Virus record (IMG/VR): IMGVR_UViG_3300034171_000062
Coordinates: 32,001 to 96,000 of that record
DNA length: 64,000 bases
Reading direction: 5' to 3' (one strand)
From: a virus
Lineage: Duplodnaviria; Caudoviricetes
Every line of letters begins with the position of its first letter. Position 1 is the first letter of the stretch. The translations under genes and the position numbers were made by a program. Positions 1 to 64,000 of this stretch are shown piece after piece. The notes under the pieces are model-generated. The model was not told the origin of the DNA. It ran no database searches and was given only the letters and a program-made list of their open reading frames with translations.

Positions 1-2
1 AC

Positions 3-2714
3 ATGACAACTCTCCGGAGGAAGGGGTTTATGGAGACAAATAAGACACAGCGCCGGGTCGACTTCGATTCGCGGGCTAAGCGCCAACACGCAGTGGTTAG
101 TAAGATCGTAACGGATAAAACACGCGCGCAAGGATACGACGAGGACGGCAATCGAAAACCGTTATCGCCCCCGCGCTCAATTCTAAACGCAGTGTCCGAC
201 CGCACCGCCAGTGTGACGCGCGACATCGAATCGATGGAGCAATTGCTTCCGGACATCGAGTTAGCCGCTCAGATTCTGGTCAGCAGCATTCTTTCACCCA
301 AAGACATGGGCGCGCCGAACCTCAATTTTACCTTTGCATCCTCATTTGAGAACGATGAATTGGGCGGTAAGTTGTTGAAGGTGATCAGTGAGTACTTCAC
401 AGACGACTATAGGATTAACGAGCAGCTGTCTGAAATCTTACACGACATTTTGTTTCGTAAAGGCTCTTATCCTCGGATGATTGTCCCCGAATCCAGTCTC
501 GATCAGATCATCAACGATCGCGGCCGGGTGTCGATGGAGTCATTAAGAGACCACGTCAACGCCGATGACATGTCCGTGTCCAATCTGGGTCTGCTGGGAG
601 ACATTGCCAAAGGGACTAAGAGTAACTCGGTCCCTGACAGCAAGTTGAGCATGGAGTCTTTGTTTGGTACGGTTCACGGTTCTGGTAGAACGGTGCCTAA
701 ATACACCAACATTCACAGCTACATTTCAGTCATCGATAACCCAGACGCCATCAAGATGCCTGGGGTCTATAAGAAGATCAGTCACGACAAAACCCAGTCC
801 ACGCTGGCCAGTCGCTTCATGACCCTGGAGGCTCGACGTAAAGACGAGAAGCAAAAGAACCAAAAGAAGCGCAATGCAGAAGCCAAAGAAAAGAACGTCG
901 ACTACGGGAAAACGGATCGCGACATAGAACGGAACATGGACAAAGGGCGGCAGCACAACCTGGAACCTGTGGTCGAGTTGCGAACCAAGTACAACACTGA
1001 CCGAGAGATGATTGGTCACCCGATGGTAGTACATCTGTCTACCGAAGCGGTCATTCCGGCCCACATTCCATCAAACCCGAAAGAGCACATCGGCTACTTT
1101 GTGTTGTTGGATCAGTTCGGCAATCCCATCAGCACTGCCACCGCGACGGATCATTACCGCGACCTGCAAGCCTCGTTCCAAAGCACTGGCTCTGAGAATC
1201 AGGTGTCTGCAGTACTGAAGGAACTGCGCGGTAACGCCGACATGGGTGACAACGGCGGGTCTACCGTTCAGTCCATACACGAAGCCACCACGGCGTTTGC
1301 TGACGTTATTGAGCGCAACCTGTTGGAGCGCATGCGCAAAGGCATGGGTCACGACTCTATTGAGCTGGCTCGGCCAAACGACGTCTATCAAATCATGCTC
1401 TGGCGCACCATGCAACGTAAGCACACACAGATGATGTATGTGCCCGCCGAATTGATGTCGTACATGGCGTTTTACTACAACAACCAAGGGGTGGGCAAGT
1501 CCCTACTTGAAGAGTCTCGGATCTTGGGTAGCATTCGAGTGATGTTGATGTTCGCCAACACCATGGCGTCTATTCGCAACTCCACGTCTCGCACGGAACT
1601 GGGCATTGAGTTGGACCCGAACGACACCGACCCCATGAGCACCATCGACATGGTTCGCGATGCGTTCATGCGGTCTCGGTCCGAGCTGTACCCCTTAGGG
1701 GAAGGCGACCCAGCTGCGGTGGTGAAGTATCTGCAGCAGTCGGGTGTCGACGTGGTGTACTCGGGGCACCCGGGACTACCCGAGATGAAAGTGGAAACCA
1801 ACGAACGGTCCCCTAGCAAGGTACTGATGGATCGGGATCTGGAAGAGTCCCTGCGTCATCAACACATCATGTCCTTGGGTCTCTCGCCTGAGACGGTAGA
1901 TGCCAGCACTGGGGTTGAGTTTGCCACCACGTTGGTGAACTCCAGTCTCTTGTTGTCCAAACGGGTGGCGTTGTATCAGCGCGGGTTCGAAGACATGCAA
2001 AACGACTTTATCCGCAAATACACCGAGAACTCGGAGACGCTGATCACCAAGTTGATCGAGGTGATCGAAGAGCACGGCGAGTCGCCAGAGAAAGCCGAAC
2101 CCATGGTCGTGGTGGATGCATTCATCGCCTCGATGGAAGTGGAGTTGCCCAAACCCGATTCGGCGACTTTGGAGTCTCAGATGGACTCGTTCCGGTCTTA
2201 CAGCGATTCGTTGGATTTGGCGATGGACGCGTGGATCTCTGACGAGTTTGCTATCCTGGACGCGGAAGGCGACGTGGCACAGTACTTACGTGAGATGCGT
2301 TCCGCCGTAAAAGCTCACTACCTGCGGCGCTGGTTGCGTGAGAACAACGTCTTCCCAGAATTGGAGGAGATCACGGAACTGACGGAAGACGGAAGTCCGG
2401 TTTACGATTTCGCTGAGTCTCAGGGCAAACACATGGACGCCGTATTGAAGTCCATGCACACTTACCTCGAGAAGGCGAAAAAGGCGGCCACCACACGTAA
2501 TGAGAAGTTGGACAAGCAACAAGATGCGCTGGGCGAACACGCACCAGGTGCAGACGACAGCGGGTACGATGCCGATTCCGGCGATGATCTCGGAGCCGAT
2601 TCCGGCGGAGACGGGTTTGGCGACACGGGCAGCGACGCGGACGTGACCGACGACGCCTCTGGCGCGGATGGGGAGAGTGACGACGGGCTTGGTGACCTCC
2701 CCGAATTTACATAA
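3..2714 (+). CDS. phiKZ-like large virion protein, probable portal (gp129-like)
   Basis: 903 aa; N-terminal LLPDIELAAQILVSSILSPKDM segment recalls phiKZ-family portal proteins; acidic Gly/Asp tail; start may be at 3 or 30. Confidence 0.6.
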   Translation: MTTLRRKGFMETNKTQRRVDFDSRAKRQHAVVSKIVTDKTRAQGYDEDGNRKPLSPPRSILNAVSDRTASVTRDIESMEQLLPDIELAAQILVSSILSPKDMGAPNLNFTFASSFENDELGGKLLKVISEYFTDDYRINEQLSEILHDILFRKGSYPRMIVPESSLDQIINDRGRVSMESLRDHVNADDMSVSNLGLLGDIAKGTKSNSVPDSKLSMESLFGTVHGSGRTVPKYTNIHSYISVIDNPDAIKMPGVYKKISHDKTQSTLASRFMTLEARRKDEKQKNQKKRNAEAKEKNVDYGKTDRDIERNMDKGRQHNLEPVVELRTKYNTDREMIGHPMVVHLSTEAVIPAHIPSNPKEHIGYFVLLDQFGNPISTATATDHYRDLQASFQSTGSENQVSAVLKELRGNADMGDNGGSTVQSIHEATTAFADVIERNLLERMRKGMGHDSIELARPNDVYQIMLWRTMQRKHTQMMYVPAELMSYMAFYYNNQGVGKSLLEESRILGSIRVMLMFANTMASIRNSTSRTELGIELDPNDTDPMSTIDMVRDAFMRSRSELYPLGEGDPAAVVKYLQQSGVDVVYSGHPGLPEMKVETNERSPSKVLMDRDLEESLRHQHIMSLGLSPETVDASTGVEFATTLVNSSLLLSKRVALYQRGFEDMQNDFIRKYTENSETLITKLIEVIEEHGESPEKAEPMVVVDAFIASMEVELPKPDSATLESQMDSFRSYSDSLDLAMDAWISDEFAILDAEGDVAQYLREMRSAVKAHYLRRWLRENNVFPELEEITELTEDGSPVYDFAESQGKHMDAVLKSMHTYLEKAKKAATTRNEKLDKQQDALGEHAPGADDSGYDADSGDDLGADSGGDGFGDTGSDADVTDDASGADGESDDGLGDLPEFT

Positions 2715-2791
2715 CGCGTTAACATGAAAGGCACGGTCGAATGTTATGATCCTGCCTTTCTTTTCTCTTTTTCAGTAAGGAACACTCACCT

Positions 2792-3643
2792 ATGCGTAAT
2801 GTGACACGTACCGTGTACGGCGCGGCCATGCAAACCGCAATGTACATCGGCAAATCGTATCAAGTTCAGGAAAGCAGCACCCTGAATGAGAAGTTTGGCA
2901 TTGAAGTTAATGCTTTACCCAGTACCGAGGAACGACACGCCGTTCGGTACTTCTGTATTGGCAATGGCGGGCACCGAGCGATTGTAGGGGCAGAAGGTCT
3001 GTCTTATACAACCCCGAACCACCACGAAGCCACAGACGCCGCTTGTTTCAATCACCTGCCATTTGTGCTTCGGGAAGTCACCGACGACCTCAGTGGTGAG
3101 GTTCGATCTAAGTACGCTCTGCGTCGAGAAGAGAACCACAATGGTCGACAGTACTTTGCTTACTACGGCAAACGTCTGGAACTGGACTCGGTCGAAGTCA
3201 ACATGCAAAAGACCTCAGTCGATGGCAACAACCAATCGTCCGAGCCGTTTGTGCCAACGTCGGCCAACTTGAACCCAGAACCCATGGCAGGAACCGATGA
3301 AGAAAGCAACGTCATCGAAGCCTCTGGCGAATACGTGTCTGGCAGCGCGGTGGTCACCATTGACTTCACGGCGCTGGACGCCGAAGAACTGCGCAGCGTG
3401 GCGTTGATTCTGTACGGCGATGAGAAGTACGCGGTGATCTCTGAGATCGCTTTAGTTGGCGGTGTAGACAGAGTGGCCACAGGTCCAGGTCCGGGCAACA
3501 ACACCATCAACTATAATGAAGTCATTGCGGCTCAGGTCACAACCTTCATTGCGTCCTACTATCAATTGGACATGCAGAACAACGGCTTCACCTTCACCGC
3601 AGACGTGGGTGTCACCGAACCTCTGTACGCCATCAGCGAGTAA
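2792..3643 (+). CDS. phiKZ-like conserved virion structural protein
   Basis: TLNEKF...YFCIGNGGH...HLPFVLR motifs recall a phiKZ-family structural protein; AAGGA RBS. Confidence 0.65.
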   Translation: MRNVTRTVYGAAMQTAMYIGKSYQVQESSTLNEKFGIEVNALPSTEERHAVRYFCIGNGGHRAIVGAEGLSYTTPNHHEATDAACFNHLPFVLREVTDDLSGEVRSKYALRREENHNGRQYFAYYGKRLELDSVEVNMQKTSVDGNNQSSEPFVPTSANLNPEPMAGTDEESNVIEASGEYVSGSAVVTIDFTALDAEELRSVALILYGDEKYAVISEIALVGGVDRVATGPGPGNNTINYNEVIAAQVTTFIASYYQLDMQNNGFTFTADVGVTEPLYAISE

Positions 3644-3648
3644 TTACT

Positions 3649-4254
3649 ATGTTGATCGTACCTACTGGGGATGATCGGCTGCGCATCGTAAGTTTCGACC
3701 CGGGTACCGACACCTTAGGCAGCAGTGTTTTGGAGATCAATGTCCGAACACTTCAGTTGACGGTGTTGGATGCTCAAACGTTTGTCTCTCGCCGCCCTAT
3801 TCGTTACCGCCCAGAATACCAACGGGTGGAAGAAGTCTACGGAGATCGGTTGGCCCGACTGTCAAGTCATCGACACGCAGTCATTGGACATCTTGTACGC
3901 TGGCAACCACACACCGTGGCATGTGAGTCTCCGTTCATGGGGATGAGAGCACAAGCGTTTGAGGCCTTGATCGAATGTGTAAACGTAATACGATGGGCCG
4001 TGCACGATCACGACCCTACGGTACCCGTTGAAATGATCTCCCCACCACAAGCAAAGAAGACGGTGGGGGCGTCGTTTCGAGGTTCGGATAAGAACGACGT
4101 CCGACAGGGGGTGGAGAAACTGATCGACCAGTCGCAAGGGCAGATGACCTATCAAGCGTATCAACCCTTTCATACCCTGGACGAACACAGCATCGACGCC
4201 ATTGCCGTAGGGATTTGTCATTATCAGCAGTGGGTAGACATTCTCACCCACTGA
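3649..4254 (+). CDS. RuvC-like Holliday junction resolvase
   Basis: IVSFDPG (Asp), ACESPF (Glu) and DEHSIDAIAVG acidic catalytic pattern of the RuvC fold. Confidence 0.8.
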   Translation: MLIVPTGDDRLRIVSFDPGTDTLGSSVLEINVRTLQLTVLDAQTFVSRRPIRYRPEYQRVEEVYGDRLARLSSHRHAVIGHLVRWQPHTVACESPFMGMRAQAFEALIECVNVIRWAVHDHDPTVPVEMISPPQAKKTVGASFRGSDKNDVRQGVEKLIDQSQGQMTYQAYQPFHTLDEHSIDAIAVGICHYQQWVDILTH

Positions 4255-4276
4255 TTTATTAGACGGGGAAGAAGTC

Positions 4277-4912
4277 ATGTCCATCGGCAGTCTATTGGGT
4301 AAATTAAACCCCACCACAATTAAGAGTAAAATGTTGTTGGCGGCTGGGGTGGCTCTTCTCGTCTTCATTGTTTGGTTTGGCAGTAAGTGGGATTCGTGGA
4401 AGATCGAACGTCTTGAAAAAGAAAACATGAAGCTGGACGTTGAAAACCAATCGTCCAAACAAGCGGCCGAGGACGCCAAGTCCGTTCGGGTCATTGATGA
4501 AACCGCCGTTACTGGCACCTTAGACCGTCAGAAAGCGGCCGAGGCTAACAGCAACGTGATTCAGGAACAGGTGAGAAATGATGTACGCCGATTACAACAG
4601 AAACTGGTCGTTGAACAACGGGCCTTGGACCAGGCCCGGACGGACTTGGCGCTTTTGGAGCTCCGCCGATCTGACCTTGGACGACCCCAACAAATCCCGC
4701 CCGCGCCGGTGGCCATCGAAGGGATTGAGGCACCGTCTACCCGGGTGGTCGTCAAAACCATCGAGGTCTCCGTGGCAGCCGTTAACACTCGTGTTGCTCA
4801 GCGGGTTGTTGATGGCATGTGGGTCAACTACTGTGGTCAAGTACCGAACGATCGCGGTTGTCCCACCCTCAGCGTTGATCCGGGAAGTAACGCCGAGTCC
4901 CCCGCCAAATAA
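4277..4912 (+). CDS. i-spanin (Rz-like)
   Basis: Single N-terminal TM segment (LLAAGVALLVFIVWF), long coiled coil, C-terminal Cys pair; overlapped by a lipoprotein ORF. Confidence 0.65.
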   Translation: MSIGSLLGKLNPTTIKSKMLLAAGVALLVFIVWFGSKWDSWKIERLEKENMKLDVENQSSKQAAEDAKSVRVIDETAVTGTLDRQKAAEANSNVIQEQVRNDVRRLQQKLVVEQRALDQARTDLALLELRRSDLGRPQQIPPAPVAIEGIEAPSTRVVVKTIEVSVAAVNTRVAQRVVDGMWVNYCGQVPNDRGCPTLSVDPGSNAESPAK

Positions 4913-5105
4913 AGAAGCGTTTGTGGCCGCCGATGATGCGGAACGGCTTATCTTGATATCTGAGGCCTGGCACAAACAAACGGACAAAGTCCTGGTTGGT
5001 AACGAACAGACTCGTGGGTTGGCGGACTGGCGTGAGTCTATCTTGGACTATTACAAAGAAGACCCGGACGTTGAGGTGGTGAGTGGGGATGAGTTTAAGC
5101 GATGA
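4725..5105 (+). CDS. o-spanin (Rz1-like lipoprotein), overlapping the i-spanin in the +1 frame
   Basis: Lipobox LLMA-C after a hydrophobic stretch, then Pro-rich VVPPSALIREVTPSPPP; start (TTG 4725) uncertain. Confidence 0.65.
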   Translation: MRHRLPGWSSKPSRSPWQPLTLVLLSGLLMACGSTTVVKYRTIAVVPPSALIREVTPSPPPNKEAFVAADDAERLILISEAWHKQTDKVLVGNEQTRGLADWRESILDYYKEDPDVEVVSGDEFKR

Positions 5106-5110
5106 AACTG

Positions 5111-5140
5111 GGGGAGGGCTGACGTCCTCCCCTTATGCCG
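5111..5140 (+). terminator. hairpin followed by TTATGCCG
   Basis: GGGGAGGGC-TGAC-GTCCTCCCC-TTATGCCG just after the spanin stop. Confidence 0.7.
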
Positions 5141-5151
5141 TTGGTTGAATG

Positions 5152-5172
5152 AGATTTCAAGAATATATCATC
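5152..5172 (+). promoter_or_regulatory. putative phage early-type promoter
   Basis: AGATTTCAAGAATATATCATC resembles the AT-rich TATTAC-type early promoters of phiKZ-like phages; sits at the head of the small-gene region. Confidence 0.4.
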
Positions 5173-5268
5173 CACATGGACCCTTGCGTTCAACGGTCAA
5201 GCTATTATCTAGAACGGCATCTTTGGATGTTATGGATGGCACCTCACAAAATTCACAGGAGAAGAACC

Positions 5269-5613
5269 GTGAAGGTCGAGAAAACAATTAAGAAGATTCG
5301 CAAAGCCATTGACAAGATACCCGATGTCTCCCGCTGTGTGATAACCCTCATGCCAGAGACAGGTCACTTTAAAGTCGGCGCAAAAAATAAAGTGGCGTTT
5401 CGGTTCTTCCGCGATCAATTGGAAGGCGACGACGCCAAGGCCGTCAATCTGTGTTACGGCACTGGCGGTCGATTAGAGGTGGTCTTCTCAACCCATCGCA
5501 TTCAGTACATCCCGTACAGTGAAACCGGCAAACGCCTCCCCACCATTGTGCTGGAAGGTCCGGTCACGGAAATCGAAGACGCCCAAGACGAAAACTACGC
5601 ACTGCCCGCTTGA
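5269..5613 (+). CDS. hypothetical protein
   Basis: ORF; GTG start after AGGAG. Confidence 0.7.
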   Translation: MKVEKTIKKIRKAIDKIPDVSRCVITLMPETGHFKVGAKNKVAFRFFRDQLEGDDAKAVNLCYGTGGRLEVVFSTHRIQYIPYSETGKRLPTIVLEGPVTEIEDAQDENYALPA

Positions 5614-5694
5614 GGTGGAGATTAACATCTAGCGTAGAGATTGCTCTACGTTAGTCCCTGCCTTACTTATCTTAATGATTGGAGATTGTAGTCA

Positions 5695-6396
5695 ATGTGT
5701 CCTCAGTACGTTGAAGAATTCAAACCTACCCAAACATACCGACCCGTAACGCGTGAGGCCCGTTACATCAATCGGATCGTGTCTGGACAACACCTTTCCT
5801 TGGACCACGCCTTGTTCCTACCCTCATCCCTTGAGGCAATCCGGAGCATAGTCCACAACGAATCACACCGAGTGTATCTAGAAGCGGATCTTCGATTACT
5901 GACGGGAGAGTTACCCGCTAAGATTCCAGCTAACGTAGATCGACTGCTCCAGTTGTATCGCCGGATGCCCTTCTCGATGCTCGATCAGATCAGTGAGGGT
6001 GAACTGCATCGTCTGATCTTGGAGATGGACTCCGGGTTCTCTCCGAAGAAAGCCTCCGAAGCTCTGTGGGGTATGGAGATCATTGTAAGCGATCACGATC
6101 TACCTTTTGATCGATTGACCTGGGGATTGGATTGGTTACAGAAACACCACTATCTCCCTGAACGAGACCCCGACGAACTTTTGATTGAGGAAACCGGCAG
6201 CAACTGCGTCTTAATCCGCGGCATTGAAATTTTAGCAGAACGCATTTTGGTCAATCAAAACGGCAGTCATCACACCGGCCGCATTCAACAATTATCCCGG
6301 TGGCCCGGGGTGGAACACACAGTACTCGAATCCGACAGCTTCGGACCCCTTCGATGCGGGTTACTCACCAACAAAGGAACCATCTGTTATGGGTAA
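5695..6396 (+). CDS. hypothetical protein
   Basis: 233-aa ORF with GGAG RBS. Confidence 0.7.
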   Translation: MCPQYVEEFKPTQTYRPVTREARYINRIVSGQHLSLDHALFLPSSLEAIRSIVHNESHRVYLEADLRLLTGELPAKIPANVDRLLQLYRRMPFSMLDQISEGELHRLILEMDSGFSPKKASEALWGMEIIVSDHDLPFDRLTWGLDWLQKHHYLPERDPDELLIEETGSNCVLIRGIEILAERILVNQNGSHHTGRIQQLSRWPGVEHTVLESDSFGPLRCGLLTNKGTICYG

Positions 6397-6754
6397 GGAA
6401 ACAAGTATAGGCGTTGGGTGGACCCTACATGGCGATGGAACGACGCATCTGATTTCTCAACCGTCAGCCGCCGATATCGCTACGTTGAAAGAGATCGAGC
6501 CTTCGGAGGCTCGCATATACCTGATCGACGCAGTCGTCGACGGGAAACATTACTCCGACGTCATTGCAGTGGGTACCATGATCGTCCCTCACATCACTTC
6601 GATCGACAGTGACGGACTACTTCACCCAATCCTGCGATTGACTCTCAGTCCGTTCTATCCCACGGTCATTAGTTACATTACAGACTACTACGTCAGAACC
6701 TATAAGGTCAAAGCGTATCTGGTCAACCTGCACCGAATATATAACCTGAATTAA
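6389..6754 (+). CDS. hypothetical protein
   Basis: Overlaps the upstream stop; AAGGA RBS. Confidence 0.7.
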   Translation: MGKETSIGVGWTLHGDGTTHLISQPSAADIATLKEIEPSEARIYLIDAVVDGKHYSDVIAVGTMIVPHITSIDSDGLLHPILRLTLSPFYPTVISYITDYYVRTYKVKAYLVNLHRIYNLN

Positions 6755-6757
6755 CCC

Positions 6758-6790
6758 TAAAGGGAAGGCTTCGGTCTTCCCTTTATGCCG
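6758..6790 (+). terminator. hairpin (UUCG loop) followed by TTATGCCG
   Basis: TAAAGGGAAGGC-TTCG-GTCTTCCCTTTA-TGCCG. Confidence 0.75.
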
Positions 6791-6901
6791 AATACGCTCT
6801 GTGTATTATGTTATTTTGAATCCACTTGACCGATGTAATGATAGGGACGTGCGTCCCCCTGAATGCATCGCCCCTATCGCGCAACACCCAGGAGAGTAGT
6901 A

Positions 6902-7234
6902 ATGTCTGTGTCCACATTCATGCAGTTTGGTCTCGAGTCTGACATCGATGCCAAGGATGTAGGTCAACCTAAGTTTCGATTGGTTGAAAGGTTCCCGCAT
7001 GGAGAGACCCTTTGCGTGCTATTGGGGTCTTTGCATATGCCGCTTGAAGATGAGGCTACCGTTGAAGCCGTTGAGGCGTACGTTAACACCCAAACCTTAC
7101 GGGACACGTTGATCCTAGCGCTCAGCCGTCACTTTAACCGCCCTATCGCGACAGGGTCGATCTTTGAATACGTCCCCAGCGAAGCGGCGGCGTACCTCTT
7201 ACCCCCCGGTATTGAAAGGACCGCGAGAAGATGA
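6902..7234 (+). CDS. hypothetical protein
   Basis: ATG after GGAG; ATGA-coupled to the next gene. Confidence 0.6.
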   Translation: MSVSTFMQFGLESDIDAKDVGQPKFRLVERFPHGETLCVLLGSLHMPLEDEATVEAVEAYVNTQTLRDTLILALSRHFNRPIATGSIFEYVPSEAAAYLLPPGIERTARR

Positions 7235-7635
7235 TCCATGAAACCCTGATTCACCAACTCACTGTAAAAGCGCTGTGTAAGCGTATGGACTTGGGATCTA
7301 GAGAAGTCGATGTTCTGCTGCTGTTATACACCAGTAAAAGCCTCAGTACCCCCAGCATTCATCAGTTACTGGGTATCCGTAAGAGCGAGATCAACCGCCG
7401 TCTGGGTCCGAGACTAATAACGTTGGGTTGGCTGGCGTCCGAACAAGTCACCCACTCCAATAAACCCGGTTTGCCAACGAACCGTTGGTGGATACCAAAA
7501 GACAAACACGCAGATCTTGACGAGACGTTTCGTGAGATTCGTCGAGAGGTGATTTCGACCTTGGGTCTTACGTACAGCGAAGACCTACAATGGACCGCCC
7601 TATCGCCCGATGGCGGCGACAGCGGCTCCCCGTAA
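7231..7635 (+). CDS. winged helix-turn-helix protein (TrmB/MarR-like)
   Basis: LGSREVDVLLLL...LSTPSIHQLLGIRKSEINRRLGPRLITLGWL pattern. Confidence 0.6.
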   Translation: MIHETLIHQLTVKALCKRMDLGSREVDVLLLLYTSKSLSTPSIHQLLGIRKSEINRRLGPRLITLGWLASEQVTHSNKPGLPTNRWWIPKDKHADLDETFREIRREVISTLGLTYSEDLQWTALSPDGGDSGSP

Positions 7636-7743
7636 AACAAAAGGATACATAGATGACTACTCCACTAACCAAAGTTACCCGCCACAGCGAGCGACTGAGT
7701 AAAGAGTTGCAGATTACCGCCCCCAGACAGAGACGTTTATTGC

Positions 7744-8100
7744 ATGGATAATTCAGCCCAATTGAATCTGTTGTGGAACTTTCAACGCGACGGTCTCCGT
7801 CACGTGTATCTGGTGGTGGGCGATGAGGACGCTGGAACAGCGTTGCGACGATTTGAAGACGACACCAAGATTTCAGCGACCCTCGTGACCGTGCATCCCA
7901 AAACGCCTCAAGCGAGAATCGACAGCGCCGTGGCCGATCACGACTGTTGTGTCTTCTACCTTCGCAGTAACATCCCAGGGACCATGCGGCATCTTCGGTG
8001 TCTGTTGGAACAACACAAATATTCGACGGAACTTCTCGAGTGCATCAATAAAGTCTACCACATCGACAATTCACGGTACCGATACGCGCTGGCGGCCTGA
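7744..8100 (+). CDS. hypothetical protein
   Basis: ORF in a co-directional array. Confidence 0.55.
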   Translation: MDNSAQLNLLWNFQRDGLRHVYLVVGDEDAGTALRRFEDDTKISATLVTVHPKTPQARIDSAVADHDCCVFYLRSNIPGTMRHLRCLLEQHKYSTELLECINKVYHIDNSRYRYALAA

Positions 8101-8108
8101 GGTGAGTT

Positions 8109-8609
8109 ATGACTGAAACAAAGTCTCACGCGATTTCCGACGAAGAGATTCGAGACATTGCAGTGCAGGCCGGCTTCACTATGAGAGATCAAGAAGACGG
8201 TAGGTGCGATTTGAACCCATACGTCTACGACTTTGCGCGGAAGCTCATCCGGCGGGCGAAGAACATTCATGTCAAGTCCGAAACAACCGCGAAATCGATC
8301 TTAATCGTAAAGGTGGACAAACGGACGGGGGCCACAAAAGAGTACGAAGTCTCATCGTCCGTGATTGATGCTGCTCAACATTGGCTCTCGTCTTTGCAGC
8401 TGTCGAGCGACATGTCTTTGATTTCGGAACTGGGAGACACGCCGTACATGTTCGCTAAGGTACTCACCAACAACCTAGACGATCGACATGTATACATGCT
8501 AGTGAGAGGTAATGAGTTGAACGAAATGGGCGCGGCCATAAACGCACTCATTCACAAACGTTGGCCGAGTATGGAGGATGAAGTGCCCTCGCCATTTGAC
8601 GTAAATTAG
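8109..8609 (+). CDS. hypothetical phage protein
   Basis: GAGGTGA RBS; N-terminal LNPYVYDFAR motif recalled from other phage proteins. Confidence 0.7.
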   Translation: MTETKSHAISDEEIRDIAVQAGFTMRDQEDGRCDLNPYVYDFARKLIRRAKNIHVKSETTAKSILIVKVDKRTGATKEYEVSSSVIDAAQHWLSSLQLSSDMSLISELGDTPYMFAKVLTNNLDDRHVYMLVRGNELNEMGAAINALIHKRWPSMEDEVPSPFDVN

Positions 8610-8647
8610 GAACTACTCGACTCGGCATTAAAAGAAGGACTTTTATA

Positions 8648-9310
8648 ATGACCGATTTAATCACCATTAAAATACACGACGGGATTGGGGCCGGGTTAGT
8701 TCTACTCGACACACCTGAAACGTGTTGCTTAGTCTACGAACATCTTGCCAACACGTTTGGCGACGACCTAGTGATCATCGATCTTTCTAATTTACCCAAC
8801 CCATTGGAAATTGTACAAGGTCAAGCGCAGGCTCGAGATGTCCTCTTTTGTCTGAAGACGACCAATTTCCATCCAGGCGACATAACCGACGTTCAACGGT
8901 GGTTGTCTAATCACAACATCTCCAACGAGATCCTCACTTACTGCGGCGACCTGTGGGTCGTAGTGGATGTGGATTACTTAAACAACACTCACTTTGATAA
9001 TAAGGTAGTTAGCATGAATCAGACATCTGAAACCCCTGTAGAAAACGTTCGCCCTCGTGTACGCGTAGAGATCGCCGGTACGCGTTCTGGCTGCGGTAAG
9101 TCGTCGGTGGCGGCGTTGATTATTCAGGCGCTGCAAAAGGCTGGGTTCGATGACATCAAGGTGACTAGTCAAAGCGACAATATTAAAGAACAAGTATTGG
9201 CCGGTGTGGACATTGCTCGACTCGTTCCACTCCCGGGGATCGATGTCATCGATCGCTATGGCGATGTGGCGGCAGTGGAAGATGACGATGGCAATACATG
9301 GGGCGCGTAA
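8648..9310 (+). CDS. hypothetical protein with a C-terminal P-loop-like segment
   Basis: AAGGA RBS; EIAGTRSGCGKSS. Confidence 0.6.
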   Translation: MTDLITIKIHDGIGAGLVLLDTPETCCLVYEHLANTFGDDLVIIDLSNLPNPLEIVQGQAQARDVLFCLKTTNFHPGDITDVQRWLSNHNISNEILTYCGDLWVVVDVDYLNNTHFDNKVVSMNQTSETPVENVRPRVRVEIAGTRSGCGKSSVAALIIQALQKAGFDDIKVTSQSDNIKEQVLAGVDIARLVPLPGIDVIDRYGDVAAVEDDDGNTWGA

Positions 9311-9567
9311 TTCAGCCTTTGTGTCCACATTGTACACACAAGGTACGGGGACCCTCTCGTATATACGGTCAGTCGGCGTATTTCTGCACACACTGTCGGA
9401 GATACGGACCGTGGAAGAGTCGCGGTCGATGTCGAAGAGACAGTACCCTTCACCCGGTGACACATACTGACGTTGTAATGTTGTCTATGAGACCATAACT
9501 TGCGTGAGATTACGTTCAGACCCCTAAACATACATCAACTTACCCACACCTGAAAGAGGAGGTAGTA

Positions 9568-9867
9568 ATGCCGTGTTCATCGCAGAAACAACACGACCTA
9601 ATGGTCGCTGTCAGTAAAGACAAGGACCTGGCGGAGAAACTTAACGTCAAACAGGAAGTTGCCAAGGAGTTCATTAAGAAAGATGAAGAGGAGGGCCTGT
9701 GGCAAGCCGCGCCGGAACTCAATGAAATCGAAGTCGAGTCCTTAACGTTAGAAGCTGTAACGGAACAGGAATTGATATCGAAGGAGATGCGAGACGACGC
9801 CAAGGAGGCACCAATGTTTCGCATGGAAGATCGCTTCGTAGAAGCGGGCGATGGGGGGGCCGAGTAA
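9568..9867 (+). CDS. small conserved-type phage protein
   Basis: Strong AGGAGG RBS; MPxxSxKQ...VAKEF motif. Confidence 0.7.
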   Translation: MPCSSQKQHDLMVAVSKDKDLAEKLNVKQEVAKEFIKKDEEEGLWQAAPELNEIEVESLTLEAVTEQELISKEMRDDAKEAPMFRMEDRFVEAGDGGAE

Positions 9868-9967
9868 GGCTCTACTCTATCGTGTTAACCCCCACTTTGA
9901 CCGTTGATGGTTCCACACCCAACCCTAATGGAAGTTGACGGTCGATCGATTGAGGAGACATGGAAGT

Positions 9968-10435
9968 ATGGACAAGACAGTACACACCGTGTTCGATTTT
10001 CGAACTGCACTTATGCGTTCACCTGGCAGTTGTCAAATACTTCTGCGGACTGGAGACAAAGGTTTTCAGATCATGCACATGGTTGAAGTCAACCGCGGTG
10101 GACATCCGTCCATAATCCTTGAAGCAATCGGGGTCCCAGATGACCTAGTGTCGCTGGCCACTCTTTCGCCCGGAAACCGTTTTCGTTTTCAAGAAATGCT
10201 TGAAGACGATTTGGAAGTCGTGCAGGTGGACGTAGAACCGGATCACGAACTGATCATGGAAATCCGTCACGTCAGAGAAGGTTGGCATGGCCGCGTTGGC
10301 CTGATGACTGGTGCTGTAGATTGGGACATAGGGCGATACTACGACACACGTGTATTGCCAATGCGCCGCGGTGAAGACCGTGGCCTAAGACCACCAACCG
10401 GTGATCCTATCCCCGAGCGACGCGCTGGACGTTAA
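9968..10435 (+). CDS. hypothetical protein
   Basis: GAGGAG RBS; followed by a terminator. Confidence 0.65.
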   Translation: MDKTVHTVFDFRTALMRSPGSCQILLRTGDKGFQIMHMVEVNRGGHPSIILEAIGVPDDLVSLATLSPGNRFRFQEMLEDDLEVVQVDVEPDHELIMEIRHVREGWHGRVGLMTGAVDWDIGRYYDTRVLPMRRGEDRGLRPPTGDPIPERRAGR

Positions 10436-10450
10436 TCCATCTGGAAATGC

Positions 10451-10477
10451 GGGGAGGGTAACACCTCCCCATTTTTT
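10451..10477 (+). terminator. intrinsic terminator
   Basis: GGGGAGG/CCTCCCC stem plus ATTTTTT. Confidence 0.7.
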
Positions 10478-10512
10478 CGACTCAAACCGTAAAATCATAA
10501 GGAAAGCCTGTA

Positions 10513-10968
10513 ATGTCTGCGATCGTTGAACCCGCAACTGAGACCAGTACGTATGGCACCGCCCCTCCTAAGACCTCGGTAAATAAACCCATTCTCTCAT
10601 GCGACTTCGATGGTGTGATCCACAGTTACACCACTGGATGGCATGGCGCTGATGTGGTGGCCGATGGTCCAGTCGATGGCGCCATGCGATTTTTAACCGA
10701 TGCCTCTGATAAGTTTGAAATCAATATCTATTCTTCCCGTTCCGGACAACCCGGCGGCGTGGCAGCCATGTACGACTACATTGCTGAACACCTACGTCGA
10801 TATTGGGTTGACATGCCAGCCGTTGGCGATAAGGTATTGTCGAAACTCAAGTTTCCTACCGATAAACCCTCGGCCATGGTGATGTTGGACGACCGAGCGG
10901 TGACCTTCACCGGCGTTTTCCCAGAGGTTGACGACCTGTTGGACTTCAAACCCTGGAACAAACGCTAA
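10513..10968 (+). CDS. HAD-superfamily phosphatase-like protein
   Basis: Motif I CDFDGVIHSY, motif II YSSR, KP, motif IV LDDRA. Confidence 0.8.
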   Translation: MSAIVEPATETSTYGTAPPKTSVNKPILSCDFDGVIHSYTTGWHGADVVADGPVDGAMRFLTDASDKFEINIYSSRSGQPGGVAAMYDYIAEHLRRYWVDMPAVGDKVLSKLKFPTDKPSAMVMLDDRAVTFTGVFPEVDDLLDFKPWNKR

Positions 10969-10980
10969 CGAGGTGAAGTT

Positions 10981-11376
10981 ATGGACGGCGCCGTGGCTAT
11001 TATAGTGAGTATGTTGGGGTTGGGGTTAATGGCAGTGTTATTCTGTCAGTATAACCTTAACCAAGCAAAACAACGTCAGCGATTTAAGGACGAGGCTCGG
11101 TTTTATCGAAAGGTTACTGAAACCCTCCAGAACTCGAATTGCCTTAGTCAACTCGATTTGGGGCGGATCGTTCTGGAGGATGTGGCCCGACGACAAAACC
11201 CCACCCTCACTCAAGTGGAGCTCGAGCACCTCTCACGCATAATCAACGGTCATCTCAAGACGATGCAGCGAGTAGACTCTATGTTAAGTGATTACCGGGC
11301 CCGTCGTCGTCGCCCTACGTGCAGTACCGACACTATGCTTGAGACCGCCGAAAATGGACACAGAAAACTTCACTGA
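10981..11376 (+). CDS. membrane-anchored hypothetical protein
   Basis: N-terminal hydrophobic helix; GAGGTG RBS. Confidence 0.65.
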   Translation: MDGAVAIIVSMLGLGLMAVLFCQYNLNQAKQRQRFKDEARFYRKVTETLQNSNCLSQLDLGRIVLEDVARRQNPTLTQVELEHLSRIINGHLKTMQRVDSMLSDYRARRRRPTCSTDTMLETAENGHRKLH

Positions 11377-11707
11377 CTGGACGTTAAGGGTTAATCTAGA
11401 GTTGCTCTTGACTTACAGTAACCTTGCATCGACCATCGCCAAGGCCCTTGAGCGCATCACTGAGACGCACGACGATCACACGGTGGTCCACGTGCATGTT
11501 GATGACGGATGCATGCCTGAGGCGTTTGCTAAGTCCCATCGTGAGGAACTGATCTATCTTCCCTCGACAGTTGGGTTACATAAGACGACGAGTCCCACAT
11601 GCACCACCATCGTCTCCATTGCTTTAGCCGTACGGTTTATTGACTCCGATAGTCATCGCCAGTTGCGGCGGGTGGACATATTCCTCACCCCCGTGAAACG
11701 CACCTGA
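11354..11707 (+). CDS. hypothetical protein
   Basis: ORF in array; start uncertain. Confidence 0.55.
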   Translation: MDTENFTDWTLRVNLELLLTYSNLASTIAKALERITETHDDHTVVHVHVDDGCMPEAFAKSHREELIYLPSTVGLHKTTSPTCTTIVSIALAVRFIDSDSHRQLRRVDIFLTPVKRT

Positions 11708-11718
11708 AAGGAACCCCC

Positions 11719-12111
11719 ATGAATTCTGCTGTACTCACCAATGACCTCAGTATGGACCGTCTATCAAAGCGATTGGTATTGAATCGCCGAACTGTGCAGG
11801 TACTGATGCTTATGTCGCTGTATGGTGAGTTGACCACGGGAGACATAGCCAGCATGTTGGACGTGTCTGTTAAGACTCTGCGGGACCGGCATTTACCTCG
11901 TTTAGTGGATCATCACTGGATACGCGGTGAACGTTTAGTTTCCAATGGTCCGGCCACCGAACGCTGGAAGATGGGTGTGGTTCAACGTAAACGTGCAGAA
12001 GTGTTTTACAACGCTGCTGAACGCGATGTGTTAGCCCGACTGCAGAAGTTTAAACACCTACATCATCCAATAGATCCCAACCGAACGGTGAAACTGGGGA
12101 CTATGGATTAA
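11719..12111 (+). CDS. winged helix-turn-helix protein
   Basis: GELTTGDIASMLDVSVKTLRDRHLPRLVDHHWI; resembles 7231..7635. Confidence 0.65.
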   Translation: MNSAVLTNDLSMDRLSKRLVLNRRTVQVLMLMSLYGELTTGDIASMLDVSVKTLRDRHLPRLVDHHWIRGERLVSNGPATERWKMGVVQRKRAEVFYNAAERDVLARLQKFKHLHHPIDPNRTVKLGTMD

Positions 12112-12122
12112 CCGATCAATTT

Positions 12123-12150
12123 AGGTCCGCACTCTGCGGGCCTTTATGCC
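12123..12150 (+). terminator. hairpin followed by TTATGCC
   Basis: AGGTCCGCA-CTC-TGCGGGCCT-TTATGCC. Confidence 0.55.
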
Positions 12151-12164
12151 CAACGGAGAACGCT

Positions 12165-12560
12165 ATGGACACCAATATGACCGAGAAGACCCCCTTACAA
12201 CTATTGAACGAGGCCAAGGTTGCGTACCTTAAGGTACATGGCACCACGCAAGAAGCCATCGATTCGATCGAGTCCATCTTTACAATGACCGAGACTACCT
12301 TGAACCTGTTTCGCATGGACGTGGACTTGGCTTCCGGTTCGGATTACACGGTGTACGTCGACGTATCCCCGGCCATGACCCCTACTGAACTGCGCTTGAA
12401 GGCGTACCGAAAGCTGTTAATTGACGAGTTCGATTACGCACCGGAAGACGTAGACACCATTGCCCAGGCGTTTGACAACGACGCCCTGGCGGTGGCGCAT
12501 TTTAAGGGACTCATCAACAGTCACACAGGAGTCCACACTCGATCGATCCCCAACCTCTAA
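12165..12560 (+). CDS. hypothetical protein
   Basis: GGAG RBS. Confidence 0.65.
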   Translation: MDTNMTEKTPLQLLNEAKVAYLKVHGTTQEAIDSIESIFTMTETTLNLFRMDVDLASGSDYTVYVDVSPAMTPTELRLKAYRKLLIDEFDYAPEDVDTIAQAFDNDALAVAHFKGLINSHTGVHTRSIPNL

Positions 12561-14591
<2,031 letters not shown>

Positions 14592-14601
14592 GGAGAGTAT
14601 C

Positions 14602-15021
14602 ATGAACAGCACCGATTTGAAACACGCGTGCATCCAACTGAGTCGAGTGTTATTAGAAAGCCTGCCCGCTAACGAAGACGCAATGATCCAACGCGTAGTG
14701 AACTCAAACGCAGCACTTACGTTGCGACGCGTGGAACAACCTAAAATTGAGGTGACCTGCAACCAATCTGTGAGTGGAGGGAACAGTTACCCGATGGAAC
14801 TGACGATTGGCGGCATGACCGTGGGACTGTCCATCGTCACCAATTACGATCGAGTCAATAACAGCTGGAATCGGTTTGTGGAGATCGTTCCTATGTATGT
14901 AACTCGCGGCGGACGCACACACTGGTGGGTGTTTGAAACAGATCCCTTGATTGTGGCCTTACTCACCAACCACCTAATCACCTTACGACTGGCCCTACTG
15001 GGCGATGGAGAATCCTCATGA
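14602..15021 (+). CDS. hypothetical protein
   Basis: AAGGAG RBS. Confidence 0.7.
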   Translation: MNSTDLKHACIQLSRVLLESLPANEDAMIQRVVNSNAALTLRRVEQPKIEVTCNQSVSGGNSYPMELTIGGMTVGLSIVTNYDRVNNSWNRFVEIVPMYVTRGGRTHWWVFETDPLIVALLTNHLITLRLALLGDGESS

Positions 15022-15131
15022 GCGATCATGTACAATGCGATGGCTGTTTTGAAGTGAAAGACAAACAAGAAGTGAAAGACAACGGAGGGCGTTGTCCCGA
15101 ATGCGGCAGTAAGGAAAACCGCCCAACTTAA
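15018..15131 (+). CDS. 37-aa zinc-ribbon microprotein (absent from the ORF track)
   Basis: MSDHVQCDGCFEVKDKQEVKDNGGRCPECGSKENRPT; GGAG RBS; ATGA overlap. Confidence 0.65.
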   Translation: MSDHVQCDGCFEVKDKQEVKDNGGRCPECGSKENRPT

Positions 15132-15148
15132 ATCGAGTGGACTTGTTT

Positions 15149-16129
15149 ATGAAAAAGGTAACCACACGTCGCCACGACGACGATCTGGTTCGGACTGAAT
15201 CCGTGGGCGAACACGTCATTAATTACCACCGTCGGTCAATAGGTGCTGTGGTGGTCGAGGTGCCCAGTTACGTACGGCGCATCGACTGCAATGGAACTGA
15301 AGGGTGGCAGTGTGTGTTCAAGCGATTGGATACACCGTACTTCTCTGCGTTTGAGAACGACCGAGGCGACCTAGAACTCGCGTTGACCAAGATCACACGT
15401 CGATTAAAGAACTACCTCGTCCAGACACCAAATCTCAGGCGCTGTCGACTCATGGATTCCGACGACCGGCGGGTGACCCACTTGAAGACGGGGCACGCGA
15501 ACATCACGGTGGCGTGGGTTTTGCGCCGTCGAACCGATCGTCACCGGCCTTTATTCTATCTAAATATCCTCACAAGGAAGACCCAGCCATCTGGAAGAGC
15601 CACAAATCAAACGTTGTATGTCTGCAGTGAAGACACCTTCGACTACGCTAAGTTACGCCACCGATTGCAGGCGGCGATCCTCTCTCGTCGATTTTACTAC
15701 TTGACTCACCTCGATACCGGGTTCCTGGCCCCGAAACCCAAGGCCAACTGGAGTCTCCCCAACATCACCGAACAGCAATTAAAGGAGGATTTGATATCAA
15801 CTAAGACCCGCATGACTGATACGATGTCGAAGGCCATCAACGACTATGTCCCAACCAGCCTTTGCACCAAACCCATAATCCACTCGTTTCGAAAGACCCG
15901 AATTGTCTGGAGATCCGCGGAGGTAAATGGGCAGACGTTGTGGGTGCCAGATTTCATTGAGCAGGTAGGCGACACCTGGGAGGCACTTTGGACCCTGATC
16001 ACTGGAGCAGTCTACGGCGATACGTTGGATCATGACGGTGACGCGCACGACGCTCTGCGCACATTGGTCTGTTGGTGCTTTGAAGCTCAAGCTACGTCTA
16101 TATCTCCATCGATCCACCCAAGTAATTAG
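15149..16129 (+). CDS. hypothetical protein, possibly DNA-binding
   Basis: Basic ~325-aa ORF; VPSYVRRID...GWQ segment faintly AP2-like. Confidence 0.6.
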   Translation: MKKVTTRRHDDDLVRTESVGEHVINYHRRSIGAVVVEVPSYVRRIDCNGTEGWQCVFKRLDTPYFSAFENDRGDLELALTKITRRLKNYLVQTPNLRRCRLMDSDDRRVTHLKTGHANITVAWVLRRRTDRHRPLFYLNILTRKTQPSGRATNQTLYVCSEDTFDYAKLRHRLQAAILSRRFYYLTHLDTGFLAPKPKANWSLPNITEQQLKEDLISTKTRMTDTMSKAINDYVPTSLCTKPIIHSFRKTRIVWRSAEVNGQTLWVPDFIEQVGDTWEALWTLITGAVYGDTLDHDGDAHDALRTLVCWCFEAQATSISPSIHPSN

Positions 16130-16167
16130 GACCCAACCCTCGCACGGACGCGATTCAACTAAGAGGA

Positions 16168-17151
16168 ATGTCTATCATGACACAATTCAACCCCCCACGT
16201 AAGCAAGCATCGCTCACTCTCGCCACTGCCTGTTTAAACATGGCCGCCGACACCATCTACAACGTTGGACTAGGTCCAGACGTCCCATCTCCCCTGACCC
16301 CGGAGATCATCAGTCATCCGAAACGAAAGTTCAGCTTTAGCACCAACATCAAACCCAAATCGTTTCTTCTGCTTGGGCGAGTACTCGACGCGCTCGGTAT
16401 CGAAGGGCGTAAACGCCTTGCTAAGTACCGGACTTCCACAACGGGGTACAATCCGTTTGAGATCGTAGAGAACACCGCCGCGCATTGGTCCATGATTGTC
16501 GACGTCCCTCAGAATCCCGACGATGACGACGACGCTCAGACGATGCGGTCTCTGGTGCTTCATTGTACGACGCCCCCTCGCGACGCCCTCGGTAAACGCA
16601 CCGCCGGAGCTGGACTGGCTTACGACGTTGCTCACAGTCGCGATCGATTTCCAAAAATAAAGGCCCGTGACACTCAGTCCATGAAGTTGACTGTAGAACA
16701 ACTGCGTCTGGGTTATTCGGCGTATCTGACCTGGGCTAATTTTTACATGATGCACTCGGTCGATCTTGCAACCGTGGGCCCACGCCATTCGAAGTTTGAA
16801 TTGTCGTGGGTCTTAGGGGGGCTTGGATCTGCGTCACTGTCCTCGCTGATCGATGCGTACAACTCGGTGGATCGAGCGAGACGTACGGAGGGGGTGTTGT
16901 TAGAGACAGGGTTGTACGAGTTCACGATGTCGCCTGACGTACTTAAGAACATCTGGGGAAGAGACGACGATCATCGCTGGACGTTGGTTAAGTACAACCC
17001 ATACGGCGTCGACTACGCCATTGAATATGACCCGATGGGCCCGTTGTGGTCTCCTAAAGAAACCATCCGCCGCCGCTGTGAAAACAGCAAACGGTATCAC
17101 GACGCCTATGAACGGCTGCTCGTCGCTGCCATCGAAGTAGAAAGCGAGTAA
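16168..17151 (+). CDS. hypothetical protein
   Basis: 327-aa ORF followed by a terminator. Confidence 0.7.
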   Translation: MSIMTQFNPPRKQASLTLATACLNMAADTIYNVGLGPDVPSPLTPEIISHPKRKFSFSTNIKPKSFLLLGRVLDALGIEGRKRLAKYRTSTTGYNPFEIVENTAAHWSMIVDVPQNPDDDDDAQTMRSLVLHCTTPPRDALGKRTAGAGLAYDVAHSRDRFPKIKARDTQSMKLTVEQLRLGYSAYLTWANFYMMHSVDLATVGPRHSKFELSWVLGGLGSASLSSLIDAYNSVDRARRTEGVLLETGLYEFTMSPDVLKNIWGRDDDHRWTLVKYNPYGVDYAIEYDPMGPLWSPKETIRRRCENSKRYHDAYERLLVAAIEVESE

Positions 17152-17155
17152 CCAT

Positions 17156-17189
17156 AGAGGAGGGCTTCGGTCCTCCTCTTTATTTTTTT
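17156..17189 (+). terminator. intrinsic terminator
   Basis: AGAGGAGGGC-TTCG-GTCCTCCTCT plus T-tract. Confidence 0.85.
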
Positions 17190-17312
17190 GCTGTGGACGT
17201 CTTTGGACCCGTGTGGACTAATAGGGACATCTGTCCAAAATTAAAGACTACAGAACAGAAAACTTACATGACAGCAGTCGAAACATAATAGCGGTTAAGG
17301 AGAAATGGTGAC

Positions 17313-18335
17313 ATGTTTAACACAAACTCAGATCAATACGACATCCAGGTTATAACGGTCGATCCTTCCGATTGGTCAGTAAAGCGGGTGGGGGTTTACG
17401 CCAATGTCGCGGACGCCATAGCTAACCATCCGAGCAGTGATGGATTAGGCGATTGGTTAGAGGGCGGGATCAGCGATGTTAACTTTGATGACATACCTGA
17501 GTATCACGCCATTGAGTTGATACGAGGTCCAGAGGATACCGTGATGTATCTGGCTATGAAGGGGACTCGCCAAGATCGGTTTAATAAGGCGATGATTGAG
17601 GCAGTTGAGCATCGCAAGGACAATCCCAAACGAACCAAGATCGACCTGGCGGCGGACGTGCATCGATATCTAGATTACCTTATTGATGACTTCATACATT
17701 TGACGGGATACAAGAACCGAGACATTCTTTATCAGATGGTCTCATTCTTATTGCTGAGGTTGGGTGAAGGCTCCATTCCTTCCGACGGATCTGACAACAT
17801 CCCTCCGTTCCTACTCATTCCCTCCGTGTCTAAGTCGGACAACGACTACGAACGACAACATGGGCGTCGGGCGTATGAAGACGAACTCACGGTGGCGTGC
17901 AGTCAATACGACATTCTCTCCCACATGTTACCTAAGTTGTTAGACGGTCACCCAAAGGACTTTACCGAGCAGACCCCCTTGGATCTGGACCACAGTGAAA
18001 CGAGAGCGTGGTTAAAGAAAGATTGGGAGGAGGTCATCCGGAACAAGATCTGTAAGTGTTTTAAGGAAACCATTATCACACCGGAAGAGGCCAAGACGTT
18101 ACCTATGGACGAGGTACTCACTCGACTGTTTCAGTACGCCTACCCCGACCCGGTGTCAATTGGTTTGGCTAACTGGGCAGTGGTTATGGACATCGCCCAC
18201 GATCTTCAAGTAGACATTCCAACACTTATTCGTAAGGGTGCCGTACGCCGCCACCAAGATCCAAATAGCGGGTGGAGTAAAGGAACCTTAGTTGAGGACA
18301 TCGAAGATACTTTTAAAGACGAATATTGCCGATAG
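17313..18335 (+). CDS. hypothetical protein
   Basis: 340-aa ORF; AAGGAG upstream. Confidence 0.7.
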   Translation: MFNTNSDQYDIQVITVDPSDWSVKRVGVYANVADAIANHPSSDGLGDWLEGGISDVNFDDIPEYHAIELIRGPEDTVMYLAMKGTRQDRFNKAMIEAVEHRKDNPKRTKIDLAADVHRYLDYLIDDFIHLTGYKNRDILYQMVSFLLLRLGEGSIPSDGSDNIPPFLLIPSVSKSDNDYERQHGRRAYEDELTVACSQYDILSHMLPKLLDGHPKDFTEQTPLDLDHSETRAWLKKDWEEVIRNKICKCFKETIITPEEAKTLPMDEVLTRLFQYAYPDPVSIGLANWAVVMDIAHDLQVDIPTLIRKGAVRRHQDPNSGWSKGTLVEDIEDTFKDEYCR

Positions 18336-18349
18336 AGCAACACATTAGT

Positions 18350-18376
18350 TAGGGGAGTGAAAGCTCCTCTATTTTT
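18350..18376 (+). terminator. intrinsic terminator
   Basis: TAGGGGAG/CTCCTCTA stem plus TTTTT. Confidence 0.6.
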
Positions 18377-18446
18377 GTCTATTCCACTAAAACACAAACC
18401 TATATCACAGAGATGACATACCAACGTAATCTTTAGGAGCACAAAT

Positions 18447-18701
18447 ATGATCAATGAAATACAAGCCGTTAAGAACACCATTGGCAGCATTCGCCACGCC
18501 CAGACTCAAACCGACGAAGCCTTGGCTGAGATCCAAACGCTGGGCGAACTCTGTAACGCAGAAGCCACGGCCCTCTATCGGAAATATAAGAACGACGTAA
18601 TCACCTATGTCGATTACAATACCCAACTGGACGCAGTGATTGAATATCAAAAAGAGGAAGGCGATCACATAGAGCGGCGTCACGCCGAGCGGACTCGTTA
18701 A
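18447..18701 (+). CDS. hypothetical helical protein
   Basis: AGGAG RBS. Confidence 0.7.
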   Translation: MINEIQAVKNTIGSIRHAQTQTDEALAEIQTLGELCNAEATALYRKYKNDVITYVDYNTQLDAVIEYQKEEGDHIERRHAERTR

Positions 18702-18759
18702 TACATAACTGTCACACGATCTTTGCATTACCCATAACCTATATCTAGGAGACACCACA

Positions 18760-19062
18760 ATGTCCTGTAAGAACGTATTCGCTGTACTTCAAGTAACCCC
18801 AGTCCAACTGGCCATCGTTTCACACAGCGTCCCTGAGGGGACTTCAATGGGTCTTCCACAGGGGTTGACTGACCGTTGGCGTGTAGTTGATCTCGATTCG
18901 GTGGTTGAACAAGAAGACGGGGCTCTGTTGGAGTTCGTAGGACTCAACGAAGCCGTTGCGTATCAGAACCTCTGGCTAGAAAGCGGCATCATCCAACGGT
19001 CTCTCTTATCGCGCACTTATGACCTAATCGGGGAATCGTCTCATGACCGCAACAGTCAGTAA
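18760..19062 (+). CDS. hypothetical protein
   Basis: AGGAG RBS. Confidence 0.7.
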   Translation: MSCKNVFAVLQVTPVQLAIVSHSVPEGTSMGLPQGLTDRWRVVDLDSVVEQEDGALLEFVGLNEAVAYQNLWLESGIIQRSLLSRTYDLIGESSHDRNSQ

Positions 19063-19423
19063 ACCTCAACCCAAGTCTCGTGTTCGGTCCAAAGCGGAAT
19101 TTGTTCGATTACTGTGGAGTAGTCCTCAAGCCGACTTCGTGGCGACCTTGCCCAAAGTACCGTCGTTCATCGTAATTGAGCGAGATAAGAACAATCTCAT
19201 GTTGGTGCCGTGGACTGACGCCCTGACGAGTTCGTCTATCCCAGCGTGGATTTGGTGGCCGTGTTATTTTAGCGACCGAGATTCTGTGCAGCAGATTCGG
19301 TCCATGTCCTATCCCACCATCGAACCTAACTTTCAGGTCATTGATCTAGACGACCTGAAGGAGATCCGGGATCGTTATTTAGAAGACCTTCGAACGACTC
19401 AACACACTAGGCCGTTCACGTAA
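19043..19423 (+). CDS. hypothetical protein
   Basis: GGGGA RBS; overlaps the upstream gene. Confidence 0.65.
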   Translation: MTATVSKPQPKSRVRSKAEFVRLLWSSPQADFVATLPKVPSFIVIERDKNNLMLVPWTDALTSSSIPAWIWWPCYFSDRDSVQQIRSMSYPTIEPNFQVIDLDDLKEIRDRYLEDLRTTQHTRPFT

Positions 19424-19490
19424 TCTTTAGAAGAATTGCAAGACTTCACCCACACTCAACAATCTAACCTCTATTGATAAGGAATTTAAC

Positions 19491-20036
19491 ATGACCGATC
19501 ACACCAATAAAGACGACACGATGATCAACGTCGGTCACCAGTTGGTTGAACTAAATGTTTCCATACAAGATCTGATCGATAAAACCGGTCTGTCGCCCGC
19601 TCAGTTTTATCGCGACTTCCGCGAGGAGTTCGGATGTACGCCCACTGAGCATAGAGAAAGGACTCGACAGGAAAAGAAAGACCGTGAAGAGAAGATTGTC
19701 CGTGAAGAGACCTTCAATTTCATGGTGAGTCTCCAACAGGCCGCGAACACCCCACACATCACGAATCAACATCACCAACGTCCAGTCAATTCGGAGTTGA
19801 TGGTGCCTTTGATTGTGAATGGACAATTCGGGTTCACGGCGTACGTTGTGACGATCTCAGGGAAGTGCCCAACTTCCGACGGCGTTGAGTTTCTGCGAAG
19901 CGAATACCGCGACATGTTCAACGCCATGGTGGTGGACACACTCATGCCCTATTTCCACGGAAAGGTGAACATAGCGTACCTTCAAACCCTTAACTCAGGA
20001 CCAATGGTCCAACGCCCATACGGAGCGTGGCAGTAA
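19491..20036 (+). CDS. AraC-like HTH-containing protein
   Basis: SIQDLIDKTGLSPAQFYRDFREEFGCTPTEHR matches the first AraC HTH. Confidence 0.65.
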   Translation: MTDHTNKDDTMINVGHQLVELNVSIQDLIDKTGLSPAQFYRDFREEFGCTPTEHRERTRQEKKDREEKIVREETFNFMVSLQQAANTPHITNQHHQRPVNSELMVPLIVNGQFGFTAYVVTISGKCPTSDGVEFLRSEYRDMFNAMVVDTLMPYFHGKVNIAYLQTLNSGPMVQRPYGAWQ

Positions 20037-20133
20037 AGAGTCGATTGACCCTGCCAGGCGAAGTACAACAACGCATTGAATGAATAATTCACTAAATAAA
20101 TACCCCCCCCCCATAACCTTTAAGGAATCTACT

Positions 20134-20304
20134 ATGTTTGACTTTATCAGCAACGCTGGCGTATCCAACAGTTTTTACATGGCATCGGTGTTCGTTCTTT
20201 GGGCAGGCGTAGACTACGTCATCGTCAAAGCAATTGACGCCCGCAAAGCCAAGAAAGAAGAAGCTGCTCGCTTTGTAAACCGTAAACCTTCCATCATCTA
20301 TTAA
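20134..20304 (+). CDS. small single-TM protein
   Basis: AAGGA RBS; hydrophobic segment and basic tail. Confidence 0.6.
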   Translation: MFDFISNAGVSNSFYMASVFVLWAGVDYVIVKAIDARKAKKEEAARFVNRKPSIIY

Positions 20305-20314
20305 GGAAACCTTT

Positions 20315-20734
20315 ATGCATCAAGTTCAGTTATTCGCTTACGCCATCTCCGCCTACATCGATCGCAACGGATTACCACACACCCCTCGCATCGTTGTGTC
20401 TCATGACTTGCATACCCTGATTACACAAGCCACGTCTTTACTGACCGACTTGATGGACGACATCACTGGGGACGAACACGACGAGATCAACGTCGCTGGA
20501 ATGTTGATGACGCACTACCACGACATGGAACCGATGGTCACCAAGGACGTCTTCCAGGACCTCGATGAAGACGAGACCTACGAGAATGCTCCCAAGTTCT
20601 ACGTCGCGATCGGAGTGGACGAAGACGAATTGGAAGACTTGTTGATTGCCGAAGTTGGAGCTGTCGACGACGAAGATGAAGACGAGTACCTCGAAGAAGA
20701 CGGGGAACTCGAAGAAGACAACGAAGAACTGTAA
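20315..20734 (+). CDS. highly acidic hypothetical protein
   Basis: Asp/Glu-rich throughout; poly-acidic C-terminus. Confidence 0.75.
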   Translation: MHQVQLFAYAISAYIDRNGLPHTPRIVVSHDLHTLITQATSLLTDLMDDITGDEHDEINVAGMLMTHYHDMEPMVTKDVFQDLDEDETYENAPKFYVAIGVDEDELEDLLIAEVGAVDDEDEDEYLEEDGELEEDNEEL

Positions 20735-20745
20735 GTGCAATAATC

Positions 20746-20770
20746 GGTGAGGCACTGCCTCACCTTTTTT
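20746..20770 (+). terminator. intrinsic terminator
   Basis: GGTGAGGC/GCCTCACC stem plus TTTTTT. Confidence 0.8.
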
Positions 20771-20810
20771 CCCCCACTTAAACGTAACCTTTAACGATGG
20801 GACATCAATC

Positions 20811-21968
20811 ATGACACCCACTAAACCTAGCAATTCCTTTTGGATCGCCCAGGTGGCGTTGGATTCAGCGTTCGGCGCGGTATCGATCTCGCCAGAAGAC
20901 CGACAAAACTTCATCGATGAGTATGGCCGTACCCCAGAAGAGTTTCAAATTCGGTACATTCATCCTGACATCGACAACCCCCGGATGGATCGGGGACAGT
21001 ATTTCGTTCAGTTTCAACCGGGGGCGACACATTTCTCGGGCGGTAAACATTTCTCCCAACAGTTAGATCTTCTGTCGATGACATTAATCGACGTCGTTAT
21101 GATTACGGCGGGCGGTAAGCGCACGGAAGCCTTAACGGTGAGTTATGAAGATACCGATCGCCCCCGCACCCACCGCGTTAAGTTACTCGACCAAAGTGGG
21201 TCCTTAGTGGCTTACGTTTCATACGCCAATGTCGCGATCAAACTCACTGAGTCCGATCTACCCAACGATGACTGGACCATCTCAATGACGGTTCAAACCG
21301 TCGACGTAGCCTACACTGACGCTGCCCATCGTGATAACCCAACCAACCAACCCAAGGAACATCGCCTCATGAAACCCGACTCTATGAAGAAATCGTCGAT
21401 CGCCAAACACCCTGAAGTCACCGCCACTACAACCGCCCCTGGCAGCTGGCACCATTTGTTACCGGTGTTGATCTTGGGCAAAACCGCCCTTGAGGTGGAC
21501 CTGATGGATTGTTCGGAAGAAGAGATCAGCAAGTTGCGTAACGAATGGTTCTGGCTGGATGCGCGTAACACGAAGCTTCCCCGGACGCCGATCAGTCTGA
21601 CCATGGCTCTGGATAGTCAGGACCGACTGATCGACATGGCCAAGAGTTTTATCGGCGTTTACGTGTACCATTCGAAAGGACGTCCCATTACCTCCCACCT
21701 ACCTATCCGAGATACCGACGATCTCGCCATGACGTTGCTGTTAGACGGCAGTTTCTGGGAAGAGGTGAGTGTGGAGTACCCCTCAGTCATTGAGGAATGG
21801 TTGTATGGCCCAGACAAAGACGACCATCGGGTGGTAAAAGACGTCCACACCGCGTTACTGATGCAGAAGCACTTTAGCATGATCGATGGCGTGGAACCTG
21901 CTGTCGAACCGATCCCTGCGCCGCGTAAGTCGCGTGGTAAAGGAAAGGTACCTAAGCCCACTAAGTAA
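20811..21968 (+). CDS. hypothetical protein
   Basis: 385-aa ORF. Confidence 0.7.
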   Translation: MTPTKPSNSFWIAQVALDSAFGAVSISPEDRQNFIDEYGRTPEEFQIRYIHPDIDNPRMDRGQYFVQFQPGATHFSGGKHFSQQLDLLSMTLIDVVMITAGGKRTEALTVSYEDTDRPRTHRVKLLDQSGSLVAYVSYANVAIKLTESDLPNDDWTISMTVQTVDVAYTDAAHRDNPTNQPKEHRLMKPDSMKKSSIAKHPEVTATTTAPGSWHHLLPVLILGKTALEVDLMDCSEEEISKLRNEWFWLDARNTKLPRTPISLTMALDSQDRLIDMAKSFIGVYVYHSKGRPITSHLPIRDTDDLAMTLLLDGSFWEEVSVEYPSVIEEWLYGPDKDDHRVVKDVHTALLMQKHFSMIDGVEPAVEPIPAPRKSRGKGKVPKPTK

Positions 21969-22127
21969 CACCCCACCGCATACGGATCTGTTATTTTGTA
22001 CAGGCTCGTATGTATCTATTGACCTAATCGGCGGCTCGGGAGTGATCCCGCAGTGGGACTTCAGTGCCCACTGAATGCTCTGCCCTTATGCCGCTTCTAT
22101 TCCATAACCTATATTCAAGAGACTACC

Positions 22128-22661
22128 ATGATCAACACCCCATCCACGTCTGCTGACCTTGTTGCCCAACAGTTAGTCGACACCGACTTGACTATAACAG
22201 AGATCTGTTCGACGTTGTCAATCGACGATACCCCACTTCTCAAACAAGAATTTAAAACCAAATACGGCACCACCTATGAGGCATATCGGAACCATCTTAG
22301 ACTTTGGTTTAAGCCTCGTACGGCGGAGAACCTAGCCAAGCCAAAGGAGAAATTTCCCTGGCGTGGGACCGACACGTCGGACGATGACCTCGCTCGTCAC
22401 CTCTCCACTGTGGTCTCACATCTCGAAACGAGCGATATCTCGGTTCAGGCGATGTTTAAGCAATTTCCGTTTTCCAATAGTCTTAGGTTACGGATGGCCT
22501 TTAAAACCAAATACGGCACCACCTATGCCGCCTACCGGAAGCAGCGTCGTCCGGAGTTTAACCTAACGAAGACCACTGTTTCCGATGGTCTTGCCGAAAC
22601 GAATCGACTTCTAAAACAGATTCTAGAACAACTAAAAGCAAACTCACCCCATAGTCTTTAA
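22128..22661 (+). CDS. protein with duplicated AraC-like HTH units
   Basis: Two copies of (I/V)...FKTKYGTTYxAYR, resembling the AraC C-terminal HTH signature. Confidence 0.6.
   Translation: MINTPSTSADLVAQQLVDTDLTITEICSTLSIDDTPLLKQEFKTKYGTTYEAYRNHLRLWFKPRTAENLAKPKEKFPWRGTDTSDDDLARHLSTVVSHLETSDISVQAMFKQFPFSNSLRLRMAFKTKYGTTYAAYRKQRRPEFNLTKTTVSDGLAETNRLLKQILEQLKANSPHSL
22251..22527 (+). repeat. 28-bp perfect direct repeat (22251-22278 and 22500-22527)
   Basis: TTTAAAACCAAATACGGCACCACCTATG occurs twice. Confidence 0.9.
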
Positions 22662-22671
22662 AGGTTGCCCT

Positions 22672-23124
22672 ATGTTGAATCCGGTGTATGCAGACGCTAT
22701 CGTTGAAAACATGTCATGTACCATGCTACACCTGTATGGTAGCACCTTGTCCGAATACCCGAACGTTTTAAAGCAAGCGGTGGAAACTCTGGCACGTCAG
22801 GACATGCGTTACGTTTACAAGAAAGGAGAAAAGGTTTGGGTTGGCGATGCGGCCATTGCGACCGACTTCCAGATTGACGTTATGGAATCCGACATTGCAG
22901 AGGTGGTGGACCCGTCTCTGCCGCCAACGCCTCCTGGAGTGGAGTTGGATACTCACACATACACCATCGAGGACGTGGTTCTCAATGTCTCGGACGAACG
23001 CAGCACGGTCCCCTGTCGCGTGGAGATCGTGGTGGTAGACTACGAAGCCGACGACGCTAAGAAAGATACCGAGGACTTGAAGTATGAACGGACCATTCAA
23101 TTGGTGTTCTACGTGTTAAAATGA
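22672..23124 (+). CDS. hypothetical protein
   Basis: AAGGT RBS; acidic. Confidence 0.7.
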   Translation: MLNPVYADAIVENMSCTMLHLYGSTLSEYPNVLKQAVETLARQDMRYVYKKGEKVWVGDAAIATDFQIDVMESDIAEVVDPSLPPTPPGVELDTHTYTIEDVVLNVSDERSTVPCRVEIVVVDYEADDAKKDTEDLKYERTIQLVFYVLK

Positions 23125-23134
23125 GGAGAGCTGG

Positions 23135-23542
23135 ATGAACAATCAAAAGGACGGTTGGAGCAACGTGATAACCCGGGTAGAAAAACAGAAGAGTAATGAA
23201 GCGTTTCTTAGAGAATTGGCTAAGCGTGTCAATTACCCTATCGCCACGAGGTCTGTCAACGCCTTAGCTGCTGGAGGCGTTGACACCGAAGAGAAATTAC
23301 TTAAGCTTACTGAGTACGACTTACGTAGAGCTCCCAATGTGGGCGACCTAACGGTACAGGACATTACGGAACTTCAACGATTACTGACCGGCGAGATTGA
23401 TTTGAGAAACTGCCTCCTTCGTGGATTAAGTGACATTTCTACTATGGTAAAAGATGCCCCTGCCGATAATGTTCTCGCCCTGGAGGTCAAAGCCAAAGTC
23501 AATAAAGTCCTCAGGGACTATACGAAGCACAATAACTTGTAA
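23135..23542 (+). CDS. RNA polymerase alpha-CTD-like protein
   Basis: TRSVNALAAGGVDTEEKLLKLTEYDLRRAPNVGDLTVQDI compared with alpha-CTD [40 protein letters not shown]. Confidence 0.7.
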   Translation: MNNQKDGWSNVITRVEKQKSNEAFLRELAKRVNYPIATRSVNALAAGGVDTEEKLLKLTEYDLRRAPNVGDLTVQDITELQRLLTGEIDLRNCLLRGLSDISTMVKDAPADNVLALEVKAKVNKVLRDYTKHNNL

Positions 23543-23552
23543 GGAGTCGATC

Positions 23553-24662
23553 ATGTCCAAGATCTGGCGTCTTCAACGCATCCGAGACGAATTGCTCTTG
23601 GATTTGATCAACCATCCAAACATCACCATCGATGAATTGGTCAACCGATACAACACGTCTAAGACTAAGTTGTACGAATACTTCAGAGAGGAGTATGACA
23701 CCACCCCTGGGCGGTGGCGTAAGACGTATTGGCGGGGTGTACATTGGGCGGCTCGGTTCTATCGCAGTGCGTTTGTGGTGTCAGTGTGCAGTGACTTCCA
23801 AGACCAGCGGGTCACCGACGAGTGCTACATCGACCGTCTGTTTCACGTCGAAGACACACCCATGACCTACTCGGTGGTGCAGGTGGAAGCGCGTATTGGG
23901 GATCGGTCCTACGCGTTTTCAACCAACCAACGCATCCAAGTCGACGAGTGGAGCAACATCCACTCCACCCAAGGCAATTACACTTTGTCAATCCGTCTCA
24001 AGCGGGGCGGGCAGCGACCTATGGTCACGGCGTTCCTTAGTCTGGGGAGTCACCACGGTGGGCAGATATCGATGCCGTACGAGTTGACGGTGACGGTGTT
24101 AACACGGTTGGTGGGGTACGACAACAGCGTACTGTCTTCGCCTCCGGAGACGCTACCCGTCCCAGAACCCTTAACCATGGTCCCAATGACCTCAGGTGCC
24201 GACTTCGACCTGGCCACTCGATCGGTGTACCTCTTACATCTGGGTCGACAGATTCTGTTACTAGGGATGTACGAGGCGGTGAGTCTGGCGGCGGTCAAAC
24301 GACTCAACTCTCGATGGCAAGGTGTGCCTCTGAACAACGCCCTACGTCGAAAGTTGAGGACGGCGTTTCATACGGGAGAGTACATAGAGATATCCCTTAG
24401 AGAAGCCTTAGAGATGCAGGACCGGGTGGTGACCGTCATGAACCAATACGACGGCATACCTGTATGCTTGTTTGAGATTAACAATACTCGGTATCTGGTG
24501 TCCTTGGAAGAACAACCAGACTTAAGTGATTTGGCGGTGCTGTATCCGTATTTGGAATCCGCGCCCACCAGAGTAGCCAAAGAGACAGTCAGAGAAGTGG
24601 CTCGCTCGCACGGAGCGGTTTGTGCGTCATTACAAGACTTAACCAACGTCATGCGGACATAG
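23553..24662 (+). CDS. protein with an N-terminal AraC-like HTH
   Basis: ITIDELVNRYNTSKTKLYEYFREEYDTTPGRWRK; AAGGAG RBS. Confidence 0.6.
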   Translation: MSKIWRLQRIRDELLLDLINHPNITIDELVNRYNTSKTKLYEYFREEYDTTPGRWRKTYWRGVHWAARFYRSAFVVSVCSDFQDQRVTDECYIDRLFHVEDTPMTYSVVQVEARIGDRSYAFSTNQRIQVDEWSNIHSTQGNYTLSIRLKRGGQRPMVTAFLSLGSHHGGQISMPYELTVTVLTRLVGYDNSVLSSPPETLPVPEPLTMVPMTSGADFDLATRSVYLLHLGRQILLLGMYEAVSLAAVKRLNSRWQGVPLNNALRRKLRTAFHTGEYIEISLREALEMQDRVVTVMNQYDGIPVCLFEINNTRYLVSLEEQPDLSDLAVLYPYLESAPTRVAKETVREVARSHGAVCASLQDLTNVMRT

Positions 24663-24694
24663 AGGAGGGGCATCGGCCCCTCCTCTTATTTTTT
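24657..24694. terminator. probable bidirectional terminator at the strand switch
   Basis: AGAGGAGGGGC-ATCG-GCCCCTCCTCT with a T-tract, between convergent genes. Confidence 0.85.
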
Positions 24695-24696
24695 GT

Positions 24697-24927
24697 CTAA
24701 GCCGTCGGATCAACGCGCACGTCGTACGCTGCCCCACGTTTGATGGGCACCACCTCCCCTGGGTAAGCTGCGCCACACAATAGCGGTCCGGCCAAGTAGA
24801 TGATGCTGGGTACCAACTTGGGGTCTACGTTTGCTAATTTACACAACCCTTCGTACGTCAGGTCTTTGGAGCGGTCAACTAAGACCTCTTTATTGTTCAC
24901 GGTGATGGCTACGGTATTTTTTGTCAC
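24697..24927 (-). CDS. ubiquitin-like (Multi_ubiq-type beta-grasp) small protein
   Basis: TVAITVNN..V...LTYEGLCKLA...IIY..GP..G...PGEVVPIKRG..YDV follows the recalled multi-ubiquitin domain pattern. Confidence 0.55.
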   Translation of the reverse strand: MTKNTVAITVNNKEVLVDRSKDLTYEGLCKLANVDPKLVPSIIYLAGPLLCGAAYPGEVVPIKRGAAYDVRVDPTA

Positions 24928-24930
24928 GAT

Positions 24931-25731
24931 TTATACCGCCTTCTGTCGGGCGTAGGCTTCCGCCATTTTCCCATGGTAATTGTGCTTCTCGTAAGACGGA
25001 CCATTGTATCCCCGAGCAAACTTGGCCCAGTCCTTTTCAACCAACGCAGCCAGTAGGGAACTGTCGGCAAGAATGAACCGTACAAAAGCGTCTAGATGCT
25101 GTCCTTCGTCGATGGACATCTTCTCCACGTAGTCCTGCACCGACGGATACCCCAACCGCTTCCAATGGAATCCCATGATTTGGTATCGCCCGTAAGACGC
25201 CGATTCCAACGCCGCCTCTATGTTCAACTCCATGGCTTTATTCAGACGGGTCCACTCGTGTTTGCCCCCACGGTAACCGCCCCAGGAACTGTTCACCAAG
25301 TCCGGCCGACCCTTACGCCCCAACTCGGCGGCCAAGGGCAGATCGGCGGCCAGTAACCGACGGTTCATGATGTGGCGTTCGTACAAGATCTTTGGCATGC
25401 CTTCTTCAAAGAACCCCCCGCCTTGGCTTTCCACCTCCGATACGGCTTTGATGGCAGCGACTTCCACCCCCAACTTGCCGGCGGCTTGCACGATGTGTTG
25501 TTCCGTCAGCTGCCACGTGTCGACGCGATTGCCTTCCAATTCTTCCCAGGTCCGTTTCCCAGCGACCCCGTCGGCCAATAGCCCATTGGTCTTCTGAAAC
25601 TTGGCCAGTGCTTTGTGGGTACCTGTCCCGAAGATGCCGTCGGCCTCCCCTCGAAGATACCCCTTTTCTTTCAGTAATCGTTGGAGCGATTTGACGGTCT
25701 CGCCACGGCTCCCCAATCTGATCATTCGCAT
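24931..25731 (-). CDS. endolysin: PG_binding_1 plus DUF3380 N-acetylmuramidase
   Basis: GSRGETVKSLQRLL...ADGIFG...FQ..NGL.ADGVAG; AVSEVES.G.GF, ILYERH, SYGRYQIMGFHW, FARGYNG. Confidence 0.92.
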   Translation of the reverse strand: MRMIRLGSRGETVKSLQRLLKEKGYLRGEADGIFGTGTHKALAKFQKTNGLLADGVAGKRTWEELEGNRVDTWQLTEQHIVQAAGKLGVEVAAIKAVSEVESQGGGFFEEGMPKILYERHIMNRRLLAADLPLAAELGRKGRPDLVNSSWGGYRGGKHEWTRLNKAMELNIEAALESASYGRYQIMGFHWKRLGYPSVQDYVEKMSIDEGQHLDAFVRFILADSSLLAALVEKDWAKFARGYNGPSYEKHNYHGKMAEAYARQKAV

Positions 25732-25752
25732 AAAAACTTCCTGTATTCAGAG

Positions 25753-26361
25753 TTACCAAGAAAATGTGAGTTCGGCGCAGTTACTGACGCCGTTCAACGT
25801 GACGTTATCTAGTACTTCGTGATATCCGTTACCTTCCCCAAGACCAACGCGACCCACTAAGATGTAGCTGCTTCGAGTGGTCCAATTTAACTTAGCCGTC
25901 GAGCCCCCACAGTACTTTATCCGAGCGACCATATCTGCTGTGTAATTTTCGGCGGCGTGACTGGCCACGATGACGATCACCGCGCCGTCGGCCAACCGAT
26001 CGATGCCGTCGACGAACGCCTGCTGCTGTTGGTCGGCCACATTGACGTCCCAGGTGTCGTATTGTGGGAGGTGAATCGACTTACTCCGGTCGACGTTCAG
26101 TGACCCCGCAAAATTAACTGAATTGTCCCAATCTCCAGCAGATTCGTCCCAAATAAAGAATGTCCACGCCCGCGGCATATTCGGTGAGATGCCCATTCCA
26201 TACTCTTCAACTCGGGCTGGCGGTACATAACTATCTTGGGGATAGGGTTTGGCTCTCACGGTAAATTGACGCGGTCGTCTATAAATAACCTGATTATTTA
26301 GAACCATACGAAGAACATCATCTCCTCCGGCGGTTATTCGTTTAGCTGCCGTTAGTTTCAT
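25753..26361 (-). CDS. ILEI/PANDER (GG-lectin-like) domain protein
   Basis: YDT...AFVDGIDRLADGAVIVIVAS...GG...RSSYILVGRVG pattern. Confidence 0.65.
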   Translation of the reverse strand: MKLTAAKRITAGGDDVLRMVLNNQVIYRRPRQFTVRAKPYPQDSYVPPARVEEYGMGISPNMPRAWTFFIWDESAGDWDNSVNFAGSLNVDRSKSIHLPQYDTWDVNVADQQQQAFVDGIDRLADGAVIVIVASHAAENYTADMVARIKYCGGSTAKLNWTTRSSYILVGRVGLGEGNGYHEVLDNVTLNGVSNCAELTFSW

Positions 26362-26372
26362 GAGAGAGGTCC

Positions 26373-26630
26373 TTAGTCGGCCACGACGATGTACAATACG
26401 CCAGGTAGAGGACTGGCCGGGTAGTTAGACTCGGTTACTTTAACGATTGACGTGAAGTCGGTCGACTGCACACTACCGTCTACTTTGGCTTTTAGTGGTG
26501 ATGTGAAGTCGTTTTCACTCAAGCCTTTTCCGGTGACCTTATCGACTTTTGCCGAGAGCATTGATTTTATTTCTGTAAACACCGCATCCACTGCGTTCTT
26601 TGCTGCAAGACTCGCCTCTGATATGCCCAT
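26373..26630 (-). CDS. small fibre-associated protein
   Basis: KVDKVTGKGLSENDF repeat shared with fibre 30303..32663; C-terminal PGVLYIV. Confidence 0.65.
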   Translation of the reverse strand: MGISEASLAAKNAVDAVFTEIKSMLSAKVDKVTGKGLSENDFTSPLKAKVDGSVQSTDFTSIVKVTESNYPASPLPGVLYIVVAD

Positions 26631-26638
26631 ATCCTCAC

Positions 26639-27394
26639 CTATCGTTTAAAGAGTTTTTCGCCCATCCAGCCGACGGGGTCCCACCGGTGAAACCGAACCG
26701 CGCCGGGTTTGGCATGGTGACTGCCGTGCCAGCAATCGCCTAGAATGAAGGGAAACATAAAGACGCTGTCGTGGGGGGAGTCTGTCTCGACCTTACCCCA
26801 ATTATGGCCCCAAGTGTTGGCTAAGGACTGAAGTTGCCACGTCAGCGCCACCGGCGCCCACACTAAAGCCAAGGCCCATTCGAGAGGGAAGAGTAGGATG
26901 GACCCAAAGAACACAGGGGCATAGATGTGCCAGTAATGAGTGTGGAACCAAACGTGCCACTTTGACCGCAGTAAGCGCCCTGCGTGACGCCCACTGACGG
27001 TGCGAAACGTGTACCCGAGCAGTTGAACCGACAGCCAATGACTGCGCGCTGGGCTGTGTGGGTCCTTAGCCTCTCCCTGATGCTTGTGGTGGGCGTTGTG
27101 TGTCGCCACCCATCCGAGACTACTGCCCTGAAGCGACAGTCCACCTACGAGGGTTAAGGCGACTTCTACGGCCTTTGGTACCGTCACTGCGTTGTGGGTC
27201 AGAACCCGGTGGTACATAAAACTGATGCCCAGTTGACTGATGCCATACCCCAACAATAACGATATTCCTAACAACCCCCACTCGCCCCGCACTATCAAGA
27301 CCACCACCGCTGCGTGACACAATAGAACCATGCCATAGTGACACAGTCGGTTTGCAGGTAGGACCTCTATATTCAACCGTTGTAAAGTACTCAT
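26639..27394 (-). CDS. membrane fatty-acid desaturase (Delta9/DesC-like), copy 5
   Basis: His boxes HRVLTH, HNAHH, HGSHH; DPHSP; TM helices. Confidence 0.9.
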   Translation of the reverse strand: MSTLQRLNIEVLPANRLCHYGMVLLCHAAVVVLIVRGEWGLLGISLLLGYGISQLGISFMYHRVLTHNAVTVPKAVEVALTLVGGLSLQGSSLGWVATHNAHHKHQGEAKDPHSPARSHWLSVQLLGYTFRTVSGRHAGRLLRSKWHVWFHTHYWHIYAPVFFGSILLFPLEWALALVWAPVALTWQLQSLANTWGHNWGKVETDSPHDSVFMFPFILGDCWHGSHHAKPGAVRFHRWDPVGWMGEKLFKR

Positions 27395-27423
27395 GTTCGT
27401 TACCTCCTTCGCCCTTTTTAACG

Positions 27424-28320
27424 TTACAACGAGGCAACATCGTACATTGTTTCAAAGGCTTTATCGAAATCGCCGAAACGATCGAGTTGGCGTTTAGCGT
27501 TGTGTTTGACTTGCGCGTAAAACTCAGGGTCCAAGTGGTCGGCCACTGGAGTGGCTACGTTGCAGTACAATCGATACGGCATCTGAATGAACAGTCGATC
27601 TATGCCCCCCACGTCTTCCCACGGTGGCTTCGGTGAGGAGAAGTTTACGATCCGTGCCTGACGCATCCGTACTTGATGTCGCATGCATTGAGTCGAACTG
27701 AACACCTTGTGGAGCGCACTTTCCACCTTGACGTTGATGTGGCCAGGCAATAAACCTTTCTTAACCCCAGACAAGACACGATTCAGGTAGTGTTTAGGCA
27801 TCCCCCGATCCAAACAATCGACCCGTAGGTAGTTCGAATAGAAGTCGGCGCAATCGACGCTGTCTCGTAAGACAGGCAAGTTAAAGACCACGACGCCTAA
27901 GGAGAAGTAGCTGCGCGAGCGCATGTACCGATCTAGATGGTCCGGGTCCAGCCGCGGATACCCGTCATTAAACCGAGACAGTTCAAACGGCCGGTCGGGA
28001 CGAATGACCAGGGCCTGGTCGCCTAATTTGGCTTGCGCTATGTCAACGATCGGCCCGTTACACACGGTACTCGGGTCCAACAACAACAGCGACTGAACTT
28101 CAGGGTCGTTCAAAGCGTAGTTTACAACCGCCACCGCATCGGCGTCGTCTACTTCGACGTATCGAAGTTTGTCGTACACGGACTCTAACTTCTTCCGCGT
28201 GAGGGCGTCGTCGTAAAACACCGTCAACACCCAAGTAGGATTTTCTTTGCGGTAGCTGTATAAGGAGACAATGGCTTGATTAAGTCTGTCCCAAGGTACG
28301 GCGAATCCAACGATGTCCAT
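27424..28320 (-). CDS. GT8-like glycosyltransferase (DxD apparently degenerate)
   Basis: AIVSLYS..., LLLLDPS, YFSLGVVVFNL, KPPW match the GT8 layout; GGAGGT RBS. Confidence 0.65.
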   Translation of the reverse strand: MDIVGFAVPWDRLNQAIVSLYSYRKENPTWVLTVFYDDALTRKKLESVYDKLRYVEVDDADAVAVVNYALNDPEVQSLLLLDPSTVCNGPIVDIAQAKLGDQALVIRPDRPFELSRFNDGYPRLDPDHLDRYMRSRSYFSLGVVVFNLPVLRDSVDCADFYSNYLRVDCLDRGMPKHYLNRVLSGVKKGLLPGHINVKVESALHKVFSSTQCMRHQVRMRQARIVNFSSPKPPWEDVGGIDRLFIQMPYRLYCNVATPVADHLDPEFYAQVKHNAKRQLDRFGDFDKAFETMYDVASL

Positions 28321-28331
28321 AGTACCTCCCA

Positions 28332-28625
28332 TTAAAACGTGCGTTCTCGCAGTTGGTTGCTGACCGATTCTTCGTAGTTTGGGTAATGGTCCGCTGTGAC
28401 TACTGGATTGGGACCTTGTTCGATCAGTGCCCGCAACTGAGGCGTCATGTGTTCGTTCTCAGGGGGTACGGGTTGGAGTTTTAGGATTTCTTCCCGCATC
28501 AACGTAAGGTCCATCCGAGGGTTGTCTACAATGGCTTGTGGTAATGGGTGGCTGGTTTTAACCCAGCCCCAATCCACCAAAACCGTACGACTGGTCAAAT
28601 TCAGTTCTTTCACTTTGAAGTTCAT
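28332..28625 (-). CDS. hypothetical protein
   Basis: Coupled ORF within the operon. Confidence 0.6.
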   Translation of the reverse strand: MNFKVKELNLTSRTVLVDWGWVKTSHPLPQAIVDNPRMDLTLMREEILKLQPVPPENEHMTPQLRALIEQGPNPVVTADHYPNYEESVSNQLRERTF

Positions 28626-29505
28626 ACGAGGCTCCGAGGTCTAACCCCGTGGGGGTACGATAATGGGTGCGATGGAGGTCATCCATCACGGTTAAGATTT
28701 GATCCAACTTACTGGGGGCGTCGTGCAACCAGAACACCCCGCTGTAGGGACTGGCCAGCAGTCGACATAAGGCCTGGTGGGGATCGGGCTGAATCCGAAC
28801 AATCTCATAAAGTTGCCGGTAAATGTGGCGGTTCACTACTTCATGGTCGGCATCAATAAGACCCACCGGTTTCTTCATCAACTTACCCAACAGTCCCAAC
28901 TCGCTGGCCGAGGTGCAATACACGGTCTCAGCGCGTTGGAGTAACTCGTGACCACTGACGTGATTGCTGTACACCGCCCCCGGAAAACTCTCTTCAATCC
29001 GAATCAACCAATCGTTCAAGGTGATGGGGTGCGGTTTGATCTTAGCGCCGGCTTTGTACAGGCGATAGACAAACGCCCAATCGACGCTGTGTTCCAGTAG
29101 ATTAGACCCTGGCAAAAACACCACCGCCGGAATGGGGTGAGACTCCAAAGACCGAATGAGACGGTACTTATCCATCCCCTTGACCAATGCGGTTCTAGGG
29201 TCGATGGGTGTCACAGTTTGGTCGGTAACGCCTTGGACGACCATCTCATATCTGAGTAAGTCGTCACACGGGGTAATCAACAAGGCGTGTGAAAAAATCT
29301 CAGTGTAGTGGATGCTTTTATACTCAGGGTCTTTGTTGTAATAGATGTCGTATAAGACCTGCTTGTCCGTTTTCCGTTCCAACTGATGGCTGAGTTTAGT
29401 CAACTTATCCATCTGGCCGGCCCGACCCACCGTGCCCGACTTATGCAGTTGGGTATACCCATCCCCCAATCGATCAGAGGCGCTGTCGAACTCTAGGTCG
29501 TTCAT
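28558..29505 (-). CDS. KpsS/KpsC(Capsule_synth)-like glycosyltransferase-fold protein
   Basis: KIKPHP...ELLQRAETVYCTSASELGLLGKLMKKPV resembles the KxHP and S..G.EA...KPV motifs. Confidence 0.5.
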   Translation of the reverse strand: MNDLEFDSASDRLGDGYTQLHKSGTVGRAGQMDKLTKLSHQLERKTDKQVLYDIYYNKDPEYKSIHYTEIFSHALLITPCDDLLRYEMVVQGVTDQTVTPIDPRTALVKGMDKYRLIRSLESHPIPAVVFLPGSNLLEHSVDWAFVYRLYKAGAKIKPHPITLNDWLIRIEESFPGAVYSNHVSGHELLQRAETVYCTSASELGLLGKLMKKPVGLIDADHEVVNRHIYRQLYEIVRIQPDPHQALCRLLASPYSGVFWLHDAPSKLDQILTVMDDLHRTHYRTPTGLDLGASYELQSERTEFDQSYGFGGLGLG

Positions 29506-29507
29506 AC

Positions 29508-29759
29508 TCAATCTCCCTCGTGGACTTCCTCCGTCGAGGGGAGGAGACCAAGTCTTGCTAACTCGTCTTGAACCCGCGCTTCAATACGAGCGTTCATCGT
29601 CGCATCGAGTTGTTGCAGGGTGGATTCCAAACGGTTATCAAAATTCGTAAGGTGTTCCAGGAACACGTCGGTCAAGGTTTCCAACTTACGCATCGCTTGG
29701 TTTAACTGTTCCTCTAGAGGATTCTTGACTTCGTCATCGGCGGTCATATTGACTCCCAT
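29508..29759 (-). CDS. small coiled-coil protein
   Basis: Heptad-like; translationally coupled; alternative start at 29747. Confidence 0.65.
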   Translation of the reverse strand: MGVNMTADDEVKNPLEEQLNQAMRKLETLTDVFLEHLTNFDNRLESTLQQLDATMNARIEARVQDELARLGLLPSTEEVHEGD

Positions 29760-30259
29760 TAGTAATATATCGTGGTGGTGATGGCGCTGTTGATCGTGGT
29801 GGTGATGGTCACATTTTGGCTGGACGTTGTTGTTGTATTTTTAGTTGCCGCAGTAGAGTGTCCGGTGGTATGGCTGGTGTTCCGAGTGGAATTCACGGTG
29901 GTGGTGTAACTCGTGACGTACCCCCCTTTGTATTCTCCCGTGTTGTGAGAGGTAGTCCGACTGACGCCTTGAACCAACGTGCTGTACGTAGTCGTGTAGT
30001 TTGTTGTGATCGACCACCCGGTCACGGTTGTTTTAGAAACCGCGGTTGAAACCGTGGTGGTTACCGACACAGGCGCGGTGGTGTTGATGATTCTTTGATA
30101 CGCAATCCCAGGCAACATACTGAAACGTATCGGGGGAGCACTCGGCAACGCCGGATGCCCACGACCCAATAACGACGACATGCGGTTGCTTGATAAGGTT
30201 CCCTGGAATTCGGTCACCACATCCGCGAAGGAAATTGGGGACGCTGCCGGTAGGGCCAT
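29759..30259 (-). CDS. Thr-rich putative tail-tip adhesin
   Basis: N-terminal MALP...ISF...EF...IRFS module like fibre-tip attachment domains; 39 Thr in the last ~107 aa. Confidence 0.6.
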   Translation of the reverse strand: MALPAASPISFADVVTEFQGTLSSNRMSSLLGRGHPALPSAPPIRFSMLPGIAYQRIINTTAPVSVTTTVSTAVSKTTVTGWSITTNYTTTYSTLVQGVSRTTSHNTGEYKGGYVTSYTTTVNSTRNTSHTTGHSTAATKNTTTTSSQNVTITTTINSAITTTIYY

Positions 30260-30302
30260 CGTTCTCTCCTATGATAAGAGACATCCGTGTCTATTGATGA
30301 CA

Positions 30303-32663
30303 TTACTGGCGAGTGCGAAGTACCTGGACCAGTTCGTCAATCTCCCCCCGCATGGAGGCCACCTCACTCCGAACCTCGTCCAGCTCAACGCATTTCTCCT
30401 TAAAGCTTTGCGTGAGCAGTGCGATAAAGTCGACGTAGGCCAAACTCAATTTACCGTCTTCTCGGGTTCTCAGTAGTTCTGGGAACACCCCCGCCGCTTC
30501 GTGAGCTAAGAACCCAAAGCGTATCTTCTTATCGGGGTCGTCTTTAAGGACGTACCGACGGGGTAAGAGTTGCCGGTAACGATCGCTGATTTCAGACACG
30601 TGTTCGATGGCGTCTTTCAGAGACTCGTCTGAGGCGTAGATGAAATCGTTTGCGGTGATCTCTCCAACGACGGTGCTATTACCCGCCTTGGTTACATAAC
30701 TCGCGTCGTGATCGCCAGCCGCCACGTGGTCGTACATGGCTTTGGCTTGCAGAGTCTTTACCATGGATTGATCGTTTCTTGCGGCGGTCGACTCTGGATT
30801 GGTTTCAGCTCCAGAGTCGATTCCATCCAACTTCGTCCGATCGGCGGCTGACATAGCGCCAGCGGCATCGACCGTGGCGGCTGGCACCTCGACGCTGTCC
30901 CCAGTGCTGGAAATGAGAGTAACGCTGCTTACCGCGGTTGAGTAAGACAGGTCGGTACCAACGTTGACCTGAGCGCCAGCGGATACGCCGTTCAACTTAG
31001 ACTTATCGTCGGCTGTCATGACGCCAGCCAAACTGACGGTGGCAGACCCCAAGGTCACATCACCGCCGGTGGAGGAAGACACCGTGACGTCGGTACTCGC
31101 GCGGGTCACCCCTAGATTGGTGGCGACGTTCGCTTGGGCCCCTTCGCCAATTCCATCCAACTTCGTCCGGTCGCCAATCCCCATAAACCCAGCGTTGGTG
31201 CTGGTACTAATCGGGACGGCGACGTTCCCACCCGTGCTGGATTGCAGGGCTCGACTGTTGCCAGTGCCGGTTAATGACAGGTCCGTGCCCACGTTAACTT
31301 CCGCGCCAGCAGCGACGCTGTTCAACTTTATTTTGTCGGTCGAACTGAGTAGACCGGCCGTGTTGGTTGTGGCACCTGGCAGTACCGCATTGCTGCCGTT
31401 GGTGTTGGTGATGGTGATGCTGGTGGTGGACAGAGTACGGTCCAAATTGGTGGCGACGTTCACCTGAGCGCCTGCTTCCATCCCTACTAACTTATCAAAC
31501 TGCTGCGTGGTCATCAGTCCGGCGGTCGACGTGCTGGCCGGTGGAAGACCGACGTTGGCCCCGGTCGACGATTGAAGGGTGCGGTTGTTGCCTGACCCCC
31601 CTAACGACAGATTGGTGGCGACGTTCGCTTGAGCCCCGGCCTGCACGCCACTTAACTTACTCTTCTCAGCGGTGGTGTAATCCTCACTGGACAGCCCTTT
31701 CCCGGATACTTTATCGACCTTAGTGTCCAAAGTCGCATCCAGCTGTGTCTGGGTGTAATATCGAGCGTCGTGATCGCCACTGAGGGCGTGGTCTCTCAGA
31801 GCTTTAGCCTGAAGTACCACGGTGGTGCTGCTGTTGTTCCGCGCTGCCGTGGTCTCTGGGTTGACTTCCGCGTCCGTTTCAATGCCGTTCAACTTTCCAA
31901 GCAGACTCGGACTCATCAAACCGGCGTCTGAGGCGGTCACCACCGCCAACGTCACTCCGGTGCCGTTGCTATTGAGGATCACGTATTCAGTGGCGGTGCG
32001 GTCGAACGTCAAGTTTGAGGGGACGTTGACGTCGGCCCCGGCCGCAATACCGTTCAACTTAGACAACAAGGCGTCGGTCAGGTCGTTCTCCGACAGACCT
32101 TTGCCCGTCACCTTATCGACCTTCCCTGCTAACGCCGACCCAAGGCCTGCAATGGAGGCGATGGTCAGATTCTCTAGAGTGTCTCGGTTCACCTTAATGA
32201 AATCAACGATCTCTTGAATCTCGTCGAGGGTGCCGTCATCGCTGTTGATCAGGGCGTTGATCGCATCCACCGCGTCCTTAAGAACCTTACCCTGCGCCGC
32301 ACTCAAGGGCGCATCGGCGGTGTTGCTGGTCAGGTCGTTAACGATGGTCGCTATGTCGATCTTTAACCCAAGTGCCTGATCCAGCTGTGTTTGGGTGTAA
32401 TATCGAGCGTCGTGATCGCCACTGAGGGTGTGATCGTAGATCCCTTTGGCGGTGAGCAGTTGACCAACGCTGTTTACGTTACGTGCTGAGGTGACGGCGT
32501 TGGGTATCTCACTTAGACCCACTTGCACTTTGGTGACACCGTGTGGATTATCAACTCGACCAAAGTGAGTGTCCGTGCGCCCAAAGAGTCCGTCTAACCG
32601 TTCTTTGAGCACGGTGAACATCGATTCGATGGACGACCGTAGTTGCTTATCTGATTCAGACAT
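30303..32663 (-). CDS. repeat-rich tail fibre with C-terminal intramolecular chaperone (Peptidase_S74)
   Basis: NPHGVTK and AGLM...DKxKLDG repeats; SDESLK...FGFLAHE...FPEL...LAY chaperone signature. Confidence 0.88.
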   Translation of the reverse strand: MSESDKQLRSSIESMFTVLKERLDGLFGRTDTHFGRVDNPHGVTKVQVGLSEIPNAVTSARNVNSVGQLLTAKGIYDHTLSGDHDARYYTQTQLDQALGLKIDIATIVNDLTSNTADAPLSAAQGKVLKDAVDAINALINSDDGTLDEIQEIVDFIKVNRDTLENLTIASIAGLGSALAGKVDKVTGKGLSENDLTDALLSKLNGIAAGADVNVPSNLTFDRTATEYVILNSNGTGVTLAVVTASDAGLMSPSLLGKLNGIETDAEVNPETTAARNNSSTTVVLQAKALRDHALSGDHDARYYTQTQLDATLDTKVDKVSGKGLSSEDYTTAEKSKLSGVQAGAQANVATNLSLGGSGNNRTLQSSTGANVGLPPASTSTAGLMTTQQFDKLVGMEAGAQVNVATNLDRTLSTTSITITNTNGSNAVLPGATTNTAGLLSSTDKIKLNSVAAGAEVNVGTDLSLTGTGNSRALQSSTGGNVAVPISTSTNAGFMGIGDRTKLDGIGEGAQANVATNLGVTRASTDVTVSSSTGGDVTLGSATVSLAGVMTADDKSKLNGVSAGAQVNVGTDLSYSTAVSSVTLISSTGDSVEVPAATVDAAGAMSAADRTKLDGIDSGAETNPESTAARNDQSMVKTLQAKAMYDHVAAGDHDASYVTKAGNSTVVGEITANDFIYASDESLKDAIEHVSEISDRYRQLLPRRYVLKDDPDKKIRFGFLAHEAAGVFPELLRTREDGKLSLAYVDFIALLTQSFKEKCVELDEVRSEVASMRGEIDELVQVLRTRQ
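31737..32428. repeat. 50-bp near-perfect repeat in the fibre gene (31737-31786 and 32379-32428)
   Basis: One mismatch; encodes LSGDHDARYYTQTQLD. Confidence 0.85.
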
Positions 32664-32683
32664 GATGGTAATTCCCCGTACCC

Positions 32684-32730
32684 AAAAAATAATAAGACGA
32701 GGGCTCCCCGGTTACAGGATGCCCTCGTCT
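32684..32730 (-). terminator. terminator-like hairpin
   Basis: AGACGAGGGC/GCCCTCGTCT stem with a T-rich tail on the - strand. Confidence 0.65.
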
Positions 32731-32754
32731 GGAATCCGAACGTTGCGCTATACC

Positions 32755-33012
32755 TTAATCCTGAGCGGCGGTGGCGTTGATCTTAGTCCCAGACCACTTC
32801 TCGTAAATCTCTTTTACAGCGGTGACGTCTTTGGTGTTGTTCAGAGCGTTGTCGATCAGTTTGATGATCTTATCGTCGATTTCATTGTCGGTCTTCGCCG
32901 CCAACTTCACCAAGTGATCTACAATGATGCGCTTTACCGCTGCGGTCCCCAAAAGACTCAGAAGCATGGTGCCAATGGTGCTGAGGATGGATGTCTTTTT
33001 CTGTTCGCTCAT
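32755..33012 (-). CDS. small membrane-associated phage protein
   Basis: Hydrophobic N-terminal helix; AAKTDNEIDDKI motif. Confidence 0.7.
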   Translation of the reverse strand: MSEQKKTSILSTIGTMLLSLLGTAAVKRIIVDHLVKLAAKTDNEIDDKIIKLIDNALNNTKDVTAVKEIYEKWSGTKINATAAQD

Positions 33013-33080
33013 GATACTACTCCCGGTCTATGAAAAGAAACACTGTCATATCATTTCCATGGCTTCCGCCTATACCGAGG

Positions 33081-33110
33081 CGGAATAAAAGGAGACCCGA
33101 AGGTCTCCTA
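33081..33110 (-). terminator. intrinsic terminator ending the desaturase run
   Basis: AGGAGACC-TTCG-GGTCTCCT-TTTATTCCG (- strand). Confidence 0.8.
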
Positions 33111-33920
33111 GGATTTTGTTCCTTGGCGGAGGAGTTCTTGTAGGTCTTTTGGGCGGTCCGGTTGCGGGCGTCTTCGAATCAGTTGAATGAACCACGCAGC
33201 AAAGTCCACCTCGTACCAACGCTCACTGATGTTCCAGCGACTGGGGTCGGCGTGGTGGTTGTTGTGCCAACCGTCACCAACCGTGACTATGTTCACCAAC
33301 CAGCTGTTGCGGCTGTCGTCGTCCGTCTCGTGGTTGCGGTAGCCCCACGTGTGACCGAAGGTGTTAAAGAACCCTTTGACGTGAAACAGCAACGCGGCAG
33401 GGATCGCATATAAGAACAGCGCTGCCTTCCAGTCAACCGCCCACAGTCCAAACGCATACGCTGCCAATATAGGTACGTAGTACTTATGGGTTAATTGATA
33501 CCCACGCGCGCGCACTTCCCGTTTGGCCACTCTTGGGTCAAGAAAGACCTTGCGTTCCATCCATTCGCCGAACCAAGCTTCTCGCCAACCCTGAACAGTA
33601 GGGCTGTGTGAGTCCCGGTTGGTGTCTGCGTACTTGTGGTGTGTGCGGTGTACCAATAGGTTCATCAGTGGTGAAGCGATGGTGCACAGCATACCACACG
33701 TCACTAGAAGGTACCGCCAAGCGGGAGATGTCTCAAACGAGCGGTGGGCTTCCAGTCGATGATACCCCACAGTTACCCCAAAGAACCCGTACACAAAGTA
33801 CGCTAAAAGCATCCACCCCAACCAGTCCCACGTGCCGTGGTAGATAGCCCAGGCGAGTCCTACGGTTGCGGTGAACTGGAGCGCGATCTGCCAGTACTTC
33901 AGCTGCACGTGTGGCTTCAT
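33108..33920 (-). CDS. Delta9-type fatty-acid desaturase, copy 4
   Basis: HRLEAH, HRTHH, GDGWHNNHH. Confidence 0.93.
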   Translation of the reverse strand: MKPHVQLKYWQIALQFTATVGLAWAIYHGTWDWLGWMLLAYFVYGFFGVTVGYHRLEAHRSFETSPAWRYLLVTCGMLCTIASPLMNLLVHRTHHKYADTNRDSHSPTVQGWREAWFGEWMERKVFLDPRVAKREVRARGYQLTHKYYVPILAAYAFGLWAVDWKAALFLYAIPAALLFHVKGFFNTFGHTWGYRNHETDDDSRNSWLVNIVTVGDGWHNNHHADPSRWNISERWYEVDFAAWFIQLIRRRPQPDRPKDLQELLRQGTKS

Positions 33921-34678
33921 GATGTCCTCGGTTTACGGATCAGACGAATGATGACGGCGGGCAAATCCACTTCCCACCATTTATCCCAGTTGTTCCAATC
34001 GTTTGGACGTTGATGGTGGTTGTTGTGATACCCTTCTCCGACAAACAGCCACGCCACCAGTAGCGAATTGGTGGAGGCATCGTCGACGTCGTGGTTGCGG
34101 TATCCGCCGGTGTGGCACCAGGCCGAGGCAAACCCAAAGATCACCCACATCAAGGCACTGGGAAGTGCGTACGCAAACAAGAACAGACGCCAATCGATCA
34201 CCAGGAGAATCAACGCGGTGCCGTAGACGATCTTGAAATAGTTGCGGTGAAAGAATTGAACGTCCTTCTCTCGAGCCAAGTCCCGGATGGATCTGGGTGA
34301 GCACTTCTTCAGATTCCACCCAATAGACAACCAGGCTCGGTAGAACCCCAACAACCGAGGGCTGTGTGGGTCGCCGTCTGTGTCTGGATACATGTGATGC
34401 GTACGGTGCACCATGGTCCAGGTAATAGGCGATCCTAATGACATCATCGAACCACAGTACAACAAGAACCAGCGGATGGGTGTGTAGGTCTCATAACTGC
34501 GATGGGCCACGTATCGGTGAAAGCCGACCGAGTTCCCAAAGACGCTGAGGGTCACGTACACCCCCAGGGTCCACCACAACCACTGCCACTGACCGAACGC
34601 AGTCAGATACGCAATGGCAACCCCTCCGAAGAGGGCGTTAAAAAGATTGAGGCAGTCTAATCTGCGCGCTTCAGTCAT
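33917..34678 (-). CDS. Delta9-type fatty-acid desaturase, copy 3
   Basis: HRYVAH, HRTHH, GEGYHNNHH. Confidence 0.93.
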   Translation of the reverse strand: MTEARRLDCLNLFNALFGGVAIAYLTAFGQWQWLWWTLGVYVTLSVFGNSVGFHRYVAHRSYETYTPIRWFLLYCGSMMSLGSPITWTMVHRTHHMYPDTDGDPHSPRLLGFYRAWLSIGWNLKKCSPRSIRDLAREKDVQFFHRNYFKIVYGTALILLVIDWRLFLFAYALPSALMWVIFGFASAWCHTGGYRNHDVDDASTNSLLVAWLFVGEGYHNNHHQRPNDWNNWDKWWEVDLPAVIIRLIRKPRTS

Positions 34679-34687
34679 GATGGTCTC

Positions 34688-35482
34688 CTACGTCTTGAAT
34701 CGTGGCAACGGATGGTGGCGGTGGTGAATGAGTTTGATGACCTGCGCCGGGATGTCCCACTCCCACCAATTTACCCGAGTGTTCCACCGAGACGGGTGCG
34801 CGTGGTGGTTGTTGTGCCAGCCTTCGCCCATGGTGATCAGGTTCGCGATCCAACTGTTGCGACTGGTGTCGCCCTTGAGATCAAACGTCCGATAGCCGTG
34901 TAGGTGAGGGATGACGATGATGCCGCAGGCGCTGTGCAGCGACAGCACCGCCGGAATCGCATAGACAAAAACCACGCCTTGCCACCCAAGAGTAGCAAAC
35001 AGCGCCACGTTCCACACCGCAATGACGTGGAAGTAGTATTTGTGGGTCCATTTGTAGAACGGGTCTTTACGCAACCGCTTGGAGACTTGCCCGGCTTTCT
35101 TAAACCCTGAGGTGTTCCAAGCCCCAAACCACGCGCGTAAGACCCCAATGCGCTGAGGGCTGTGTGGGTCGTGTTCGTCGTCGGTGTGTATGTGGTGGAT
35201 GCGGTGCACGATCGTCCATGCCATGGGTGACCCCACGGTGGTGACAATGCCACAGAACATCAACACCGCTTCAATGGGTCGGTAGGTCTTAAAGGCCCCA
35301 TGGGCTAAGAACCGATGGAACCCAACGTCGATGCCTAAGATCCCTGTGACCCAATACGTCAGCCAGGCGGTCAGCAACCACAGCCACTGTCCTTCCATCA
35401 CCGCCCAGACGCCCACTGGGATCGCCACGGCGTGCGTCAGTATCTGGAGTAGGCGAACCCCCACGTTGTGCGTTAACTTCAC
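34688..35482 (-). CDS. Delta9-type fatty-acid desaturase, copy 2
   Basis: HRFLAH, HRIHH, GEGWHNNHH. Confidence 0.93.
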   Translation of the reverse strand: MKLTHNVGVRLLQILTHAVAIPVGVWAVMEGQWLWLLTAWLTYWVTGILGIDVGFHRFLAHGAFKTYRPIEAVLMFCGIVTTVGSPMAWTIVHRIHHIHTDDEHDPHSPQRIGVLRAWFGAWNTSGFKKAGQVSKRLRKDPFYKWTHKYYFHVIAVWNVALFATLGWQGVVFVYAIPAVLSLHSACGIIVIPHLHGYRTFDLKGDTSRNSWIANLITMGEGWHNNHHAHPSRWNTRVNWWEWDIPAQVIKLIHHRHHPLPRFKT

Positions 35483-35487
35483 GGTAA

Positions 35488-36246
35488 TTACCCTCTTCGT
35501 TTAATAACCCAAATGAACCAAGCCGTAGGATCGAGTTCCCACCACTTGTGCTGAAAACTGTACCGCCCAGGGTAAGCATGGTGGTTGTTGTGCCAGCCGT
35601 CGCCCACGGTTAAAATATGGGTGACCAGACTGTTCTTAGAATGGTCTTTGGTCTCGTAGTTCCGATAGCCCCATTGATGTGCAAAGATCCCCAACACGTA
35701 GGCGATTAAGAACGCATGCAACGCCGCGGGGAGCACGTACCCCGCCAACACCAAGTCCAACCCACCGAGGACGTAGAGACCCACCACCGCTAACGCGTGT
35801 ATGTAGAAATACCACCGATCCATAAACACCATGATCGGATCTTTCAGCACGTCCTTCATCGCTACCCGACGCCCGTCGTGTTCGAGGTGGTACAGGCAGA
35901 ACAACGCTTTCCAATGCCCCACGACTCGATGGCAATGGGGGTCTTTCTCCGTGTCCGAGTATCGGTGGTGGGCGCGGTGTATCCAGGCCCAACTGATCGG
36001 ACTGCCCGTCAAACACAGCACGCTGAGTATCCCCATTACGAACTCCACCGGGGGGTAGGTCTCATAACTGCGGTGAGAAACCAAGCGGTGCAGATAAGCG
36101 TTGAACCCCACGAGTTGTTGAACGCAGTACACAGCCAATGTTACCCACAGTAAGTCCGGGCGCTCCCAGAGAAGGTAAGCCGTCGCAGGAAAGAACGCCG
36201 CCCAAACGTAGAGTCGGTAGACGTTCATCCGAGGGGTACTATACAT
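35488..36246 (-). CDS. Delta9-type fatty-acid desaturase, copy 1
   Basis: HRLVSH, HRAHH, GDGWHNNHH; start overlaps the ketosynthase stop. Confidence 0.93.
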   Translation of the reverse strand: MYSTPRMNVYRLYVWAAFFPATAYLLWERPDLLWVTLAVYCVQQLVGFNAYLHRLVSHRSYETYPPVEFVMGILSVLCLTGSPISWAWIHRAHHRYSDTEKDPHCHRVVGHWKALFCLYHLEHDGRRVAMKDVLKDPIMVFMDRWYFYIHALAVVGLYVLGGLDLVLAGYVLPAALHAFLIAYVLGIFAHQWGYRNYETKDHSKNSLVTHILTVGDGWHNNHHAYPGRYSFQHKWWELDPTAWFIWVIKRRG

Positions 36247-37456
36247 AGCGAGAAACTCCCAGTACGCAGTTGAGCCCACCAAAACCAAACGCGTTTTTGA
36301 CAAACGCCGTCATGGGTTTTCGAATGGGGGCCTTAGGTAAGTTGATGGGGGGCAAGTCTGGATCGTATTCCAAGTTGCCGTGTGAAACAATGAAACCTTC
36401 TTGCATCATGTACAGACACAGGATCAATTCAACGATGCCACTGGCTGTGACGCTGTGGCCGAGGAGCCGTTTAAGAGCCACCACAGGCACGTCTTTAGAT
36501 CTCTCGCACTCGGCCAACACTTTGGCTTCTATAGCGTCGCCTTTGAGCGTAGAGGTCGCGTGAGCAGAGATAAAGTCCGGACAGATGCCATACCGATGCC
36601 ATAGGGTGTCTAAGACCGACGATAATGAGGCCAGTCCACCTTCGCCGGTGGGGTTGGTTAGGTCGTGTCCATCGGAGTAATCGGCGTACTCCAACGCGAT
36701 GCCGTAGTTGCGTTGCTGGGTCTCGGGGCGTTTAAAATACGCGGCCCTGGATTCCAAGATCACACACCCGGCGCCTTCGCCGACGGTGAAGCCTGCTCGG
36801 TGCGGTGAGAAGGGGACCGAGGCGTGCTCCAAGTTCGGCCCGCGATACAACGCCCGCATGGCATCGAACCCTCCGACAATTTCTTGTAAGACCTTCTCAA
36901 CGCTGACGCAAATGACAACGTCGGCCCGACCTAACTCAATCAGGTCCATGCCCTGAGTCACCACACGGAGGCCGCTGGCACAGGCGTGTTGTACGGTGTG
37001 GATTGGTCCCTTAATCCCCAGAAGGGTGGCTAGAGGACCCGTCACAGCCGTAGGGAGTGACTTTAAGAGATCGAAGGGCGAACTGCGTTTGTCTGGGTTC
37101 ATTAACGACGCATGAGCGTCCATCCCAGTGGCCCCAAACGCTGAAACCAACGCCACCCTCGGCCCTGTCTCCGAATCCCGACACACGGCCTCAGGATCGT
37201 ATCCGGCGTCTTTTAACGCTTTGCGGATAACGTAGTAAGAGAGGTTCAAGGCGTCGTTAGCAATACTCCGGGGGATGTCTGGCGCTAAGAATTGGGTATT
37301 CTCAATGCAAGGTGCGACGGAGGTGGCCTTGACGTGGGGCCAAAGTTCGATCAACGGTTGTATAGTCACGCGTTCCATCTTCAACGCTGAAACGATCTCT
37401 GAATGGTCGGTCCCATACGGTGAGAGAGAGCCGATGCCGGTAATGATTGCAGACAT
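36239..37456 (-). CDS. beta-ketoacyl-ACP synthase (FabB/FabF family)
   Basis: ITGIG, HACASG (catalytic Cys), GEGAG, AHATST..GD, KRLLGHS, NAFGFGG. Confidence 0.92.
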   Translation of the reverse strand: MSAIITGIGSLSPYGTDHSEIVSALKMERVTIQPLIELWPHVKATSVAPCIENTQFLAPDIPRSIANDALNLSYYVIRKALKDAGYDPEAVCRDSETGPRVALVSAFGATGMDAHASLMNPDKRSSPFDLLKSLPTAVTGPLATLLGIKGPIHTVQHACASGLRVVTQGMDLIELGRADVVICVSVEKVLQEIVGGFDAMRALYRGPNLEHASVPFSPHRAGFTVGEGAGCVILESRAAYFKRPETQQRNYGIALEYADYSDGHDLTNPTGEGGLASLSSVLDTLWHRYGICPDFISAHATSTLKGDAIEAKVLAECERSKDVPVVALKRLLGHSVTASGIVELILCLYMMQEGFIVSHGNLEYDPDLPPINLPKAPIRKPMTAFVKNAFGFGGLNCVLGVSRYV

Positions 37457-37527
37457 GGCGATGTCCTGTGTAAATGTGGGTTTGAATCGATATATGTGAG
37501 ACCAGGGTGCACAATTACGTTGGACCA

Positions 37528-37565
37528 TAAGGCAACCGCAGCCCGATTGGACCACCGTTGCCTTA
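37528..37565 (-). terminator. hairpin between the oxygenase block and the ketosynthase
   Basis: TAAGGCAAC...GTTGCCTTA-TGG stem; no T-tract. Confidence 0.4.
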
Positions 37566-37572
37566 AGTAAGA

Positions 37573-38097
37573 TCACTCTAAAAAGTCGATGATCAATAAG
37601 CCCAGTTGGGACCCATTACTGCCCCCCACTAAGGTGAGAAACTTTCCACTCAGTCGAACGATCTCTTTCACGCCCACCGACTCGTCGTTGATCAGCACGT
37701 CGTTCTCCGCCACCGCCAAGTACCCGGTCTGGGTCAACTCGTAGGTCTCCCCCGGTGCCAGCACTATCTTCTCAGCGGTGATGACGCGGTGTTTGGCGTT
37801 GCCGGTGCTCAAACAAAAGCCAACGGTGCCGTCTTCCAGCGCTTCCACTTCGGCCCACCGAGGGTTGGCCTTTGTAGGCACGGGGTCCGAGGCCCACAGA
37901 GTGTACTCGTTAAACGTGTTGCGGGTATGGGTACCGCCTTGCACAATAAACCGAGCTTCTTTAACGGGGATGAAATCGTCGGCCATGGTTTCTTGGTAGT
38001 CGGGTTTTCTACCTAGAATGAACTTCTCACCTTTGTCCACGTAGAACCAGGCGCAGGCTACGCCTTCGTCTTTTAGTCGATGCACTCGAGTTCGCAT
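37573..38097 (-). CDS. hypothetical beta-rich (possibly cupin-like) protein
   Basis: AAGGA RBS; part of the cluster operon. Confidence 0.65.
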   Translation of the reverse strand: MRTRVHRLKDEGVACAWFYVDKGEKFILGRKPDYQETMADDFIPVKEARFIVQGGTHTRNTFNEYTLWASDPVPTKANPRWAEVEALEDGTVGFCLSTGNAKHRVITAEKIVLAPGETYELTQTGYLAVAENDVLINDESVGVKEIVRLSGKFLTLVGGSNGSQLGLLIIDFLE

Positions 38098-38107
38098 GTC
38101 TTCGTCC

Positions 38108-38662
38108 TTACTCTTTAAGGTAAACGTCAATGGGAATGGCCAAACGCAACCCAACGCGATGTTCCTGCACGTAGTGTTGCAAGTACGACGGAAAGATCAG
38201 CAGCCCTCCCCGCTCGGGCTTGTGCTTGTACGTTCGGAAGTGGTTGTTGATCACGTCGTGTGGGTACCCACGAGAAGCCAATCCGCGAGGGTCTACCATA
38301 GACAGGTACCCTTCTTCGCCTTCCAAGTAATACAACGCTGAGACGTGAGCACCGCTGTGGTGGTGGAGTGGACTGCCGTGACCGTCACTGCTGTTGCGTA
38401 CCCAGGCTTGCCAATTGTCGATCAGGGGTTCGTAGTTAAACTGATCCCACGCGTACTGCATCATCAAAGGCACCACGTTCTCCGCAATGAACTTCTTGAG
38501 GTTGGGGTACTGAGGTAAGTGCAGATTGCGCGTTTCATCGATGTGCTGCCCGTCCAACTGCCTCGGTTGCATCATCGCCTCGTACACTAGGGCGTCGTGG
38601 TTCTCGGCAACAACCGTATCGGCGCGAAGGACGACTGGCCAAGGGTGAATGTCGATGGGCAT
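38108..38662 (-). CDS. 2OG-Fe(II) oxygenase (TIGR02466-like)
   Basis: AWV...HxH..., SALYYL, DPRG, LLIFPSYLQHYV, R.AI. Confidence 0.85.
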   Translation of the reverse strand: MPIDIHPWPVVLRADTVVAENHDALVYEAMMQPRQLDGQHIDETRNLHLPQYPNLKKFIAENVVPLMMQYAWDQFNYEPLIDNWQAWVRNSSDGHGSPLHHHSGAHVSALYYLEGEEGYLSMVDPRGLASRGYPHDVINNHFRTYKHKPERGGLLIFPSYLQHYVQEHRVGLRLAIPIDVYLKE

Positions 38663-38671
38663 GGAAACTCC

Positions 38672-39238
38672 TTATGTCGGTTCTTGCAGATAGATATCCA
38701 CTGGGATAGACACCCGCATGTCTTTGTCGTGACCGTCGACGTAGTGTTGCAAGTACGACGGAAAGATCACCAAGAGACCTTCTTTGGGGACCTCGCTAAA
38801 CAGATTGAAATGGTCGTTGCGCACCTGCGTTGGATACCCTCGACACGCCGACCCACGAGGATCGACCAAGTTGATCGCGCCACCGGAACACGCCATAGGG
38901 TAATAGATAGCGGACAACACCGACCCACTGTGTTCGTGCAACTTCATTCCTTGGCCGTCGGTGGTGACCCGGACCCAGGCGTTGTACGTGTACTGGACAG
39001 CGTCCAACCCCCAGCAGTCGTTAAGGTAAGCGAGCATCCTCGGAAGGATGTGCTCGTTGAGAAACGCGTTGGTCTGTGGGAAGTCAGTGTCCGTGACCGT
39101 GTTCTCATCCAGATCGAGGTTGTCAAAGTTACGGTTGGTTAAGCGCATCAGAGACTCGGTCACCAGGACCTCATTGTCCACGTCCTCTAACACGCTGCGC
39201 CTAACTACTGTTCGCCAAGGTTCGATGTCTTGAAACAT
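38672..39238 (-). CDS. 2OG-Fe(II) oxygenase (TIGR02466-like), paralog
   Basis: HEH, SAIYY, DPRG, LVIFPSYLQHYV, RVSI. Confidence 0.85.
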   Translation of the reverse strand: MFQDIEPWRTVVRRSVLEDVDNEVLVTESLMRLTNRNFDNLDLDENTVTDTDFPQTNAFLNEHILPRMLAYLNDCWGLDAVQYTYNAWVRVTTDGQGMKLHEHSGSVLSAIYYPMACSGGAINLVDPRGSACRGYPTQVRNDHFNLFSEVPKEGLLVIFPSYLQHYVDGHDKDMRVSIPVDIYLQEPT

Positions 39239-39657
39239 TCTGCCTCCGCCATGCACTCGGCTCGAAAATACGCAACGGTGTAGTCAACCCACTGGCCCGT
39301 TAAAGGAATGTTTTCCACCCCCCCAAAGGTATCAAGGATGGCGTCGTACGTGGTTGGGTCTTGTGAGTAAGGCACGAAATATTCGTCGTTGCCGTACAGC
39401 AGATCCGGGTCGTCCAACACCTCGAAGAACGCTTCGTTGAAGTGCTCCCACAAGAGACGCGCGTAGATCAACGCCACCGCATACGACTTCGCCGGATAGA
39501 CCAACACGTCTTGAGGGTCGGTGAAGTAAGCCACGGCCGGCACCACTAAGTCGTCGTGGTCCACCACGATGTCAAAGTTCTCCAACGCGTCCGTGTGTTC
39601 GGGCGTCATCAGGTGATACAGTTGCTGGTTGAGTTTCCAGGTTTTTTTGTGACTCAT
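39205..39657 (-). CDS. hypothetical cluster protein
   Basis: ATGA-coupled to a radical SAM gene; YPAKSY motif. Confidence 0.7.
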   Translation of the reverse strand: MSHKKTWKLNQQLYHLMTPEHTDALENFDIVVDHDDLVVPAVAYFTDPQDVLVYPAKSYAVALIYARLLWEHFNEAFFEVLDDPDLLYGNDEYFVPYSQDPTTYDAILDTFGGVENIPLTGQWVDYTVAYFRAECMAEAECFKTSNLGEQ

Positions 39658-40742
39658 GCGCTCCGCCTCACCCAATTAAATTCACTTCTCAAGTCGCGGG
39701 CGGTGGAAATGCACCGATCGGCCTTGGTGATCTCCATCACTTTCTGCACGCCCCGTACCGCGCACTTGGCAACGAACTCACAGCCGCCACAGACGCCGTT
39801 GGACTGGGCTAACGTGATACACTCGAACATAGACGCTTCTTCTTGAGTAAAGATGTTCTCGAAGGTCCAGGGTCCGGCAACCCGATGTTCCGGTTCGAAT
39901 GAGGAAAACGCTTCTACGATGAACGGGGGGACAAACATCTCTCCGTTGCGATACACCACGTCCCAATCCTCACCCTCGTTGGTTTGCAGTTCCACAATTT
40001 CAAAGTGCTCGCCCTTCTCGTTGGCCGCGATGCGAGACTGAACCAGTAAGTGGTTCAAGTGGTGGAGGCTGGTTAGAAACCGATCCCGATTGGCTGGGTC
40101 TCGCAAACTTTCACGCCCATGGGGTAAAATGATGTCACTGTGGCTGGTGGGATGAAGATCGATGCGGTACGCCCGGGTCATGATGTCACTGGTCATGGTA
40201 AACCCACGTTTGGCGTCGTTGGCTATCGACTCTTCAAAGTTCATCACGCTGTAGACCCGAGTGATCTTCACCGTCTTCAAACAACTTTCAAAATACGCCA
40301 CCCGTTTGCAAAGCTTATCGACGTAGGACGGGTTGTCGATGTGTCTTACTTCAAAGGGCACGGTAAACTTCAACAACCCATTGGGAATCATCGCCTCCAT
40401 CTGTTGGGCCAGCTTTTGATAAATGAGGGGGTTGGGATCAAGGAACGCGCAGTTCAAAGTCGTCTTCATGAACCGCCGGGCAATGGACAAAACTCTGGGG
40501 TGTTCCAGAACGGCGTCTCTATTGTCAGAACTCAAAATGTCCGTGGGTCCTATGATGAAGTTGAGCATCTCCAGTTCTGCCACCTCGAAGCTGTCAAGCA
40601 TAGCGTCGATCCGGTCAAATTCTTCTTCAGTAGGAAGAACGTTGTCTTCTTTCTCCACCATACAGCCAGAGCAGTTGTGACGACATCCGGAGGCGATCTC
40701 CATAGTGAAGTCGATTAACTTATTGATTTGGGATATGTGCAT
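39654..40742 (-). CDS. radical SAM-like protein (atypical; no GGE motif)
   Basis: CRHNCSGC (Cx3Cx2C); GPTD in place of GGE; C-terminal CGGCEFVAKC. Confidence 0.75.
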   Translation of the reverse strand: MHISQINKLIDFTMEIASGCRHNCSGCMVEKEDNVLPTEEEFDRIDAMLDSFEVAELEMLNFIIGPTDILSSDNRDAVLEHPRVLSIARRFMKTTLNCAFLDPNPLIYQKLAQQMEAMIPNGLLKFTVPFEVRHIDNPSYVDKLCKRVAYFESCLKTVKITRVYSVMNFEESIANDAKRGFTMTSDIMTRAYRIDLHPTSHSDIILPHGRESLRDPANRDRFLTSLHHLNHLLVQSRIAANEKGEHFEIVELQTNEGEDWDVVYRNGEMFVPPFIVEAFSSFEPEHRVAGPWTFENIFTQEEASMFECITLAQSNGVCGGCEFVAKCAVRGVQKVMEITKADRCISTARDLRSEFNWVRRSA

Positions 40743-40746
40743 GTGC

Positions 40747-41802
40747 TCACCAGTTGCATTTGTGACCGAGTTTGCCAAGTATGGATAAACACCGATCCGT
40801 CTCCAGTAATCGCTGAACACGGTGAACGCCCCGCGTAGCACATTTACTGACAAATCGACATCCGGAACAGTCATTAGACTGCGACGCGCGCGTAATCGAT
40901 TCGAAGAAGGTGTCTTGATCCGAACGTTGTATTGAATCCAATGTCCAAGGCTTCTCAAATTTAAAGTCGGGGTGGAAGACAGCAATCGGACTGTTAATAA
41001 ACGGTGCGATGTAAAGATCCCCATTCCGATAGGCCAAATGGTAGTCGGCCCCAACGTGAGCGCTCAAGTCGTCGACTGTGAACTCGTATCCGGCGTCCAC
41101 TTGATTGGCAAAGGTTTGGTTCTGTTTTAAGATGGCGCGCAAGAACTCATCGCGATCTTCCTTTACGCTGAGATCCCGGCGGCCGTAGTGAAACACGAAC
41201 GTGGTGGTGTCCGATTTCTCAAACAACTCGATGTGTCGGGTGGCGTAAAGAACCTCTTCATTGATCAGGCCGTTATCAAGCATGGACTCGGTCATGTTGA
41301 CGATGGCCGTCACGCTGGCGATTGTGACTGTTTCTAAGTGTTGATTGAGCCAAGCAATCCGCCCTCGGAGTTTCTCCAAGTAGGCGACGTTGCGGTGGTG
41401 TTTCAATTCAACGGGCACCAAGAACTCTACGTTCAGACCGGGCATAAACGCGTCCAACTCTTTAGCGAATTCCACGTAAGCATCGGCCTTGGGATTCAAG
41501 AACGAACAGTTAAAGACCACCGATTTAAACCCAGTAACTAGATCCCGTATGATGGGATGAGTCAATACGTCGGTCCGGTTGCTGGCCGACATGACGTCCA
41601 CCGGCGCAAACTCCATCCACGACATCTCCCACCCGCGCTCACGCACGTCGTCCACCACGTCCCGTAAGGCGTGGAGGTCGTCTTCGGTGTATGGGGTTAC
41701 ACCTGTGGTGTTAACGCTGCACCCTGAACACCCGTAGTCGCAGTCTTTCAGTAGTTCCAGTGCCAGGTTACCAATGTTGTCCCCTCGGATCATAATCGTC
41801 AT
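40747..41802 (-). CDS. radical SAM-like protein (atypical; paralog of the previous gene)
   Basis: CDYGCSGC; APVD in place of GGE; C-terminal CSGCRFVSKC. Confidence 0.75.
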   Translation of the reverse strand: MTIMIRGDNIGNLALELLKDCDYGCSGCSVNTTGVTPYTEDDLHALRDVVDDVRERGWEMSWMEFAPVDVMSASNRTDVLTHPIIRDLVTGFKSVVFNCSFLNPKADAYVEFAKELDAFMPGLNVEFLVPVELKHHRNVAYLEKLRGRIAWLNQHLETVTIASVTAIVNMTESMLDNGLINEEVLYATRHIELFEKSDTTTFVFHYGRRDLSVKEDRDEFLRAILKQNQTFANQVDAGYEFTVDDLSAHVGADYHLAYRNGDLYIAPFINSPIAVFHPDFKFEKPWTLDSIQRSDQDTFFESITRASQSNDCSGCRFVSKCATRGVHRVQRLLETDRCLSILGKLGHKCNW

Positions 41803-42743
41803 TGTGTCTCAGCCCATTGCAATAAGTGAATGAACCCGTTGCACGACTGGTCGGTACTCTGCACGTCTCTCAGGTGTTCTGACAGACACCGTCCAAAATA
41901 CGTACAGCCGCTGCAACCTGATGTCAGTACCCTCGTCTTCTCAGTGTCACACCACGCAAAATACGCGTCGATGCTGTCCATCTCCAAGAAGAACTCGTTG
42001 TCCGCCTCATCGAACTCCAACACGCCAAACTGGCCGCTGGGGGTGATGTACACATGGTCGTCGGAAAACGCGTTGCGCTGGCCAGACAGACTCTCTTGAA
42101 TCTGCTGAGCGTTGACGAATTCAAACTTCATCTCAGACTGACGTTCGTACAATTGCTTAATGAACGCCTCGTACTCCGGGTATCCTACCGGCAACTGATT
42201 GGCCTGATTCGGACTGTAGGGCTTGATCTCCACCGAACTGAGATTGGCCAGAAGATTCAATGTCCCAACAATCTCATCGGGGGTCTTTGCTAGAACCTCT
42301 GGGGTGGCCAAGATCAGAATCGAGAACTCCCGCTCCATCTTTAACATCTGTTGAAAGACGTGTTCGTGTCTCTCGCGTGCATCGAAGTCGTAGCTGACTG
42401 ACAAGTACCAGTCCGGGTCGTGCATCACAGCGTTGTTCACAGACAGATTGGTGATGATGTTCAGATCGTCGATCCCGCGGGCGTGGAGACCTTCTTTTAA
42501 TTCGTTGATGTACTCCGAAGGCAACAGCAACGGTTCGCCTCCGTAGAGGTCCACCATACCCACGGGTCTATGTGCCAGCACCTCATCCACACGTTCAAAC
42601 AACCGTGTCAGCGACAGACGTTTCTTGTCTGCCAGTTGCACTGGAGTCAAGTAACAGAAGTTGCATCGGAAGTTGCAGTAGTACGAAGGATTTACCGACA
42701 AATTGATCGGTTGATCAGTCGACGTTAACGAGTGTAAGTTCAT
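41799..42743 (-). CDS. radical SAM protein
   Basis: CNFRCNFC, YGGEP, TNL, C-terminal CSGCTYFGRC. Confidence 0.9.
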   Translation of the reverse strand: MNLHSLTSTDQPINLSVNPSYYCNFRCNFCYLTPVQLADKKRLSLTRLFERVDEVLAHRPVGMVDLYGGEPLLLPSEYINELKEGLHARGIDDLNIITNLSVNNAVMHDPDWYLSVSYDFDARERHEHVFQQMLKMEREFSILILATPEVLAKTPDEIVGTLNLLANLSSVEIKPYSPNQANQLPVGYPEYEAFIKQLYERQSEMKFEFVNAQQIQESLSGQRNAFSDDHVYITPSGQFGVLEFDEADNEFFLEMDSIDAYFAWCDTEKTRVLTSGCSGCTYFGRCLSEHLRDVQSTDQSCNGFIHLLQWAETQ

Positions 42744-43812
42744 CGATACTCTCATCCACATAGGGGGTTGGGATCAAGATCCCGGTTAATCCGTTGGCTT
42801 CGATGAGGTCGGGGGCCAGTGCTTTCATCTTGCGACAGTGTTCTTCGACGCGGCCGGTCTTCTTGGCGTCTCGGATGCTCTTCTTACAGCCGTTGCAAAT
42901 GGAGAACATGGGACAGAAGTAACAGTCCTGCTTTAAACTGTCCAACTCAAACACCTGAAGTGGGAGTTGCTTCTTACCCGTCATTTCTTCTTCGAAGTTG
43001 ATCGGGTATTCCCCATCGTCACCAAAGGAACCGCAGGAGTAATAGTCCCCACTCGGCTGCATGGCCCGGATGCCAGAGTCGCACGTGCGCTTCAAAGGAC
43101 ACGTGGTAGCACCACCCGCTAGGGCAACGGTCATTTGTTGTGTGCCGTGTTCCCACTCAGTCAGTCCTCGGCGATGGAGGTCCAGATAGACTTCGTACAT
43201 GTCCGCTACCAAGAAGTGCTGACCTTCATTGCCCATGGTGCCTTTCTTGGTTTGAACAACCGGCCCGGAGGCGTTGGCGTAGTTCAGCTTACACGACACA
43301 CCCATGGCCTTGGCCAACTCTACGGTTTTCACCGCTTCATGGCGATTACTCTCATCGACGACGGCGATGAACGTGGGGCGGTATCCTACGTGCTCTAACA
43401 TGGTGTCTGAGACGGCCCAGAACTCGTCTTCGGTGAACGGGGTATAATCCCCCTTCAATCGTTTCTCACCGTACTGGAAGCTCGTAGCGACGCCCACACG
43501 AGGGTGATTGAACAGAGGCGCCCACTTCCCCGGTTTCTTGTAGAACGGCCAGAGATTGGAGGTCAGTGAGATGCTGGTGTTTTCCATCTTCAACTCGTCC
43601 AACATCTCAATCAAGGCCCAGTAATACGCCGGTGGCATCATTAACGGGTCGCCGCCGTTGACGATGATGGTGTTGGTTTCCGGGAAACGTTCCAAGAACC
43701 GACGTATATCGACCAACTCCAGAATGTCGTTGCTGTCCTCGGCGATGTTTGTGCTGGAACAGAACGTGCATTTAAAGTTGCATTTCTCCGTGGGTTTGAT
43801 TATGAGATCAAT
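42715..43812 (-). CDS. radical SAM/SPASM protein with apparent ATT start
   Basis: Frame extends past the track start to IDLIIKPTEKCNFKCTFC; GGDP; C-terminal CYFCPMFSICNGC; AGGAGG 8 nt before ATT. Confidence 0.88.
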   Translation of the reverse strand: MDLIIKPTEKCNFKCTFCSSTNIAEDSNDILELVDIRRFLERFPETNTIIVNGGDPLMMPPAYYWALIEMLDELKMENTSISLTSNLWPFYKKPGKWAPLFNHPRVGVATSFQYGEKRLKGDYTPFTEDEFWAVSDTMLEHVGYRPTFIAVVDESNRHEAVKTVELAKAMGVSCKLNYANASGPVVQTKKGTMGNEGQHFLVADMYEVYLDLHRRGLTEWEHGTQQMTVALAGGATTCPLKRTCDSGIRAMQPSGDYYSCGSFGDDGEYPINFEEEMTGKKQLPLQVFELDSLKQDCYFCPMFSICNGCKKSIRDAKKTGRVEEHCRKMKALAPDLIEANGLTGILIPTPYVDESIDELTLVNVD

Positions 43813-43841
43813 CTTACTACCCTCCTAGCCCGGAGGCTCGT

Positions 43842-44900
43842 TTAAACGTTCAGTGTGGGTATGCGTTGAGCGGCACCATCGCTGACGGCGTCGATGTATC
43901 GATGGGTGGCTTTGTACACACACTCATCCATTTCGTCTCGGTGGCGATACGCGTGTTGCATGAAGCACCCCAACTCACAGCGTTGAAAGTACTCGCACGT
44001 CAAGCACCCATATTTCTCCATGAAGTGTTCTTCAATGCCCCGATTGCTCTGCGGATCGATGGGCACTTCGTAGATCTCTTCGGCAATCTTTGGGTCGATG
44101 AGGTTACCGCACCCACAGGTAGTGCCGTCTTCCAAAATCAACTTACTGGATCGACACGACAAACTACTGGACTTGCGTTCCATCCACCCAGCGATCGGTT
44201 CGCAGTTTGGGTAGTTATCGATCAAAAACGTAAACAACTTGAACAGATCCAAATCGCCTGGGGCGGCTGGAGTAACTTCATCGGGCATCAGGTAATCGAA
44301 ATAGATCTTAAACCCAGCGCCATAGACCCATTTAAAGAACGCGTCCTGATCTCTTAGGAAGTGATCGATGTTCTGCTTGGTTGCGACTAGACAGACGCTT
44401 CTAATGATTCTGGGTCCGAAGTATTCTAAGTTGGCTTTAAACGCTTCAAACTGCTTGCGGTTAAAGCGACCTTTGGGATCGTAGGACGTCGTGAACGTCG
44501 TGGGAATGCCCGCCGTTGCGCACTCTTCAATGAACAGACTCAATTGAGTTCGATCGTCCGTCACCAGGTTGGTCACCCAGTTAAGCGTGACTCGGATGTT
44601 ATTCAAGCGTGCGTGGGCTACGATCGCTTGTGCCAGTTTTACGTACGCCGCGCGCATCGTGGGAGTAAAGACCTCCGGCGCGAAGACCTCCCCACCCATG
44701 ATGTTAAACACCACAACCGACTTGGTCTCCTTGTCCAGAAGCTTCACCACCGCGGGCAATTTCCCCAGTATATCGTCCACGCCTACTAAGGAGTCGTGGT
44801 CCTGCCAGCAGAAACTGCACGACAGGTTACAGTACTCGAACAGGTGTATCGTGTATTCCTGTTCGGGGTCTCGCTTGCTGTTCAATAAGAGATCGGTCAT
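43842..44900 (-). CDS. radical SAM/SPASM protein
   Basis: CNLSCSFC, MGGE, C-terminal CLTCEYFQRCELGC. Confidence 0.9.
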   Translation of the reverse strand: MTDLLLNSKRDPEQEYTIHLFEYCNLSCSFCWQDHDSLVGVDDILGKLPAVVKLLDKETKSVVVFNIMGGEVFAPEVFTPTMRAAYVKLAQAIVAHARLNNIRVTLNWVTNLVTDDRTQLSLFIEECATAGIPTTFTTSYDPKGRFNRKQFEAFKANLEYFGPRIIRSVCLVATKQNIDHFLRDQDAFFKWVYGAGFKIYFDYLMPDEVTPAAPGDLDLFKLFTFLIDNYPNCEPIAGWMERKSSSLSCRSSKLILEDGTTCGCGNLIDPKIAEEIYEVPIDPQSNRGIEEHFMEKYGCLTCEYFQRCELGCFMQHAYRHRDEMDECVYKATHRYIDAVSDGAAQRIPTLNV

Positions 44901-45910
44901 AGTTCGAACCCTTTACACGCCTCCGACTTCAATCCCACCGCCCAATGGATGACGTGGACTTTTAACTTGTCCATGTCGGCCCAATCTAGGTAGTCGGTGT
45001 GTTCGTTGCTGGCACGTATCATGGAAATGAAAAGATCGGTTGCTTCGCCATCCTCAATCGGGTCGACGCTGCTGATGATCCTTAGTTTGGCCCGTTCGGC
45101 TTCGATTTGCAGTTTCTCGATCTGAGGTTCCTGATCCAGATACAAGGCAAAGTCCCGACACAGCGCGTCTTGAGTGGGTTGTTTCATCCGCGTGATCCGA
45201 AGCGTCAGATTGGGGTCGGTCAAGAAATTGAACCCAGGTACCTTACGCAGTAAATTCACCTCGCCGACGTGCTGGCTGGCGTCGTATCCGTACTTCTTCT
45301 GCATGTGGGCTGAGAAGAACAAAGACACCAGATTACGCTGAATTTCATGCACGTGATTGATCGTCGACCGTAACGCAAACATACGTACGTCCTCGGCGAT
45401 GCTTACGCGCTTGTTGCCTGAAAGATAGTCCAACAACTTATACTCCAGAGAGAGCTTCTCTGGAATGTCGCGCACCACCGTCCGAAGGTCGGCGTCGCCT
45501 TCGAGGTTGGCGTAATCTGAAACCATCTCTTTAACGACTTCCCCTTTAGGTAACGCCACGCCCTGAGTATTCAATGCCACCAGTTCCAGTCCCAATAGGG
45601 TTTGTACTTGACTCAGAGTGGCGTTGGGGAAAATGGCTTTCAGCCACTTACTGATCAACTTACCGTAAGACTCAAGACTGGTGTAGATAACGATCTTCTT
45701 GTCCCCTACGCCTTTATACTGCGTGAGTAACTTAGTGAAACCGGTGGCCACAAACTCATCTTCGTCAGCGGTCAGTCCCATTAGGATAGGACCAGCAAGT
45801 TCTCGCTCGTCGTAGTTCTCAGCCATAACCTTGGAGGCCAGGTAGAACGCATGTTTTTCCGATTTGATGCTATCCACGGCTAGGTAGATGCGATTAAACA
45901 AATGATACAT
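44897..45910 (-). CDS. hypothetical cluster protein
   Basis: 337 aa; coupled at both ends. Confidence 0.75.
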   Translation of the reverse strand: MYHLFNRIYLAVDSIKSEKHAFYLASKVMAENYDERELAGPILMGLTADEDEFVATGFTKLLTQYKGVGDKKIVIYTSLESYGKLISKWLKAIFPNATLSQVQTLLGLELVALNTQGVALPKGEVVKEMVSDYANLEGDADLRTVVRDIPEKLSLEYKLLDYLSGNKRVSIAEDVRMFALRSTINHVHEIQRNLVSLFFSAHMQKKYGYDASQHVGEVNLLRKVPGFNFLTDPNLTLRITRMKQPTQDALCRDFALYLDQEPQIEKLQIEAERAKLRIISSVDPIEDGEATDLFISMIRASNEHTDYLDWADMDKLKVHVIHWAVGLKSEACKGFEL

Positions 45911-46635
45911 TACGTTTCCTCGATGGCTATTTCGTCGTTCTTTAAAGCGACGAGCGCGTCTTCGAACTCTTCGTTCGTAAGCATCTCATCGTCCACCATA
46001 GACACCAGAAGAACGTGTAAGTCGTTCTCTGGAATGGCCCAAAACGAAAACAGGTTCTTACTTTTGAACATGTAGTCGTTAAAGTACTTGGTGTAATTCC
46101 GCACCAGGCCGTCGTTTACCACTTCCATGGCGATAGGAAACAACGGATTGTCAAACAGATTGACAAAGTTGATGCCTTTGGTGTCTGCCGTGTCGTCGAC
46201 TGGGTAGTTGTTGACCAGCGCTTGCAGGGCGTCGTCTTGAATGGTTGTCATCATGTACAAACTCATGGAGTCGATCAACGACAGCCACTTGCCCAATATA
46301 CCGAGTCGGTCTTTAATCCATTTGTCGGTCACCCAATTGCACACACCCAATCCCTTGATGTGGAGCATTACTTCCAACACCATGGTTTCCAACTTCTTAC
46401 ATTTCAGTAAGGTGGGTAGGTTCAAATACGCGTCCAACACCTCCAAGGCGTCCTCACCCAAAAAGGTGACTTCAACCGGTAGGTCTAGGTTACTTAAGTA
46501 GATCAGGGCTTGCAGTGGGTTTACTCGATCCTTCGAGGCCGACAGGTCGATCTCCAAAGAGACCTCTGGATCGCCGATGATCTCCCGAAGGGTGGCGACG
46601 GGAATGGGGACGGTGGTTTGGACTACAGTACTCAT
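45910..46635 (-). CDS. hypothetical cluster protein
   Basis: TAATG-coupled; AGAGGA RBS. Confidence 0.75.
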   Translation of the reverse strand: MSTVVQTTVPIPVATLREIIGDPEVSLEIDLSASKDRVNPLQALIYLSNLDLPVEVTFLGEDALEVLDAYLNLPTLLKCKKLETMVLEVMLHIKGLGVCNWVTDKWIKDRLGILGKWLSLIDSMSLYMMTTIQDDALQALVNNYPVDDTADTKGINFVNLFDNPLFPIAMEVVNDGLVRNYTKYFNDYMFKSKNLFSFWAIPENDLHVLLVSMVDDEMLTNEEFEDALVALKNDEIAIEET

Positions 46636-47192
46636 TAACGACGTCCTCTTGAGTTGTGACAGCTGTCGTGACATTGGGCGTGACAGATGTCGCGCGCTAA
46701 CGTGTGGGTGGTGTTCACTCGGGCGTAGTTATAATACGCATTGCGTAACCGTTCAATGAACCCGTCCGCGCCCGCCCGATCGATGGCGTAGCCGTCGTCC
46801 ACCGTGCCCGCAGCTTGGGCTGGGATGTTGATTTCCTGGGCGGCGGTTAGATTGGCGATGGTCGTGGTGTCGTATATCACTCTATACCCATTGCCTGACG
46901 ACCACCCAGTCCGGTTCTGACGGATATAAATGCGTGTCCGGCGGATGCGGGAGTAGTTCTTCATATACGCATGCAGGGTAGCGCGCATGGTGTCGGCATC
47001 CAATACCCCACCCGGACCTTCAATCGCCGCGTAGGGCGGCAATGAGTAGTATCCGCTGGTAGTGCCCCCAAACCATCCGTACAGGGAATTTGCTGGGTAG
47101 TTGTTGGTGCCCCAGGATATCCCACTGCGGGACAGGGCACTTACCCTTTCACTGAATTTTAAGTAGACGTCTGCTGTCTTGATCTCGGCCAT
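46635..47192 (-). CDS. candidate modified substrate / virion protein ending in CHAQCHDSCHNSRGRR
   Basis: 185 aa; Gly/aromatic-rich body; all three Cys in the terminal (CHxx)3 motif; flanked by rSAM genes. Confidence 0.75.
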   Translation of the reverse strand: MAEIKTADVYLKFSERVSALSRSGISWGTNNYPANSLYGWFGGTTSGYYSLPPYAAIEGPGGVLDADTMRATLHAYMKNYSRIRRTRIYIRQNRTGWSSGNGYRVIYDTTTIANLTAAQEINIPAQAAGTVDDGYAIDRAGADGFIERLRNAYYNYARVNTTHTLARDICHAQCHDSCHNSRGRR

Positions 47193-47238
47193 GTCAAGGT
47201 TCCTATAAGTTTAAATGTCCATACGATCTAACGATCCT

Positions 47239-48297
47239 TTATCCCACGTTAAGTACCGGAATGATATCCGTCTCTCCGTATTTAAAGTGAGATAGGAGCA
47301 ATCTCAATCCAGGACACGAGTTGCCCTGCCAAATCAGTCGATGGCAGTCCCCGCCACAGACATCGAATAAGTGACAACTTAAGCAGTTGGGGTTAACGTC
47401 CAGTTCGTCGACAATGCGTTCCGTACGACCGTCGCTTAAAAGGAACTCTTCCAAATTGTCGTCCAAGGTCCCGTTCGATTCCACCTTGGCGCCGTTGGCA
47501 CACCCGCCGATGTTTCCTGCGCCGTCTACCGTAAACAAGTTCTGTTCGCACGTGCGGCAGTTGGTGTCTACGTTATACTGGTTGGTTTCGAACTTAGTCT
47601 CTATGGTTTCCAACGTGCCGATGGTGAAGTTGGGTTTCAGACGTTTGTACGCGAAGTACAAATCGTAGTAAAACTTATCCACCGCCCGATTGTCTGGGAA
47701 CATATGGGGGTTGTCCACCGCGTTGCCGTCGGAAGTTAGACGTTCGATGGCCACGTCCGTCACCCCAAACGTCCCCCACAACTTGATCAACTCATCGACG
47801 TTGTACGTAAGAGTCTGATCGGTGACGGTCACAAACATCTTAATGGTGATGTTCATGTCTCGCAGAGTCTTCAAGTTCCCAAGCCACTGTTGATACATCC
47901 GCTCGGTCTTAAATCGATACACTGGGTCCCAACTCGTACCGACGTGACTCCCCATCACTTTGATGAAAAAGTTCGTGTGTTCATCGGTCAACTTATATAT
48001 GAGATTGGTGGTGGCGCCGATTGAGATGTCGTCCCAGCGTTCTTCGCCCACCAGACGTTTGACCGTTAAGGCAAAGTCCCAATGTTCGTGAATAGGACGT
48101 AAGAAAGGCTCGCCCCCATGTAACTCCAAATGTAAATGTTCGTCGTTGAACTGCTGAGCCAACTCACTGACCCACCCAGCAACCTTCTGAGTATCCCAAG
48201 CAGTCTTCGCCCCCTTCGACCCTGAGGTAAAGCAGTGATCGCAATCCAGATTACAAGTGTCCGTTGGTTTGATGTACACTACCTTCATAACTGCCAC
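47239..48297 (-). CDS. radical SAM/SPASM protein
   Basis: YIKPTDTCNLDCDHC, LHGGEP, CRTC...GC...CLSCHLFDVCGGDC...C. Confidence 0.92.
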   Translation of the reverse strand: MAVMKVVYIKPTDTCNLDCDHCFTSGSKGAKTAWDTQKVAGWVSELAQQFNDEHLHLELHGGEPFLRPIHEHWDFALTVKRLVGEERWDDISIGATTNLIYKLTDEHTNFFIKVMGSHVGTSWDPVYRFKTERMYQQWLGNLKTLRDMNITIKMFVTVTDQTLTYNVDELIKLWGTFGVTDVAIERLTSDGNAVDNPHMFPDNRAVDKFYYDLYFAYKRLKPNFTIGTLETIETKFETNQYNVDTNCRTCEQNLFTVDGAGNIGGCANGAKVESNGTLDDNLEEFLLSDGRTERIVDELDVNPNCLSCHLFDVCGGDCHRLIWQGNSCPGLRLLLSHFKYGETDIIPVLNVG

Positions 48298-48770
48298 CGG
48301 TCTTCTAAGAATTGTTCGTTACCAAAACTGATCATGATCGATTCGAATTCGTTTGTAGCACGATGCATAACGCCCGCCGGAATCCACACCGTTGGGTTGT
48401 ATATCGGATCGAGGGTGATGACCTCCCCACCAATTTCAATCGTCTTTTTACCGTAAACGCATTTCAGTAGAATGTCGTACGGGTCTTCATGCAACCTAAA
48501 GCTAGGCGCGCCAGCCACCGCCCAAAACAGATGTGCGTTGCACGGACCGTCGTGACCGGTTTCCTTCTTTATCCGAACCGTCTCCAACTGCACCTCTCGG
48601 AACACCCGTTCCAACTCTTCCACCTTGATGGTCTTTAAGGAACCGTCGAACGCCTCAGCCACTGAGCTTATCGGGCGAATGTGGTGGTCGGTGTCGATGC
48701 GAGAGACCAAACTTTCCTCGTACAGATCCGGCAGCGTCAGCAGCATTTCAATGCGGTCTTTAAAATCCAT
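48285..48770 (-). CDS. JmjC/cupin-type Fe(II)/2OG hydroxylase
   Basis: NAHLF...SFRLHEDPYD (HxD)...GKK...WIPAGVMH; GAGGAG RBS. Confidence 0.8.
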   Translation of the reverse strand: MDFKDRIEMLLTLPDLYEESLVSRIDTDHHIRPISSVAEAFDGSLKTIKVEELERVFREVQLETVRIKKETGHDGPCNAHLFWAVAGAPSFRLHEDPYDILLKCVYGKKTIEIGGEVITLDPIYNPTVWIPAGVMHRATNEFESIMISFGNEQFLEDRWQL

Positions 48771-48791
48771 GGCGGGTCTCCTCAGTAATCT

Positions 48792-48795
48792 CATA
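48792..48795 (-). promoter_or_regulatory. putative TATG late promoter heading the modification cluster
   Basis: TATG lies between the upstream terminator and the RBS, as in phiKZ late promoters; a short motif, so weak evidence. Confidence 0.4.
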
Positions 48796-48822
48796 CCTTG
48801 AGCCGTCGAAGTATCGCTTTAC

Positions 48823-48854
48823 ACGGAAAAAGAGAGGACCCGAAGGTCCTCTCT
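48823..48854 (-). terminator. intrinsic terminator
   Basis: AGAGAGGACC-TTCG-GGTCCTCTCT-TTTTCCG (- strand). Confidence 0.85.
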
Positions 48855-48856
48855 AT

Positions 48857-48869
48857 GGGGGGGGGGGGG
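48857..48869. repeat. G13 homopolymer
   Basis: 13 consecutive G between the fibre stop codon and the terminator. Confidence 0.9.
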
Positions 48870-48872
48870 AGT

Positions 48873-50516
48873 TTACTGCCACTGAGGTGGCCATACCACG
48901 CGCCAGGCGCCACTGACGAACGCGTGCAACTGACCGCCCACTTCCCGAAGGGAGAGCGATTCTGCCACGTTCTTTTGCACATACTCAGTTAGCACGTTGG
49001 TCAAACGCCCACTGACGTAAGATTCGACTAAGGCCGGGGTCATGTACCGATCGATGGCGGTGCCTGAGACGGCTTCTGTCTCATTGGCGACCGGGAAGTT
49101 CTCCACCAGACCTAACCCGGTCTGCTCCTTCGTAACCGCGTGGGGGTTGGTCTTGTCGTTAACGTGCGCAGTTAACTGATCCCCTGCAATCTTCTCGATG
49201 GCTTCTCTAACCCGCATGGGCGTCATGTACCGAGTGTTGCTGGCGCCCGATTCTGCTTCGGCTGTATCGGCTATCTGTAGGTTCTCAACGCTACCTAAGC
49301 CCACCTGCGCCTTACTGACGTTGTGGGGGTTGTTAATGGCGTTAACGTGCGCATTAAACGCCTGCCCGACTAACTCGTCGATGGCAGACGCCACCACCGT
49401 GGGCGACATGTATCGATCGCCACGCGTGGCTTCACGCCCGTCGGCCTCATCCGCCATTGGGTAGTTTTGCACGGCCGACAATCCGACCTGAGCCTTAGTG
49501 ACGTTGTGTGGGTTCGACTCGTCATTGATGTGGGCCTGCATCCGATCGCCAAAGAGAGTCTGTACTCCGGCCTTCATGGTAGCTGGGGTAACGAATCGAT
49601 TGGTGGCCGATCCGGCCTCCGCTTCCTCGACAGTCGCATCCGGATAGTTAGACACCGACCCCAACCCGGCCTGCGCCTTGGTCACGTTGTGGGGGTTGTC
49701 GGTTCTCGCCGTATGGGCGTTGAACGGAAGAGTGGCCTGTTCGTTAATTGCCTGAGCCACTCGAAGTGCCGTCATGAACCGAGCGTTGGACGTTCCGTCT
49801 CGTGCCTCTAATTCCGTCGCGGTGCGGTAGTTATCAAGTAACCCGAGTCCCACCTGAGCCTTAGTGACTACGTGTGGGTTGTCAGTACGGGCTTCGTGAC
49901 TGTGCAGTTCGTCGCGTACTTCTTCCGCCCGTACCAACGCTTTCTGATACCGGTCTTCGATCATCGCCTTGAGTTCGTCGTGAGACGCGATGTCGCCGTA
50001 CAGAACGGCCTGCCGGATGCCGTTCAACGCCTCGACTACAAATTCAAACCCATACAGGTCGCCCAAGTCATGAAGGTGCTTGGAGGGGGGGAATGCATCG
50101 GGCCGCCCCAAAAGATCGCCCCACATGACCTCACGTTCATCCAGGTTCAAATTCTCGATGAGGTCGATGATAACCTGAGTGATGTTCGCGTAGTCCCCAC
50201 CCAATACTTGGTAGTTGATGGACAGCTCGTTGGACACCTCAGGATCGGTGACGATGAGGCCGGCACATACTTCTTTACCTGACCGTTCTGACGGATCGGC
50301 GTAGTACATGATCGGAATGTACTGATCGTTCGGAACCAGTATTTCGCCGGTGTCGGCGTCGGTGACCACCAACGACTCGGTAAAAAACGCCCCGTAACGA
50401 GGAACCGCCGCGCGGTTGATGCCCGGTTCCAATGTGTGTAGTTCGCCTAAGATATTATTCTCAGGCGCCGTCCCTGTCAAATCCAGGGGATACTTTATGA
50501 CGTAGTTCTCGCTCAT
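48873..50516 (-). CDS. phiKZ-like tail fibre/baseplate protein with NPH repeats
   Basis: N-terminal YPLDLTG...N.I.GE.H domain; five H...NPHxV(T/S)KxQxGLG-type repeats. Confidence 0.85.
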   Translation of the reverse strand: MSENYVIKYPLDLTGTAPENNILGELHTLEPGINRAAVPRYGAFFTESLVVTDADTGEILVPNDQYIPIMYYADPSERSGKEVCAGLIVTDPEVSNELSINYQVLGGDYANITQVIIDLIENLNLDEREVMWGDLLGRPDAFPPSKHLHDLGDLYGFEFVVEALNGIRQAVLYGDIASHDELKAMIEDRYQKALVRAEEVRDELHSHEARTDNPHVVTKAQVGLGLLDNYRTATELEARDGTSNARFMTALRVAQAINEQATLPFNAHTARTDNPHNVTKAQAGLGSVSNYPDATVEEAEAGSATNRFVTPATMKAGVQTLFGDRMQAHINDESNPHNVTKAQVGLSAVQNYPMADEADGREATRGDRYMSPTVVASAIDELVGQAFNAHVNAINNPHNVSKAQVGLGSVENLQIADTAEAESGASNTRYMTPMRVREAIEKIAGDQLTAHVNDKTNPHAVTKEQTGLGLVENFPVANETEAVSGTAIDRYMTPALVESYVSGRLTNVLTEYVQKNVAESLSLREVGGQLHAFVSGAWRVVWPPQWQ

Positions 50517-50543
50517 GGCAGTAACCTTTTAAACGTTCGGAAG

Positions 50544-50984
50544 TCAGGGGGTCTTGGCATCGTTAAAGCAAGGCGCCTCACCGGAGTAGTCTGCGATGCG
50601 ACGTTCCAGACGGTCGTCGGCTGAGATCTGCCGCTTCTTGTTGTATCGTCGCCATCCCATAACACGCACGGCCCAGTACATCAATAAAGCGATGTGTGAC
50701 GGCACCCCTTCCTCTAACATTGCTCTATGAAACAACGCGTCGGCTACGGCACGAGAGACCGACGTACCGGAATAGAGAAAGTCGTGTAACAACGCGGACC
50801 AACGGGCCCACCCTTTAAATAGTGAAAACAACACTGGGACGTGCGGAACGCTGTCCAAGTCGGTGACCAAACCTCGCGGTATGGTAAACCCATAACAATC
50901 CCAGTCTTCATTCACTACCCAAAAATGTCGGGTAGGCAAAGGACTAAGGGACGGCAGTTTTAAATGCTCTTTAACCTCGGACAT
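50544..50984 (-). CDS. DUF1353-family protein
   Basis: TIPRGLVTDLDSVP...ALLHDFLY...ADALF..AM. Confidence 0.85.
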   Translation of the reverse strand: MSEVKEHLKLPSLSPLPTRHFWVVNEDWDCYGFTIPRGLVTDLDSVPHVPVLFSLFKGWARWSALLHDFLYSGTSVSRAVADALFHRAMLEEGVPSHIALLMYWAVRVMGWRRYNKKRQISADDRLERRIADYSGEAPCFNDAKTP

Positions 50985-51079
50985 ACGGCGTCCCTTGTTC
51001 TATTCAATATTGAATTATCGGTGGTACTCATAAAGATATCGCCGAGCCCAGGACCTTAGTCGAGGGATCGGGCGACGTC

Positions 51080-51658
51080 TTAAACATTTGGGTCGTTCGG
51101 CGTACCGCGCAAAACTTCTAAGTCGGCAATGATGGATGTGTAGGTTGTCTCTAAATCTGAAATCAGGGCGACGCGTAGAGCTTGCTTACCCAACAGTCGG
51201 ATGTTTCGAATCGCTAACACAATGCTTTTATACCCAGCTATCTGAGTTTCTATGTCGTTCACCACCCAAGTCAGAGTTTCGCCGGTAACTTGCTGCCACA
51301 CGGAGATTTCGGGTGGGACGGCGTTTGGATCGGCGCCCGCGCTTTGCCAAGACAACAGAACTTCTTCAACCTGTTTGTACTCCAAGTCAATGGTGTTTGA
51401 ACCCACTTCTAGATGCGATTGACGGATGTCGTCAGCGTACTCGTCAACCTTTAAGATAAGGGCATTTCGGCTGGTGTGCCAGATTCCGGGGGCGCGCTCG
51501 AGAATGGCGTCAACTTCTGGTTGGGTGAGTTCGACCATATCGGGGTCGAGTACTTCGGTAGCACTGTACGCAATCTCTTGACTCAACTCGTTGCGAACGA
51601 TTAACCTTACGTTGCCTCGGTAGTCTGAGGTGTTGGTCATAACGTATTTAACAAACAC
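51080..51658 (-). CDS. tail-fibre-associated hypothetical protein (possible chaperone)
   Basis: Position after fibre genes; helical C-terminal half. Confidence 0.6.
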   Translation of the reverse strand: MFVKYVMTNTSDYRGNVRLIVRNELSQEIAYSATEVLDPDMVELTQPEVDAILERAPGIWHTSRNALILKVDEYADDIRQSHLEVGSNTIDLEYKQVEEVLLSWQSAGADPNAVPPEISVWQQVTGETLTWVVNDIETQIAGYKSIVLAIRNIRLLGKQALRVALISDLETTYTSIIADLEVLRGTPNDPNV

Positions 51659-51676
51659 GAGGTAGCCTCACTTAAC

Positions 51677-52156
51677 TTACGCGGTTGACCCTTTCAAATA
51701 CTTAAGGGTGACGATCGCCTGGAAATCGGTGCGGTCACTTTCAGTAGCCACCATGATCTCGGTGTCGTTCATCCAGATGGCAATTTGATCGGTGGTGGAT
51801 TTGCCTTTTTTCTTCCAGGTGATCGAACTGGTGTGGGGGAGGGGTAACGTAAGGCCCGTCGAGGTTTGAAACACGAACGAATTGCCAGTATCGATCCAAC
51901 GCTCTCCCACCATACTCCACTCACCGACGATGTTCGACGGTATGATCAACGCCTTAGTGGTAGTGTCCGGTAAGGTACCGAAGTTGAGTATCACACCCCA
52001 CATCTCACGGCCGTCTATGATTGCGCCGGTGAAGTATGGCGTATTATAATCGGTTGCGTTCAGGCGGGAAGTTTTAATTTTACTTTGGATTTGAGCGGCA
52101 AATTCTTGAATCGATTGGTCTACTGCTGCTACTTGCACATCAAACCGACTGGGCAT
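51677..52156 (-). CDS. tail-fibre-associated protein
   Basis: YFTG..IDGR.....NFGTLP...TLKYLK resembles fibre-tip modules. Confidence 0.6.
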   Translation of the reverse strand: MPSRFDVQVAAVDQSIQEFAAQIQSKIKTSRLNATDYNTPYFTGAIIDGREMWGVILNFGTLPDTTTKALIIPSNIVGEWSMVGERWIDTGNSFVFQTSTGLTLPLPHTSSITWKKKGKSTTDQIAIWMNDTEIMVATESDRTDFQAIVTLKYLKGSTA

Positions 52157-52172
52157 AATTGCCTCCGACGTT

Positions 52173-52201
52173 AAAAACGGAGGGACGTTAGTCCCTCCGT
52201 T
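52173..52201 (-). terminator. intrinsic terminator
   Basis: AACGGAGGGAC/GTCCCTCCGTT stem plus T-tract on the - strand. Confidence 0.75.
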
Positions 52202-52229
52202 GTCTTCGCACTTCAGTTACTGCCGTTTA

Positions 52230-53381
52230 TTACGACGCTTGAAGACTTGCCAGAGCGTCGGTGAATGCGGTTTCCAGAGACGTCAACGCAGCCGCTGTAT
52301 CGACTTCCATTGCATCACGAACCCCTTTCACGCCTGCTGGAGTTACAAACAGGTTGGTGGCGGTACCAGTGACGGTTTCAGGAACCGTCGCAGTTGCAAA
52401 GTTATCAACCGAACCAAGACCAACGTCAGCTGCTGTGACCGCATCGATCGCGGCAATGGCAGCATCGATGTCAGCTTGAGTAGCTTTGGCATCGATCTGT
52501 GACTGAAGGCCAGACGCGACAGCGTCCGTGTGTGCCTTGGTCAGAGCCGGCGTCATGTACTTATCAGTCACCAGACCGGCAACCGCTTCTGGGCTGGTGG
52601 CAACTGCGTAGTTAGCAACGTTACCAAGACCAACGCTTGCGGAAGTCAGGGCAGCAACGGCCGCATCGATGTCGTCTTGATCAGCTTTAGCGCCGATCTG
52701 AGCAGTCAGTCCGTCGATGATGTCTGGGTTGTTTTCCAGAGCCGCCGCCAGTTCAGCGATGGTGTCCAGAGTAGCCGGGGCAGAACCAACCTTCTGGCTC
52801 CAGAACGCATCCATAACGTGCCACAGAACCTGAGTGGTCATGAACTTGTCGGCAGTTACAACACGAACGACCAGCTTGTCGCCAACGGTAGCGCCAGTGG
52901 TCAGGGTGACTGTGTCGCTGGGGACGTCGATGGTGTAGTTAGCATCGCTGATGCGGTTGTCGTTCAGTTCAACGTAAACAACGGCACCGTCTTCCAGTTC
53001 CAGAGTCGCTGCGTTATCATCAACGCCGGAGAACGCCGTCTGACCTTCAGTAGCGGTGTACAGGAAGCCGATACCCGCCGCTTCAAGTTCAGTCGCTGAC
53101 GCGAAGTTGTCAACCATATCCAGACCAACCTGAGCGGCAGTAACGCCGTGCGGGTTGTCAGTACGAGCAATGTGAAGGTCCAGGGAGTCTTGAACGTTTT
53201 GAACGGTCAGACCGGTGGTACCCGCAATCAGTTCAACCACTTCGTTGAGAGTCAGACCCTCAAGTTTGCCGGAGTTGGTCGCATAGTCAGCGCTGGAGGC
53301 GCTCTGAAGCTGAGTTTTCAGTTCGGCGGCAAATGCGAGAATCGCATTACGAACCGCAGTATTTTGAGTATCGTACGACAT
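52230..53381 (-). CDS. tail fibre-like protein
   Basis: NPHGVTAAQVGL repeat, YTATEGQTAF beta module, APATLDTIAELAAAL motif. Confidence 0.8.
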   Translation of the reverse strand: MSYDTQNTAVRNAILAFAAELKTQLQSASSADYATNSGKLEGLTLNEVVELIAGTTGLTVQNVQDSLDLHIARTDNPHGVTAAQVGLDMVDNFASATELEAAGIGFLYTATEGQTAFSGVDDNAATLELEDGAVVYVELNDNRISDANYTIDVPSDTVTLTTGATVGDKLVVRVVTADKFMTTQVLWHVMDAFWSQKVGSAPATLDTIAELAAALENNPDIIDGLTAQIGAKADQDDIDAAVAALTSASVGLGNVANYAVATSPEAVAGLVTDKYMTPALTKAHTDAVASGLQSQIDAKATQADIDAAIAAIDAVTAADVGLGSVDNFATATVPETVTGTATNLFVTPAGVKGVRDAMEVDTAAALTSLETAFTDALASLQAS

Positions 53382-53510
53382 AAGGAGTTGACCTTTAAGT
53401 TCGTGTTAATGTGAAACCAGTTACGAAGCGTACTGTGCCATGGCATTCGTCGGATCGACACTGGAACAGATGTGTCTTCCATAGCATGTGTAGTTTTTTA
53501 TGCGTTCATA

Positions 53511-54200
53511 TTAGGCGACCGATATAGAATCAATGATTCGCTTTTGAACCTGGGGATTTCTGAAGTCGTTTACTGCACTGCCAAGTAGCGTGCGACCGTC
53601 CGAATAGACGTGAGGACTTCTGATGTAGCGGTCCTTATAGTCCAAGTCATACAGCACATCGCCACGAGTATTCAAAATGTTACCTCGATACCGAACTTCA
53701 GCCAAGACGTCACGCAGTTCCCAGGAGTCGTCTTTATCGATGACTCGCACGTGATGTACGTTGTATACCACCAACATCGAATCGTCGTCAAGATTGTATC
53801 GACGTGTGGCGGTATTGAGATCCATCATTCGAGTGTGGGCGTTGCTTCGATTTCTTGACGCTTCGCCCTTTAGTACCACGGCGTAAAAATGTCGACGGAT
53901 GCGAGTGAGTAGTTCCCCGACGTCGATCTCCAAAGTCCCGGCGGTGAAGCTAAACGTCCGTTCGCCGGTAAATGGTGACTGGTACGATTTACTGCGGTCT
54001 TCCCAGTCTTTCGCTGCCGAAGGTTGCACACCACCTTCAACAAAACTGATGTCGTAGGTAATCACACGCATCCGCACAGGCGGGGGCGCCGAATAGATCC
54101 GAATGTTCACTGGCTTTACATACGCCACGATCGACTCGGTCTGTCTGGCGCTGAACCCAGAACACAGGAACACCCCGGATAGGGCGTTGCTCATAGCCAT
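53511..54200 (-). CDS. hypothetical protein
   Basis: 229-aa ORF; AGGAG RBS. Confidence 0.7.
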   Translation of the reverse strand: MAMSNALSGVFLCSGFSARQTESIVAYVKPVNIRIYSAPPPVRMRVITYDISFVEGGVQPSAAKDWEDRSKSYQSPFTGERTFSFTAGTLEIDVGELLTRIRRHFYAVVLKGEASRNRSNAHTRMMDLNTATRRYNLDDDSMLVVYNVHHVRVIDKDDSWELRDVLAEVRYRGNILNTRGDVLYDLDYKDRYIRSPHVYSDGRTLLGSAVNDFRNPQVQKRIIDSISVA

Positions 54201-54256
54201 CTCCTAATTAATGCCAGTTAAAGCACGGGCAGAAAACACTGCCCGTTTGAGTACGA

Positions 54257-57112
54257 TCAATCGATGGACAAGTACAACTCGCCGCTGTCGCCACCGGTCA
54301 ACCAACCGCCTTCCCCAGAACCGATGCTCCAGAGAAGTACATCCGCTGGGGTGGTGGGTACTGCCGACCAGAAACGTCCTCCATCTACGCTTCTAAGTAG
54401 CCGATTGTCTAACGTCAGTGCTACCCACAGGTTGTATTTATCGACGACCAGTTCTTTGATCTGTCGGATGTGTTCGATCTGTTGCCATGCGCCGTTGGCG
54501 GCACTGTATCGGTGATGGAGACCGCCTGTTTCAACCGCGACTATGTGTCCGTTGAAGTCCACTTCCACGTGATCGATCTGTTCCGTGTTAGGCACGCCGT
54601 TAACCAACGCTTCGGTTCCAAGGCCCGACCACACGTACAGACCGCTGGCGGTCGCAAGATACACTTCCTGGGATTGGGTCAGCGCGGCGTCTGAGATAGT
54701 AGGCAACGTACTGAGATCAACCGGAGTTTCCCAGGTCGCACCGCCGTCGTTACTTTCTACCAGACCCGTAGCTCCAACGACCACCACATACGAGGCGCCG
54801 ATGTTGTCTACTGACGTGACGGATTGACCGAACGCCGTTACTGGCGTCCAGTTGATACCGCCGTCGGTCGTGCGATACACGTCGCCATCGATCGTTACAA
54901 AGACCCACGTTAATCCCGTTAAGTATCGAACAAACGCAATGTCTTTCGTAACCCCTGAGGTGACTGGGGTCCAGTTCACGCCGTTATCGGTACTGTACCC
55001 CATGAGCCCATTCGACCCAACCGCGATCCACCGATTACTTGGGCCGCCGTCTAGATCGAAAATCCGATCCGTGGTCTGCGTGAAGATCCCGTTCACCGAC
55101 CCTTCTTGCAACTTAATAACGTTTCCTCCGTTTAACGCCCACATACCGTCTTCGAACGAGGTGGTGAGGTTATTGGTAAGGACGGTTATTTGTTGATTGG
55201 TGACGTACGTATCGCCAGCGATGGTTTCAATACTTGAAACAATCTCATCTCGGGTCAGACCGTCCAACTTCTGAGAGTCGACTGCAACGCCATCGACGTC
55301 CAACTTCTGAAGAAGGAATGCCTCAATCTCGTCTCGAGCGTATCCGTTCAAGAGGTCGATGGTGACGTTGTGGGGGTTGTTTTGATCGATTACGTGATCG
55401 GTCAAAATAGTGTCTTGATCCGTTTGGGTGGTCTCCAACGTGTTCAAACGGTTAGACAAGTTACCGTAGTTCCCTGTGATGTACGAGTCAATCGCCCATT
55501 TGGCGCCCTGAGGGGTGATGAACCGATCGCTCCGAGTGCCCCCACGCGCATCGGGTTCAAGGGCGGTTGCGAAATTGTCAACGTTGCTCAATCCTAGCTG
55601 AGCCTTGGTCACCTGATGGGGGTTGTCGATGCGGTTCACATGCGCCGATAAATCCGATCCCACCCCAGCGGCGATGTAGTCTGCGACAACTTTCGGAGTG
55701 ACGTAGTGAGACGGCGACGTTCCCAAGGTCATAACTGGAGCCGTAGCAACTGGGTAATTACTTACCTTATCCAGACCCACCTGAGCCTTAGTCACGTTGT
55801 GTGGGTTGTTGGTATCGGCTGGGTGTTCCCCCAACGTCCCGCCAACCAACTCATTGACGGTAAGGCGCACCCCGTAAGGCGTCATGTACCGATCCAAGGC
55901 GGTGGCCGCCTTAGCTTCTTCTTCTGAAGCAACTGCAAAGTTCTGCACGGCCGCCAGACCCACTTGACCTTTAGTCACCTGATGGGGGTTGTTACGATCC
56001 GACACGTGGTCGCCCAACGGACCCGTGACCATCTCGTTGATCAACAGTTTGGTGTGGTACGGCGACATGAAGTAATCCGCCGAGTTACCAGCTTCTGCGA
56101 CCACAACCGTTGCCATGGGTAAGTTCGGCACGGCCGCCAAACCCACTTGCGCCTTGGTAACAAGATGAGGGTTGTCTTGGCGTTGCAAGTGTTCCGCCAC
56201 GCCGACCCCAACCTTCTCTTCCAACAAACTAACCACGTTCGCCGGGGTCATGTAGTGACTGGTGCTGACGCCTTCTCTAGCCGTGGCATTGTCTGCCGGC
56301 GGGTAGTCTGCGACTTGACTCAATCCCACTTGCGCCTTACTGACGTTGTGGGGGTTTTCCAGATCGTCTCGATGCTGACGAAACTCGTCCCCTATTTGAA
56401 ACGCTATAGCGCTCCGCACTCGCGCCGGGGTCATGTAACGGGTGTTGAGCGTACCCTCATTGCCTTCGTTGATGCTGGCTATGGGGTAGTTCTGCAACAG
56501 AGACAATCCGACCTGAGTCTTGGTCACGTTGTGTGGGTTCGACTCGTCATTGATGTGTTGGGTAACAACGTTCGTCCCAGCCCCACCGTCTTCGATGGCT
56601 TGACGAACACCTTCAAGACTGTCAACGACTTCTGACGCGCCAACTAAGTCCACCAAATCCCACTCGTGATCGATGACTGGGAAGGTGGCCGGTTGTTCAA
56701 CAACTTGTTCCCACGTAGTGATGCGTGGGTTGTTCATGACGTCGGCCAGCATCTCTGCGGCTTTCTCTTCGTTGATCGTCCAAGGTCCGCCAAGGGTGTT
56801 GTACGTAACTTCCAGTACCCCGGTCAACTGACGGTCGTAGATAGAGATTGCCCCATACACCGGTCGTGCGGTCGCCCTCGATGCCCCTAGGAACTGATAC
56901 CCTAGAACAAAATCAATGCCATCGATGAGTTCTCTACCACTGGGCCAGTGGCGTATGGTTAGGTTTTCTTTGAAGAATGGCCCAGCCAGAGGCACCACGA
57001 AGTAAAAATCCGTGTAGTCCGGTGGGTTGATCGTGTGACGTTCATTGATGATGCGATTACTGCTCACCTGACCCGTAGGATCAAACGGATAAGCATACTG
57101 TTGTTCACTCAT
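54257..57112 (-). CDS. phiKZ-like tail fibre with NPH repeats and C-terminal Asp-box beta-propeller
   Basis: YPFDPTG N-domain; seven NPH repeats; S/TxDxGxxW boxes (STDNGVNW, TTDGGINW, SNDGGATW, SVDGGRFW). Confidence 0.85.
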   Translation of the reverse strand: MSEQQYAYPFDPTGQVSSNRIINERHTINPPDYTDFYFVVPLAGPFFKENLTIRHWPSGRELIDGIDFVLGYQFLGASRATARPVYGAISIYDRQLTGVLEVTYNTLGGPWTINEEKAAEMLADVMNNPRITTWEQVVEQPATFPVIDHEWDLVDLVGASEVVDSLEGVRQAIEDGGAGTNVVTQHINDESNPHNVTKTQVGLSLLQNYPIASINEGNEGTLNTRYMTPARVRSAIAFQIGDEFRQHRDDLENPHNVSKAQVGLSQVADYPPADNATAREGVSTSHYMTPANVVSLLEEKVGVGVAEHLQRQDNPHLVTKAQVGLAAVPNLPMATVVVAEAGNSADYFMSPYHTKLLINEMVTGPLGDHVSDRNNPHQVTKGQVGLAAVQNFAVASEEEAKAATALDRYMTPYGVRLTVNELVGGTLGEHPADTNNPHNVTKAQVGLDKVSNYPVATAPVMTLGTSPSHYVTPKVVADYIAAGVGSDLSAHVNRIDNPHQVTKAQLGLSNVDNFATALEPDARGGTRSDRFITPQGAKWAIDSYITGNYGNLSNRLNTLETTQTDQDTILTDHVIDQNNPHNVTIDLLNGYARDEIEAFLLQKLDVDGVAVDSQKLDGLTRDEIVSSIETIAGDTYVTNQQITVLTNNLTTSFEDGMWALNGGNVIKLQEGSVNGIFTQTTDRIFDLDGGPSNRWIAVGSNGLMGYSTDNGVNWTPVTSGVTKDIAFVRYLTGLTWVFVTIDGDVYRTTDGGINWTPVTAFGQSVTSVDNIGASYVVVVGATGLVESNDGGATWETPVDLSTLPTISDAALTQSQEVYLATASGLYVWSGLGTEALVNGVPNTEQIDHVEVDFNGHIVAVETGGLHHRYSAANGAWQQIEHIRQIKELVVDKYNLWVALTLDNRLLRSVDGGRFWSAVPTTPADVLLWSIGSGEGGWLTGGDSGELYLSID

Positions 57113-57229
57113 GTGACGATCCTTTGATTAAAAGGAGTGAAATCCTATAGAGAGCTTCTATATTTACCATATCATTTAACCGACGGTCCACGGCCTCCCG
57201 TGACTGAGACCCATCGAAGGAGAGATTCC

Positions 57230-58474
57230 ATGCGGTATACGTACGTTCAAGCCATTGCTAAACCTAAGGCACGTGGGAGTCGTTGGATTGAGGTGGACCT
57301 TCAACACACCCAACTTCAAGTCCTGTTAAGTGACTACCATTCCGCCCAGATCGAGTTGGCTCACCCCACCCTTTCGAGCGAACAGTACCTGACGTTGGAT
57401 GCCATCCGTGAACGGGTCACCGACCAGTCACTTACGTTCGACGAATGGTTAGATACCTTAGGCGATGCCAGTCTTCCCACGGTGCTTGGTAAGCCTCAGT
57501 TGAAAACCGTCACCGTAGATCACCGCGACGGCTGGATGTCTGGGTTCAACGTAGAACCCACGAGGATGGGCTCGCACCCAGACAACGATTGGGCGGCCGA
57601 ACATGAAGTCGACCTCCTTCTTACGCGGCCCGATACAGATTATCGTAAACTTTATGACAACTGTCTGGTGACGGTCAATGGGTTGGTGCGGCAAACCTCA
57701 TACAGCGAACAGGGTCTCTACGTCGTAAACGGCGCTCAAGCCAAGGTCGGCAGTTCGGAAACCAACCTCTCCCTCACCGATTTTTCGAAACTTGGGGGAC
57801 TTGAGTTTGTTAACCTGACTAAAGAGATGCTCTACCGTCCTCAGGAGGCCGCCAAGCACTATCAGTACGCTCACCTGAACCTTGGGGTAGACACCGAGAA
57901 CCGGACCGTACTGTTGGTCTTAGGGGGGTACCTACACATCCTAGACAATCTATACAAAGAGATAGGAAACGGGTTGATTCAGATCGACTTCAACAATTAT
58001 CCCATGATCCAACGGTATTACGACTCGCGCAGTCTGATGAACGTGGCGTTACTCGACGCTCAGTTGGAGTCCTTCGAACAAAACGAGTCGCAACGAGTGG
58101 TGAGTGAGTTGTTGCGCAGTGAAACCACGATAGAGAACTTCCTGGACCTGCCAGAGAGTTTTGCCGTGGTGGTCAATACGCCGAACTTGTACGTGGAGAG
58201 GCATCAGGTAGAGAGATCCGGACTGCCTGGAATCTTCTTTTGGCACGACGTTCCTAGGTGGCCTTTATTGTGCCAACGTGGGAAGTTAAAAGAATACTGG
58301 GCGCAAGACGACGACGGCAAGTGGGTCATCAGTTGTGAAAGCAATCTGGTGCCAAACTACCAGTTCGAACACACGCATTACGAAACCCTGGTCAGTGTTA
58401 CTGATCATAAGGTACCGAGCAATCCGTACTACGCGGATCGAGGGTACTTGTTGGAGATCGGTAAAGACCTGTAA
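57230..58474 (+). CDS. phiKZ-like virion structural protein
   Basis: AAGGAG RBS; CLVTVNG and LVLGGYLH motifs; divergent from the fibre gene. Confidence 0.65.
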   Translation: MRYTYVQAIAKPKARGSRWIEVDLQHTQLQVLLSDYHSAQIELAHPTLSSEQYLTLDAIRERVTDQSLTFDEWLDTLGDASLPTVLGKPQLKTVTVDHRDGWMSGFNVEPTRMGSHPDNDWAAEHEVDLLLTRPDTDYRKLYDNCLVTVNGLVRQTSYSEQGLYVVNGAQAKVGSSETNLSLTDFSKLGGLEFVNLTKEMLYRPQEAAKHYQYAHLNLGVDTENRTVLLVLGGYLHILDNLYKEIGNGLIQIDFNNYPMIQRYYDSRSLMNVALLDAQLESFEQNESQRVVSELLRSETTIENFLDLPESFAVVVNTPNLYVERHQVERSGLPGIFFWHDVPRWPLLCQRGKLKEYWAQDDDGKWVISCESNLVPNYQFEHTHYETLVSVTDHKVPSNPYYADRGYLLEIGKDL

Positions 58475-58494
58475 CGCATTTGAAGAGGTGGTGG

Positions 58495-58704
58495 ATGTCC
58501 CTTTCCAAACTGACCAAACTCAGAGACGCCTACGCCGACAAAGTTAAGGCCCATCAGGACGCTACTCAAAGTAACGATAAAACCTCAATGACTAAAGCAA
58601 AGCGGACGATGAAGGCCGCGGGCAAGTCTTATCTCAAGGCCATATATGCAGCGGCAGAAACGCACTCCAAGACAGACGTCTGGGACGTCATACTGCCTGG
58701 GTAA
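58495..58704 (+). CDS. small helical protein
   Basis: GAGGTG RBS. Confidence 0.6.
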   Translation: MSLSKLTKLRDAYADKVKAHQDATQSNDKTSMTKAKRTMKAAGKSYLKAIYAAAETHSKTDVWDVILPG

Positions 58705-58729
58705 TCCGAAGTAACGCATAGGCAACGCG

Positions 58730-58768
58730 AAAATAAGGAGGGACCCATGGGTCCCTCCGTTTATGTCG
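58730..58768. terminator. probable bidirectional terminator
   Basis: GGAGGGACCC/GGGTCCCTCC stem between convergent genes; TTATGTCG on the + side. Confidence 0.8.
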
Positions 58769-58811
58769 TTTCGTTAAAATGGAAAAGACCGATCGCCTTC
58801 CGCATATTCGG

Positions 58812-59816
58812 TTAGGTGAAGTTAGGTAGGTTCCCGGCCGATAGTGCTGAGTTGTTAGCAAAGCTGGCACTGTTGGTCACACTAGCAACGTTCCAGGCAC
58901 TTAGGTTCTGAGCCATGAGAGTGGCGGAGAGGAACATGTAGCTCATATTTGTTACGCTACTGACGTTCCAGGAATACAACGGTTGGTTGAAAACAGCAAC
59001 TGCGTTGAACATACCACTCATATTCGTCACACCACCGACGTTCCAACTGTTGAGGGGCTGGTTGAATACCGAGGCTATACCAAACATGTAATACATGCTA
59101 ACAACGTTACTCACATCCCAATGATCGATGTTGCTGTTGAAGTCGTCTGCATAGTAGAACATTTGATTACAGGTAGCTCCCGGTAAGAAGGTGGGGCCGT
59201 CACTGGCTGAGATGACAAACCCGCGCCGGTACGCAAACATAAAGTCAGCTGAAGCAAACTCTACCACACCCCACTGCATGACGTCTTTGATCTGACGCCG
59301 ACTTTCGGCTAAGGGGTTAGTAAAGCCGTTGATCGTACCATGTACTTCTACCGTGTATTGGCCTGGAGACGTATAATCGTGACTGGCAGCGCCCGTATAC
59401 GACTGGATGCTGCTGCCGTCTCCCCAATCAACCTCAACGGCACTGCCCGTAGCAAAGGCCAGAATCACGTTGGTAGCGCCTGCCGTCGTCCCTTCCGTAT
59501 CGATCAACAACTTCAGTCCGGCACCAAACAACTTACCGGTCGTTAGGATGGTCGCGATGTCATCCCGCACCAAGGCGTTCATACGCGCTGGGTTGGAGAA
59601 GAGTTGGTCGTCGTTCGTCACGTTGGGGTCGTCTTGTTTGACCCGGCCGAGTAAGACGGCGTACTCATCGCCCTTAGTTATGGCCAACGCTTTAGCGGCG
59701 TCTAGGTCGCCTTGGGTAGCGGTAGTGGCGTGGAAGTCAAAGACTGCCTGTTTGTAGTCGTTGACCGCATTGTTCATCTCAATGCGTTTCAAGTCTAAAT
59801 CCGAAAGAGTGGCCAT
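58812..59816 (-). CDS. PKD-like plus DUF285 (BspA-like repeat) surface protein
   Basis: VDWGDG...HDY..PGQYTV; repeated FNQPLxSWNVSxVTNMSxMF. Confidence 0.85.
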   Translation of the reverse strand: MATLSDLDLKRIEMNNAVNDYKQAVFDFHATTATQGDLDAAKALAITKGDEYAVLLGRVKQDDPNVTNDDQLFSNPARMNALVRDDIATILTTGKLFGAGLKLLIDTEGTTAGATNVILAFATGSAVEVDWGDGSSIQSYTGAASHDYTSPGQYTVEVHGTINGFTNPLAESRRQIKDVMQWGVVEFASADFMFAYRRGFVISASDGPTFLPGATCNQMFYYADDFNSNIDHWDVSNVVSMYYMFGIASVFNQPLNSWNVGGVTNMSGMFNAVAVFNQPLYSWNVSSVTNMSYMFLSATLMAQNLSAWNVASVTNSASFANNSALSAGNLPNFT

Positions 59817-59863
59817 AGCGTCGTCCGTAGGTAATGATATTTGTGTGTGTCATAAAATAGAGG

Positions 59864-59891
59864 CGACATAAGGGGAGGCCGTAGCCTCCCC
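59864..59891 (-). terminator. hairpin followed by TTATGTCG
   Basis: GGGGAGGC-TACG-GCCTCCCC-TTATGTCG (- strand). Confidence 0.7.
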
Positions 59892-59897
59892 AGCGAA

Positions 59898-60650
59898 TCA
59901 AATCGTGGGACGGGGGGGTATAACAAAGGTCGACTGAAAGTGATCGATGTACCATTTCCAATTCAGACCGATGAAAATCATGTCCCAAGTTTCAGTAATG
60001 GCGAGTCCCTGGGCGTTGGGGTCGGTGTTATCAAACATGGCGTTGACGGCAACGTCTGAGATAGCATCGGCGTATTTGGCCAGCAGACCGTTCAGCTTAC
60101 CCAAATCGCTGTCCCAAGCGGTGTTAACTACGTCGGGGTCCTCTTCCAAACGAGCGCTGCTGGCCAACGTGGGTTCCGGCGTGGCCATTGGGTCCTCGGC
60201 GATGTAGTCGTCGTAGTACGCCAGGGGGCGACCCACCACCGTTTCAATGAACCCGTTCATCACAAAGATCGATTTGGCGTTACTTTGATGGATAGTGCTG
60301 ACGTTGCCTGCCCCATGGCCGTAATGGACCGAGAGAAAGCCGTACAAGCCCGCTACGACGTCTTTAAGCTTTTGCTTGGACAATGGGGCATGTTTCACAT
60401 AACCCATCAGAGCAGCGTTGTAGGTCTCCCAGTAGGGGGTGTACTCTACGACCCCAGGTTGATCGGGTTGTTCCGACCTCTCGTACGTGTAGGCTTCCAT
60501 GGCCAAGAGTTTGTGGTAGAACGGAACGTCGTAAGCACCAACGTCTGGGGCTATGACGGATTGGGTGTGAGGTATGGTCAGACCCAGGGATTGCAGTTCG
60601 GCTCTAAGGTCCTCATCGGCAATGTCTTCATAGGGAATCGTAGCGGCCAT
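59898..60650 (-). CDS. hypothetical acidic protein
   Basis: AGGAG RBS; directly after PAAR. Confidence 0.7.
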   Translation of the reverse strand: MAATIPYEDIADEDLRAELQSLGLTIPHTQSVIAPDVGAYDVPFYHKLLAMEAYTYERSEQPDQPGVVEYTPYWETYNAALMGYVKHAPLSKQKLKDVVAGLYGFLSVHYGHGAGNVSTIHQSNAKSIFVMNGFIETVVGRPLAYYDDYIAEDPMATPEPTLASSARLEEDPDVVNTAWDSDLGKLNGLLAKYADAISDVAVNAMFDNTDPNAQGLAITETWDMIFIGLNWKWYIDHFQSTFVIPPRPTI

Positions 60651-60651
60651 C

Positions 60652-60957
60652 TCAGTCTCCTGCAGTTGAATCGGGTGAACCGGTAGTTAGAATGTAAGAC
60701 CCTCCAGGAAGGAGACCCACATCCCCTACTCGATGTATGCCTTGTCCTTCGGCTTGGGAGGTGGTGGACGTGGTGGCCACAATGCTGGTGTGCCCGCACG
60801 ACGACAGTCCCAAACTGAGTTTGGTGGTCACCGGGCGACCGTTGGCACCTACGGATTGGGCGCCTGTGATCATCACGGTGACTATGCTGAGGGTACTTGG
60901 GTGGGCTGAACAAAACCCAACGCCAATGTCACCGACCCGACCGTTTGCTTTACTCAT
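60652..60957 (-). CDS. PAAR-like spike tip protein
   Basis: RVGD...C..H...TGA..V..NGRP...CGH...HRVGD...TGSP. Confidence 0.8.
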   Translation of the reverse strand: MSKANGRVGDIGVGFCSAHPSTLSIVTVMITGAQSVGANGRPVTTKLSLGLSSCGHTSIVATTSTTSQAEGQGIHRVGDVGLLPGGSYILTTGSPDSTAGD

Positions 60958-60971
60958 GAGTAAGCTCCATC

Positions 60972-62648
60972 TTAAGCGTAGTAATTAATCAACCCAGGTT
61001 CGTAGTTTCCGTTAAGCATGGTCAACAGCTGTCCGCGTTGATTCGCTTTACTGGGGTCGAAGCTGATGTGGAGCCAGATGGAGTTACCGTGTTCAAAGAT
61101 CAACTGATCACACGGCAGATTGTCGGCGATCCATTCTGCGATCTCCAGATACTTTTGACTAGACCATCCAGCGCCTTGGATGTCTACTGCCATGCCGCGT
61201 ACGTGTTGACTGGTCCCTGTACCAACTCGGAAACATGAGTTGATCGTGAACTCACCCACCTCGTCTTCCAACGGTTGTAGGATTTTCTCTACGAGGGCCT
61301 GCATGTTGAACACGATGTCCTGAGAAGACAGACCGTTTTGAGCCACCACCGGATGAGAGAACGTGGCGTTCAGAGACAGATCTCCGATCGTGAAGTTCGA
61401 GGTCCCCAATTTCAGACTGTAGTCAACCTTTACACCGATCTCAGTAGTAGCCGTTACATCACCCGTCGGTTTCTCAGTAGACTGTCGATTCGAGGACGCA
61501 ATCGGTTTGCCCGTGTACCCAGTTGGCTTGGCGTCGTCTGGATAGAACGACGGGGTTGATCCGATCTCACTCTGTTCGTCCAAGGCGGCGTAACGACCCG
61601 CTTTGACTCGAACCGTTTCTGTGGCCTTGATGCCGTATTCGCGAGTTAATGAGATTGTATTGTCTGGACCCTCGACAACAACTTCCTTCTTAACGGTGCC
61701 GCCGATAGGAACTTTGGTACCGTCCTTAATCGACCCTGGGTCTACAGGACCGGCCATCCCCGCTTGGAAGTTAACCCCCACACCATCGAAGGCAACGGCG
61801 CCGTCTGAGAAGGTAGTGTGGCCACCCACGTGATACTGACCGGCCATGCCTGCAACAAATTCTGTCTTATTGCCCATGACACTGACGTTCCAGTTACCCA
61901 TGACCATTTGATTCAGATTGCCTTCGACAAACATGGTGGTGTCGCCACCAGATGAGATCTGCATCGTGTTGTCGCTGCGGACTCTGACCTGATCCTTGGC
62001 GTACCCGTATAAAGAGGTTTTGTTTAGGGTCACTTCGGTCAGGTCTTTGTTGATGGCCTGAAGTACCGTCTTCGTCGAATCCAGAGTGAGCGTGTTGCCT
62101 ACCTGATCGGTAATGAAGAACTTACCCGCGGCAGTGTCTAACTGTAGCGTGTATTCAAACGGCTCGCCGTTCGCTTGGGTGGTGTGTAGGGTAATGTGCT
62201 TACCGTGGGTGGACACCTCTAACGAATACATGTTCTCGGCCAGATTCAATTCGGCCGCTTCGTCTGGAGTGGCGCTCCACGCATAAATGACGGTCTCCAA
62301 GCGGCGCAGATCGTCGTCTATGCCCATGGGAGTCCAGTAGTATTGATCCACGTCGGCGTATTGCCAGATCAATAAGTGTTCCCCACGTCGGACGTCTGGA
62401 GAGGTCGCCCGATTGGTGCCGTAGGGCAACCAGTTGGCAGTAAGGGTGCTGGAGGTGTTGATCTTAACGGTGTATTGTCGATCGTTTTTATCAACACCGG
62501 ACAACTCCACTTCATCGAGCGACTCTCGGATTTCTCCGTCTGCCGCTGGCATCATCTCCACCGGATAGATGGGCAATTGATGACTGTCTAGTGCTTTGTT
62601 TTCTGCGGCGACTCCGATTGAGACGACGCGCAGTTTGGATTCAAACAT
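60972..62648 (-). CDS. baseplate central spike fused to a C-terminal Peptidase_M15 domain
   Basis: OB-like N-domain (ANWLP..NR.TSPDVRRGE); VxGN beta-helix repeats; C-terminal INSCFR...SQHxxxxxxD...WLH. Confidence 0.82.
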   Translation of the reverse strand: MFESKLRVVSIGVAAENKALDSHQLPIYPVEMMPAADGEIRESLDEVELSGVDKNDRQYTVKINTSSTLTANWLPYGTNRATSPDVRRGEHLLIWQYADVDQYYWTPMGIDDDLRRLETVIYAWSATPDEAAELNLAENMYSLEVSTHGKHITLHTTQANGEPFEYTLQLDTAAGKFFITDQVGNTLTLDSTKTVLQAINKDLTEVTLNKTSLYGYAKDQVRVRSDNTMQISSGGDTTMFVEGNLNQMVMGNWNVSVMGNKTEFVAGMAGQYHVGGHTTFSDGAVAFDGVGVNFQAGMAGPVDPGSIKDGTKVPIGGTVKKEVVVEGPDNTISLTREYGIKATETVRVKAGRYAALDEQSEIGSTPSFYPDDAKPTGYTGKPIASSNRQSTEKPTGDVTATTEIGVKVDYSLKLGTSNFTIGDLSLNATFSHPVVAQNGLSSQDIVFNMQALVEKILQPLEDEVGEFTINSCFRVGTGTSQHVRGMAVDIQGAGWSSQKYLEIAEWIADNLPCDQLIFEHGNSIWLHISFDPSKANQRGQLLTMLNGNYEPGLINYYA

Positions 62649-62741
62649 GTCACCACTCCTAAATGTTTCTTTCATTACATTAACGGGTTACAGTATGGAA
62701 TAAGACACAACACCGCCACCTTCAGGATTCGAGTGAGCGCT

Positions 62742-64000
62742 ATGTATATCAAAAAGCTAACGCTAGAAGGCTATAAACGCATTCTATTGAGCGACATAAA
62801 ATCGTTAACAATTACGATGGATAATCCCTACCAAGTTATTCTTGGCACCAACGGTAGCGGAAAAAGCTCTTTACTTCGGGAACTGTCTCCCTTACCGGGT
62901 GACCCGAAAGACTACCTCAAGGGCGGTCGAAAAGAAATCCACATAGAACACCACGACATTCAATATATTCTTTCGTCTACGTACAATGGGGCCAAACACC
63001 ACCACTCATTTCTCCAAGGCGGCGAAGAAAAGAACGACGGTGGAACCATCACAGTTCAAAAGGAACTGGTGAAGCAAGCGTTCGGCATCAACGAAGAGAT
63101 GCACAACCTTGTGACCGGTAAGTTGAAGTTGACCAACATGTCGCCTTCCAAACGTCGGGAAATGATCACCTTGATGTCCGATACCGACCTTACCTACGCC
63201 ATGGGCGTCTATAAGAAGCTGGCAACCATTACCCGTGACAACCAAGGGACCGTCAAACACTTGAAGAATCGGATTGCTCGGGAAACCGATAAGCTCCGAT
63301 CCATTGAAACCCACGACGACTTGGAAGGGAGCGTTAAGAAGCTGCAAGAAGAGTTGACGGTCCTTATGGAACACCGCCGGCCAGACCTTCCTCCACATCA
63401 AGACGTAGGACGCCGTTTACAAGCGACTCTCGATGAGGCAGCTCGACTTGCGGAGAAGATCCTGACACATCCCTACCGTGAAGGTGATGTGCACTACGGG
63501 TCACTGGAGGCGCTCTCAGAGGACGTGCAGGAAAAGCGCGGGGAACTGAAGAGTAAGCAAGACCTACTGTCTCACCACGCCAAACAACACCAAGAGTTGG
63601 AATCGGTGGTTGGGTCCTTGTCTGAGAACGGGGTGGGTAATCTGAGCGAGTTGACCGATAAGGCCGAGAAGTTGAAAACTCGGATCTCTGGGATACGTCA
63701 AAAGATCGGCGAGTTCCAGTTCGAGGGCGACTTAACGGATCTGGAAAGCGATGCTCAGTCCATCAAGATACAGTTAGTGGACGTCCTCAGTTCGCTACCA
63801 GACAACGGAGAGCGTCAGTTTTCCAAGTCTAAGTTGGAAGTCGTCGAGACTCGCTTGACTCAACTGCGCTCGGAAGGCGATGCCAATCGATCCAAACAGC
63901 GCCGTGCCGATAAAGAGATCGACCACATCCTCAGCACAAAAGAAAACACCTGCCCTAAGTGCAGTTACATTTGGCGGGATGGTGTGTCTGAAGGTGACGT
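62742..64000 (+). CDS. SbcC/Rad50-like SMC ATPase (partial, runs off the window)
   Basis: MYIKKLTLEGYKR...ILGTNGSGKSS Walker A, long coiled coil, CPKC zinc hook near the window end. Confidence 0.88.
   Translation, partial: MYIKKLTLEGYKRILLSDIKSLTITMDNPYQVILGTNGSGKSSLLRELSPLPGDPKDYLKGGRKEIHIEHHDIQYILSSTYNGAKHHHSFLQGGEEKNDGGTITVQKELVKQAFGINEEMHNLVTGKLKLTNMSPSKRREMITLMSDTDLTYAMGVYKKLATITRDNQGTVKHLKNRIARETDKLRSIETHDDLEGSVKKLQEELTVLMEHRRPDLPPHQDVGRRLQATLDEAARLAEKILTHPYREGDVHYGSLEALSEDVQEKRGELKSKQDLLSHHAKQHQELESVVGSLSENGVGNLSELTDKAEKLKTRISGIRQKIGEFQFEGDLTDLESDAQSIKIQLVDVLSSLPDNGERQFSKSKLEVVETRLTQLRSEGDANRSKQRRADKEIDHILSTKENTCPKCSYIWRDGVSEGD

Follow-up and report, generated by a model that had tools for sequence, protein, structure and literature searches.

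Introduction

Whole proteins are known as substrates of radical-SAM (rSAM) enzymes, with HxsA (PMC13128918) and CrpA (PMC13692751) as precedents. In the bacterial HXS defence system, maturation of HxsA is carried out by HxsB, HxsC and HxsD and has to include a +8 Da change on the sequence SHRSS, and the basic HxS repeats of HxsA bind DNA (PMC13128918). Among phages, runs of rSAM, cupin and 2OG oxygenase genes are found in Ralstonia RSL2/RSF1, Burkholderia FLC6/SURPRISE13, Pseudomonas pPa_SNUABM_DT01 (DT01) and Agrobacterium Atu_ph07, and published descriptions go no further than to list them among accessory genes without an assigned function (PMC11898562, PMC8066314). Phage membrane fatty-acid desaturases, thought to alter host lipids, have been described in cyanophages (bioRxiv 10.1101/109157).

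The stretch of DNA analysed here (the window) comprises 64,000 nt of a 170-kb contig from an uncultured jumbo phage. It contains two cassettes so far unstudied, one that seems to mature a virion protein (cassette A) and one that probably changes fatty acids (cassette B).

Organization of the Locus

From 24.7 to 57.1 kb, the genes form a single minus-strand block. Between positions 26639 and 48795, the intergenic gaps range from -47 to +116 nt, the sole exception being a gap of 225 nt that contains a small unlisted ORF, and overlaps of 1 or 4 nt occur between several neighbouring genes. This layout agrees with an earlier, sequence-only reading of the window, which had described the genes as lying on one strand and mostly translationally coupled. 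Their position suggests that this cluster is expressed late. Cassette A (38.1-48.8 kb) consists of a cupin, six rSAM proteins, two 2OG oxygenases and three proteins of unknown function, arranged around a 185-aa protein. In cassette B (33.1-38.1 kb plus 26.6-27.4 kb), a FabB-like ketosynthase is accompanied by a bicupin and by desaturases of five conserved orthogroups (d1 to d5). Cassette C (27.4-32.7 kb) sits as an insertion between d4 and d5, splitting d5 from d1-d4.

The sequence-only reading had treated the whole 22 kb as one pathway, which would place cross-links, hydroxyls, an unusual acyl chain and sugars on virion or fibre proteins and thereby build a non-protein receptor-binding or shielding moiety. 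The common strand, the tight packing and the flanking fibre genes are consistent with such a pathway, as are the adjacency of cassettes A and B in the window and in contigs L009, L013 and L014, and the location of desaturase arrays beside S74 fibres in three different genome backgrounds. However, each of the two cassettes is also found without the other: RSL2, SURPRISE13, DT01, Atu_ph07 and L022 carry the rSAM cassette but neither ketosynthase nor desaturases, and L010 and L011 have the ketosynthase/desaturase module but no rSAM cassette at the syntenic position. In addition, the desaturases belong to a lipid-acting family of integral membrane enzymes, the analysis turned up no acyltransferase, ACP, ligase or verified glycosyltransferase, and L010 and L011 lack the accessory genes on the fibre side of cassette C. 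A single virion-decorating pathway is therefore very unlikely; the gene content is real, but it represents more than one pathway. We give an even chance to an arrangement of three separable cassettes in a late baseplate/fibre operon, with A serving protein maturation and B acting on lipids.

The Radical-SAM Cassette

The genes of cassette A are as follows.

48285..48794, minus strand, cupin-fold protein (possible Fe/2OG oxygenase), first gene of the cassette; homologues, weak JmjC_2 match
47239..48288, minus strand, rSAM1, radical-SAM protein with a full SPASM domain and eight invariant C-terminal Cys; Radical_SAM, SPASM
46635..47192, minus strand, 185-aa CH-tail protein, candidate substrate and virion component; tail, family, fold
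45910..46635, minus strand, conserved 241-aa protein, no family; homologues at the same place
44897..45910, minus strand, conserved 337-aa protein, no family; homologues at the same place
43842..44900, minus strand, rSAM2 (CNLSCSFC), Cys-rich C-terminus; Radical_SAM E 4e-4, six frames 1e-5
42715..43812, minus strand, rSAM3 (CNFKCTFC), SPASM-like, ATT start; Radical_SAM 39.3 bits, full model, extended frame
41799..42761, minus strand, rSAM4 (CNFRCNFC); Radical_SAM 33.6 bits
40747..41802, minus strand, rSAM5 (CDYGCSGC), paralogue of rSAM6; motif, PHROG 31457 E 1e-16
39654..40742, minus strand, rSAM6 (CRHNCSGC); Radical_SAM E 1.7e-4 (six frames), PHROG 31457
39205..39657, minus strand, conserved protein of about 150 aa, PHROG 20737 (function unknown); E 9e-40
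38672..39238, minus strand, 2OG-Fe(II) oxygenase (PF13759); 56.8 bits, cut-off 27
38108..38662, minus strand, 2OG-Fe(II) oxygenase (PF13759); 53.3 bits, cut-off 27

The six Cx3Cx2C rSAM proteins and the two 2OG-Fe(II) oxygenases of the sequence-only reading are all present. Each of the six has a CxxxCxxC motif and five score on Radical_SAM in the six-frame search (rSAM5 had no Pfam match), and both oxygenases match 2OG-FeII_Oxy_5; the 38672..39238 protein also reached 43 bits with TIGR02466, below the cut-off of 62.5. The first gene had been called a JmjC hydroxylase. Its product is a cupin: the JmjC_2 score (16.8 bits) falls below the cut-off of 22, and the homologues in SURPRISE13 and L022 are annotated or scored as Cupin_2; identity to the genes that open the cassette in SURPRISE13 and DT01 is 31-34%. 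rSAM1, with relatives in at least 390 clusters, scored 30.0 bits with Radical_SAM and 28.4 with SPASM TIGR04085 (cut-off 27), and aligned over its full length to the models of PapB, DynA and anSME, which are peptide- and protein-modifying SPASM enzymes, but with only 41-49 bits. The ATT start of rSAM3 lies 8 nt after a GGAGG, and the protein is 59% identical to those of RSL2 and SURPRISE13; rSAM4 is 48-49% identical to its SURPRISE13 and DT01 homologues. The true start of rSAM6 is Met105 of the long ORF, the homologues being 362-368 aa in length. Neither the 241-aa nor the 337-aa protein matched a family in Pfam, NCBIfam or PADLOC. Homologues at the same position were found for the former in SURPRISE13, DT01 and L009, with a gene of the same size there in L013, and for the latter in L009 (40% identity) and DT01. 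The 39205..39657 protein has homologues in SURPRISE13, DT01 and L009.

In SURPRISE13, DT01, Atu_ph07 and L022, which are very different jumbo phages, cassette A sits behind baseplate or fibre genes in a shared order: cupin, rSAM, CH-tail protein, two unknowns, more rSAMs and 2OG oxygenases.

The 185-aa protein, noted in the sequence-only reading as a (CHxx)3-RGRR protein, ends in CHAQCHDSCHNSRGRR. Its family comprises at least 184 metagenomic clusters at 50% identity, and the only invariant residues are those of the C-terminal CHxxCHxxCHxxRxRR. The (CHxx)3 tail is present in 139 of the 150 best family members, nearly all of which end with RxRR at the C-terminus, and the same tail is attached to otherwise diverged bodies in SURPRISE13, DT01, Atu_ph07 and L013. 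The AF2 model (pLDDT 91) is globular over residues 1-170, with a flexible tail (pLDDT 57).

Only the last ≈45 residues of the protein matched gp170 of Atu_ph07 by BLAST, the link beyond them coming from a fold match at TM 0.56; the identity of gp170 was checked by mass, tail and fold. In the Atu_ph07 virion proteome, gp170 was represented by 8 peptides (35% coverage) and was most abundant in gel fragment 1, the top slice, despite its mass of 31.89 kDa, while gp165-169, gp171 and gp172 are not in the virion list, so that the neighbouring cassette enzymes are missing from it (PMC6102473 Table S5). The presence of gp170 together with the absence of the enzymes supports maturation of a virion protein. 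However, the preparation was PEG-purified and the list includes non-structural proteins (a RecA-like protein, RNR and topoisomerase; PMC6102473), so both the presence of gp170 in the virion and its migration at the top of the gel may reflect aggregation. The earlier proposal that the cluster modifies virion proteins is supported for the rSAM block, but not for the desaturases, which nothing ties to virion proteins.

The apparent role of cassette A is the chemical maturation of a small virion protein whose Cys-His tail is invariant. The cupin, the six rSAMs (among them rSAM1, with its full SPASM domain, and the SPASM-like rSAM2 and rSAM3) and the two 2OG oxygenases would modify the flexible tail VCHxxCHxxCHxxRGRR in the cytoplasm; the likely reactions are thioether cross-linking centred on Cys or, as in HxsA, His/Ser chemistry, together with hydroxylation. 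Once matured, the CH-tail protein would join the virion close to the baseplate or fibres, forming an SDS-stable species of high mass. The gene content, the conserved tail, the synteny with baseplate genes and the occurrence of the Atu_ph07 homologue in virions that lack the enzymes are observed; the action of the enzymes on the tail, the bonds formed and the role of the tail are inferred. Six rSAMs seem a large number for a tail of 16 residues, so further substrates, the fibres among them, are possible.

Alternatively, cassette A might be a phage-side counterpart of HXS, whose rSAM-matured, basic His-x-Ser tail would act at DNA entry, either in superinfection exclusion or, carried in the virion, as an escort of the phage's own DNA or a neutralizer of the HxsA barrier. 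The maturation and DNA binding of HxsA described above fit this idea, as does the family consensus tail, CHSSCHSSCHGSRGRR, with its three His-x-Ser triplets and basic end. Furthermore, rSAM1 matches the HxsB model (E 5e-10), and HXS is nearly confined to Pseudomonadota, the hosts of the known cassette-carrying phages. However, rSAM1 reaches just 38.7 bits with the HxsB model, whose cut-off is 370, the HxsA and HxsD models gave no match, the 185-aa protein has neither a peptidoglycan-binding domain nor a hydrophobic N-terminus, the HxsA motif as published contains nothing equivalent to its invariant Cys, and the tail in the window has only two HxS triplets (HDS and HNS). We regard this role as decidedly unlikely. 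When membership in the HXS family itself was tested, the phage proteins fell below the Hxs family scores.

Another explanation is that cassette A makes a diffusible RiPP, in which the 185-aa protein would be a long-leader precursor, its 16-residue tail being cross-linked, cut off and freed at lysis. The protein looks like a long-leader precursor in having a folded body and a flexible, invariant core at its C-terminus, and the SPASM enzymes resemble RiPP maturases, but neither a protease nor an exporter was found in the cassette, and the Atu_ph07 homologue was recovered in virions, at the coverage given above, with a high apparent mass. A released peptide is thus extremely unlikely.

The Ketosynthase and Desaturase Cassette

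The genes of cassette B, together with a small gene that comes after d1-d4, are as follows.

37573..38097, minus strand, 174-aa bicupin-fold protein, no conserved metal ligands; AF2 pLDDT 89.7, Foldseek
36239..37456, minus strand, FabB-like beta-ketoacyl synthase; ketoacyl-synt 92 bits, C-terminal domain 59 bits
35488..36228, minus strand, desaturase d1 (SCD/DesA type); FA_desaturase 63.8 bits, orthogroup support 99
34688..35482, minus strand, desaturase d2; FA_desaturase 60.1 bits, PDB 4ymk (SCD1) E 1.4e-13, orthogroup support 99
33917..34678, minus strand, desaturase d3; FA_desaturase 58.9 bits, orthogroup support 99
33108..33920, minus strand, desaturase d4; FA_desaturase 58.7 bits, orthogroup support 97
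32755..33012, minus strand, 85-aa protein with one hydrophobic segment; hydropathy
26639..27394, minus strand, desaturase d5, divergent orthogroup; three His boxes, DesA family E 8e-8, clade support 100

The enzymes called here by the sequence-only reading, a FabB/F ketosynthase, four tandem desaturases and a fifth, were all recovered. The ketosynthase, whose true start is 37456, has both Pfam domains and an intact, aligned catalytic Cys/His/His/Lys set, and is nearest to FabB (best PDB match, E. coli FabB, 143 bits; FabF, 114-126 bits). It belongs to a clade of 15 proteins with 43-56% identity, beyond which identity is 32%. Desaturases d1-d4 all lie above the FA_desaturase cut-off of 29.7 bits. 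d5 had no Pfam match; it was assigned from its His boxes (HRVLTH, HNAHH and HGSHH) and the NCBIfam DesA match, and shares 58% identity with its L010 counterpart, the fifth desaturase of that contig, which there lies contiguous with d1-d4. L009 keeps d1 as its only desaturase, and the gene after it encodes a protein 36% identical to the 85-aa protein. By Foldseek, the bicupin resembles YhaK/pirin, AerE and BacB (TM about 0.55, E 5e-5), with no invariant His, Asp or Glu; it is also present in the L010, L011, L013 and L014 modules. Altogether, cassette B was found in six metagenomic phage contigs, the ketosynthase and desaturases recurring in L009, L010, L011, L013 and L014, but not in sequenced phage isolates, including those with cassette A.

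Cassette B most likely acts on lipids, not virions, and probably changes fatty acids. No ACP was found in the 170-kb contig, which implies that the FabB-like ketosynthase would use host ACP and malonyl-ACP. Together with the bicupin and the five membrane desaturases of SCD/DesA type, it would raise or diversify acyl unsaturation in the membrane of the infected cell late in infection. Function is shown at the level of the protein families; what the enzymes act on, what they make and how the phage gains from it are inferred. Counting against a role in membrane lipids, five conserved, distinct desaturases plus a bicupin exceed what membrane fluidity should need. Multi-desaturase arrays also adjoin S74 fibres in an unrelated T4-like contig (L015), which leaves room for a link between desaturases and fibres.

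Bacterial polyyne clusters employ arrays of SCD-type desaturases. By this parallel, cassette B could make a specialized lipid-derived metabolite, such as a conjugated polyene, polyyne or polyunsaturated acid, through one extension and up to five desaturations, tuned by the bicupin as an isomerase-like protein. The conservation of five distinct orthogroups across phages, a core of ketosynthase and d1 to which other contigs add further desaturases, and the likeness of the bicupin fold to the double-bond isomerases BacB and AerE all point in this direction. On the other hand, the 170-kb contig yielded neither a fatty-acyl-AMP ligase nor an ACP, the bicupin is without conserved catalytic residues, and the nearest cellular desaturases (from Planctomycetes, cyanobacteria, Acidobacteria and Acinetobacter) are generic delta-9-type enzymes with 30-37% identity, not from polyyne producers. 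We consider such a product unlikely.

The Fibre Cassette

Cassette C consists of an S74 fibre gene and three accessory genes.

30303..32663, minus strand, tail fibre with C-terminal S74 intramolecular chaperone; Phage_fiber_rpt, Peptidase_S74
29759..30259, minus strand, Thr/Ser-rich 166-aa protein after the fibre; composition 41 Thr, 22 Ser
28558..29511, minus strand, 317-aa protein, PHROG 26179 (function unknown), earlier read as KpsS/C-like; PHROG E 3e-40
27424..28332, minus strand, 302-aa protein, no family, earlier read as GT8-like; no family match

The fibre, with Phage_fiber_rpt and a Peptidase_S74 score of 27.1 bits (cut-off 22), and the Thr-rich protein had been identified correctly in the sequence-only reading; the N-terminus of the latter is 39% identical to a 413-aa protein behind the S74 fibre of L010. 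The two glycosyltransferase-like genes fared differently. The 317-aa protein, which has relatives in Caulobacter and Vibrio phages, had no match in Pfam, NCBIfam or PDB sequences, the 302-aa protein had none in these or in PHROGs, and when all six frames of the contig were searched with Glyco_transf_8 and Capsule_synth, no match appeared at E up to 10.

Comparison with Known Systems

The bacterial HXS defence is the closest known analogue of cassette A. In HXS (HxsA-D; PMC13128918), several rSAMs and small partners mature a whole protein with a short, basic His-x-Ser repeat. The phage repeat, however, is (C-H-x-x)3, with invariant Cys and a location at the extreme C-terminus; cassette A has six rSAMs and three oxygenases, encoded by the phage beside baseplate genes; and its protein was found in a virion and has no peptidoglycan-binding domain. 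SPASM rSAMs that form thioether cross-links on Cys-rich targets are also known from Methanococcus voltae (CrpC/CrpA; PMC13692751) and among ranthipeptide/SCIFF maturases, PapB being one; CrpA shows that the substrate can be a full-size protein (PMC13692751). The phage target, in contrast, offers only three Cys within its 16-residue tail, with a His after each, and the similarity to PapB is at the superfamily level only (49 bits against a cut-off of 340). The runs in RSL2/RSF1, FLC6/SURPRISE13, pPa_SNUABM_DT01 and Atu_ph07 are true homologues of cassette A, with up to 59% identity and the same order and place after baseplate or fibre genes, but none has the ketosynthase/desaturase module of the window.

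For cassette B, the cyanophage lipid desaturases are single genes, whereas the window has five orthogroups plus a FabB-like ketosynthase and a bicupin, located by fibre and lysis genes. The polyyne clusters (cay, pgn, col) and JamABC have, like cassette B, arrays of several SCD-type desaturases, which in those systems act in sequence on one acyl chain. They are defined by a fatty-acyl-AMP ligase and ACP, in place of which cassette B has a FabB-like ketosynthase.

Gene Layout of the Region

The window corresponds to bases 32001–96000 of its source contig, which is 170,557 bp long with a completeness of 62% (CheckV), and the phage is therefore of jumbo size. We refer to three cassettes: cassette A (38.1–48.8 kb), with a cupin, six radical-SAM proteins (rSAM1–rSAM6), a 185-aa protein (the CH-tail protein), 241-aa and 337-aa proteins and 2OG oxygenases; cassette B, a lipid module (33.1–38.1 kb and 26.6–27.4 kb), with a bicupin, a ketosynthase and desaturases d1–d5; and cassette C (27.4–32.7 kb), an S74 fibre and its followers, including proteins of 302 aa (27424–28332) and 317 aa (28558–29511). 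The surroundings are typical myovirus genes:

Near the cassettes: 903-aa virion protein (PHROG 3004)
24931–25731, minus strand: endolysin
48873–50516, 52230–53381 and 54257–57112, minus strand: repeat-rich fibre proteins
60972–62675: baseplate protein with a lysozyme domain

The minus strand holds every gene from 57.1 kb down to 24.7 kb. Throughout the cassettes, the intergenic gaps range from −47 to +116 nt, with a single exception of 225 nt, and many stop and start codons overlap by 1 or 4 nt. In the rSAM3 gene (42715), the CxxxCxxC motif lies upstream of the first ATG, GTG or TTG, in a frame that is open from a stop near 43824, and the motif is lost when only these three start codons are allowed. 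The following start was assigned instead:

43809–43830, minus strand: apparent ATT start of rSAM3, 8 nt after a perfect GGAGG

From this start, rSAM3 is 365 aa, the same length as its homologues. The ketosynthase start was set at 37456 because its relatives are ≈398 aa, and the starts of rSAM6 and of a 193-aa ORF were corrected to 40742 and 38097, respectively.

The gene content observed in the sequence-only reading was largely right. Pfam returned the S74 fibre, four FA_desaturase proteins, a two-domain ketosynthase, two 2OG-FeII_Oxy_5 proteins and radical-SAM domains, and CxxxCxxC is present in all six radical-SAM proteins. The supposed JmjC hydroxylase scored 16.8 bits against PF08007 (cut-off 22) and can be called only a cupin, a fold supported via its homologues. 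Neither of the two proteins described as glycosyltransferase-like matched a family by any sequence method applied; specifically, PF01501 (GT8) and PF05159 (KpsC-KpsS capsule transferases) gave no match in six frames at E up to 10, nor by hmmscan.

Several other genes were noted in the window. An ORF of 85 aa (26373–26630), located between d5 and the endolysin region, repeats the S74-fibre motif KVDKVTGKGLSENDFT and matches the fibre of metagenomic contig L009, and a 76-aa ORF (24697–24927) lies 3 nt after the endolysin. A DUF1353 protein (50544–50984; 65 bits) sits between fibre genes. A full-length NAD-dependent DNA ligase (12576–14591, plus strand; PHROG 3869, E 1e-211) is located upstream of the late block. 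No GenBank phage was matched when a 12-kb query was run by megablast.

Cassettes A and B Occur Separately

The window was compared with annotated phages and with metagenomic contigs that had been retrieved via the 185-aa, ketosynthase and desaturase proteins. The genes of cassette A keep a constant order, in which the cupin and rSAM1 precede the 185-aa protein, followed by two unknown proteins, more radical-SAM genes and 2OG oxygenases. The cassette follows baseplate or fibre genes in Burkholderia phage SURPRISE13, with Ralstonia phages RSL2 and RSF1 and other Burkholderia and Ralstonia phages of the FLC series, and likewise in Pseudomonas phage pPa_SNUABM_DT01, Agrobacterium phage Atu_ph07 and a 171-kb metagenomic contig (L022). 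The ketosynthase and desaturases are absent from all of these. The reverse is seen in contigs L010 (98 kb) and L011 (81 kb), whose fibre genes make them syntenic with the window: an S74 fibre leads straight into the ketosynthase and four desaturases, then come a 175-aa protein, the fifth desaturase and the endolysin, and cassette A is absent from the syntenic site and from the 21 kb analysed. Because the two cassettes occur apart, the earlier proposal of a single 22-kb pathway is contradicted. Furthermore, L010 and L011 keep d5 contiguous with d1–d4, and cassette C (the S74 fibre and its five followers) is therefore an insertion into the lipid module. A close relative of the window, L013, has the exact window order; L014 contains both cassettes A and B; and L009 has cassette A with the ketosynthase and d1 only.

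The composition of the cassettes varies in other ways. In the distant version of cassette A in L022, where the enzyme set varies around a constant core of cupin, rSAM and CH-tail protein, one member is a 533-aa B12-binding radical-SAM enzyme (14563–16164), and there are three 2OG oxygenases. In SURPRISE13, two genes annotated as “dihydrofolate reductase” (gp77–78; L005:12756–13933) lie inside cassette A and have no counterpart in the window. In L014, the lipid-module bicupin is duplicated (4836–5369 and 8068–8601; 61% identity), with one copy among the cassette A radical-SAM genes.

The Probable Lipid Module

The ketosynthase belongs to the KAS I/II group, with ketoacyl-synt domains of 92.2 and 58.9 bits and the Cys-His-His triad and Lys aligned to E. 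coli FabB. Its scores are below the equivalog cut-offs for FabB (NF005935, 160 vs. 630) and FabF (TIGR03150, 181 vs. 494). The best solved relatives are FabB enzymes (143 bits vs. 114–126 for FabF). It belongs to a separate phage clade of 15 metagenomic proteins at 43–56% identity, and the next relatives are ordinary cellular FabF proteins at 32%. When 50,697 GenBank phage records were searched with the ketosynthase and desaturases, the only matches were single desaturases and, in records that are doubtful, fab genes of bacterial type. The tblastn ketosynthase matches in “phage” records were rejected as ordinary bacterial fabB/fabF (25–31% identity), in mostly unannotated or contaminated records. 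Single-sequence scans of IMG/VR gave nothing for the ketosynthase and two distant loci for d1. Within the collections searched, no earlier case of a phage carrying a ketosynthase together with several desaturases is apparent, and cassette B seems to be the first.

The desaturases are of the SCD1/DesA type, with hydrophobic segments, and all five have three His boxes. PF00487 matched d1–d4 at 58.7–63.8 bits; the assignment of d5 (26639) as a fifth desaturase held up through its His boxes and a match to the DesA family (E 8e-8), its only family match, with none in Pfam. A tree of 42 sequences resolved five orthogroups with support of 97–100, each represented in four to six of the sources (window plus contigs), and d5 on a long branch. 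The closest cellular desaturases, from Planctomycetes, cyanobacteria, Acidobacteria and Acinetobacter, are only 30–37% identical. A 174-aa protein accompanies the module in the four contigs with four or five desaturases, and is missing from L009. It has a confidently predicted fold (pLDDT 89.7), a bicupin like pirin/YhaK, AerE and BacB, with no conserved metal ligands.

In Pseudomonadota, unsaturated fatty acids can be made through FabB as well as through DesA-type desaturases. On the simplest reading of these assignments, the module would raise or diversify the unsaturated acyl chains in the infected cell. The 170-kb contig, at 62% completeness, contains neither an ACP (PF00550) nor an AMP-ligase (PF00501), so the carrier for the ketosynthase is likely to be the host ACP. 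Retention of five orthogroups together with the bicupin would suggest something more specific than a general increase in unsaturation. One such product would be a polyyne; the closest bacterial desaturases, however, are generic, and the cluster differs from bacterial polyyne clusters in having no fatty-acyl-AMP ligase or ACP beside the desaturases. Cassette B would add to the known means by which phages rewire host lipids.

In L015, a T4-like metagenomic contig with a gp38 adhesin and T4_Y16D, an S74 fibre and the adhesin are followed by four unrelated desaturases, from other clades. The recurring closeness of desaturases to fibres is therefore real, and may only reflect accessory genes collecting in a variable region. 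Two related proteins of 176 and 236 aa and a 357-aa unknown protein also lie directly after the S74 fibre in this stretch of L015 (2187–12897), in which Pfam found no ketosynthase.

The Enzymes of Cassette A

The CxxxCxxC motif, PF04055 and, for SPASM, TIGR04085 place the enzymes in the radical SAM/SPASM superfamily. PF04055 scored above its cut-off for rSAM1 (30.0), rSAM4 (33.6) and rSAM3 (39.3; six frames, extended frame, whole model) and below it for rSAM2 and rSAM6; rSAM5 had no match. A full SPASM domain is found in rSAM1, encoded directly upstream of the CH-tail protein gene, with a TIGR04085 score of 28.4 (cut-off 27) and eight invariant C-terminal Cys residues. The corresponding score of rSAM3 is 21.5, below the cut-off, and rSAM4–6 retain only a CxxCx5C...C remnant of the SPASM-type auxiliary-cluster Cys residues. 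End to end, rSAM1 aligns with the peptide- or protein-modifying enzymes PapB, DynA, AmcB, anSME and HxsB, far under every family cut-off; among the ranthipeptide and sactipeptide maturases (PapB, SCIFF, StsB), no equivalog score was reached (PapB, 49.1 vs. 340; StsB, 28 vs. 625). PADLOC detected just the generic N-terminal radical-SAM motif, matching viperin models. Both 2OG oxygenases belong to 2OG-FeII_Oxy_5 (PF13759; 53.3 and 56.8 bits vs. a cut-off of 27).

Cassette A is common in the public data searched. The rSAM1 family comprises at least 390 clusters, on contigs of up to 276 kb; no contig of megabase size was present among the best 120 of them. Cultured carriers are phages of Ralstonia, Burkholderia, Pseudomonas, Agrobacterium and Sinorhizobium. 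No function for the cassette is assigned in the literature found.

The CH-Tail Protein

Used as the query of a full HMMER search over 1.84 billion representatives, the 185-aa protein returned 184 clusters. The (CHxx)3 tail was present in 139 of the best 150 of these, nearly all then ending in RxRR at the C-terminus, with the consensus VCHSSCHSSCHGSRGRR. When 99 members chosen for carrying the motif were aligned, the sole invariant columns were tail residues, namely three each of Cys, His and Arg, and the mean column identity was 16%. The same tail ends otherwise very different proteins of SURPRISE13, DT01, Atu_ph07 (296 aa) and L013. Six-frame translation of the 170-kb contig revealed only one CH tail. 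Matches of the protein to giant Calx-beta and tape-measure proteins were weak repeat or partial matches to unrelated giants and were judged spurious.

With the 99-member alignment, AlphaFold2 predicted an alpha/beta body with confidence (pLDDT 91) and a tail that is flexible (pLDDT 57). The body had no detectable relative among solved structures (Foldseek against the PDB, best E 0.69; VIA-align wide, best Z 4.3), and shape and feature searches of the ESM Atlas returned nothing above noise. It did match predicted structures of phage proteins, including the 296-aa Atu_ph07 protein A0A2L0UZF9 (E 3.5e-6). Prediction of a complex between rSAM1 and the CH-tail protein, both supplied as alignments, gave a score of 0.21 (mark, 0.32).

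The CH-Tail Homologue in Atu_ph07 Virions

Atu_ph07 virions were previously analysed by gel-slice ESI-MS/MS (PMC6102473). Gp170 is listed there as a hypothetical protein of 31.89 kDa, with eight unique peptides and 35% coverage, among proteins of a sample that was only PEG-purified and includes some non-structural proteins (PMC6102473, Supplementary Table S5). FDI40_gp170 has 296 aa, a computed mass of 31.89 kDa and the C-terminus CHSSCHASCHNSRSRR, which confirms it as the CH-tail homologue; the computed masses of gp176 and gp177 also agree with those listed. Gp170 was found in gel fragments 1–9 and was most abundant in fragment 1 (Supplementary Table S5). Proteins of 117–137 kDa peak in fragment 2 and those of ≈30 kDa in fragments 7–8 (PMC6102473), and Gp170 is the only protein below 40 kDa with at least three peptides to have its maximum in fragment 1. 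Absent from the table are gp165, gp168 and gp171 (radical-SAM proteins), gp172 (the cupin) and gp166, gp167 and gp169 (PMC6102473).

Gp170 is thus in the particle, running far above its own mass, and the enzymes are unlisted, so the candidate substrate would be packaged and the enzymes left behind. Such a pattern would be expected of a system that matures a structural protein. A high apparent mass can, however, also arise from oligomers that are stable in SDS, as in fibres. For the radical-SAM block, the virion decoration proposed from sequence gains support from these independent proteomic data on a homologue; it is not supported for the lipid genes or the supposed glycosyltransferases. If the cassette A enzymes do mature a virion protein, radical-SAM chemistry would become a part of virus assembly, and the question is directly testable in existing isolates.

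Comparison with Known Systems

In the papers on SURPRISE13 and FLC6, the cupin, radical-SAM and 2OG genes are merely listed as accessory (PMC11898562, PMC8066314). The radical-SAM genes of Phi-RP12 and RP31 (PMC5468394) were set aside as a different set, made up of a 537-aa radical-SAM protein, a MoaA-like protein and MgoB. In the bacterial HXS defence, described in 2026, HxsA carries five basic His-x-Ser repeats and is matured by HxsD together with two radical-SAM enzymes; its SHRSS motif must undergo a +8 Da change, and mature HxsA acts in the periplasm, where it keeps phage DNA from entering (PMC13128918). CrpC, a SPASM enzyme that introduces ranthionine cross-links onto the Cys-rich protein CrpA (PMC13692751), is a second precedent.

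By family scores, cassette A does not belong to HXS. The best match to an HxsB or HxsC equivalog was that of rSAM1 to TIGR03978 (HxsB), at 38.7 bits against a cut-off of 370, and the 185-aa, 241-aa and 337-aa proteins had no NCBIfam match, to HxsA, HxsD or any other family, and no Pfam domain. Unlike HxsA, the CH-tail protein lacks a peptidoglycan-binding domain and a hydrophobic N-terminus, and individual tails have only two or three HxS triplets. The consensus of the phage tail, however, has three His-x-Ser triplets and Arg residues at its end, and so the logic is like that of HXS. Given this striking similarity to the host-side logic of the newly described defence, cassette A could bear on phage DNA entry. 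In its fullest form, which we regard as improbable at present, the CH-tail protein would be part of the virion structure, and the radical-SAM battery would covalently cross-link its invariant (Cys-His-x-x)3-RGRR tail; once matured, this basic His-x-Ser tail would act in the periplasm at genome delivery, mirroring or answering the barrier that bacterial HXS sets against DNA entry. If so, no component of a virus particle matured by radical-SAM enzymes would precede it.

Follow-up and report, generated by a model that had tools for sequence, protein, structure and literature searches.

The 64,000-nucleotide stretch of DNA analysed here (the window), part of a 170.6-kb record of an uncultured giant phage, encodes five diverged Delta9-type membrane desaturases, four of them in tandem directly behind a FabB/FabF-like beta-ketoacyl synthase. 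With a probability of roughly 0.55, we regard this cassette as a phage-encoded, host-dependent lipid-unsaturation module, which would raise or diversify unsaturation, and thereby tune membrane fluidity, during infection; its substrates, its products and its benefit to the phage are what we infer. The genes and elements concerned are as follows.

26639..27394, minus strand: Des5, a divergent 251-aa desaturase with the boxes HRVLTH, HNAHH and HGSHH.
33090..33109, minus strand: a terminator-like GC hairpin and T-run right after the Des1 stop (8-bp stem with 5 GC pairs, tail TTTATT), found by consensus scan only.
33108..33920, minus strand: Des1, a 270-aa Delta9-family membrane desaturase, the last gene of the operon (PF00487, E 1e-15; boxes HRLEAH, HRTHH and HNNHH).
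33917..34678, minus strand: Des2, a 253-aa desaturase (PF00487, E 8e-16; boxes HRYVAH, HRTHH and HNNHH).
34688..35482, minus strand: Des3, a 264-aa desaturase with a GTG start (PF00487, E 4e-16; SCD1 4ymk, E 1.4e-13).
35488..36246, minus strand: Des4, a 252-aa desaturase counted from an ATG (PF00487, E 3e-17).
36239..37456, minus strand: FabB/FabF-like beta-ketoacyl synthase immediately upstream of Des4, 405 aa from the start shared with its orthologs (PF00109 and PF02801).
37573..38097, minus strand: x193, a 174-aa soluble bicupin/pirin-like protein that accompanies the ketosynthase-desaturase module.

Des1 to Des4 are four head-to-tail open reading frames between 33108 and 36246, with a 4-nt overlap of the Des2 stop and the Des1 start, and Des5 is located 5.7 kb downstream of the array, past an S74 tail fibre. 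For Des4 we took the ATG used by its orthologs instead of the TTG at 36303, which gives the longest open reading frame. The earlier note had described four tandem and five total intact desaturases, clearly diverged and each with three His boxes, and it was right on all these points and in its coordinates. A paralog profile scan found exactly five copies in the whole record, the fifth outside 33108-36246; pairwise identity is about 22-43% across the five (34-43% among Des1-4, 26-29% between Des5 and the others); and HRxxxH, H(R/N)xHH and HxxHH (HNNHH in Des1-4), along with a DPH motif, are present in 5/5 proteins. At the DNA level the HNNHH pattern is found 4 times, where chance alone would give 0.02. 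Des1-4 match PF00487 (FA_desaturase) with E values of 3e-17 to 1e-15 and 59-64 bits, compared with a curated cut-off of 29.7 bits. Des5, with its variant boxes HNAHH and HGSHH, has no Pfam match at E 0.01 and hits an NCBIfam DesA-family model at 8e-8, far under the model cut-off; it is recognised by the paralog profile.

None of the five desaturases has lost any of the eight histidines of the boxes or the ninth, metal-ligand histidine. The ninth ligand, which in SCD1 belongs to the 'NxxxH' of the fourth TM helix, is H190 in Des1 numbering; it is aligned with the SCD1 His and is invariant in 27/27 orthologs as well as in the 88-sequence alignment. The nine metal-ligand histidines together are invariant in 26 of the 27 orthologs, the exception being Des2 of the related phage L123, whose box 3 reads QNNHH. 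An AF2 model of Des4, the sole paralog modelled, has a pLDDT of 95.1 and matches SCD1 (6wf2, 4ymk and 4zyo; TM 0.78-0.81, rmsd 3.2 A), which predicts an SCD1-like fold with four TM helices for this protein.

The divergence of the desaturases had been taken to imply retained functions, and the trees point in the same direction. The five paralogs correspond to five orthogroups, each with SH-aLRT 99 and spread over 4-5 phages, and mean identities are 45-65% within orthogroups versus 22-39% between them. The Des1 orthogroup (SH-aLRT 99) includes L005 (two copies), L006, L123 and L160, and that of Des2 (SH-aLRT 99) is its sister. Des3 is the most conserved paralog, with 75-79% identity to its L005 and L006 orthologs; it is closest to the widespread phage desaturases and groups with 14 other viral desaturases. 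Des5 has orthologs in L005, L006, L123 and L160 at 52-76% identity, in a clade of its own (SH-aLRT 99). Synonymous sites are saturated between orthologs, so that dN/dS was not computable for most pairs; where computable it is 0.09-0.22, and each paralog appears to be under purifying selection. Only three columns (45, 76 and 163 in Des1 numbering) are fixed inside every orthogroup yet differ between them, with 5-6 sequences per group, and a specificity prediction from these columns was abandoned because three positions are too few.

The earlier note had called for a phylogeny against DesC and JamB-type enzymes, and this places the phage clade next to the former and well away from the latter. 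All phage copies fall into one viral clade (47 sequences, SH-aLRT 96), which is located among DesC-type enzymes of cyanobacteria, acidobacteria and planctomycetes. The JamB-type references (n=5), which come from FAAL-desaturase-ACP cassettes of Moorena, make up a separate clade outside a branch with SH-aLRT 99. This position, together with the DesC/SCD1-type boxes, agrees with the earlier Delta9-type assignment as a prediction of enzyme type, by which such enzymes would insert a cis double bond at C9 of C16/C18 chains; membership of a desaturase family does not fix regiospecificity. Among deposited phages, a DNA search with the region gave no match, and protein searches returned only three records, all single-copy.

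The ketosynthase stop and the Des4 ATG overlap by 8 nt, and the desaturase array is predicted to be translationally coupled to the ketosynthase. The best PDB matches of the latter are FabB (E 1e-40), with the Cys, both His, the Lys and the GFGG loop aligned. The motifs HACASG, SAHATST, K..GHS and FGFGG are aligned to FabB and invariant in four phage orthologs, the Cys-His-His triad being intact. The NCBIfam equivalog cut-offs are missed (180 vs 494 bits for fabF, 160 vs 630 for FabB), and the family is phage-only, with identities of 43-56% inside it and of at most 33% to cellular FabF. By these sequence comparisons the protein represents a putative diverged subfamily, ortholog of neither FabF nor FabB. 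Scanning viral contigs with a single ketosynthase sequence found nothing, and scanning them with a profile found only two contigs, both of which had already been found. The ketosynthase is adjacent to Des4 in 7/7 related contigs examined, and this pair is the constant core, array size varying from 1 to 6 among relatives. The Des4 type is also the copy kept in single-desaturase relatives, the lone desaturases of L159 and L161 matching Des4 best.

The cassette sits in a tail-fibre/lysis module, where the array forms the 3' end of a run of genes on one strand, headed by radical-SAM and 2OG oxygenase genes, and has fibre genes on its flanks. The radical-SAM/2OG neighbourhood is kept in L005, L006 and L159. 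In L123, L160 and L161, the ketosynthase-desaturase module stands beside an endolysin without these genes, and the linkage is therefore not obligatory. Homologs of x193 adjoin the module in L005, L006, L123 and L160, and in the protein atlas, all three of the feature-based clusters nearest to it are viral. Its AF2 model (pLDDT 90.8) resembles AerE, BacB, ChrR and DUF861 cupins in Foldseek (E 7e-6 to 2e-4, TM 0.5-0.6). As these matches are at fold level only and no conserved metal-binding His was found in x193, they give it no function.

Several partners expected of a self-contained acyl pathway were searched for. For FAAL, a PF00501 search of the 170-kb record at E<=1 gave no match, nor did one at E<=0.1 of its complete 222-kb relative (G008, the genome of L006) and four other phage records. 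No match to the acyl carrier protein family PF00550 was found in this record or in complete G008, and none to thioesterase PF00975 or rubredoxin PF00301, very divergent forms of which could escape the profiles. Fer2 was not found in this record or the complete relative, KR and PlsC were not found in this record, and a cytochrome-b5-like match is weak (E 0.027, under any threshold).

Because the phage supplies no carrier protein, malonyl-ACP, reductases or electron donors, we propose that the cassette would use those of the host. In this model of host-dependent unsaturation, the infected cell would produce the FabB/F-type ketosynthase as a soluble enzyme and the five desaturases as di-iron membrane proteins of SCD1/DesC type, the latter inserting into the host inner membrane. 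Their substrate would be host acyl chains, either phospholipid-bound as for DesC or as host acyl-ACP/CoA. The great age of the paralogs and the separate conservation of each make it probable that they differ in chain length, double-bond position, sn-position or lipid class, and chain extension by the ketosynthase would act together with them on the unsaturation of the infected cell. Membrane or acyl-lipid remodelling, which had been suggested before, fits the finding of DesC/SCD1-type enzymes with carrier protein and electron donors left to the host, whereas its link to the jumbo-phage life cycle through lipid vesicles is pure speculation. Some points weigh against the unsaturation module. Fluidity tuning would seem to need fewer than five paralogs; the substrate of the ketosynthase may be unusual, because the enzyme is only ~30% identical to cellular FabF/B; and the tail-fibre/lysis setting beside radical-SAM and 2OG oxygenase genes could point to a different, dedicated product. 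In addition, the in situ transcription of FAD genes is low in published relatives (PMC10405475).

Next to host-dependent unsaturation, the reading that survives best, albeit a tentative one, is a dedicated pathway. The paralogs would act sequentially on one chain extended by the ketosynthase, and the resulting di- or polyunsaturated, possibly conjugated fatty acid would not serve bulk fluidity tuning but be a specific product (a signal, a toxin or a special lipid used in assembly or lysis). The five separately conserved paralogs, in fixed gene order behind a private and strongly diverged ketosynthase and accompanied by the conserved x193, are consistent with such a pathway. So are a separate, unrelated 348-kb phage lineage, in which a like architecture arose with a different ketosynthase and four tandem desaturases, and another phage contig, which joins desaturases to a short-chain reductase and a weak carrier-protein match. 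Insect Delta9-family enzymes have evolved Delta11, Delta12 and Delta14 specificities as well as conjugase activities. However, no carrier protein, release enzyme or acyltransferase belongs to the cassette, array size varies and relatives work with the ketosynthase and one desaturase, and bacterial PUFA desaturation is normally carried out by other desaturase subfamilies. More doubtful still is the specific proposal that a self-evolved set, consisting of the private ketosynthase and neofunctionalised Delta9-family desaturases of differing positional specificity, produces di- or polyunsaturated fatty acids beyond the capacity of the host, as a virus-specific lipid for a late step (such as assembly or lysis), and that this arose at least twice in unrelated giant phages.

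We consider it improbable that the five enzymes are redundant isoenzymes, all forming the same Delta9 monoene and each tuned to a different host, temperature, lipid head group or electron donor, so that their number would reflect gene dosage or host range instead of chemical diversity. There is precedent in cyanobacterial DesC1 and DesC2, both of which are Delta9 and differ only in sn-position, and the Delta9-type box signature is indeed common to the five proteins. Of 12 published vFADs, 11 were likewise assigned to Delta9 by their motifs (PMC7300359). On the other hand, copies kept for dosage alone should homogenise or vanish, whereas these paralogs, at 22-43% identity, are each conserved alone across phages with saturated synonymous sites.

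The position of the array at the end of the run begun by radical-SAM and 2OG genes, flanked by fibre genes and shared by L005, L006 and L159, would also suit a lipid moiety on a fibre or virion protein, built by the desaturases and the ketosynthase within a larger radical-SAM/2OG oxygenase cluster of the tail-fibre module. We hold this to be very unlikely, considering the modules of L123, L160 and L161 and the absence of an acyltransferase from the searched record. Moreover, integral-membrane desaturases are not known to act on proteins, and fibre and lysis borders are common insertion sites for accessory genes. Finally, a polyyne or alkyne pathway like those of jamaicamide, caryoynencin and protegencin, with the desaturases as acetylenases as suggested earlier, is largely refuted: although bacterial polyyne clusters jointly use three desaturases and the QNNHH box of L123 Des2 is a variant also listed in the polyyne literature (PMC9828172, PMC8406139), the FAAL, dedicated ACP, thioesterase and rubredoxin that it requires are absent from the record and its complete relative, and the proteins lie outside the JamB-type clade.

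Five desaturase genes in a phage are already in the literature; what is new here, all of it computational, is that they are coupled to a ketosynthase, how they divide into orthogroups and that the polyyne model is excluded. Phage desaturases are usually regarded as single host-derived helper genes. In the window and related phages, they make up an old gene family specific to viruses, which has five members, each conserved separately, and is linked to a phage-only ketosynthase. Should the products of the paralogs differ, giant phages would rewrite host lipid chemistry far more specifically than the term "fluidity helper" implies, and the cassette would offer new desaturase specificities in compact form.

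The closest published relatives are two jumbo phages from subzero Arctic cryopeg brine, in which Zhong et al. (2020, PMC7300359; 2023, PMC10405475) reported FAD genes in "five copies each" and described them as Delta9-type membrane-fluidity AMGs. L006 (IMG/VR record 3300032135_000001), which is complete at 222,493 bp with a 127-bp terminal repeat and five desaturases, is, judged by its length, almost certainly the published vOTU43_CB18_222366. Each window paralog groups with one L006 gene (SH-aLRT 99), and the ketosynthase likewise lies beside L006 desaturases. The array is 3+1+1 in L006 versus 4+1 in the window phage, which is a more distant relative with orthologs about 50-75% identical. For the copies, Zhong et al. 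suggested different source hosts or an acquisition spread over a long time (PMC7300359, PMC10405475), whereas the present trees give one viral clade and five old orthogroups. The word "ketoacyl" is absent from the text of both papers, and thus the ketosynthase link appears unreported in them.

The vFADs of cyanophages (Roitman et al. 2017, PMC5776448), shown by experiment to be Delta9 lipid desaturases acting on C16 chains, are members of the same Delta9-type family of membrane desaturases and likewise serve phages as auxiliary genes; they were reported as a single AMG, from T4-like cyanophages and with no ketosynthase link in the abstract, whereas the window phage has five and a ketosynthase. 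JamB-type and polyyne desaturase triads also bring several membrane desaturases together, but with a dedicated FAAL-loaded ACP, a thioesterase and usually a rubredoxin, all of which the window phage lacks (PMC9828172, PMC8406139). Cyanobacterial DesC and mammalian SCD1 (4ymk, 4zyo, 6wf2) have in common with the phage proteins the fold, as predicted, the four TM helices, the nine His ligands and the HRxxxH/HRxHH/HNxHH boxes; at about 250 aa, the phage proteins are the shorter ones, and their identity is 24% to SCD1 and 30-38% to the best bacterial homologs found with Des1. E. coli FabB and FabF (1fj4, 2gfw) share thiolase fold domains, Cys-His-His, Lys and GFGG with the phage ketosynthase, which is ~30% identical to them and, in every contig examined, lies upstream of a desaturase.

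Five genes of the window encode membrane desaturases of the Delta9 family, and a family profile search of the whole source record (170,557 bp) found exactly these five copies. The window covers bases 32001-96000 of this record, which CheckV estimates as 62% complete; the phage is therefore of jumbo size. Four of the genes form a tandem array next to a ketosynthase gene, and the fifth lies apart:

33108-33920, minus strand: Des1, ORF in the tandem array
33917-34678, minus strand: Des2, ORF in the tandem array
34688-35482, minus strand: Des3, ORF in the tandem array
35488-36246, minus strand: Des4, ORF in the tandem array
26639-27394: Des5, fifth homolog, outside the tandem array
36239-37456, same strand as Des4 and upstream of it: FabB/F-like ketosynthase, 405 aa
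37573-38097, minus strand: soluble 174-aa protein of a ~175-aa family, further upstream than the ketosynthase
33090-33109, minus strand: strong terminator-like hairpin and T-run, directly after the Des1 stop

The ketosynthase stop overlaps the Des4 ATG by 8 nt, spacers of 5 nt and 9 nt separate Des4 from Des3 and Des3 from Des2, and a 4-nt overlap joins the stop of Des2 to the start of Des1. The hairpin suggests that the array is the end of a transcription unit, and the same-strand run from the radical-SAM genes through the desaturases would end there, before the S74 fibre gene. The array is embedded in a larger module (24.9-62.7 kb) of tail-fibre, baseplate and endolysin genes.

Des1-Des4 exceed the Pfam FA_desaturase threshold. 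Des5 has no Pfam match at E 0.01, and is recognised by a match to the NCBIfam DesA family (8e-8, far under the model's cut-off) and via its paralogs. All five proteins contain the Delta9-type boxes (HRxxxH; HRxHH or HNAHH, then DPH; HNNHH or HGSHH) and an extra His, aligned with the ninth metal ligand in SCD1 (a mammalian desaturase of solved structure). Four occurrences of the HNNHH coding pattern compare with 0.02 expected. Identities are 34-43% within pairs of Des1-Des4 and 26-29% to Des5. The earlier note's observation of five intact, diverged Delta9-type desaturases with three His boxes is therefore confirmed; the five genes are real and intact, and clearly look functional. An AlphaFold2 model of Des4 (input alignment of 88 sequences; pLDDT 95.1, pTM 0.92) predicts four long membrane helices and resembles mouse and human SCD1 (TM 0.78-0.81, rmsd 3.2 A, Foldseek E 1e-9), and Des3 matches SCD1 by sequence at E 1.4e-13.

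The gene order of the whole neighbourhood is kept in two IMG/VR contigs, L005 (73 kb) and L006 (222 kb). L005 carries five tandem desaturases and Des5, a total of six, with an extra duplication that gives two adjacent Des1-type genes (9155-9973 and 9986-10798), each ~52% identical to Des1 of the window. L006 has three tandem desaturases, a Des1 relocated behind the fibre gene, and Des5. A compact form of the module occurs in the metagenome contigs L123 (81 kb) and L160 (98 kb), in the order S74 fibre, small genes, ketosynthase, Des4, Des3, Des1, Des2, 175-aa protein, Des5, muramidase. Two other related contigs, L159 (135 kb) and L161 (10 kb), keep the ketosynthase followed by a single Des4-type desaturase, and thus the ketosynthase-Des4 pair is the constant core of arrays that range from one to six desaturases among phages. 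In an alignment of 27 sequences from the five orthogroups the ligand His residues are invariant, with one exception: in the Des2 ortholog of L123 (11529-12311) box 3 is QNNHH instead of HNNHH. Gln at the first box-3 position is listed for polyyne desaturases, and is also usual in front-end desaturases. Members of one orthogroup are on average 45-65% identical, and members of different orthogroups 22-39%. dS is saturated for most ortholog pairs; where it could be estimated, dN/dS is 0.09-0.22, and therefore purifying selection maintains each paralog.

For phylogenetic analysis, 47 viral desaturases were collected together with 79 cellular homologs (22 in the IQ-TREE run), the latter found by scanning 185,579 species genomes. 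The cellular homologs, at most 38% identical to Des1, are mainly from cyanobacteria, acidobacteria, planctomycetes and Vampirovibrionales. JamB-type (alkyne-forming) references were Moorena desaturases flanked by Pfam-confirmed acyl-AMP ligase and carrier protein genes. Both unrooted trees (FastTree, 135 rows; IQ-TREE with a site-heterogeneous model, 77 rows) place 47 of the 49 viral sequences, including all five window paralogs, in one clade (SH-aLRT 96) within the radiation of DesC-type enzymes, and the JamB-type enzymes beyond a branch supported at 99. Two viral sequences remain outside the clade, on a long branch. Des1-Des5 each form a separate clade (support 99 each) with one gene per related phage; Des1 and Des2 are sisters, Des3 clusters with widespread phage desaturases, and Des5 is deep. 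As the five clades are shared across phages, the paralogs predate this phage group. They look virus-evolved rather than repeatedly captured from hosts, the unrooted tree giving no direction of transfer.

In the ketosynthase, Cys, two His, Lys and the GFGG loop are all aligned, and the closest solved structures are FabB (E 1e-40), with scores far lower than the NCBIfam equivalog cut-offs. About 17 metagenome clusters are closely related to it (43-56% identity), after which identity drops to <=33% for cellular FabF. The 174-aa protein is modelled as a bicupin/pirin-like barrel (pLDDT 90.8), and no conserved metal ligands were found in its family, whose closest neighbours in the protein atlas are all viral clusters. 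Its homologs (L005:5114-5641, L006:12661-13185, L123:12286-12816, L160:14250-14777) always lie near the ketosynthase-desaturase module in varying positions and move with it among relatives; distant paralogs stand directly upstream of the ketosynthase in L123 and L160. Also upstream of the window's ketosynthase are two 2OG-Fe(II) oxygenases, several radical-SAM proteins and two adjacent unknown proteins (39654-41054 and 40747-41802, minus strand). The latter two lack a Pfam match and appear paralogous because both match PHROG 31457; their longest ORFs overlap by ~300 nt, so the true start of the downstream ORF, 39654-41054, is probably later. Between Des5 and the muramidase, a 202-aa protein (25753-26361, minus strand) has a sub-threshold match to an ILEI/PANDER-like domain (E 5.5e-5, 24 bits, cut-off 27).

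In the window's record, profile searches for PP-binding, AMP-binding, thioesterase, rubredoxin, 2Fe-2S ferredoxin, short-chain reductase and PlsC acyltransferase were all negative. A phage electron donor is hinted at only by a 72-aa ORF ~36.5 kb past the window end (G000:C1:132560-132658 of the source record, plus strand), whose sub-threshold cytochrome-b5 match (E 0.027, 12 bits) is probably due to chance. Since this record is incomplete, key searches were repeated on the full record of L006 (222,493 bp), which has the same module and is complete by CheckV (100%) and by its direct terminal repeat; searches for a carrier protein, ligase, rubredoxin, ferredoxin and thioesterase found none there. 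The repeat at both ends is exactly 127 bp, a common assembler k-mer length, and probably reflects the overlapping ends of an assembled circular contig, not a true terminal repeat of the phage. With partner genes absent from both records, the cassette must draw its ACP, malonyl-ACP, reductases and electron donors from the host.

We favour, with a probability of roughly 0.55, a host-dependent lipid-unsaturation cassette with differing paralogs and an acyl-ACP-extending ketosynthase. Inserted in the inner membrane, the desaturases would introduce double bonds into host acyl chains; the paralogs would differ by chain length, position, sn-position or lipid class, and the ketosynthase would extend host acyl-ACP. 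A tentative alternative is that the enzymes act in sequence to make a specific di- or polyunsaturated product, and redundant isoenzymes yielding the same monoene are rather unlikely. A fibre-decoration system including the radical-SAM genes is improbable, because the module occurs without such genes in three relatives. The polyyne or acetylenic pathway proposed in the earlier note can hardly be upheld, since every non-desaturase component is missing from the record and the desaturases are not of JamB type. The lipid vesicle of nucleus-forming phages arises at genome injection, before phage gene expression. A link between the desaturases and this vesicle (PMC10541120; bioRxiv 10.1101/2024.03.24.586471) is only an idea.

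Other jumbo-size viral records contain two or three desaturases each. The ENA contig L125 (182,881 bp), from another large phage, has three scattered among radical-SAM genes, QueC and a short-chain dehydrogenase (9962-19651), and encodes a 72-aa protein with a weak PP-binding match, possibly a phage carrier protein linked to the desaturases. L164 (ENA contig, 348,509 bp) belongs to an unrelated huge phage. At 8882-13038, near genes for PhoH, a clamp loader and Cpn10, it carries a 354-aa ketosynthase that shares only 26% identity with that of the window, and then four desaturases in tandem, each with its His boxes complete. Thus, the ketosynthase-plus-array arrangement recurs in giant phages.

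Viral fatty-acid desaturases have been described before, with 12 genes in four viral populations, 11 of them assigned as Delta9 by motif and Phyre2 modelling; a role in membrane fluidity was proposed, and the authors suggested that the copies had been acquired from more than one host or over a prolonged period (Zhong et al. 2020, PMC7300359). Two of the genomes were later extended to 222 and 230 kb, one of them the complete vOTU43_CB18_222366, with Pseudomonas as predicted host and low-level transcription of the desaturase genes (2023, PMC10405475). The word "ketoacyl" is absent from the text of both papers, a 2026 jumbo-phage review does not mention desaturases or fatty acids, and our literature search found no paper joining "jumbo phage" with a phage desaturase. 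Among deposited phage genomes, 3 of 50,697 records have matches, with one desaturase copy each. The coupling of a phage-only ketosynthase to desaturases, the five old orthogroups within one viral clade, the variation in array size around an unchanging ketosynthase-Des4 core, and the recurrence of this layout in an unrelated giant phage all appear to be unreported so far. The five-gene desaturase set itself is already published for a related phage: L006 is almost certainly vOTU43_CB18_222366, and the phage of the window, which shares all five orthologs, is related to it more distantly.

Follow-up and report, generated by a model that had tools for sequence, protein, structure and literature searches.

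The six radical SAM genes lying between positions 39654 and 48297 of the window (the whole stretch of 64,000 nucleotides analysed) are best explained as coding for the enzymes of a conserved cassette for protein maturation, carried by an uncultured, phiKZ-like giant phage, a reading to which, with the candidate substrate and the tailoring roles set out below included, we assign a probability of about 0.6. By their motifs, four of the encoded proteins (rSAM-A to D) are canonical radical SAM enzymes, while the adjacent pair Atypical-1 and Atypical-2 belongs to a separate, old family with the radical-SAM/SPASM fold.

The gene order of the cassette is fixed: cupin, rSAM-A, CHrep, p254, p337, rSAM-B, rSAM-C, rSAM-D, zero to four atypical genes, p156 and 2OG oxygenases. 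The same order was found in 80 IMG/VR loci and in the cultured phages pPa_SNUABM_DT01 and RSL2. In the window all of these genes lie on the minus strand, downstream of a terminator-like hairpin (48831–48854, minus strand; 10-bp stem and T-run, from a consensus scan only) that separates the tail-fibre-like gene from the cupin gene and is the probable upstream boundary of the transcription unit. The first cassette gene (48285–48794) encodes a cupin/JmjC-like protein of 169 aa with a weak match to PF08007 (JmjC_2) and assignments to phrog_8014 and phrog_4992; it stands upstream of rSAM-A in most loci and is annotated as a cupin in cultured relatives. Besides the six radical SAM genes, the interval 39654–48297 holds three others, namely those for CHrep (46635–47192), p254 (45910–46674; phrog_20767), which may in fact start at an ATG (46635) overlapping the stop codon of CHrep, and p337 (44897–45910), a fast-evolving member with a phmmer match in about a third of the loci and no family or fold lead in profile, PHROG and fold searches. 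The last core gene, conserved by synteny, encodes p156 (39205–39675), which matched no Pfam family, and is followed by two cassette-associated 2OG-Fe(II) oxygenase genes (38672–39256 and 38108–38662, both PF13759). No function could be recognized for p254, p337 or p156, and no protease or exporter was evident in the cassette.

All six radical SAM proteins carry an N-terminal Cx3Cx2C motif, as the earlier note had claimed, and four of them combine it with GGE or GGD: rSAM-A (47239–48297; CNLDCDHC, HGGEP), rSAM-B (43842–44900; CNLSCSFC, MGGEV), rSAM-C (42715–43806; CNFKCTFC, NGGDP) and rSAM-D (41799–42761; CNFRCNFC, YGGEP). All four fall into phrog_1802, and across 64–67 orthologues of each the Cx3Cx2C motif is invariant and GGE/GGD conserved. 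rSAM-A, C and D scored 30.0, 38.2 and 33.6 bits against PF04055, above its gathering score of 29.5 bits; rSAM-B, with 21.0 bits, remained below it, although its motifs are present and it matched phrog_1802 at 5e-44. rSAM-C, which is more conserved than any other enzyme of the cassette, must start at the non-canonical ATT at 43806, 8 nt after an AGGAGG, because its Cx3Cx2C precedes any ATG, GTG or TTG; the start was corrected accordingly.

The claim that all six proteins end in SPASM-like clusters stood for rSAM-A, B and C, whose SPASM cysteine sets are full; the set is reduced in rSAM-D and in the atypical pair. Eight C-terminal cysteines are kept across orthologues in rSAM-A and in rSAM-C, six in rSAM-B and four (Cx2Cx5C...C) in rSAM-D. 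When judged by TIGR04085 (cut-off 27 bits), which describes the seven-cysteine motif CX9-15GX4C...CX2CX5CX3C...C and its two auxiliary clusters, only rSAM-A passed by score (28.4 bits), with rSAM-C at 21.5 and rSAM-B at 14 bits. In rSAM-D and the atypical pair the seven-cysteine motif was absent: they retain Cx2Cx5C and one distal cysteine and lack the cysteine at +4. Since rSAM-D has the same four-cysteine set (C283, C286, C292 and C307), the reduced cluster is not special to the atypical pair.

The description of these enzymes as peptide-maturase-like was supported both by the profile matches of rSAM-A and by the folds matched by the atypical model, which are those of peptide- or protein-modifying SPASM enzymes. 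The top profile matches of rSAM-A were PapB, DynA, AmcB, YhhB, anSME and HxsB (partial, E 1e-13 to 1e-10). Every one of them fell well short of its family cut-off, and none of the known maturases PapB, DynA, DarE, AmcB, YhhB, anSME, mycofactocin MftC and the CXXX-repeat maturase reached its equivalog cut-off, the best scores being 49.1 bits for PapB (cut-off 340), 48.3 for DynA (450), 41.3 for anSME (349) and 16.2 for the CXXX-repeat maturase (350). The earlier note would have been contradicted by membership of a known cofactor- or nucleotide-modifying family; none of the six proteins reached the cut-off of any such family. The matches to MoaA, QueE, NrdG, viperin, NirJ and HpnH covered the N-terminal cluster region only and scored at most 31 bits, compared with cut-offs of 131–515, and the PADLOC viperin matches were likewise confined to the N-terminal stretch.

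The likely substrate of the cassette is the tail of CHrep, judging from linkage, tail conservation and analogy. CHrep, of 185 aa, is predicted to have a folded N-terminal domain and a disordered tail (AF2 pLDDT 88.7 overall, below 50 for residues 177–184), and its gene always follows immediately downstream of rSAM-A. It ends in C-H-x-x-C-H-x-x-C-H-x-x-R-G-R-R, or (CHxx)3RGRR, in which C170, H171, C174, H175, C178, H179, R182, G183, R184 and R185 were invariant among 33 homologues of 28–55% identity; the tail was kept in 80 of 80 viral loci. CHrep matched no solved fold (best Z 4.1), no NCBIfam family, no HxsA model and no known Fe–S carrier family. In the mechanism that we propose, this flexible tail would be acted on by rSAM-A to D, which would form radical cross-links at its cysteines and histidines, for example thioether or His-based carbon–carbon links like those made by the nearest relatives, or alter these residues in another way, while the cupin and the 2OG oxygenases would contribute oxidative steps. 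The atypical proteins would serve as optional, lineage-specific Fe–S tailoring enzymes on CHrep. In them the open iron of a [4Fe-4S] cluster would probably remain in use, the pocket for SAM or another ligand having been remodelled.

A precedent for this arrangement is the HXS antiphage system, in which the radical SAM enzymes HxsB and HxsC, accompanied by the small protein HxsD, mature the effector HxsA, a protein carrying His-Xaa-Ser repeats (PMC13128918). As in HXS, several radical SAM/SPASM enzymes would mature a whole protein with short His repeats rather than a short peptide; two of the three CHrep repeats read H-x-S, and rSAM-A partially matched HxsB (E 5e-10). In contrast to HXS, the CHrep repeats are C-H-x-x with an invariant cysteine, number only three and lie at the extreme C-terminus before RGRR; CHrep does not match HxsA, rSAM-A scored 38.7 bits against an HxsB cut-off of 370, which places the cassette outside HXS, and the mostly phage-borne cassette comprises, besides oxygenases, four to eight enzymes, compared with two in HXS. 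The SPASM maturases, which comprise anSME, the PapB/CteB thioether synthases, DynA/DarE and the cyclophane-forming AmcB/YhhB/GrrM, supplied the best profile and structural matches and share with rSAM-A, B and C the combination of Cx3Cx2C, GGE and a SPASM end of six to eight cysteines, but the CHrep motif differs from theirs and rSAM-D and the atypical family have only Cx2Cx5C...C. The CXXX-repeat maturase system (TIGR04115) also has a target cysteine every four residues and an adjoining radical SAM/SPASM maturase, whereas its sole match in the cassette was to rSAM-D (the 16.2 bits given above) and in CHrep the three repeats, with their invariant histidines, belong to a folded protein of 185 aa. 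One auxiliary cluster instead of two is found in the twitch or partial-SPASM enzymes BtrN, MoaA and SkfB, all three of which were among the structural matches of the atypical model (Z 8–11). The site retained by twitch domains is the first (Aux I-type), whereas the Cx2Cx5C and distal cysteine of the cassette proteins look, from the motif, like the second (Aux II-type) site.

The adjacent pair retains Cx3Cx2C, with APVD in Atypical-1 (40747–41802; CDYGCSGC) and GPTD in Atypical-2 (39654–40742; CRHNCSGC) in the place of GGE, just as the earlier note had described. Both proteins belong to phrog_31457 and are 30% identical to each other, the paralogues being deeply split in the tree; the start of Atypical-2 was corrected to the ATG at 40742, 4 nt after the TGA of Atypical-1, from the TTG of a 466-aa ORF. 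A profile–profile alignment set GPT(D) onto GGE, and in the AF2 model it directly follows strand beta-2. The family comprises 146 representatives among 1.84 billion proteins. Across 121 full-length sequences (119 from the database and the two from the window), C21, C25, C28, C312, C315, C321 and C338 were invariant and G27, P67, T68, D69, N75 and R208 at least 90% conserved. Both Cx3Cx2C and Cx2Cx5C occur in every full-length representative, and GGE or GGD at the motif position in none. The aromatic residue before the third cysteine is replaced by glycine in both members of the pair and in at least 90% of the family. Three usual SAM-contact features are missing, namely this aromatic residue, GGE and the TSxD-type motif of strand 4, with which only an acidic residue aligns; CxxxCxGC and GPTD occupy places where SAM-contact motifs normally lie. 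Atypical-1 did not match PF04055, Atypical-2 scored 17.1 bits against the cut-off of 29.5, and only 26 of the 121 members matched Pfam Radical_SAM at E ≤ 0.01. The suggestion of a new subfamily is therefore supported, the pair representing a distinct family with its own conserved motifs that Pfam Radical_SAM mostly misses.

The predicted structure supports placement in the radical SAM superfamily. For the AF2 model (pLDDT 95.2) the top folds were anSMEcpe, aligned over 303 residues (Z 14.1), and ChlB (Z 13.9), followed by TigE, CteB, SuiB and PqqE, and then by viperin, MoaA and LAM at Z 9.6–10.7. All of the best matches are radical SAM enzymes, which points to the partial TIM-barrel fold; with an rmsd above 5 Å at Z 14, the resemblance to SPASM enzymes of known structure is moderate.

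Because the SAM-contact features are missing, the family may not cleave SAM at all. Its members could be enzymes in which the scaffold and cluster work without cleaving SAM reductively, for instance with another ligand or a substrate Cys/His at the unique iron or in pure redox or sulfur chemistry, a reading we regard as possible but doubtful. The replacement of two or three SAM-contact motifs by the equally conserved CxGC and GPTD favours it, as do the few matches to Pfam Radical_SAM and the bare sequence match of the family profile to solved radical SAM enzymes (E 0.057); on the other hand, the model shares its overall predicted fold with SAM-cleaving SPASM enzymes, an acidic residue and an asparagine align with the canonical TSYD...N region, and the loss of GGE is not decisive, since GGE varies among proven radical SAM enzymes. 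The earlier note had suggested that the pair may be non-catalytic Fe–S partners. We consider such a role, or that of pseudo-enzymes, unlikely; the two proteins would then either bind or present the substrate or act as electron donors to the canonical enzymes. The absence of GGE and of the aromatic residue would suit such a role, as would the fully ligated four-cysteine auxiliary cluster, which could carry electrons, and the two or three copies that stand side by side in most close relatives. However, the conserved polar residues D69, N75 and R208 and the invariant three-cysteine open-iron site are more in keeping with an active site than with a scaffold, and copy number ranges from zero to four: among 59 complete cassettes, 34 had no atypical copy, three had one, 19 had two and three had three. 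One further cassette (17 kb examined) had four copies beside rSAM-A as its sole canonical enzyme, and no rSAM-B, C or D with which they could pair. The atypical proteins look like optional tailoring enzymes rather than decayed copies.

That the cassette acts on a lipid (through the ketosynthase and desaturase genes), a nucleotide or a sugar, with CHrep as a metal or Fe–S carrier or an electron donor, appears quite improbable. With its three cysteines and three histidines, the flexible tail would be capable of binding a metal or cluster, and a ketosynthase and desaturases do adjoin the cassette in the window, but among about 80 loci the ketosynthase was found only near the cassettes of the two closest relatives (L004 and L005) and the desaturases only near that of L004. 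The partial matches and folds, as described above, are of peptide- or protein-modifying enzymes, CHrep resembles none of the known carriers, and its invariant RGRR end and the strict adjacency of rSAM-A and CHrep resemble a precursor–maturase pair. A bolder version of protein maturation, which we hold with little confidence, is that the atypical family is a new Fe–S enzyme class derived from the radical-SAM/SPASM scaffold, binding a non-SAM ligand or SAM in a new way, and building with the four canonical enzymes and the three oxygenases an undescribed cross-linked or metal-binding structure on the (Cys-His-x-x)3 tail. The role of CHrep could then be in the attack or takeover of Gram-negative cells, because giant phages and predatory Bdellovibrionota share CHrep.

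Radical SAM/SPASM peptide and protein modifiers have much new chemistry to offer, and those encoded by phages are almost unexplored. Sets of several radical SAM genes have been listed in the papers on the jumbo phages pPa_SNUABM_DT01 (gp057–066, "six radical SAM genes"; PMC8541153), Aeromonas phage 332-Vera (PMC12390700), FLC6, S13 and RSL2. Such sets have been called highly unusual and left unexplained; these papers list the genes without function, and none of them describes the cassette as such, its tail protein, the two families of enzymes or the changes in their motifs. The sets of pPa_SNUABM_DT01 and the RSL2-type phages are the same cassette as that in the window. With a defined cassette and a defined candidate substrate bearing an invariant 16-residue tail, the puzzle becomes testable, and since cultured phages (pPa_SNUABM_DT01, RSL2/RSF1, FLC6/8 and S13) carry the cassette, it is open to direct study. 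The atypical family, with classic SAM-binding motifs swapped for other conserved ones in about 150 sequence clusters, lends itself naturally to testing what a radical-SAM fold requires to work. The cassette was also present in some Bdellovibrionota chromosomes, which suggests a function beyond virion building alone. Further atypical homologues lay among cassette genes in all six cases looked up, with CHrep seen in the three contigs that were long enough, and in phage Atu_ph07 only rSAM-A and the tail of CHrep were matched.

The earlier note had claimed six radical SAM (rSAM) proteins between 39654 and 48297, and the six genes proved to be real, all on the minus strand and with an N-terminal Cx3Cx2C, with four corrections needed. 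GGE or GGD was present in the four that had been called canonical, rSAM-A (47239-48297, minus strand), rSAM-B (43842-44900, minus), rSAM-C (42715-43806, minus) and rSAM-D (41799-42761, minus). The altered motifs reported for the adjacent pair were also found, with atypical-1 (40747-41802) reading CDYGCSGC...APVD and atypical-2 (39654-40742) reading CRHNCSGC...GPTD. Between rSAM-A and rSAM-B lie three genes, none of which is a radical SAM gene. In rSAM-C the cluster motif is upstream of every ATG, GTG or TTG, and the first such start would remove Cx3Cx2C; downstream of the in-frame TAG, the sole workable start in the region 43716-43841 is ATT 43806 (minus strand), with AGGAGG 8 nt before it. 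The start of atypical-2 is ATG 40742, 4 nt past the TGA of atypical-1, and not the upstream TTG of a 466-aa ORF. SPASM-like ends had been proposed for all six proteins, which stood only in part: when C-terminal Cys were counted for A to D in 64-67 orthologues per enzyme, rSAM-A and rSAM-C were seen to keep eight and rSAM-B six, while rSAM-D and the atypical pair have a reduced set. The C-terminus of rSAM-D consists of Cx2Cx5C and a distal Cys only, a set identical to that of the pair.

All four canonical proteins match phrog_1802 (E 1e-42 to 1e-54), and the atypical pair matches another family, phrog_31457, annotated as of unknown function. When 1.84 billion representative proteins were searched exhaustively with HMMER, just 146 relatives of atypical-1 emerged. 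Cx3Cx2C and Cx2Cx5C are both present in all full-length relatives, and GG[ED] is absent from the motif position throughout, the lone match being an unrelated N-terminal GGE. In an alignment of 121 sequences of the family, C21, C25, C28, C312, C315, C321 and C338 were invariant, and G27, P67-T68-D69 (consensus GPTD), N75 and R208 were at least 90% conserved. The cluster motif is thus CxxxCxGC (the Gly being G27), without the usual aromatic residue. Profile-profile comparison with the rSAM-B group aligned GPT onto GGE, and the acidic residue and Asn of the atypical family with the canonical strand-4 TSYD...N. Because other conserved motifs occupy their positions, the SAM-contact motifs of this family have been replaced, not eroded. 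GGE varies among proven radical SAM enzymes, but it is unusual for GGE and the aromatic residue to be replaced together. The Pfam Radical_SAM model mostly misses the family, matching 26 of its 121 members at E <= 0.01; it gave no match to atypical-1 and 17 bits for atypical-2, against a cut-off of 29.5. A sequence search of solved structures with the atypical profile returned only a borderline match (E 0.057), which spans the cluster loop of GDGT-MAS. The proposal that the pair forms a new subfamily is supported by its own family, phrog_31457, with conserved motifs of its own in the 121-sequence alignment. In one fetched locus two adjacent ORFs (L047:14406-15491) make up a single atypical-family gene, broken by either a frameshift or a sequencing error.

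With the 121-sequence alignment as input, AlphaFold2 produced a model of the atypical protein with a pLDDT of 95.2 and a pTM of 0.92, in which strand-helix repeats form a partial barrel, GPTD comes straight after strand 2 and the four C-terminal Cys sit in a hairpin-plus-helix region. The best match in an all-against-all structural search was anSMEcpe (Z 14.1, 303 residues aligned), followed by ChlB (Z 13.9), TigE, CteB, SuiB, PqqE and SkfB, in agreement with Foldseek; the enzymes at the top of this ranking are of the SPASM and twitch types and modify peptides or proteins. The moderate structural similarity of the model is consistent with the atypical family being an old, divergent branch. We rejected the idea that the pair arose by recent duplication of one of its canonical paralogues, since its profile-profile matches to rSAM-A to D are weak and confined to the N-terminus (probability 7-91%). 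The two atypical proteins share 30% identity and fall in different deep clades of the tree, which counts against recent duplication. Prediction of a complex between them gave a score of 0.02 (mark 0.32), which we count neither for nor against a heterodimer.

The six genes belong to a larger cassette. An IMG/VR scan identified 181 contigs encoding CHrep, a 185-aa candidate substrate protein, and in the 80 loci that were fetched the gene order was almost fixed: cupin, rSAM-A, CHrep, p254 (45910-46674 in the window), in some cases p337 (44897-45910), rSAM-B, rSAM-C, rSAM-D, the atypical genes where present, p156 (39205-39675) and one or more 2OG-Fe(II) oxygenases. The source record is 170,557 bp long, with an estimated completeness of 62%, and the window covers its bases 32001-96000. 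No cultured phage with DNA near-identical to the window was found; at the protein level the region matched phiKZ-like and other jumbo phages, namely Pseudomonas pPa_SNUABM_DT01, Ralstonia RSL2/RSF1, Burkholderia FLC6/FLC8/S13, Agrobacterium Atu_ph07 and Sinorhizobium Phosso. The cassette order of pPa_SNUABM_DT01 is identical, and RSL2 has the same genes with some rearrangement. The genes directly downstream, at 33108-37576 (minus strand), encode a ketosynthase (PF00109/PF02801) and, in tandem, desaturase-like proteins. Only the two closest relatives, L004 and L005, also have the ketosynthase next to the cassette, and of these only L004 has the desaturases, so we place these genes outside the cassette. 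On the other side, a terminator-like hairpin (48854-48831) parts the cassette from the preceding gene (48873-50516, minus), whose 547-aa tail-fibre-like product contains roughly five copies of a repeat resembling NPH(N/A)VTKAQ(V/A)GLG and belongs to no Pfam family. A DUF1353 (PF07087) protein is encoded next to it (50544-50984, minus). A sigma-70 promoter scan, which says little about a phiKZ-like phage, found fewer sites than in shuffled sequence.

The CHrep tail was first seen when cultured-phage homologues were aligned. The homologues in RSL2 and pPa_SNUABM_DT01 are ORF068 and PA10_00065, respectively. The protein (46635-47192) ends in C-H-A-Q-C-H-D-S-C-H-N-S-R-G-R-R, and in 33 homologues with 28-55% identity C170, H171, C174, H175, C178, H179, R182, G183, R184 and R185 were invariant, as was an N-terminal SWGTN...P...F.GT..G block. 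Its AlphaFold2 model has a folded domain (residues 1-170) followed by a low-confidence tail, and no solved fold matched the N-terminal domain above Z 4.1. Comparison of tail sequence with the number of atypical copies revealed a lineage effect only. Variants of CHrep include tandem gene duplications in L090 and L092 (Rhodobacteraceae MAG contigs), a tail with just two CH units, ICHGCHSSRGRR, in L095:3481-4044, and an irregular tail, CHSNHCSHSNHGSRGRR, in L101:9508-10167. The listed start of p254, ATG 46674, gives a 40-nt overlap with CHrep (46635-46674), and an internal ATG at 46635, used in the atlas record, overlaps the CHrep stop codon; atlas searches with p254 and p337 returned nothing usable (all scores <0.9, TM <0.4). 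We set aside the ΦRP12/RP31 virion proteomics supplement as a guide to whether CHrep is packaged, since the rSAM cluster of those phages seems to be another one.

Atypical copies were absent from 34 of 59 complete cassettes; three cassettes had one, 19 had two and three had three, those with two or three copies forming the phiKZ-like lineage that also has the fibre gene upstream. (Homologues of the fibre-like gene were observed upstream of the cassette only in this lineage.) Six look-ups of more distant members of the atypical family all led to cassette genes, with CHrep in view in three and the other three contigs being short. At one locus (L094:2791-15651) four atypical genes accompany rSAM-A and CHrep, with no rSAM-B, C or D within the 17 kb fetched. 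The earlier note had read the pair as possible non-catalytic partners, a reading that we do not favour: this pattern of copy number and context does not fit obligate non-catalytic partners of rSAM-B to D, and is consistent with independent tailoring enzymes that would act on a common substrate.

For the cassette as a whole, protein maturation is the most likely function and the reading with the best support. The best profile matches of rSAM-A, all sub-threshold, were PapB, DynA, AmcB and YhhB (thioether- or cyclophane-forming maturases), anSME and HxsB; none of the cassette enzymes tested reached the cut-off of a cofactor or nucleotide family, and defence-system models matched the cassette only through N-terminal viperin-like hits. 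We propose that rSAM-A to D may cross-link or otherwise modify Cys/His residues of the flexible CHrep tail, that the cupin and 2OG oxygenases would contribute oxidative steps, and that the atypical enzymes might add lineage-specific ones. Among published systems the closest parallel is HXS, a bacterial defence system whose protein effector carries His-Xaa-Ser repeats; a pair of rSAM enzymes matures this effector, leaving a +8 Da modification on an SHRSS motif (PMC13128918). Neither scores nor repeat type place the cassette within HXS. 'Six radical SAM genes' are listed for pPa_SNUABM_DT01 (PMC8541153), eight rSAM genes in the structural cluster of Aeromonas phage 332-Vera were termed 'highly unusual' (PMC12390700), and the FLC6 and S13 genome papers list cupin, rSAM and 2OG genes. 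Since genome papers list such multi-rSAM sets, the gene count was already known; none of these jumbo-phage papers assigns a function or a substrate, or notes that the enzymes fall into two families. As far as we could find, the new elements are the make-up of the cassette, the family with altered motifs, the proposed substrate and the link to Bdellovibrionota.

In cellular genomes, ten loci were found among 185,579 species representatives, and 10 of 301 sampled Bdellovibrionota genomes had a CHrep homologue. One copy sits within a contig of 2.45 Mb, among genes that encode signal peptidase II, LolA, an SMC protein, a DinG-like helicase and matrixin peptidases. The whole cassette is present in the Bdellovibrionota chromosomes of L100 (G281:C2:2206000-2225900) and L101, flanked by LspA, LolA, SMC and matrixin genes, and in another bacterial contig (L098) it adjoins secE-nusG-rplKAJL. 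Gene order there is scrambled over both strands. The tail of CHrep is retained, with some variation, in the cellular proteins; the N-terminal block is not. In three Bdellovibrionota MAG contigs (L084, L086 and L089) the cassette is expanded: a further rSAM-A-like gene and two atypical genes, one of these two being very divergent (about 100 bits), lie around CHrep.
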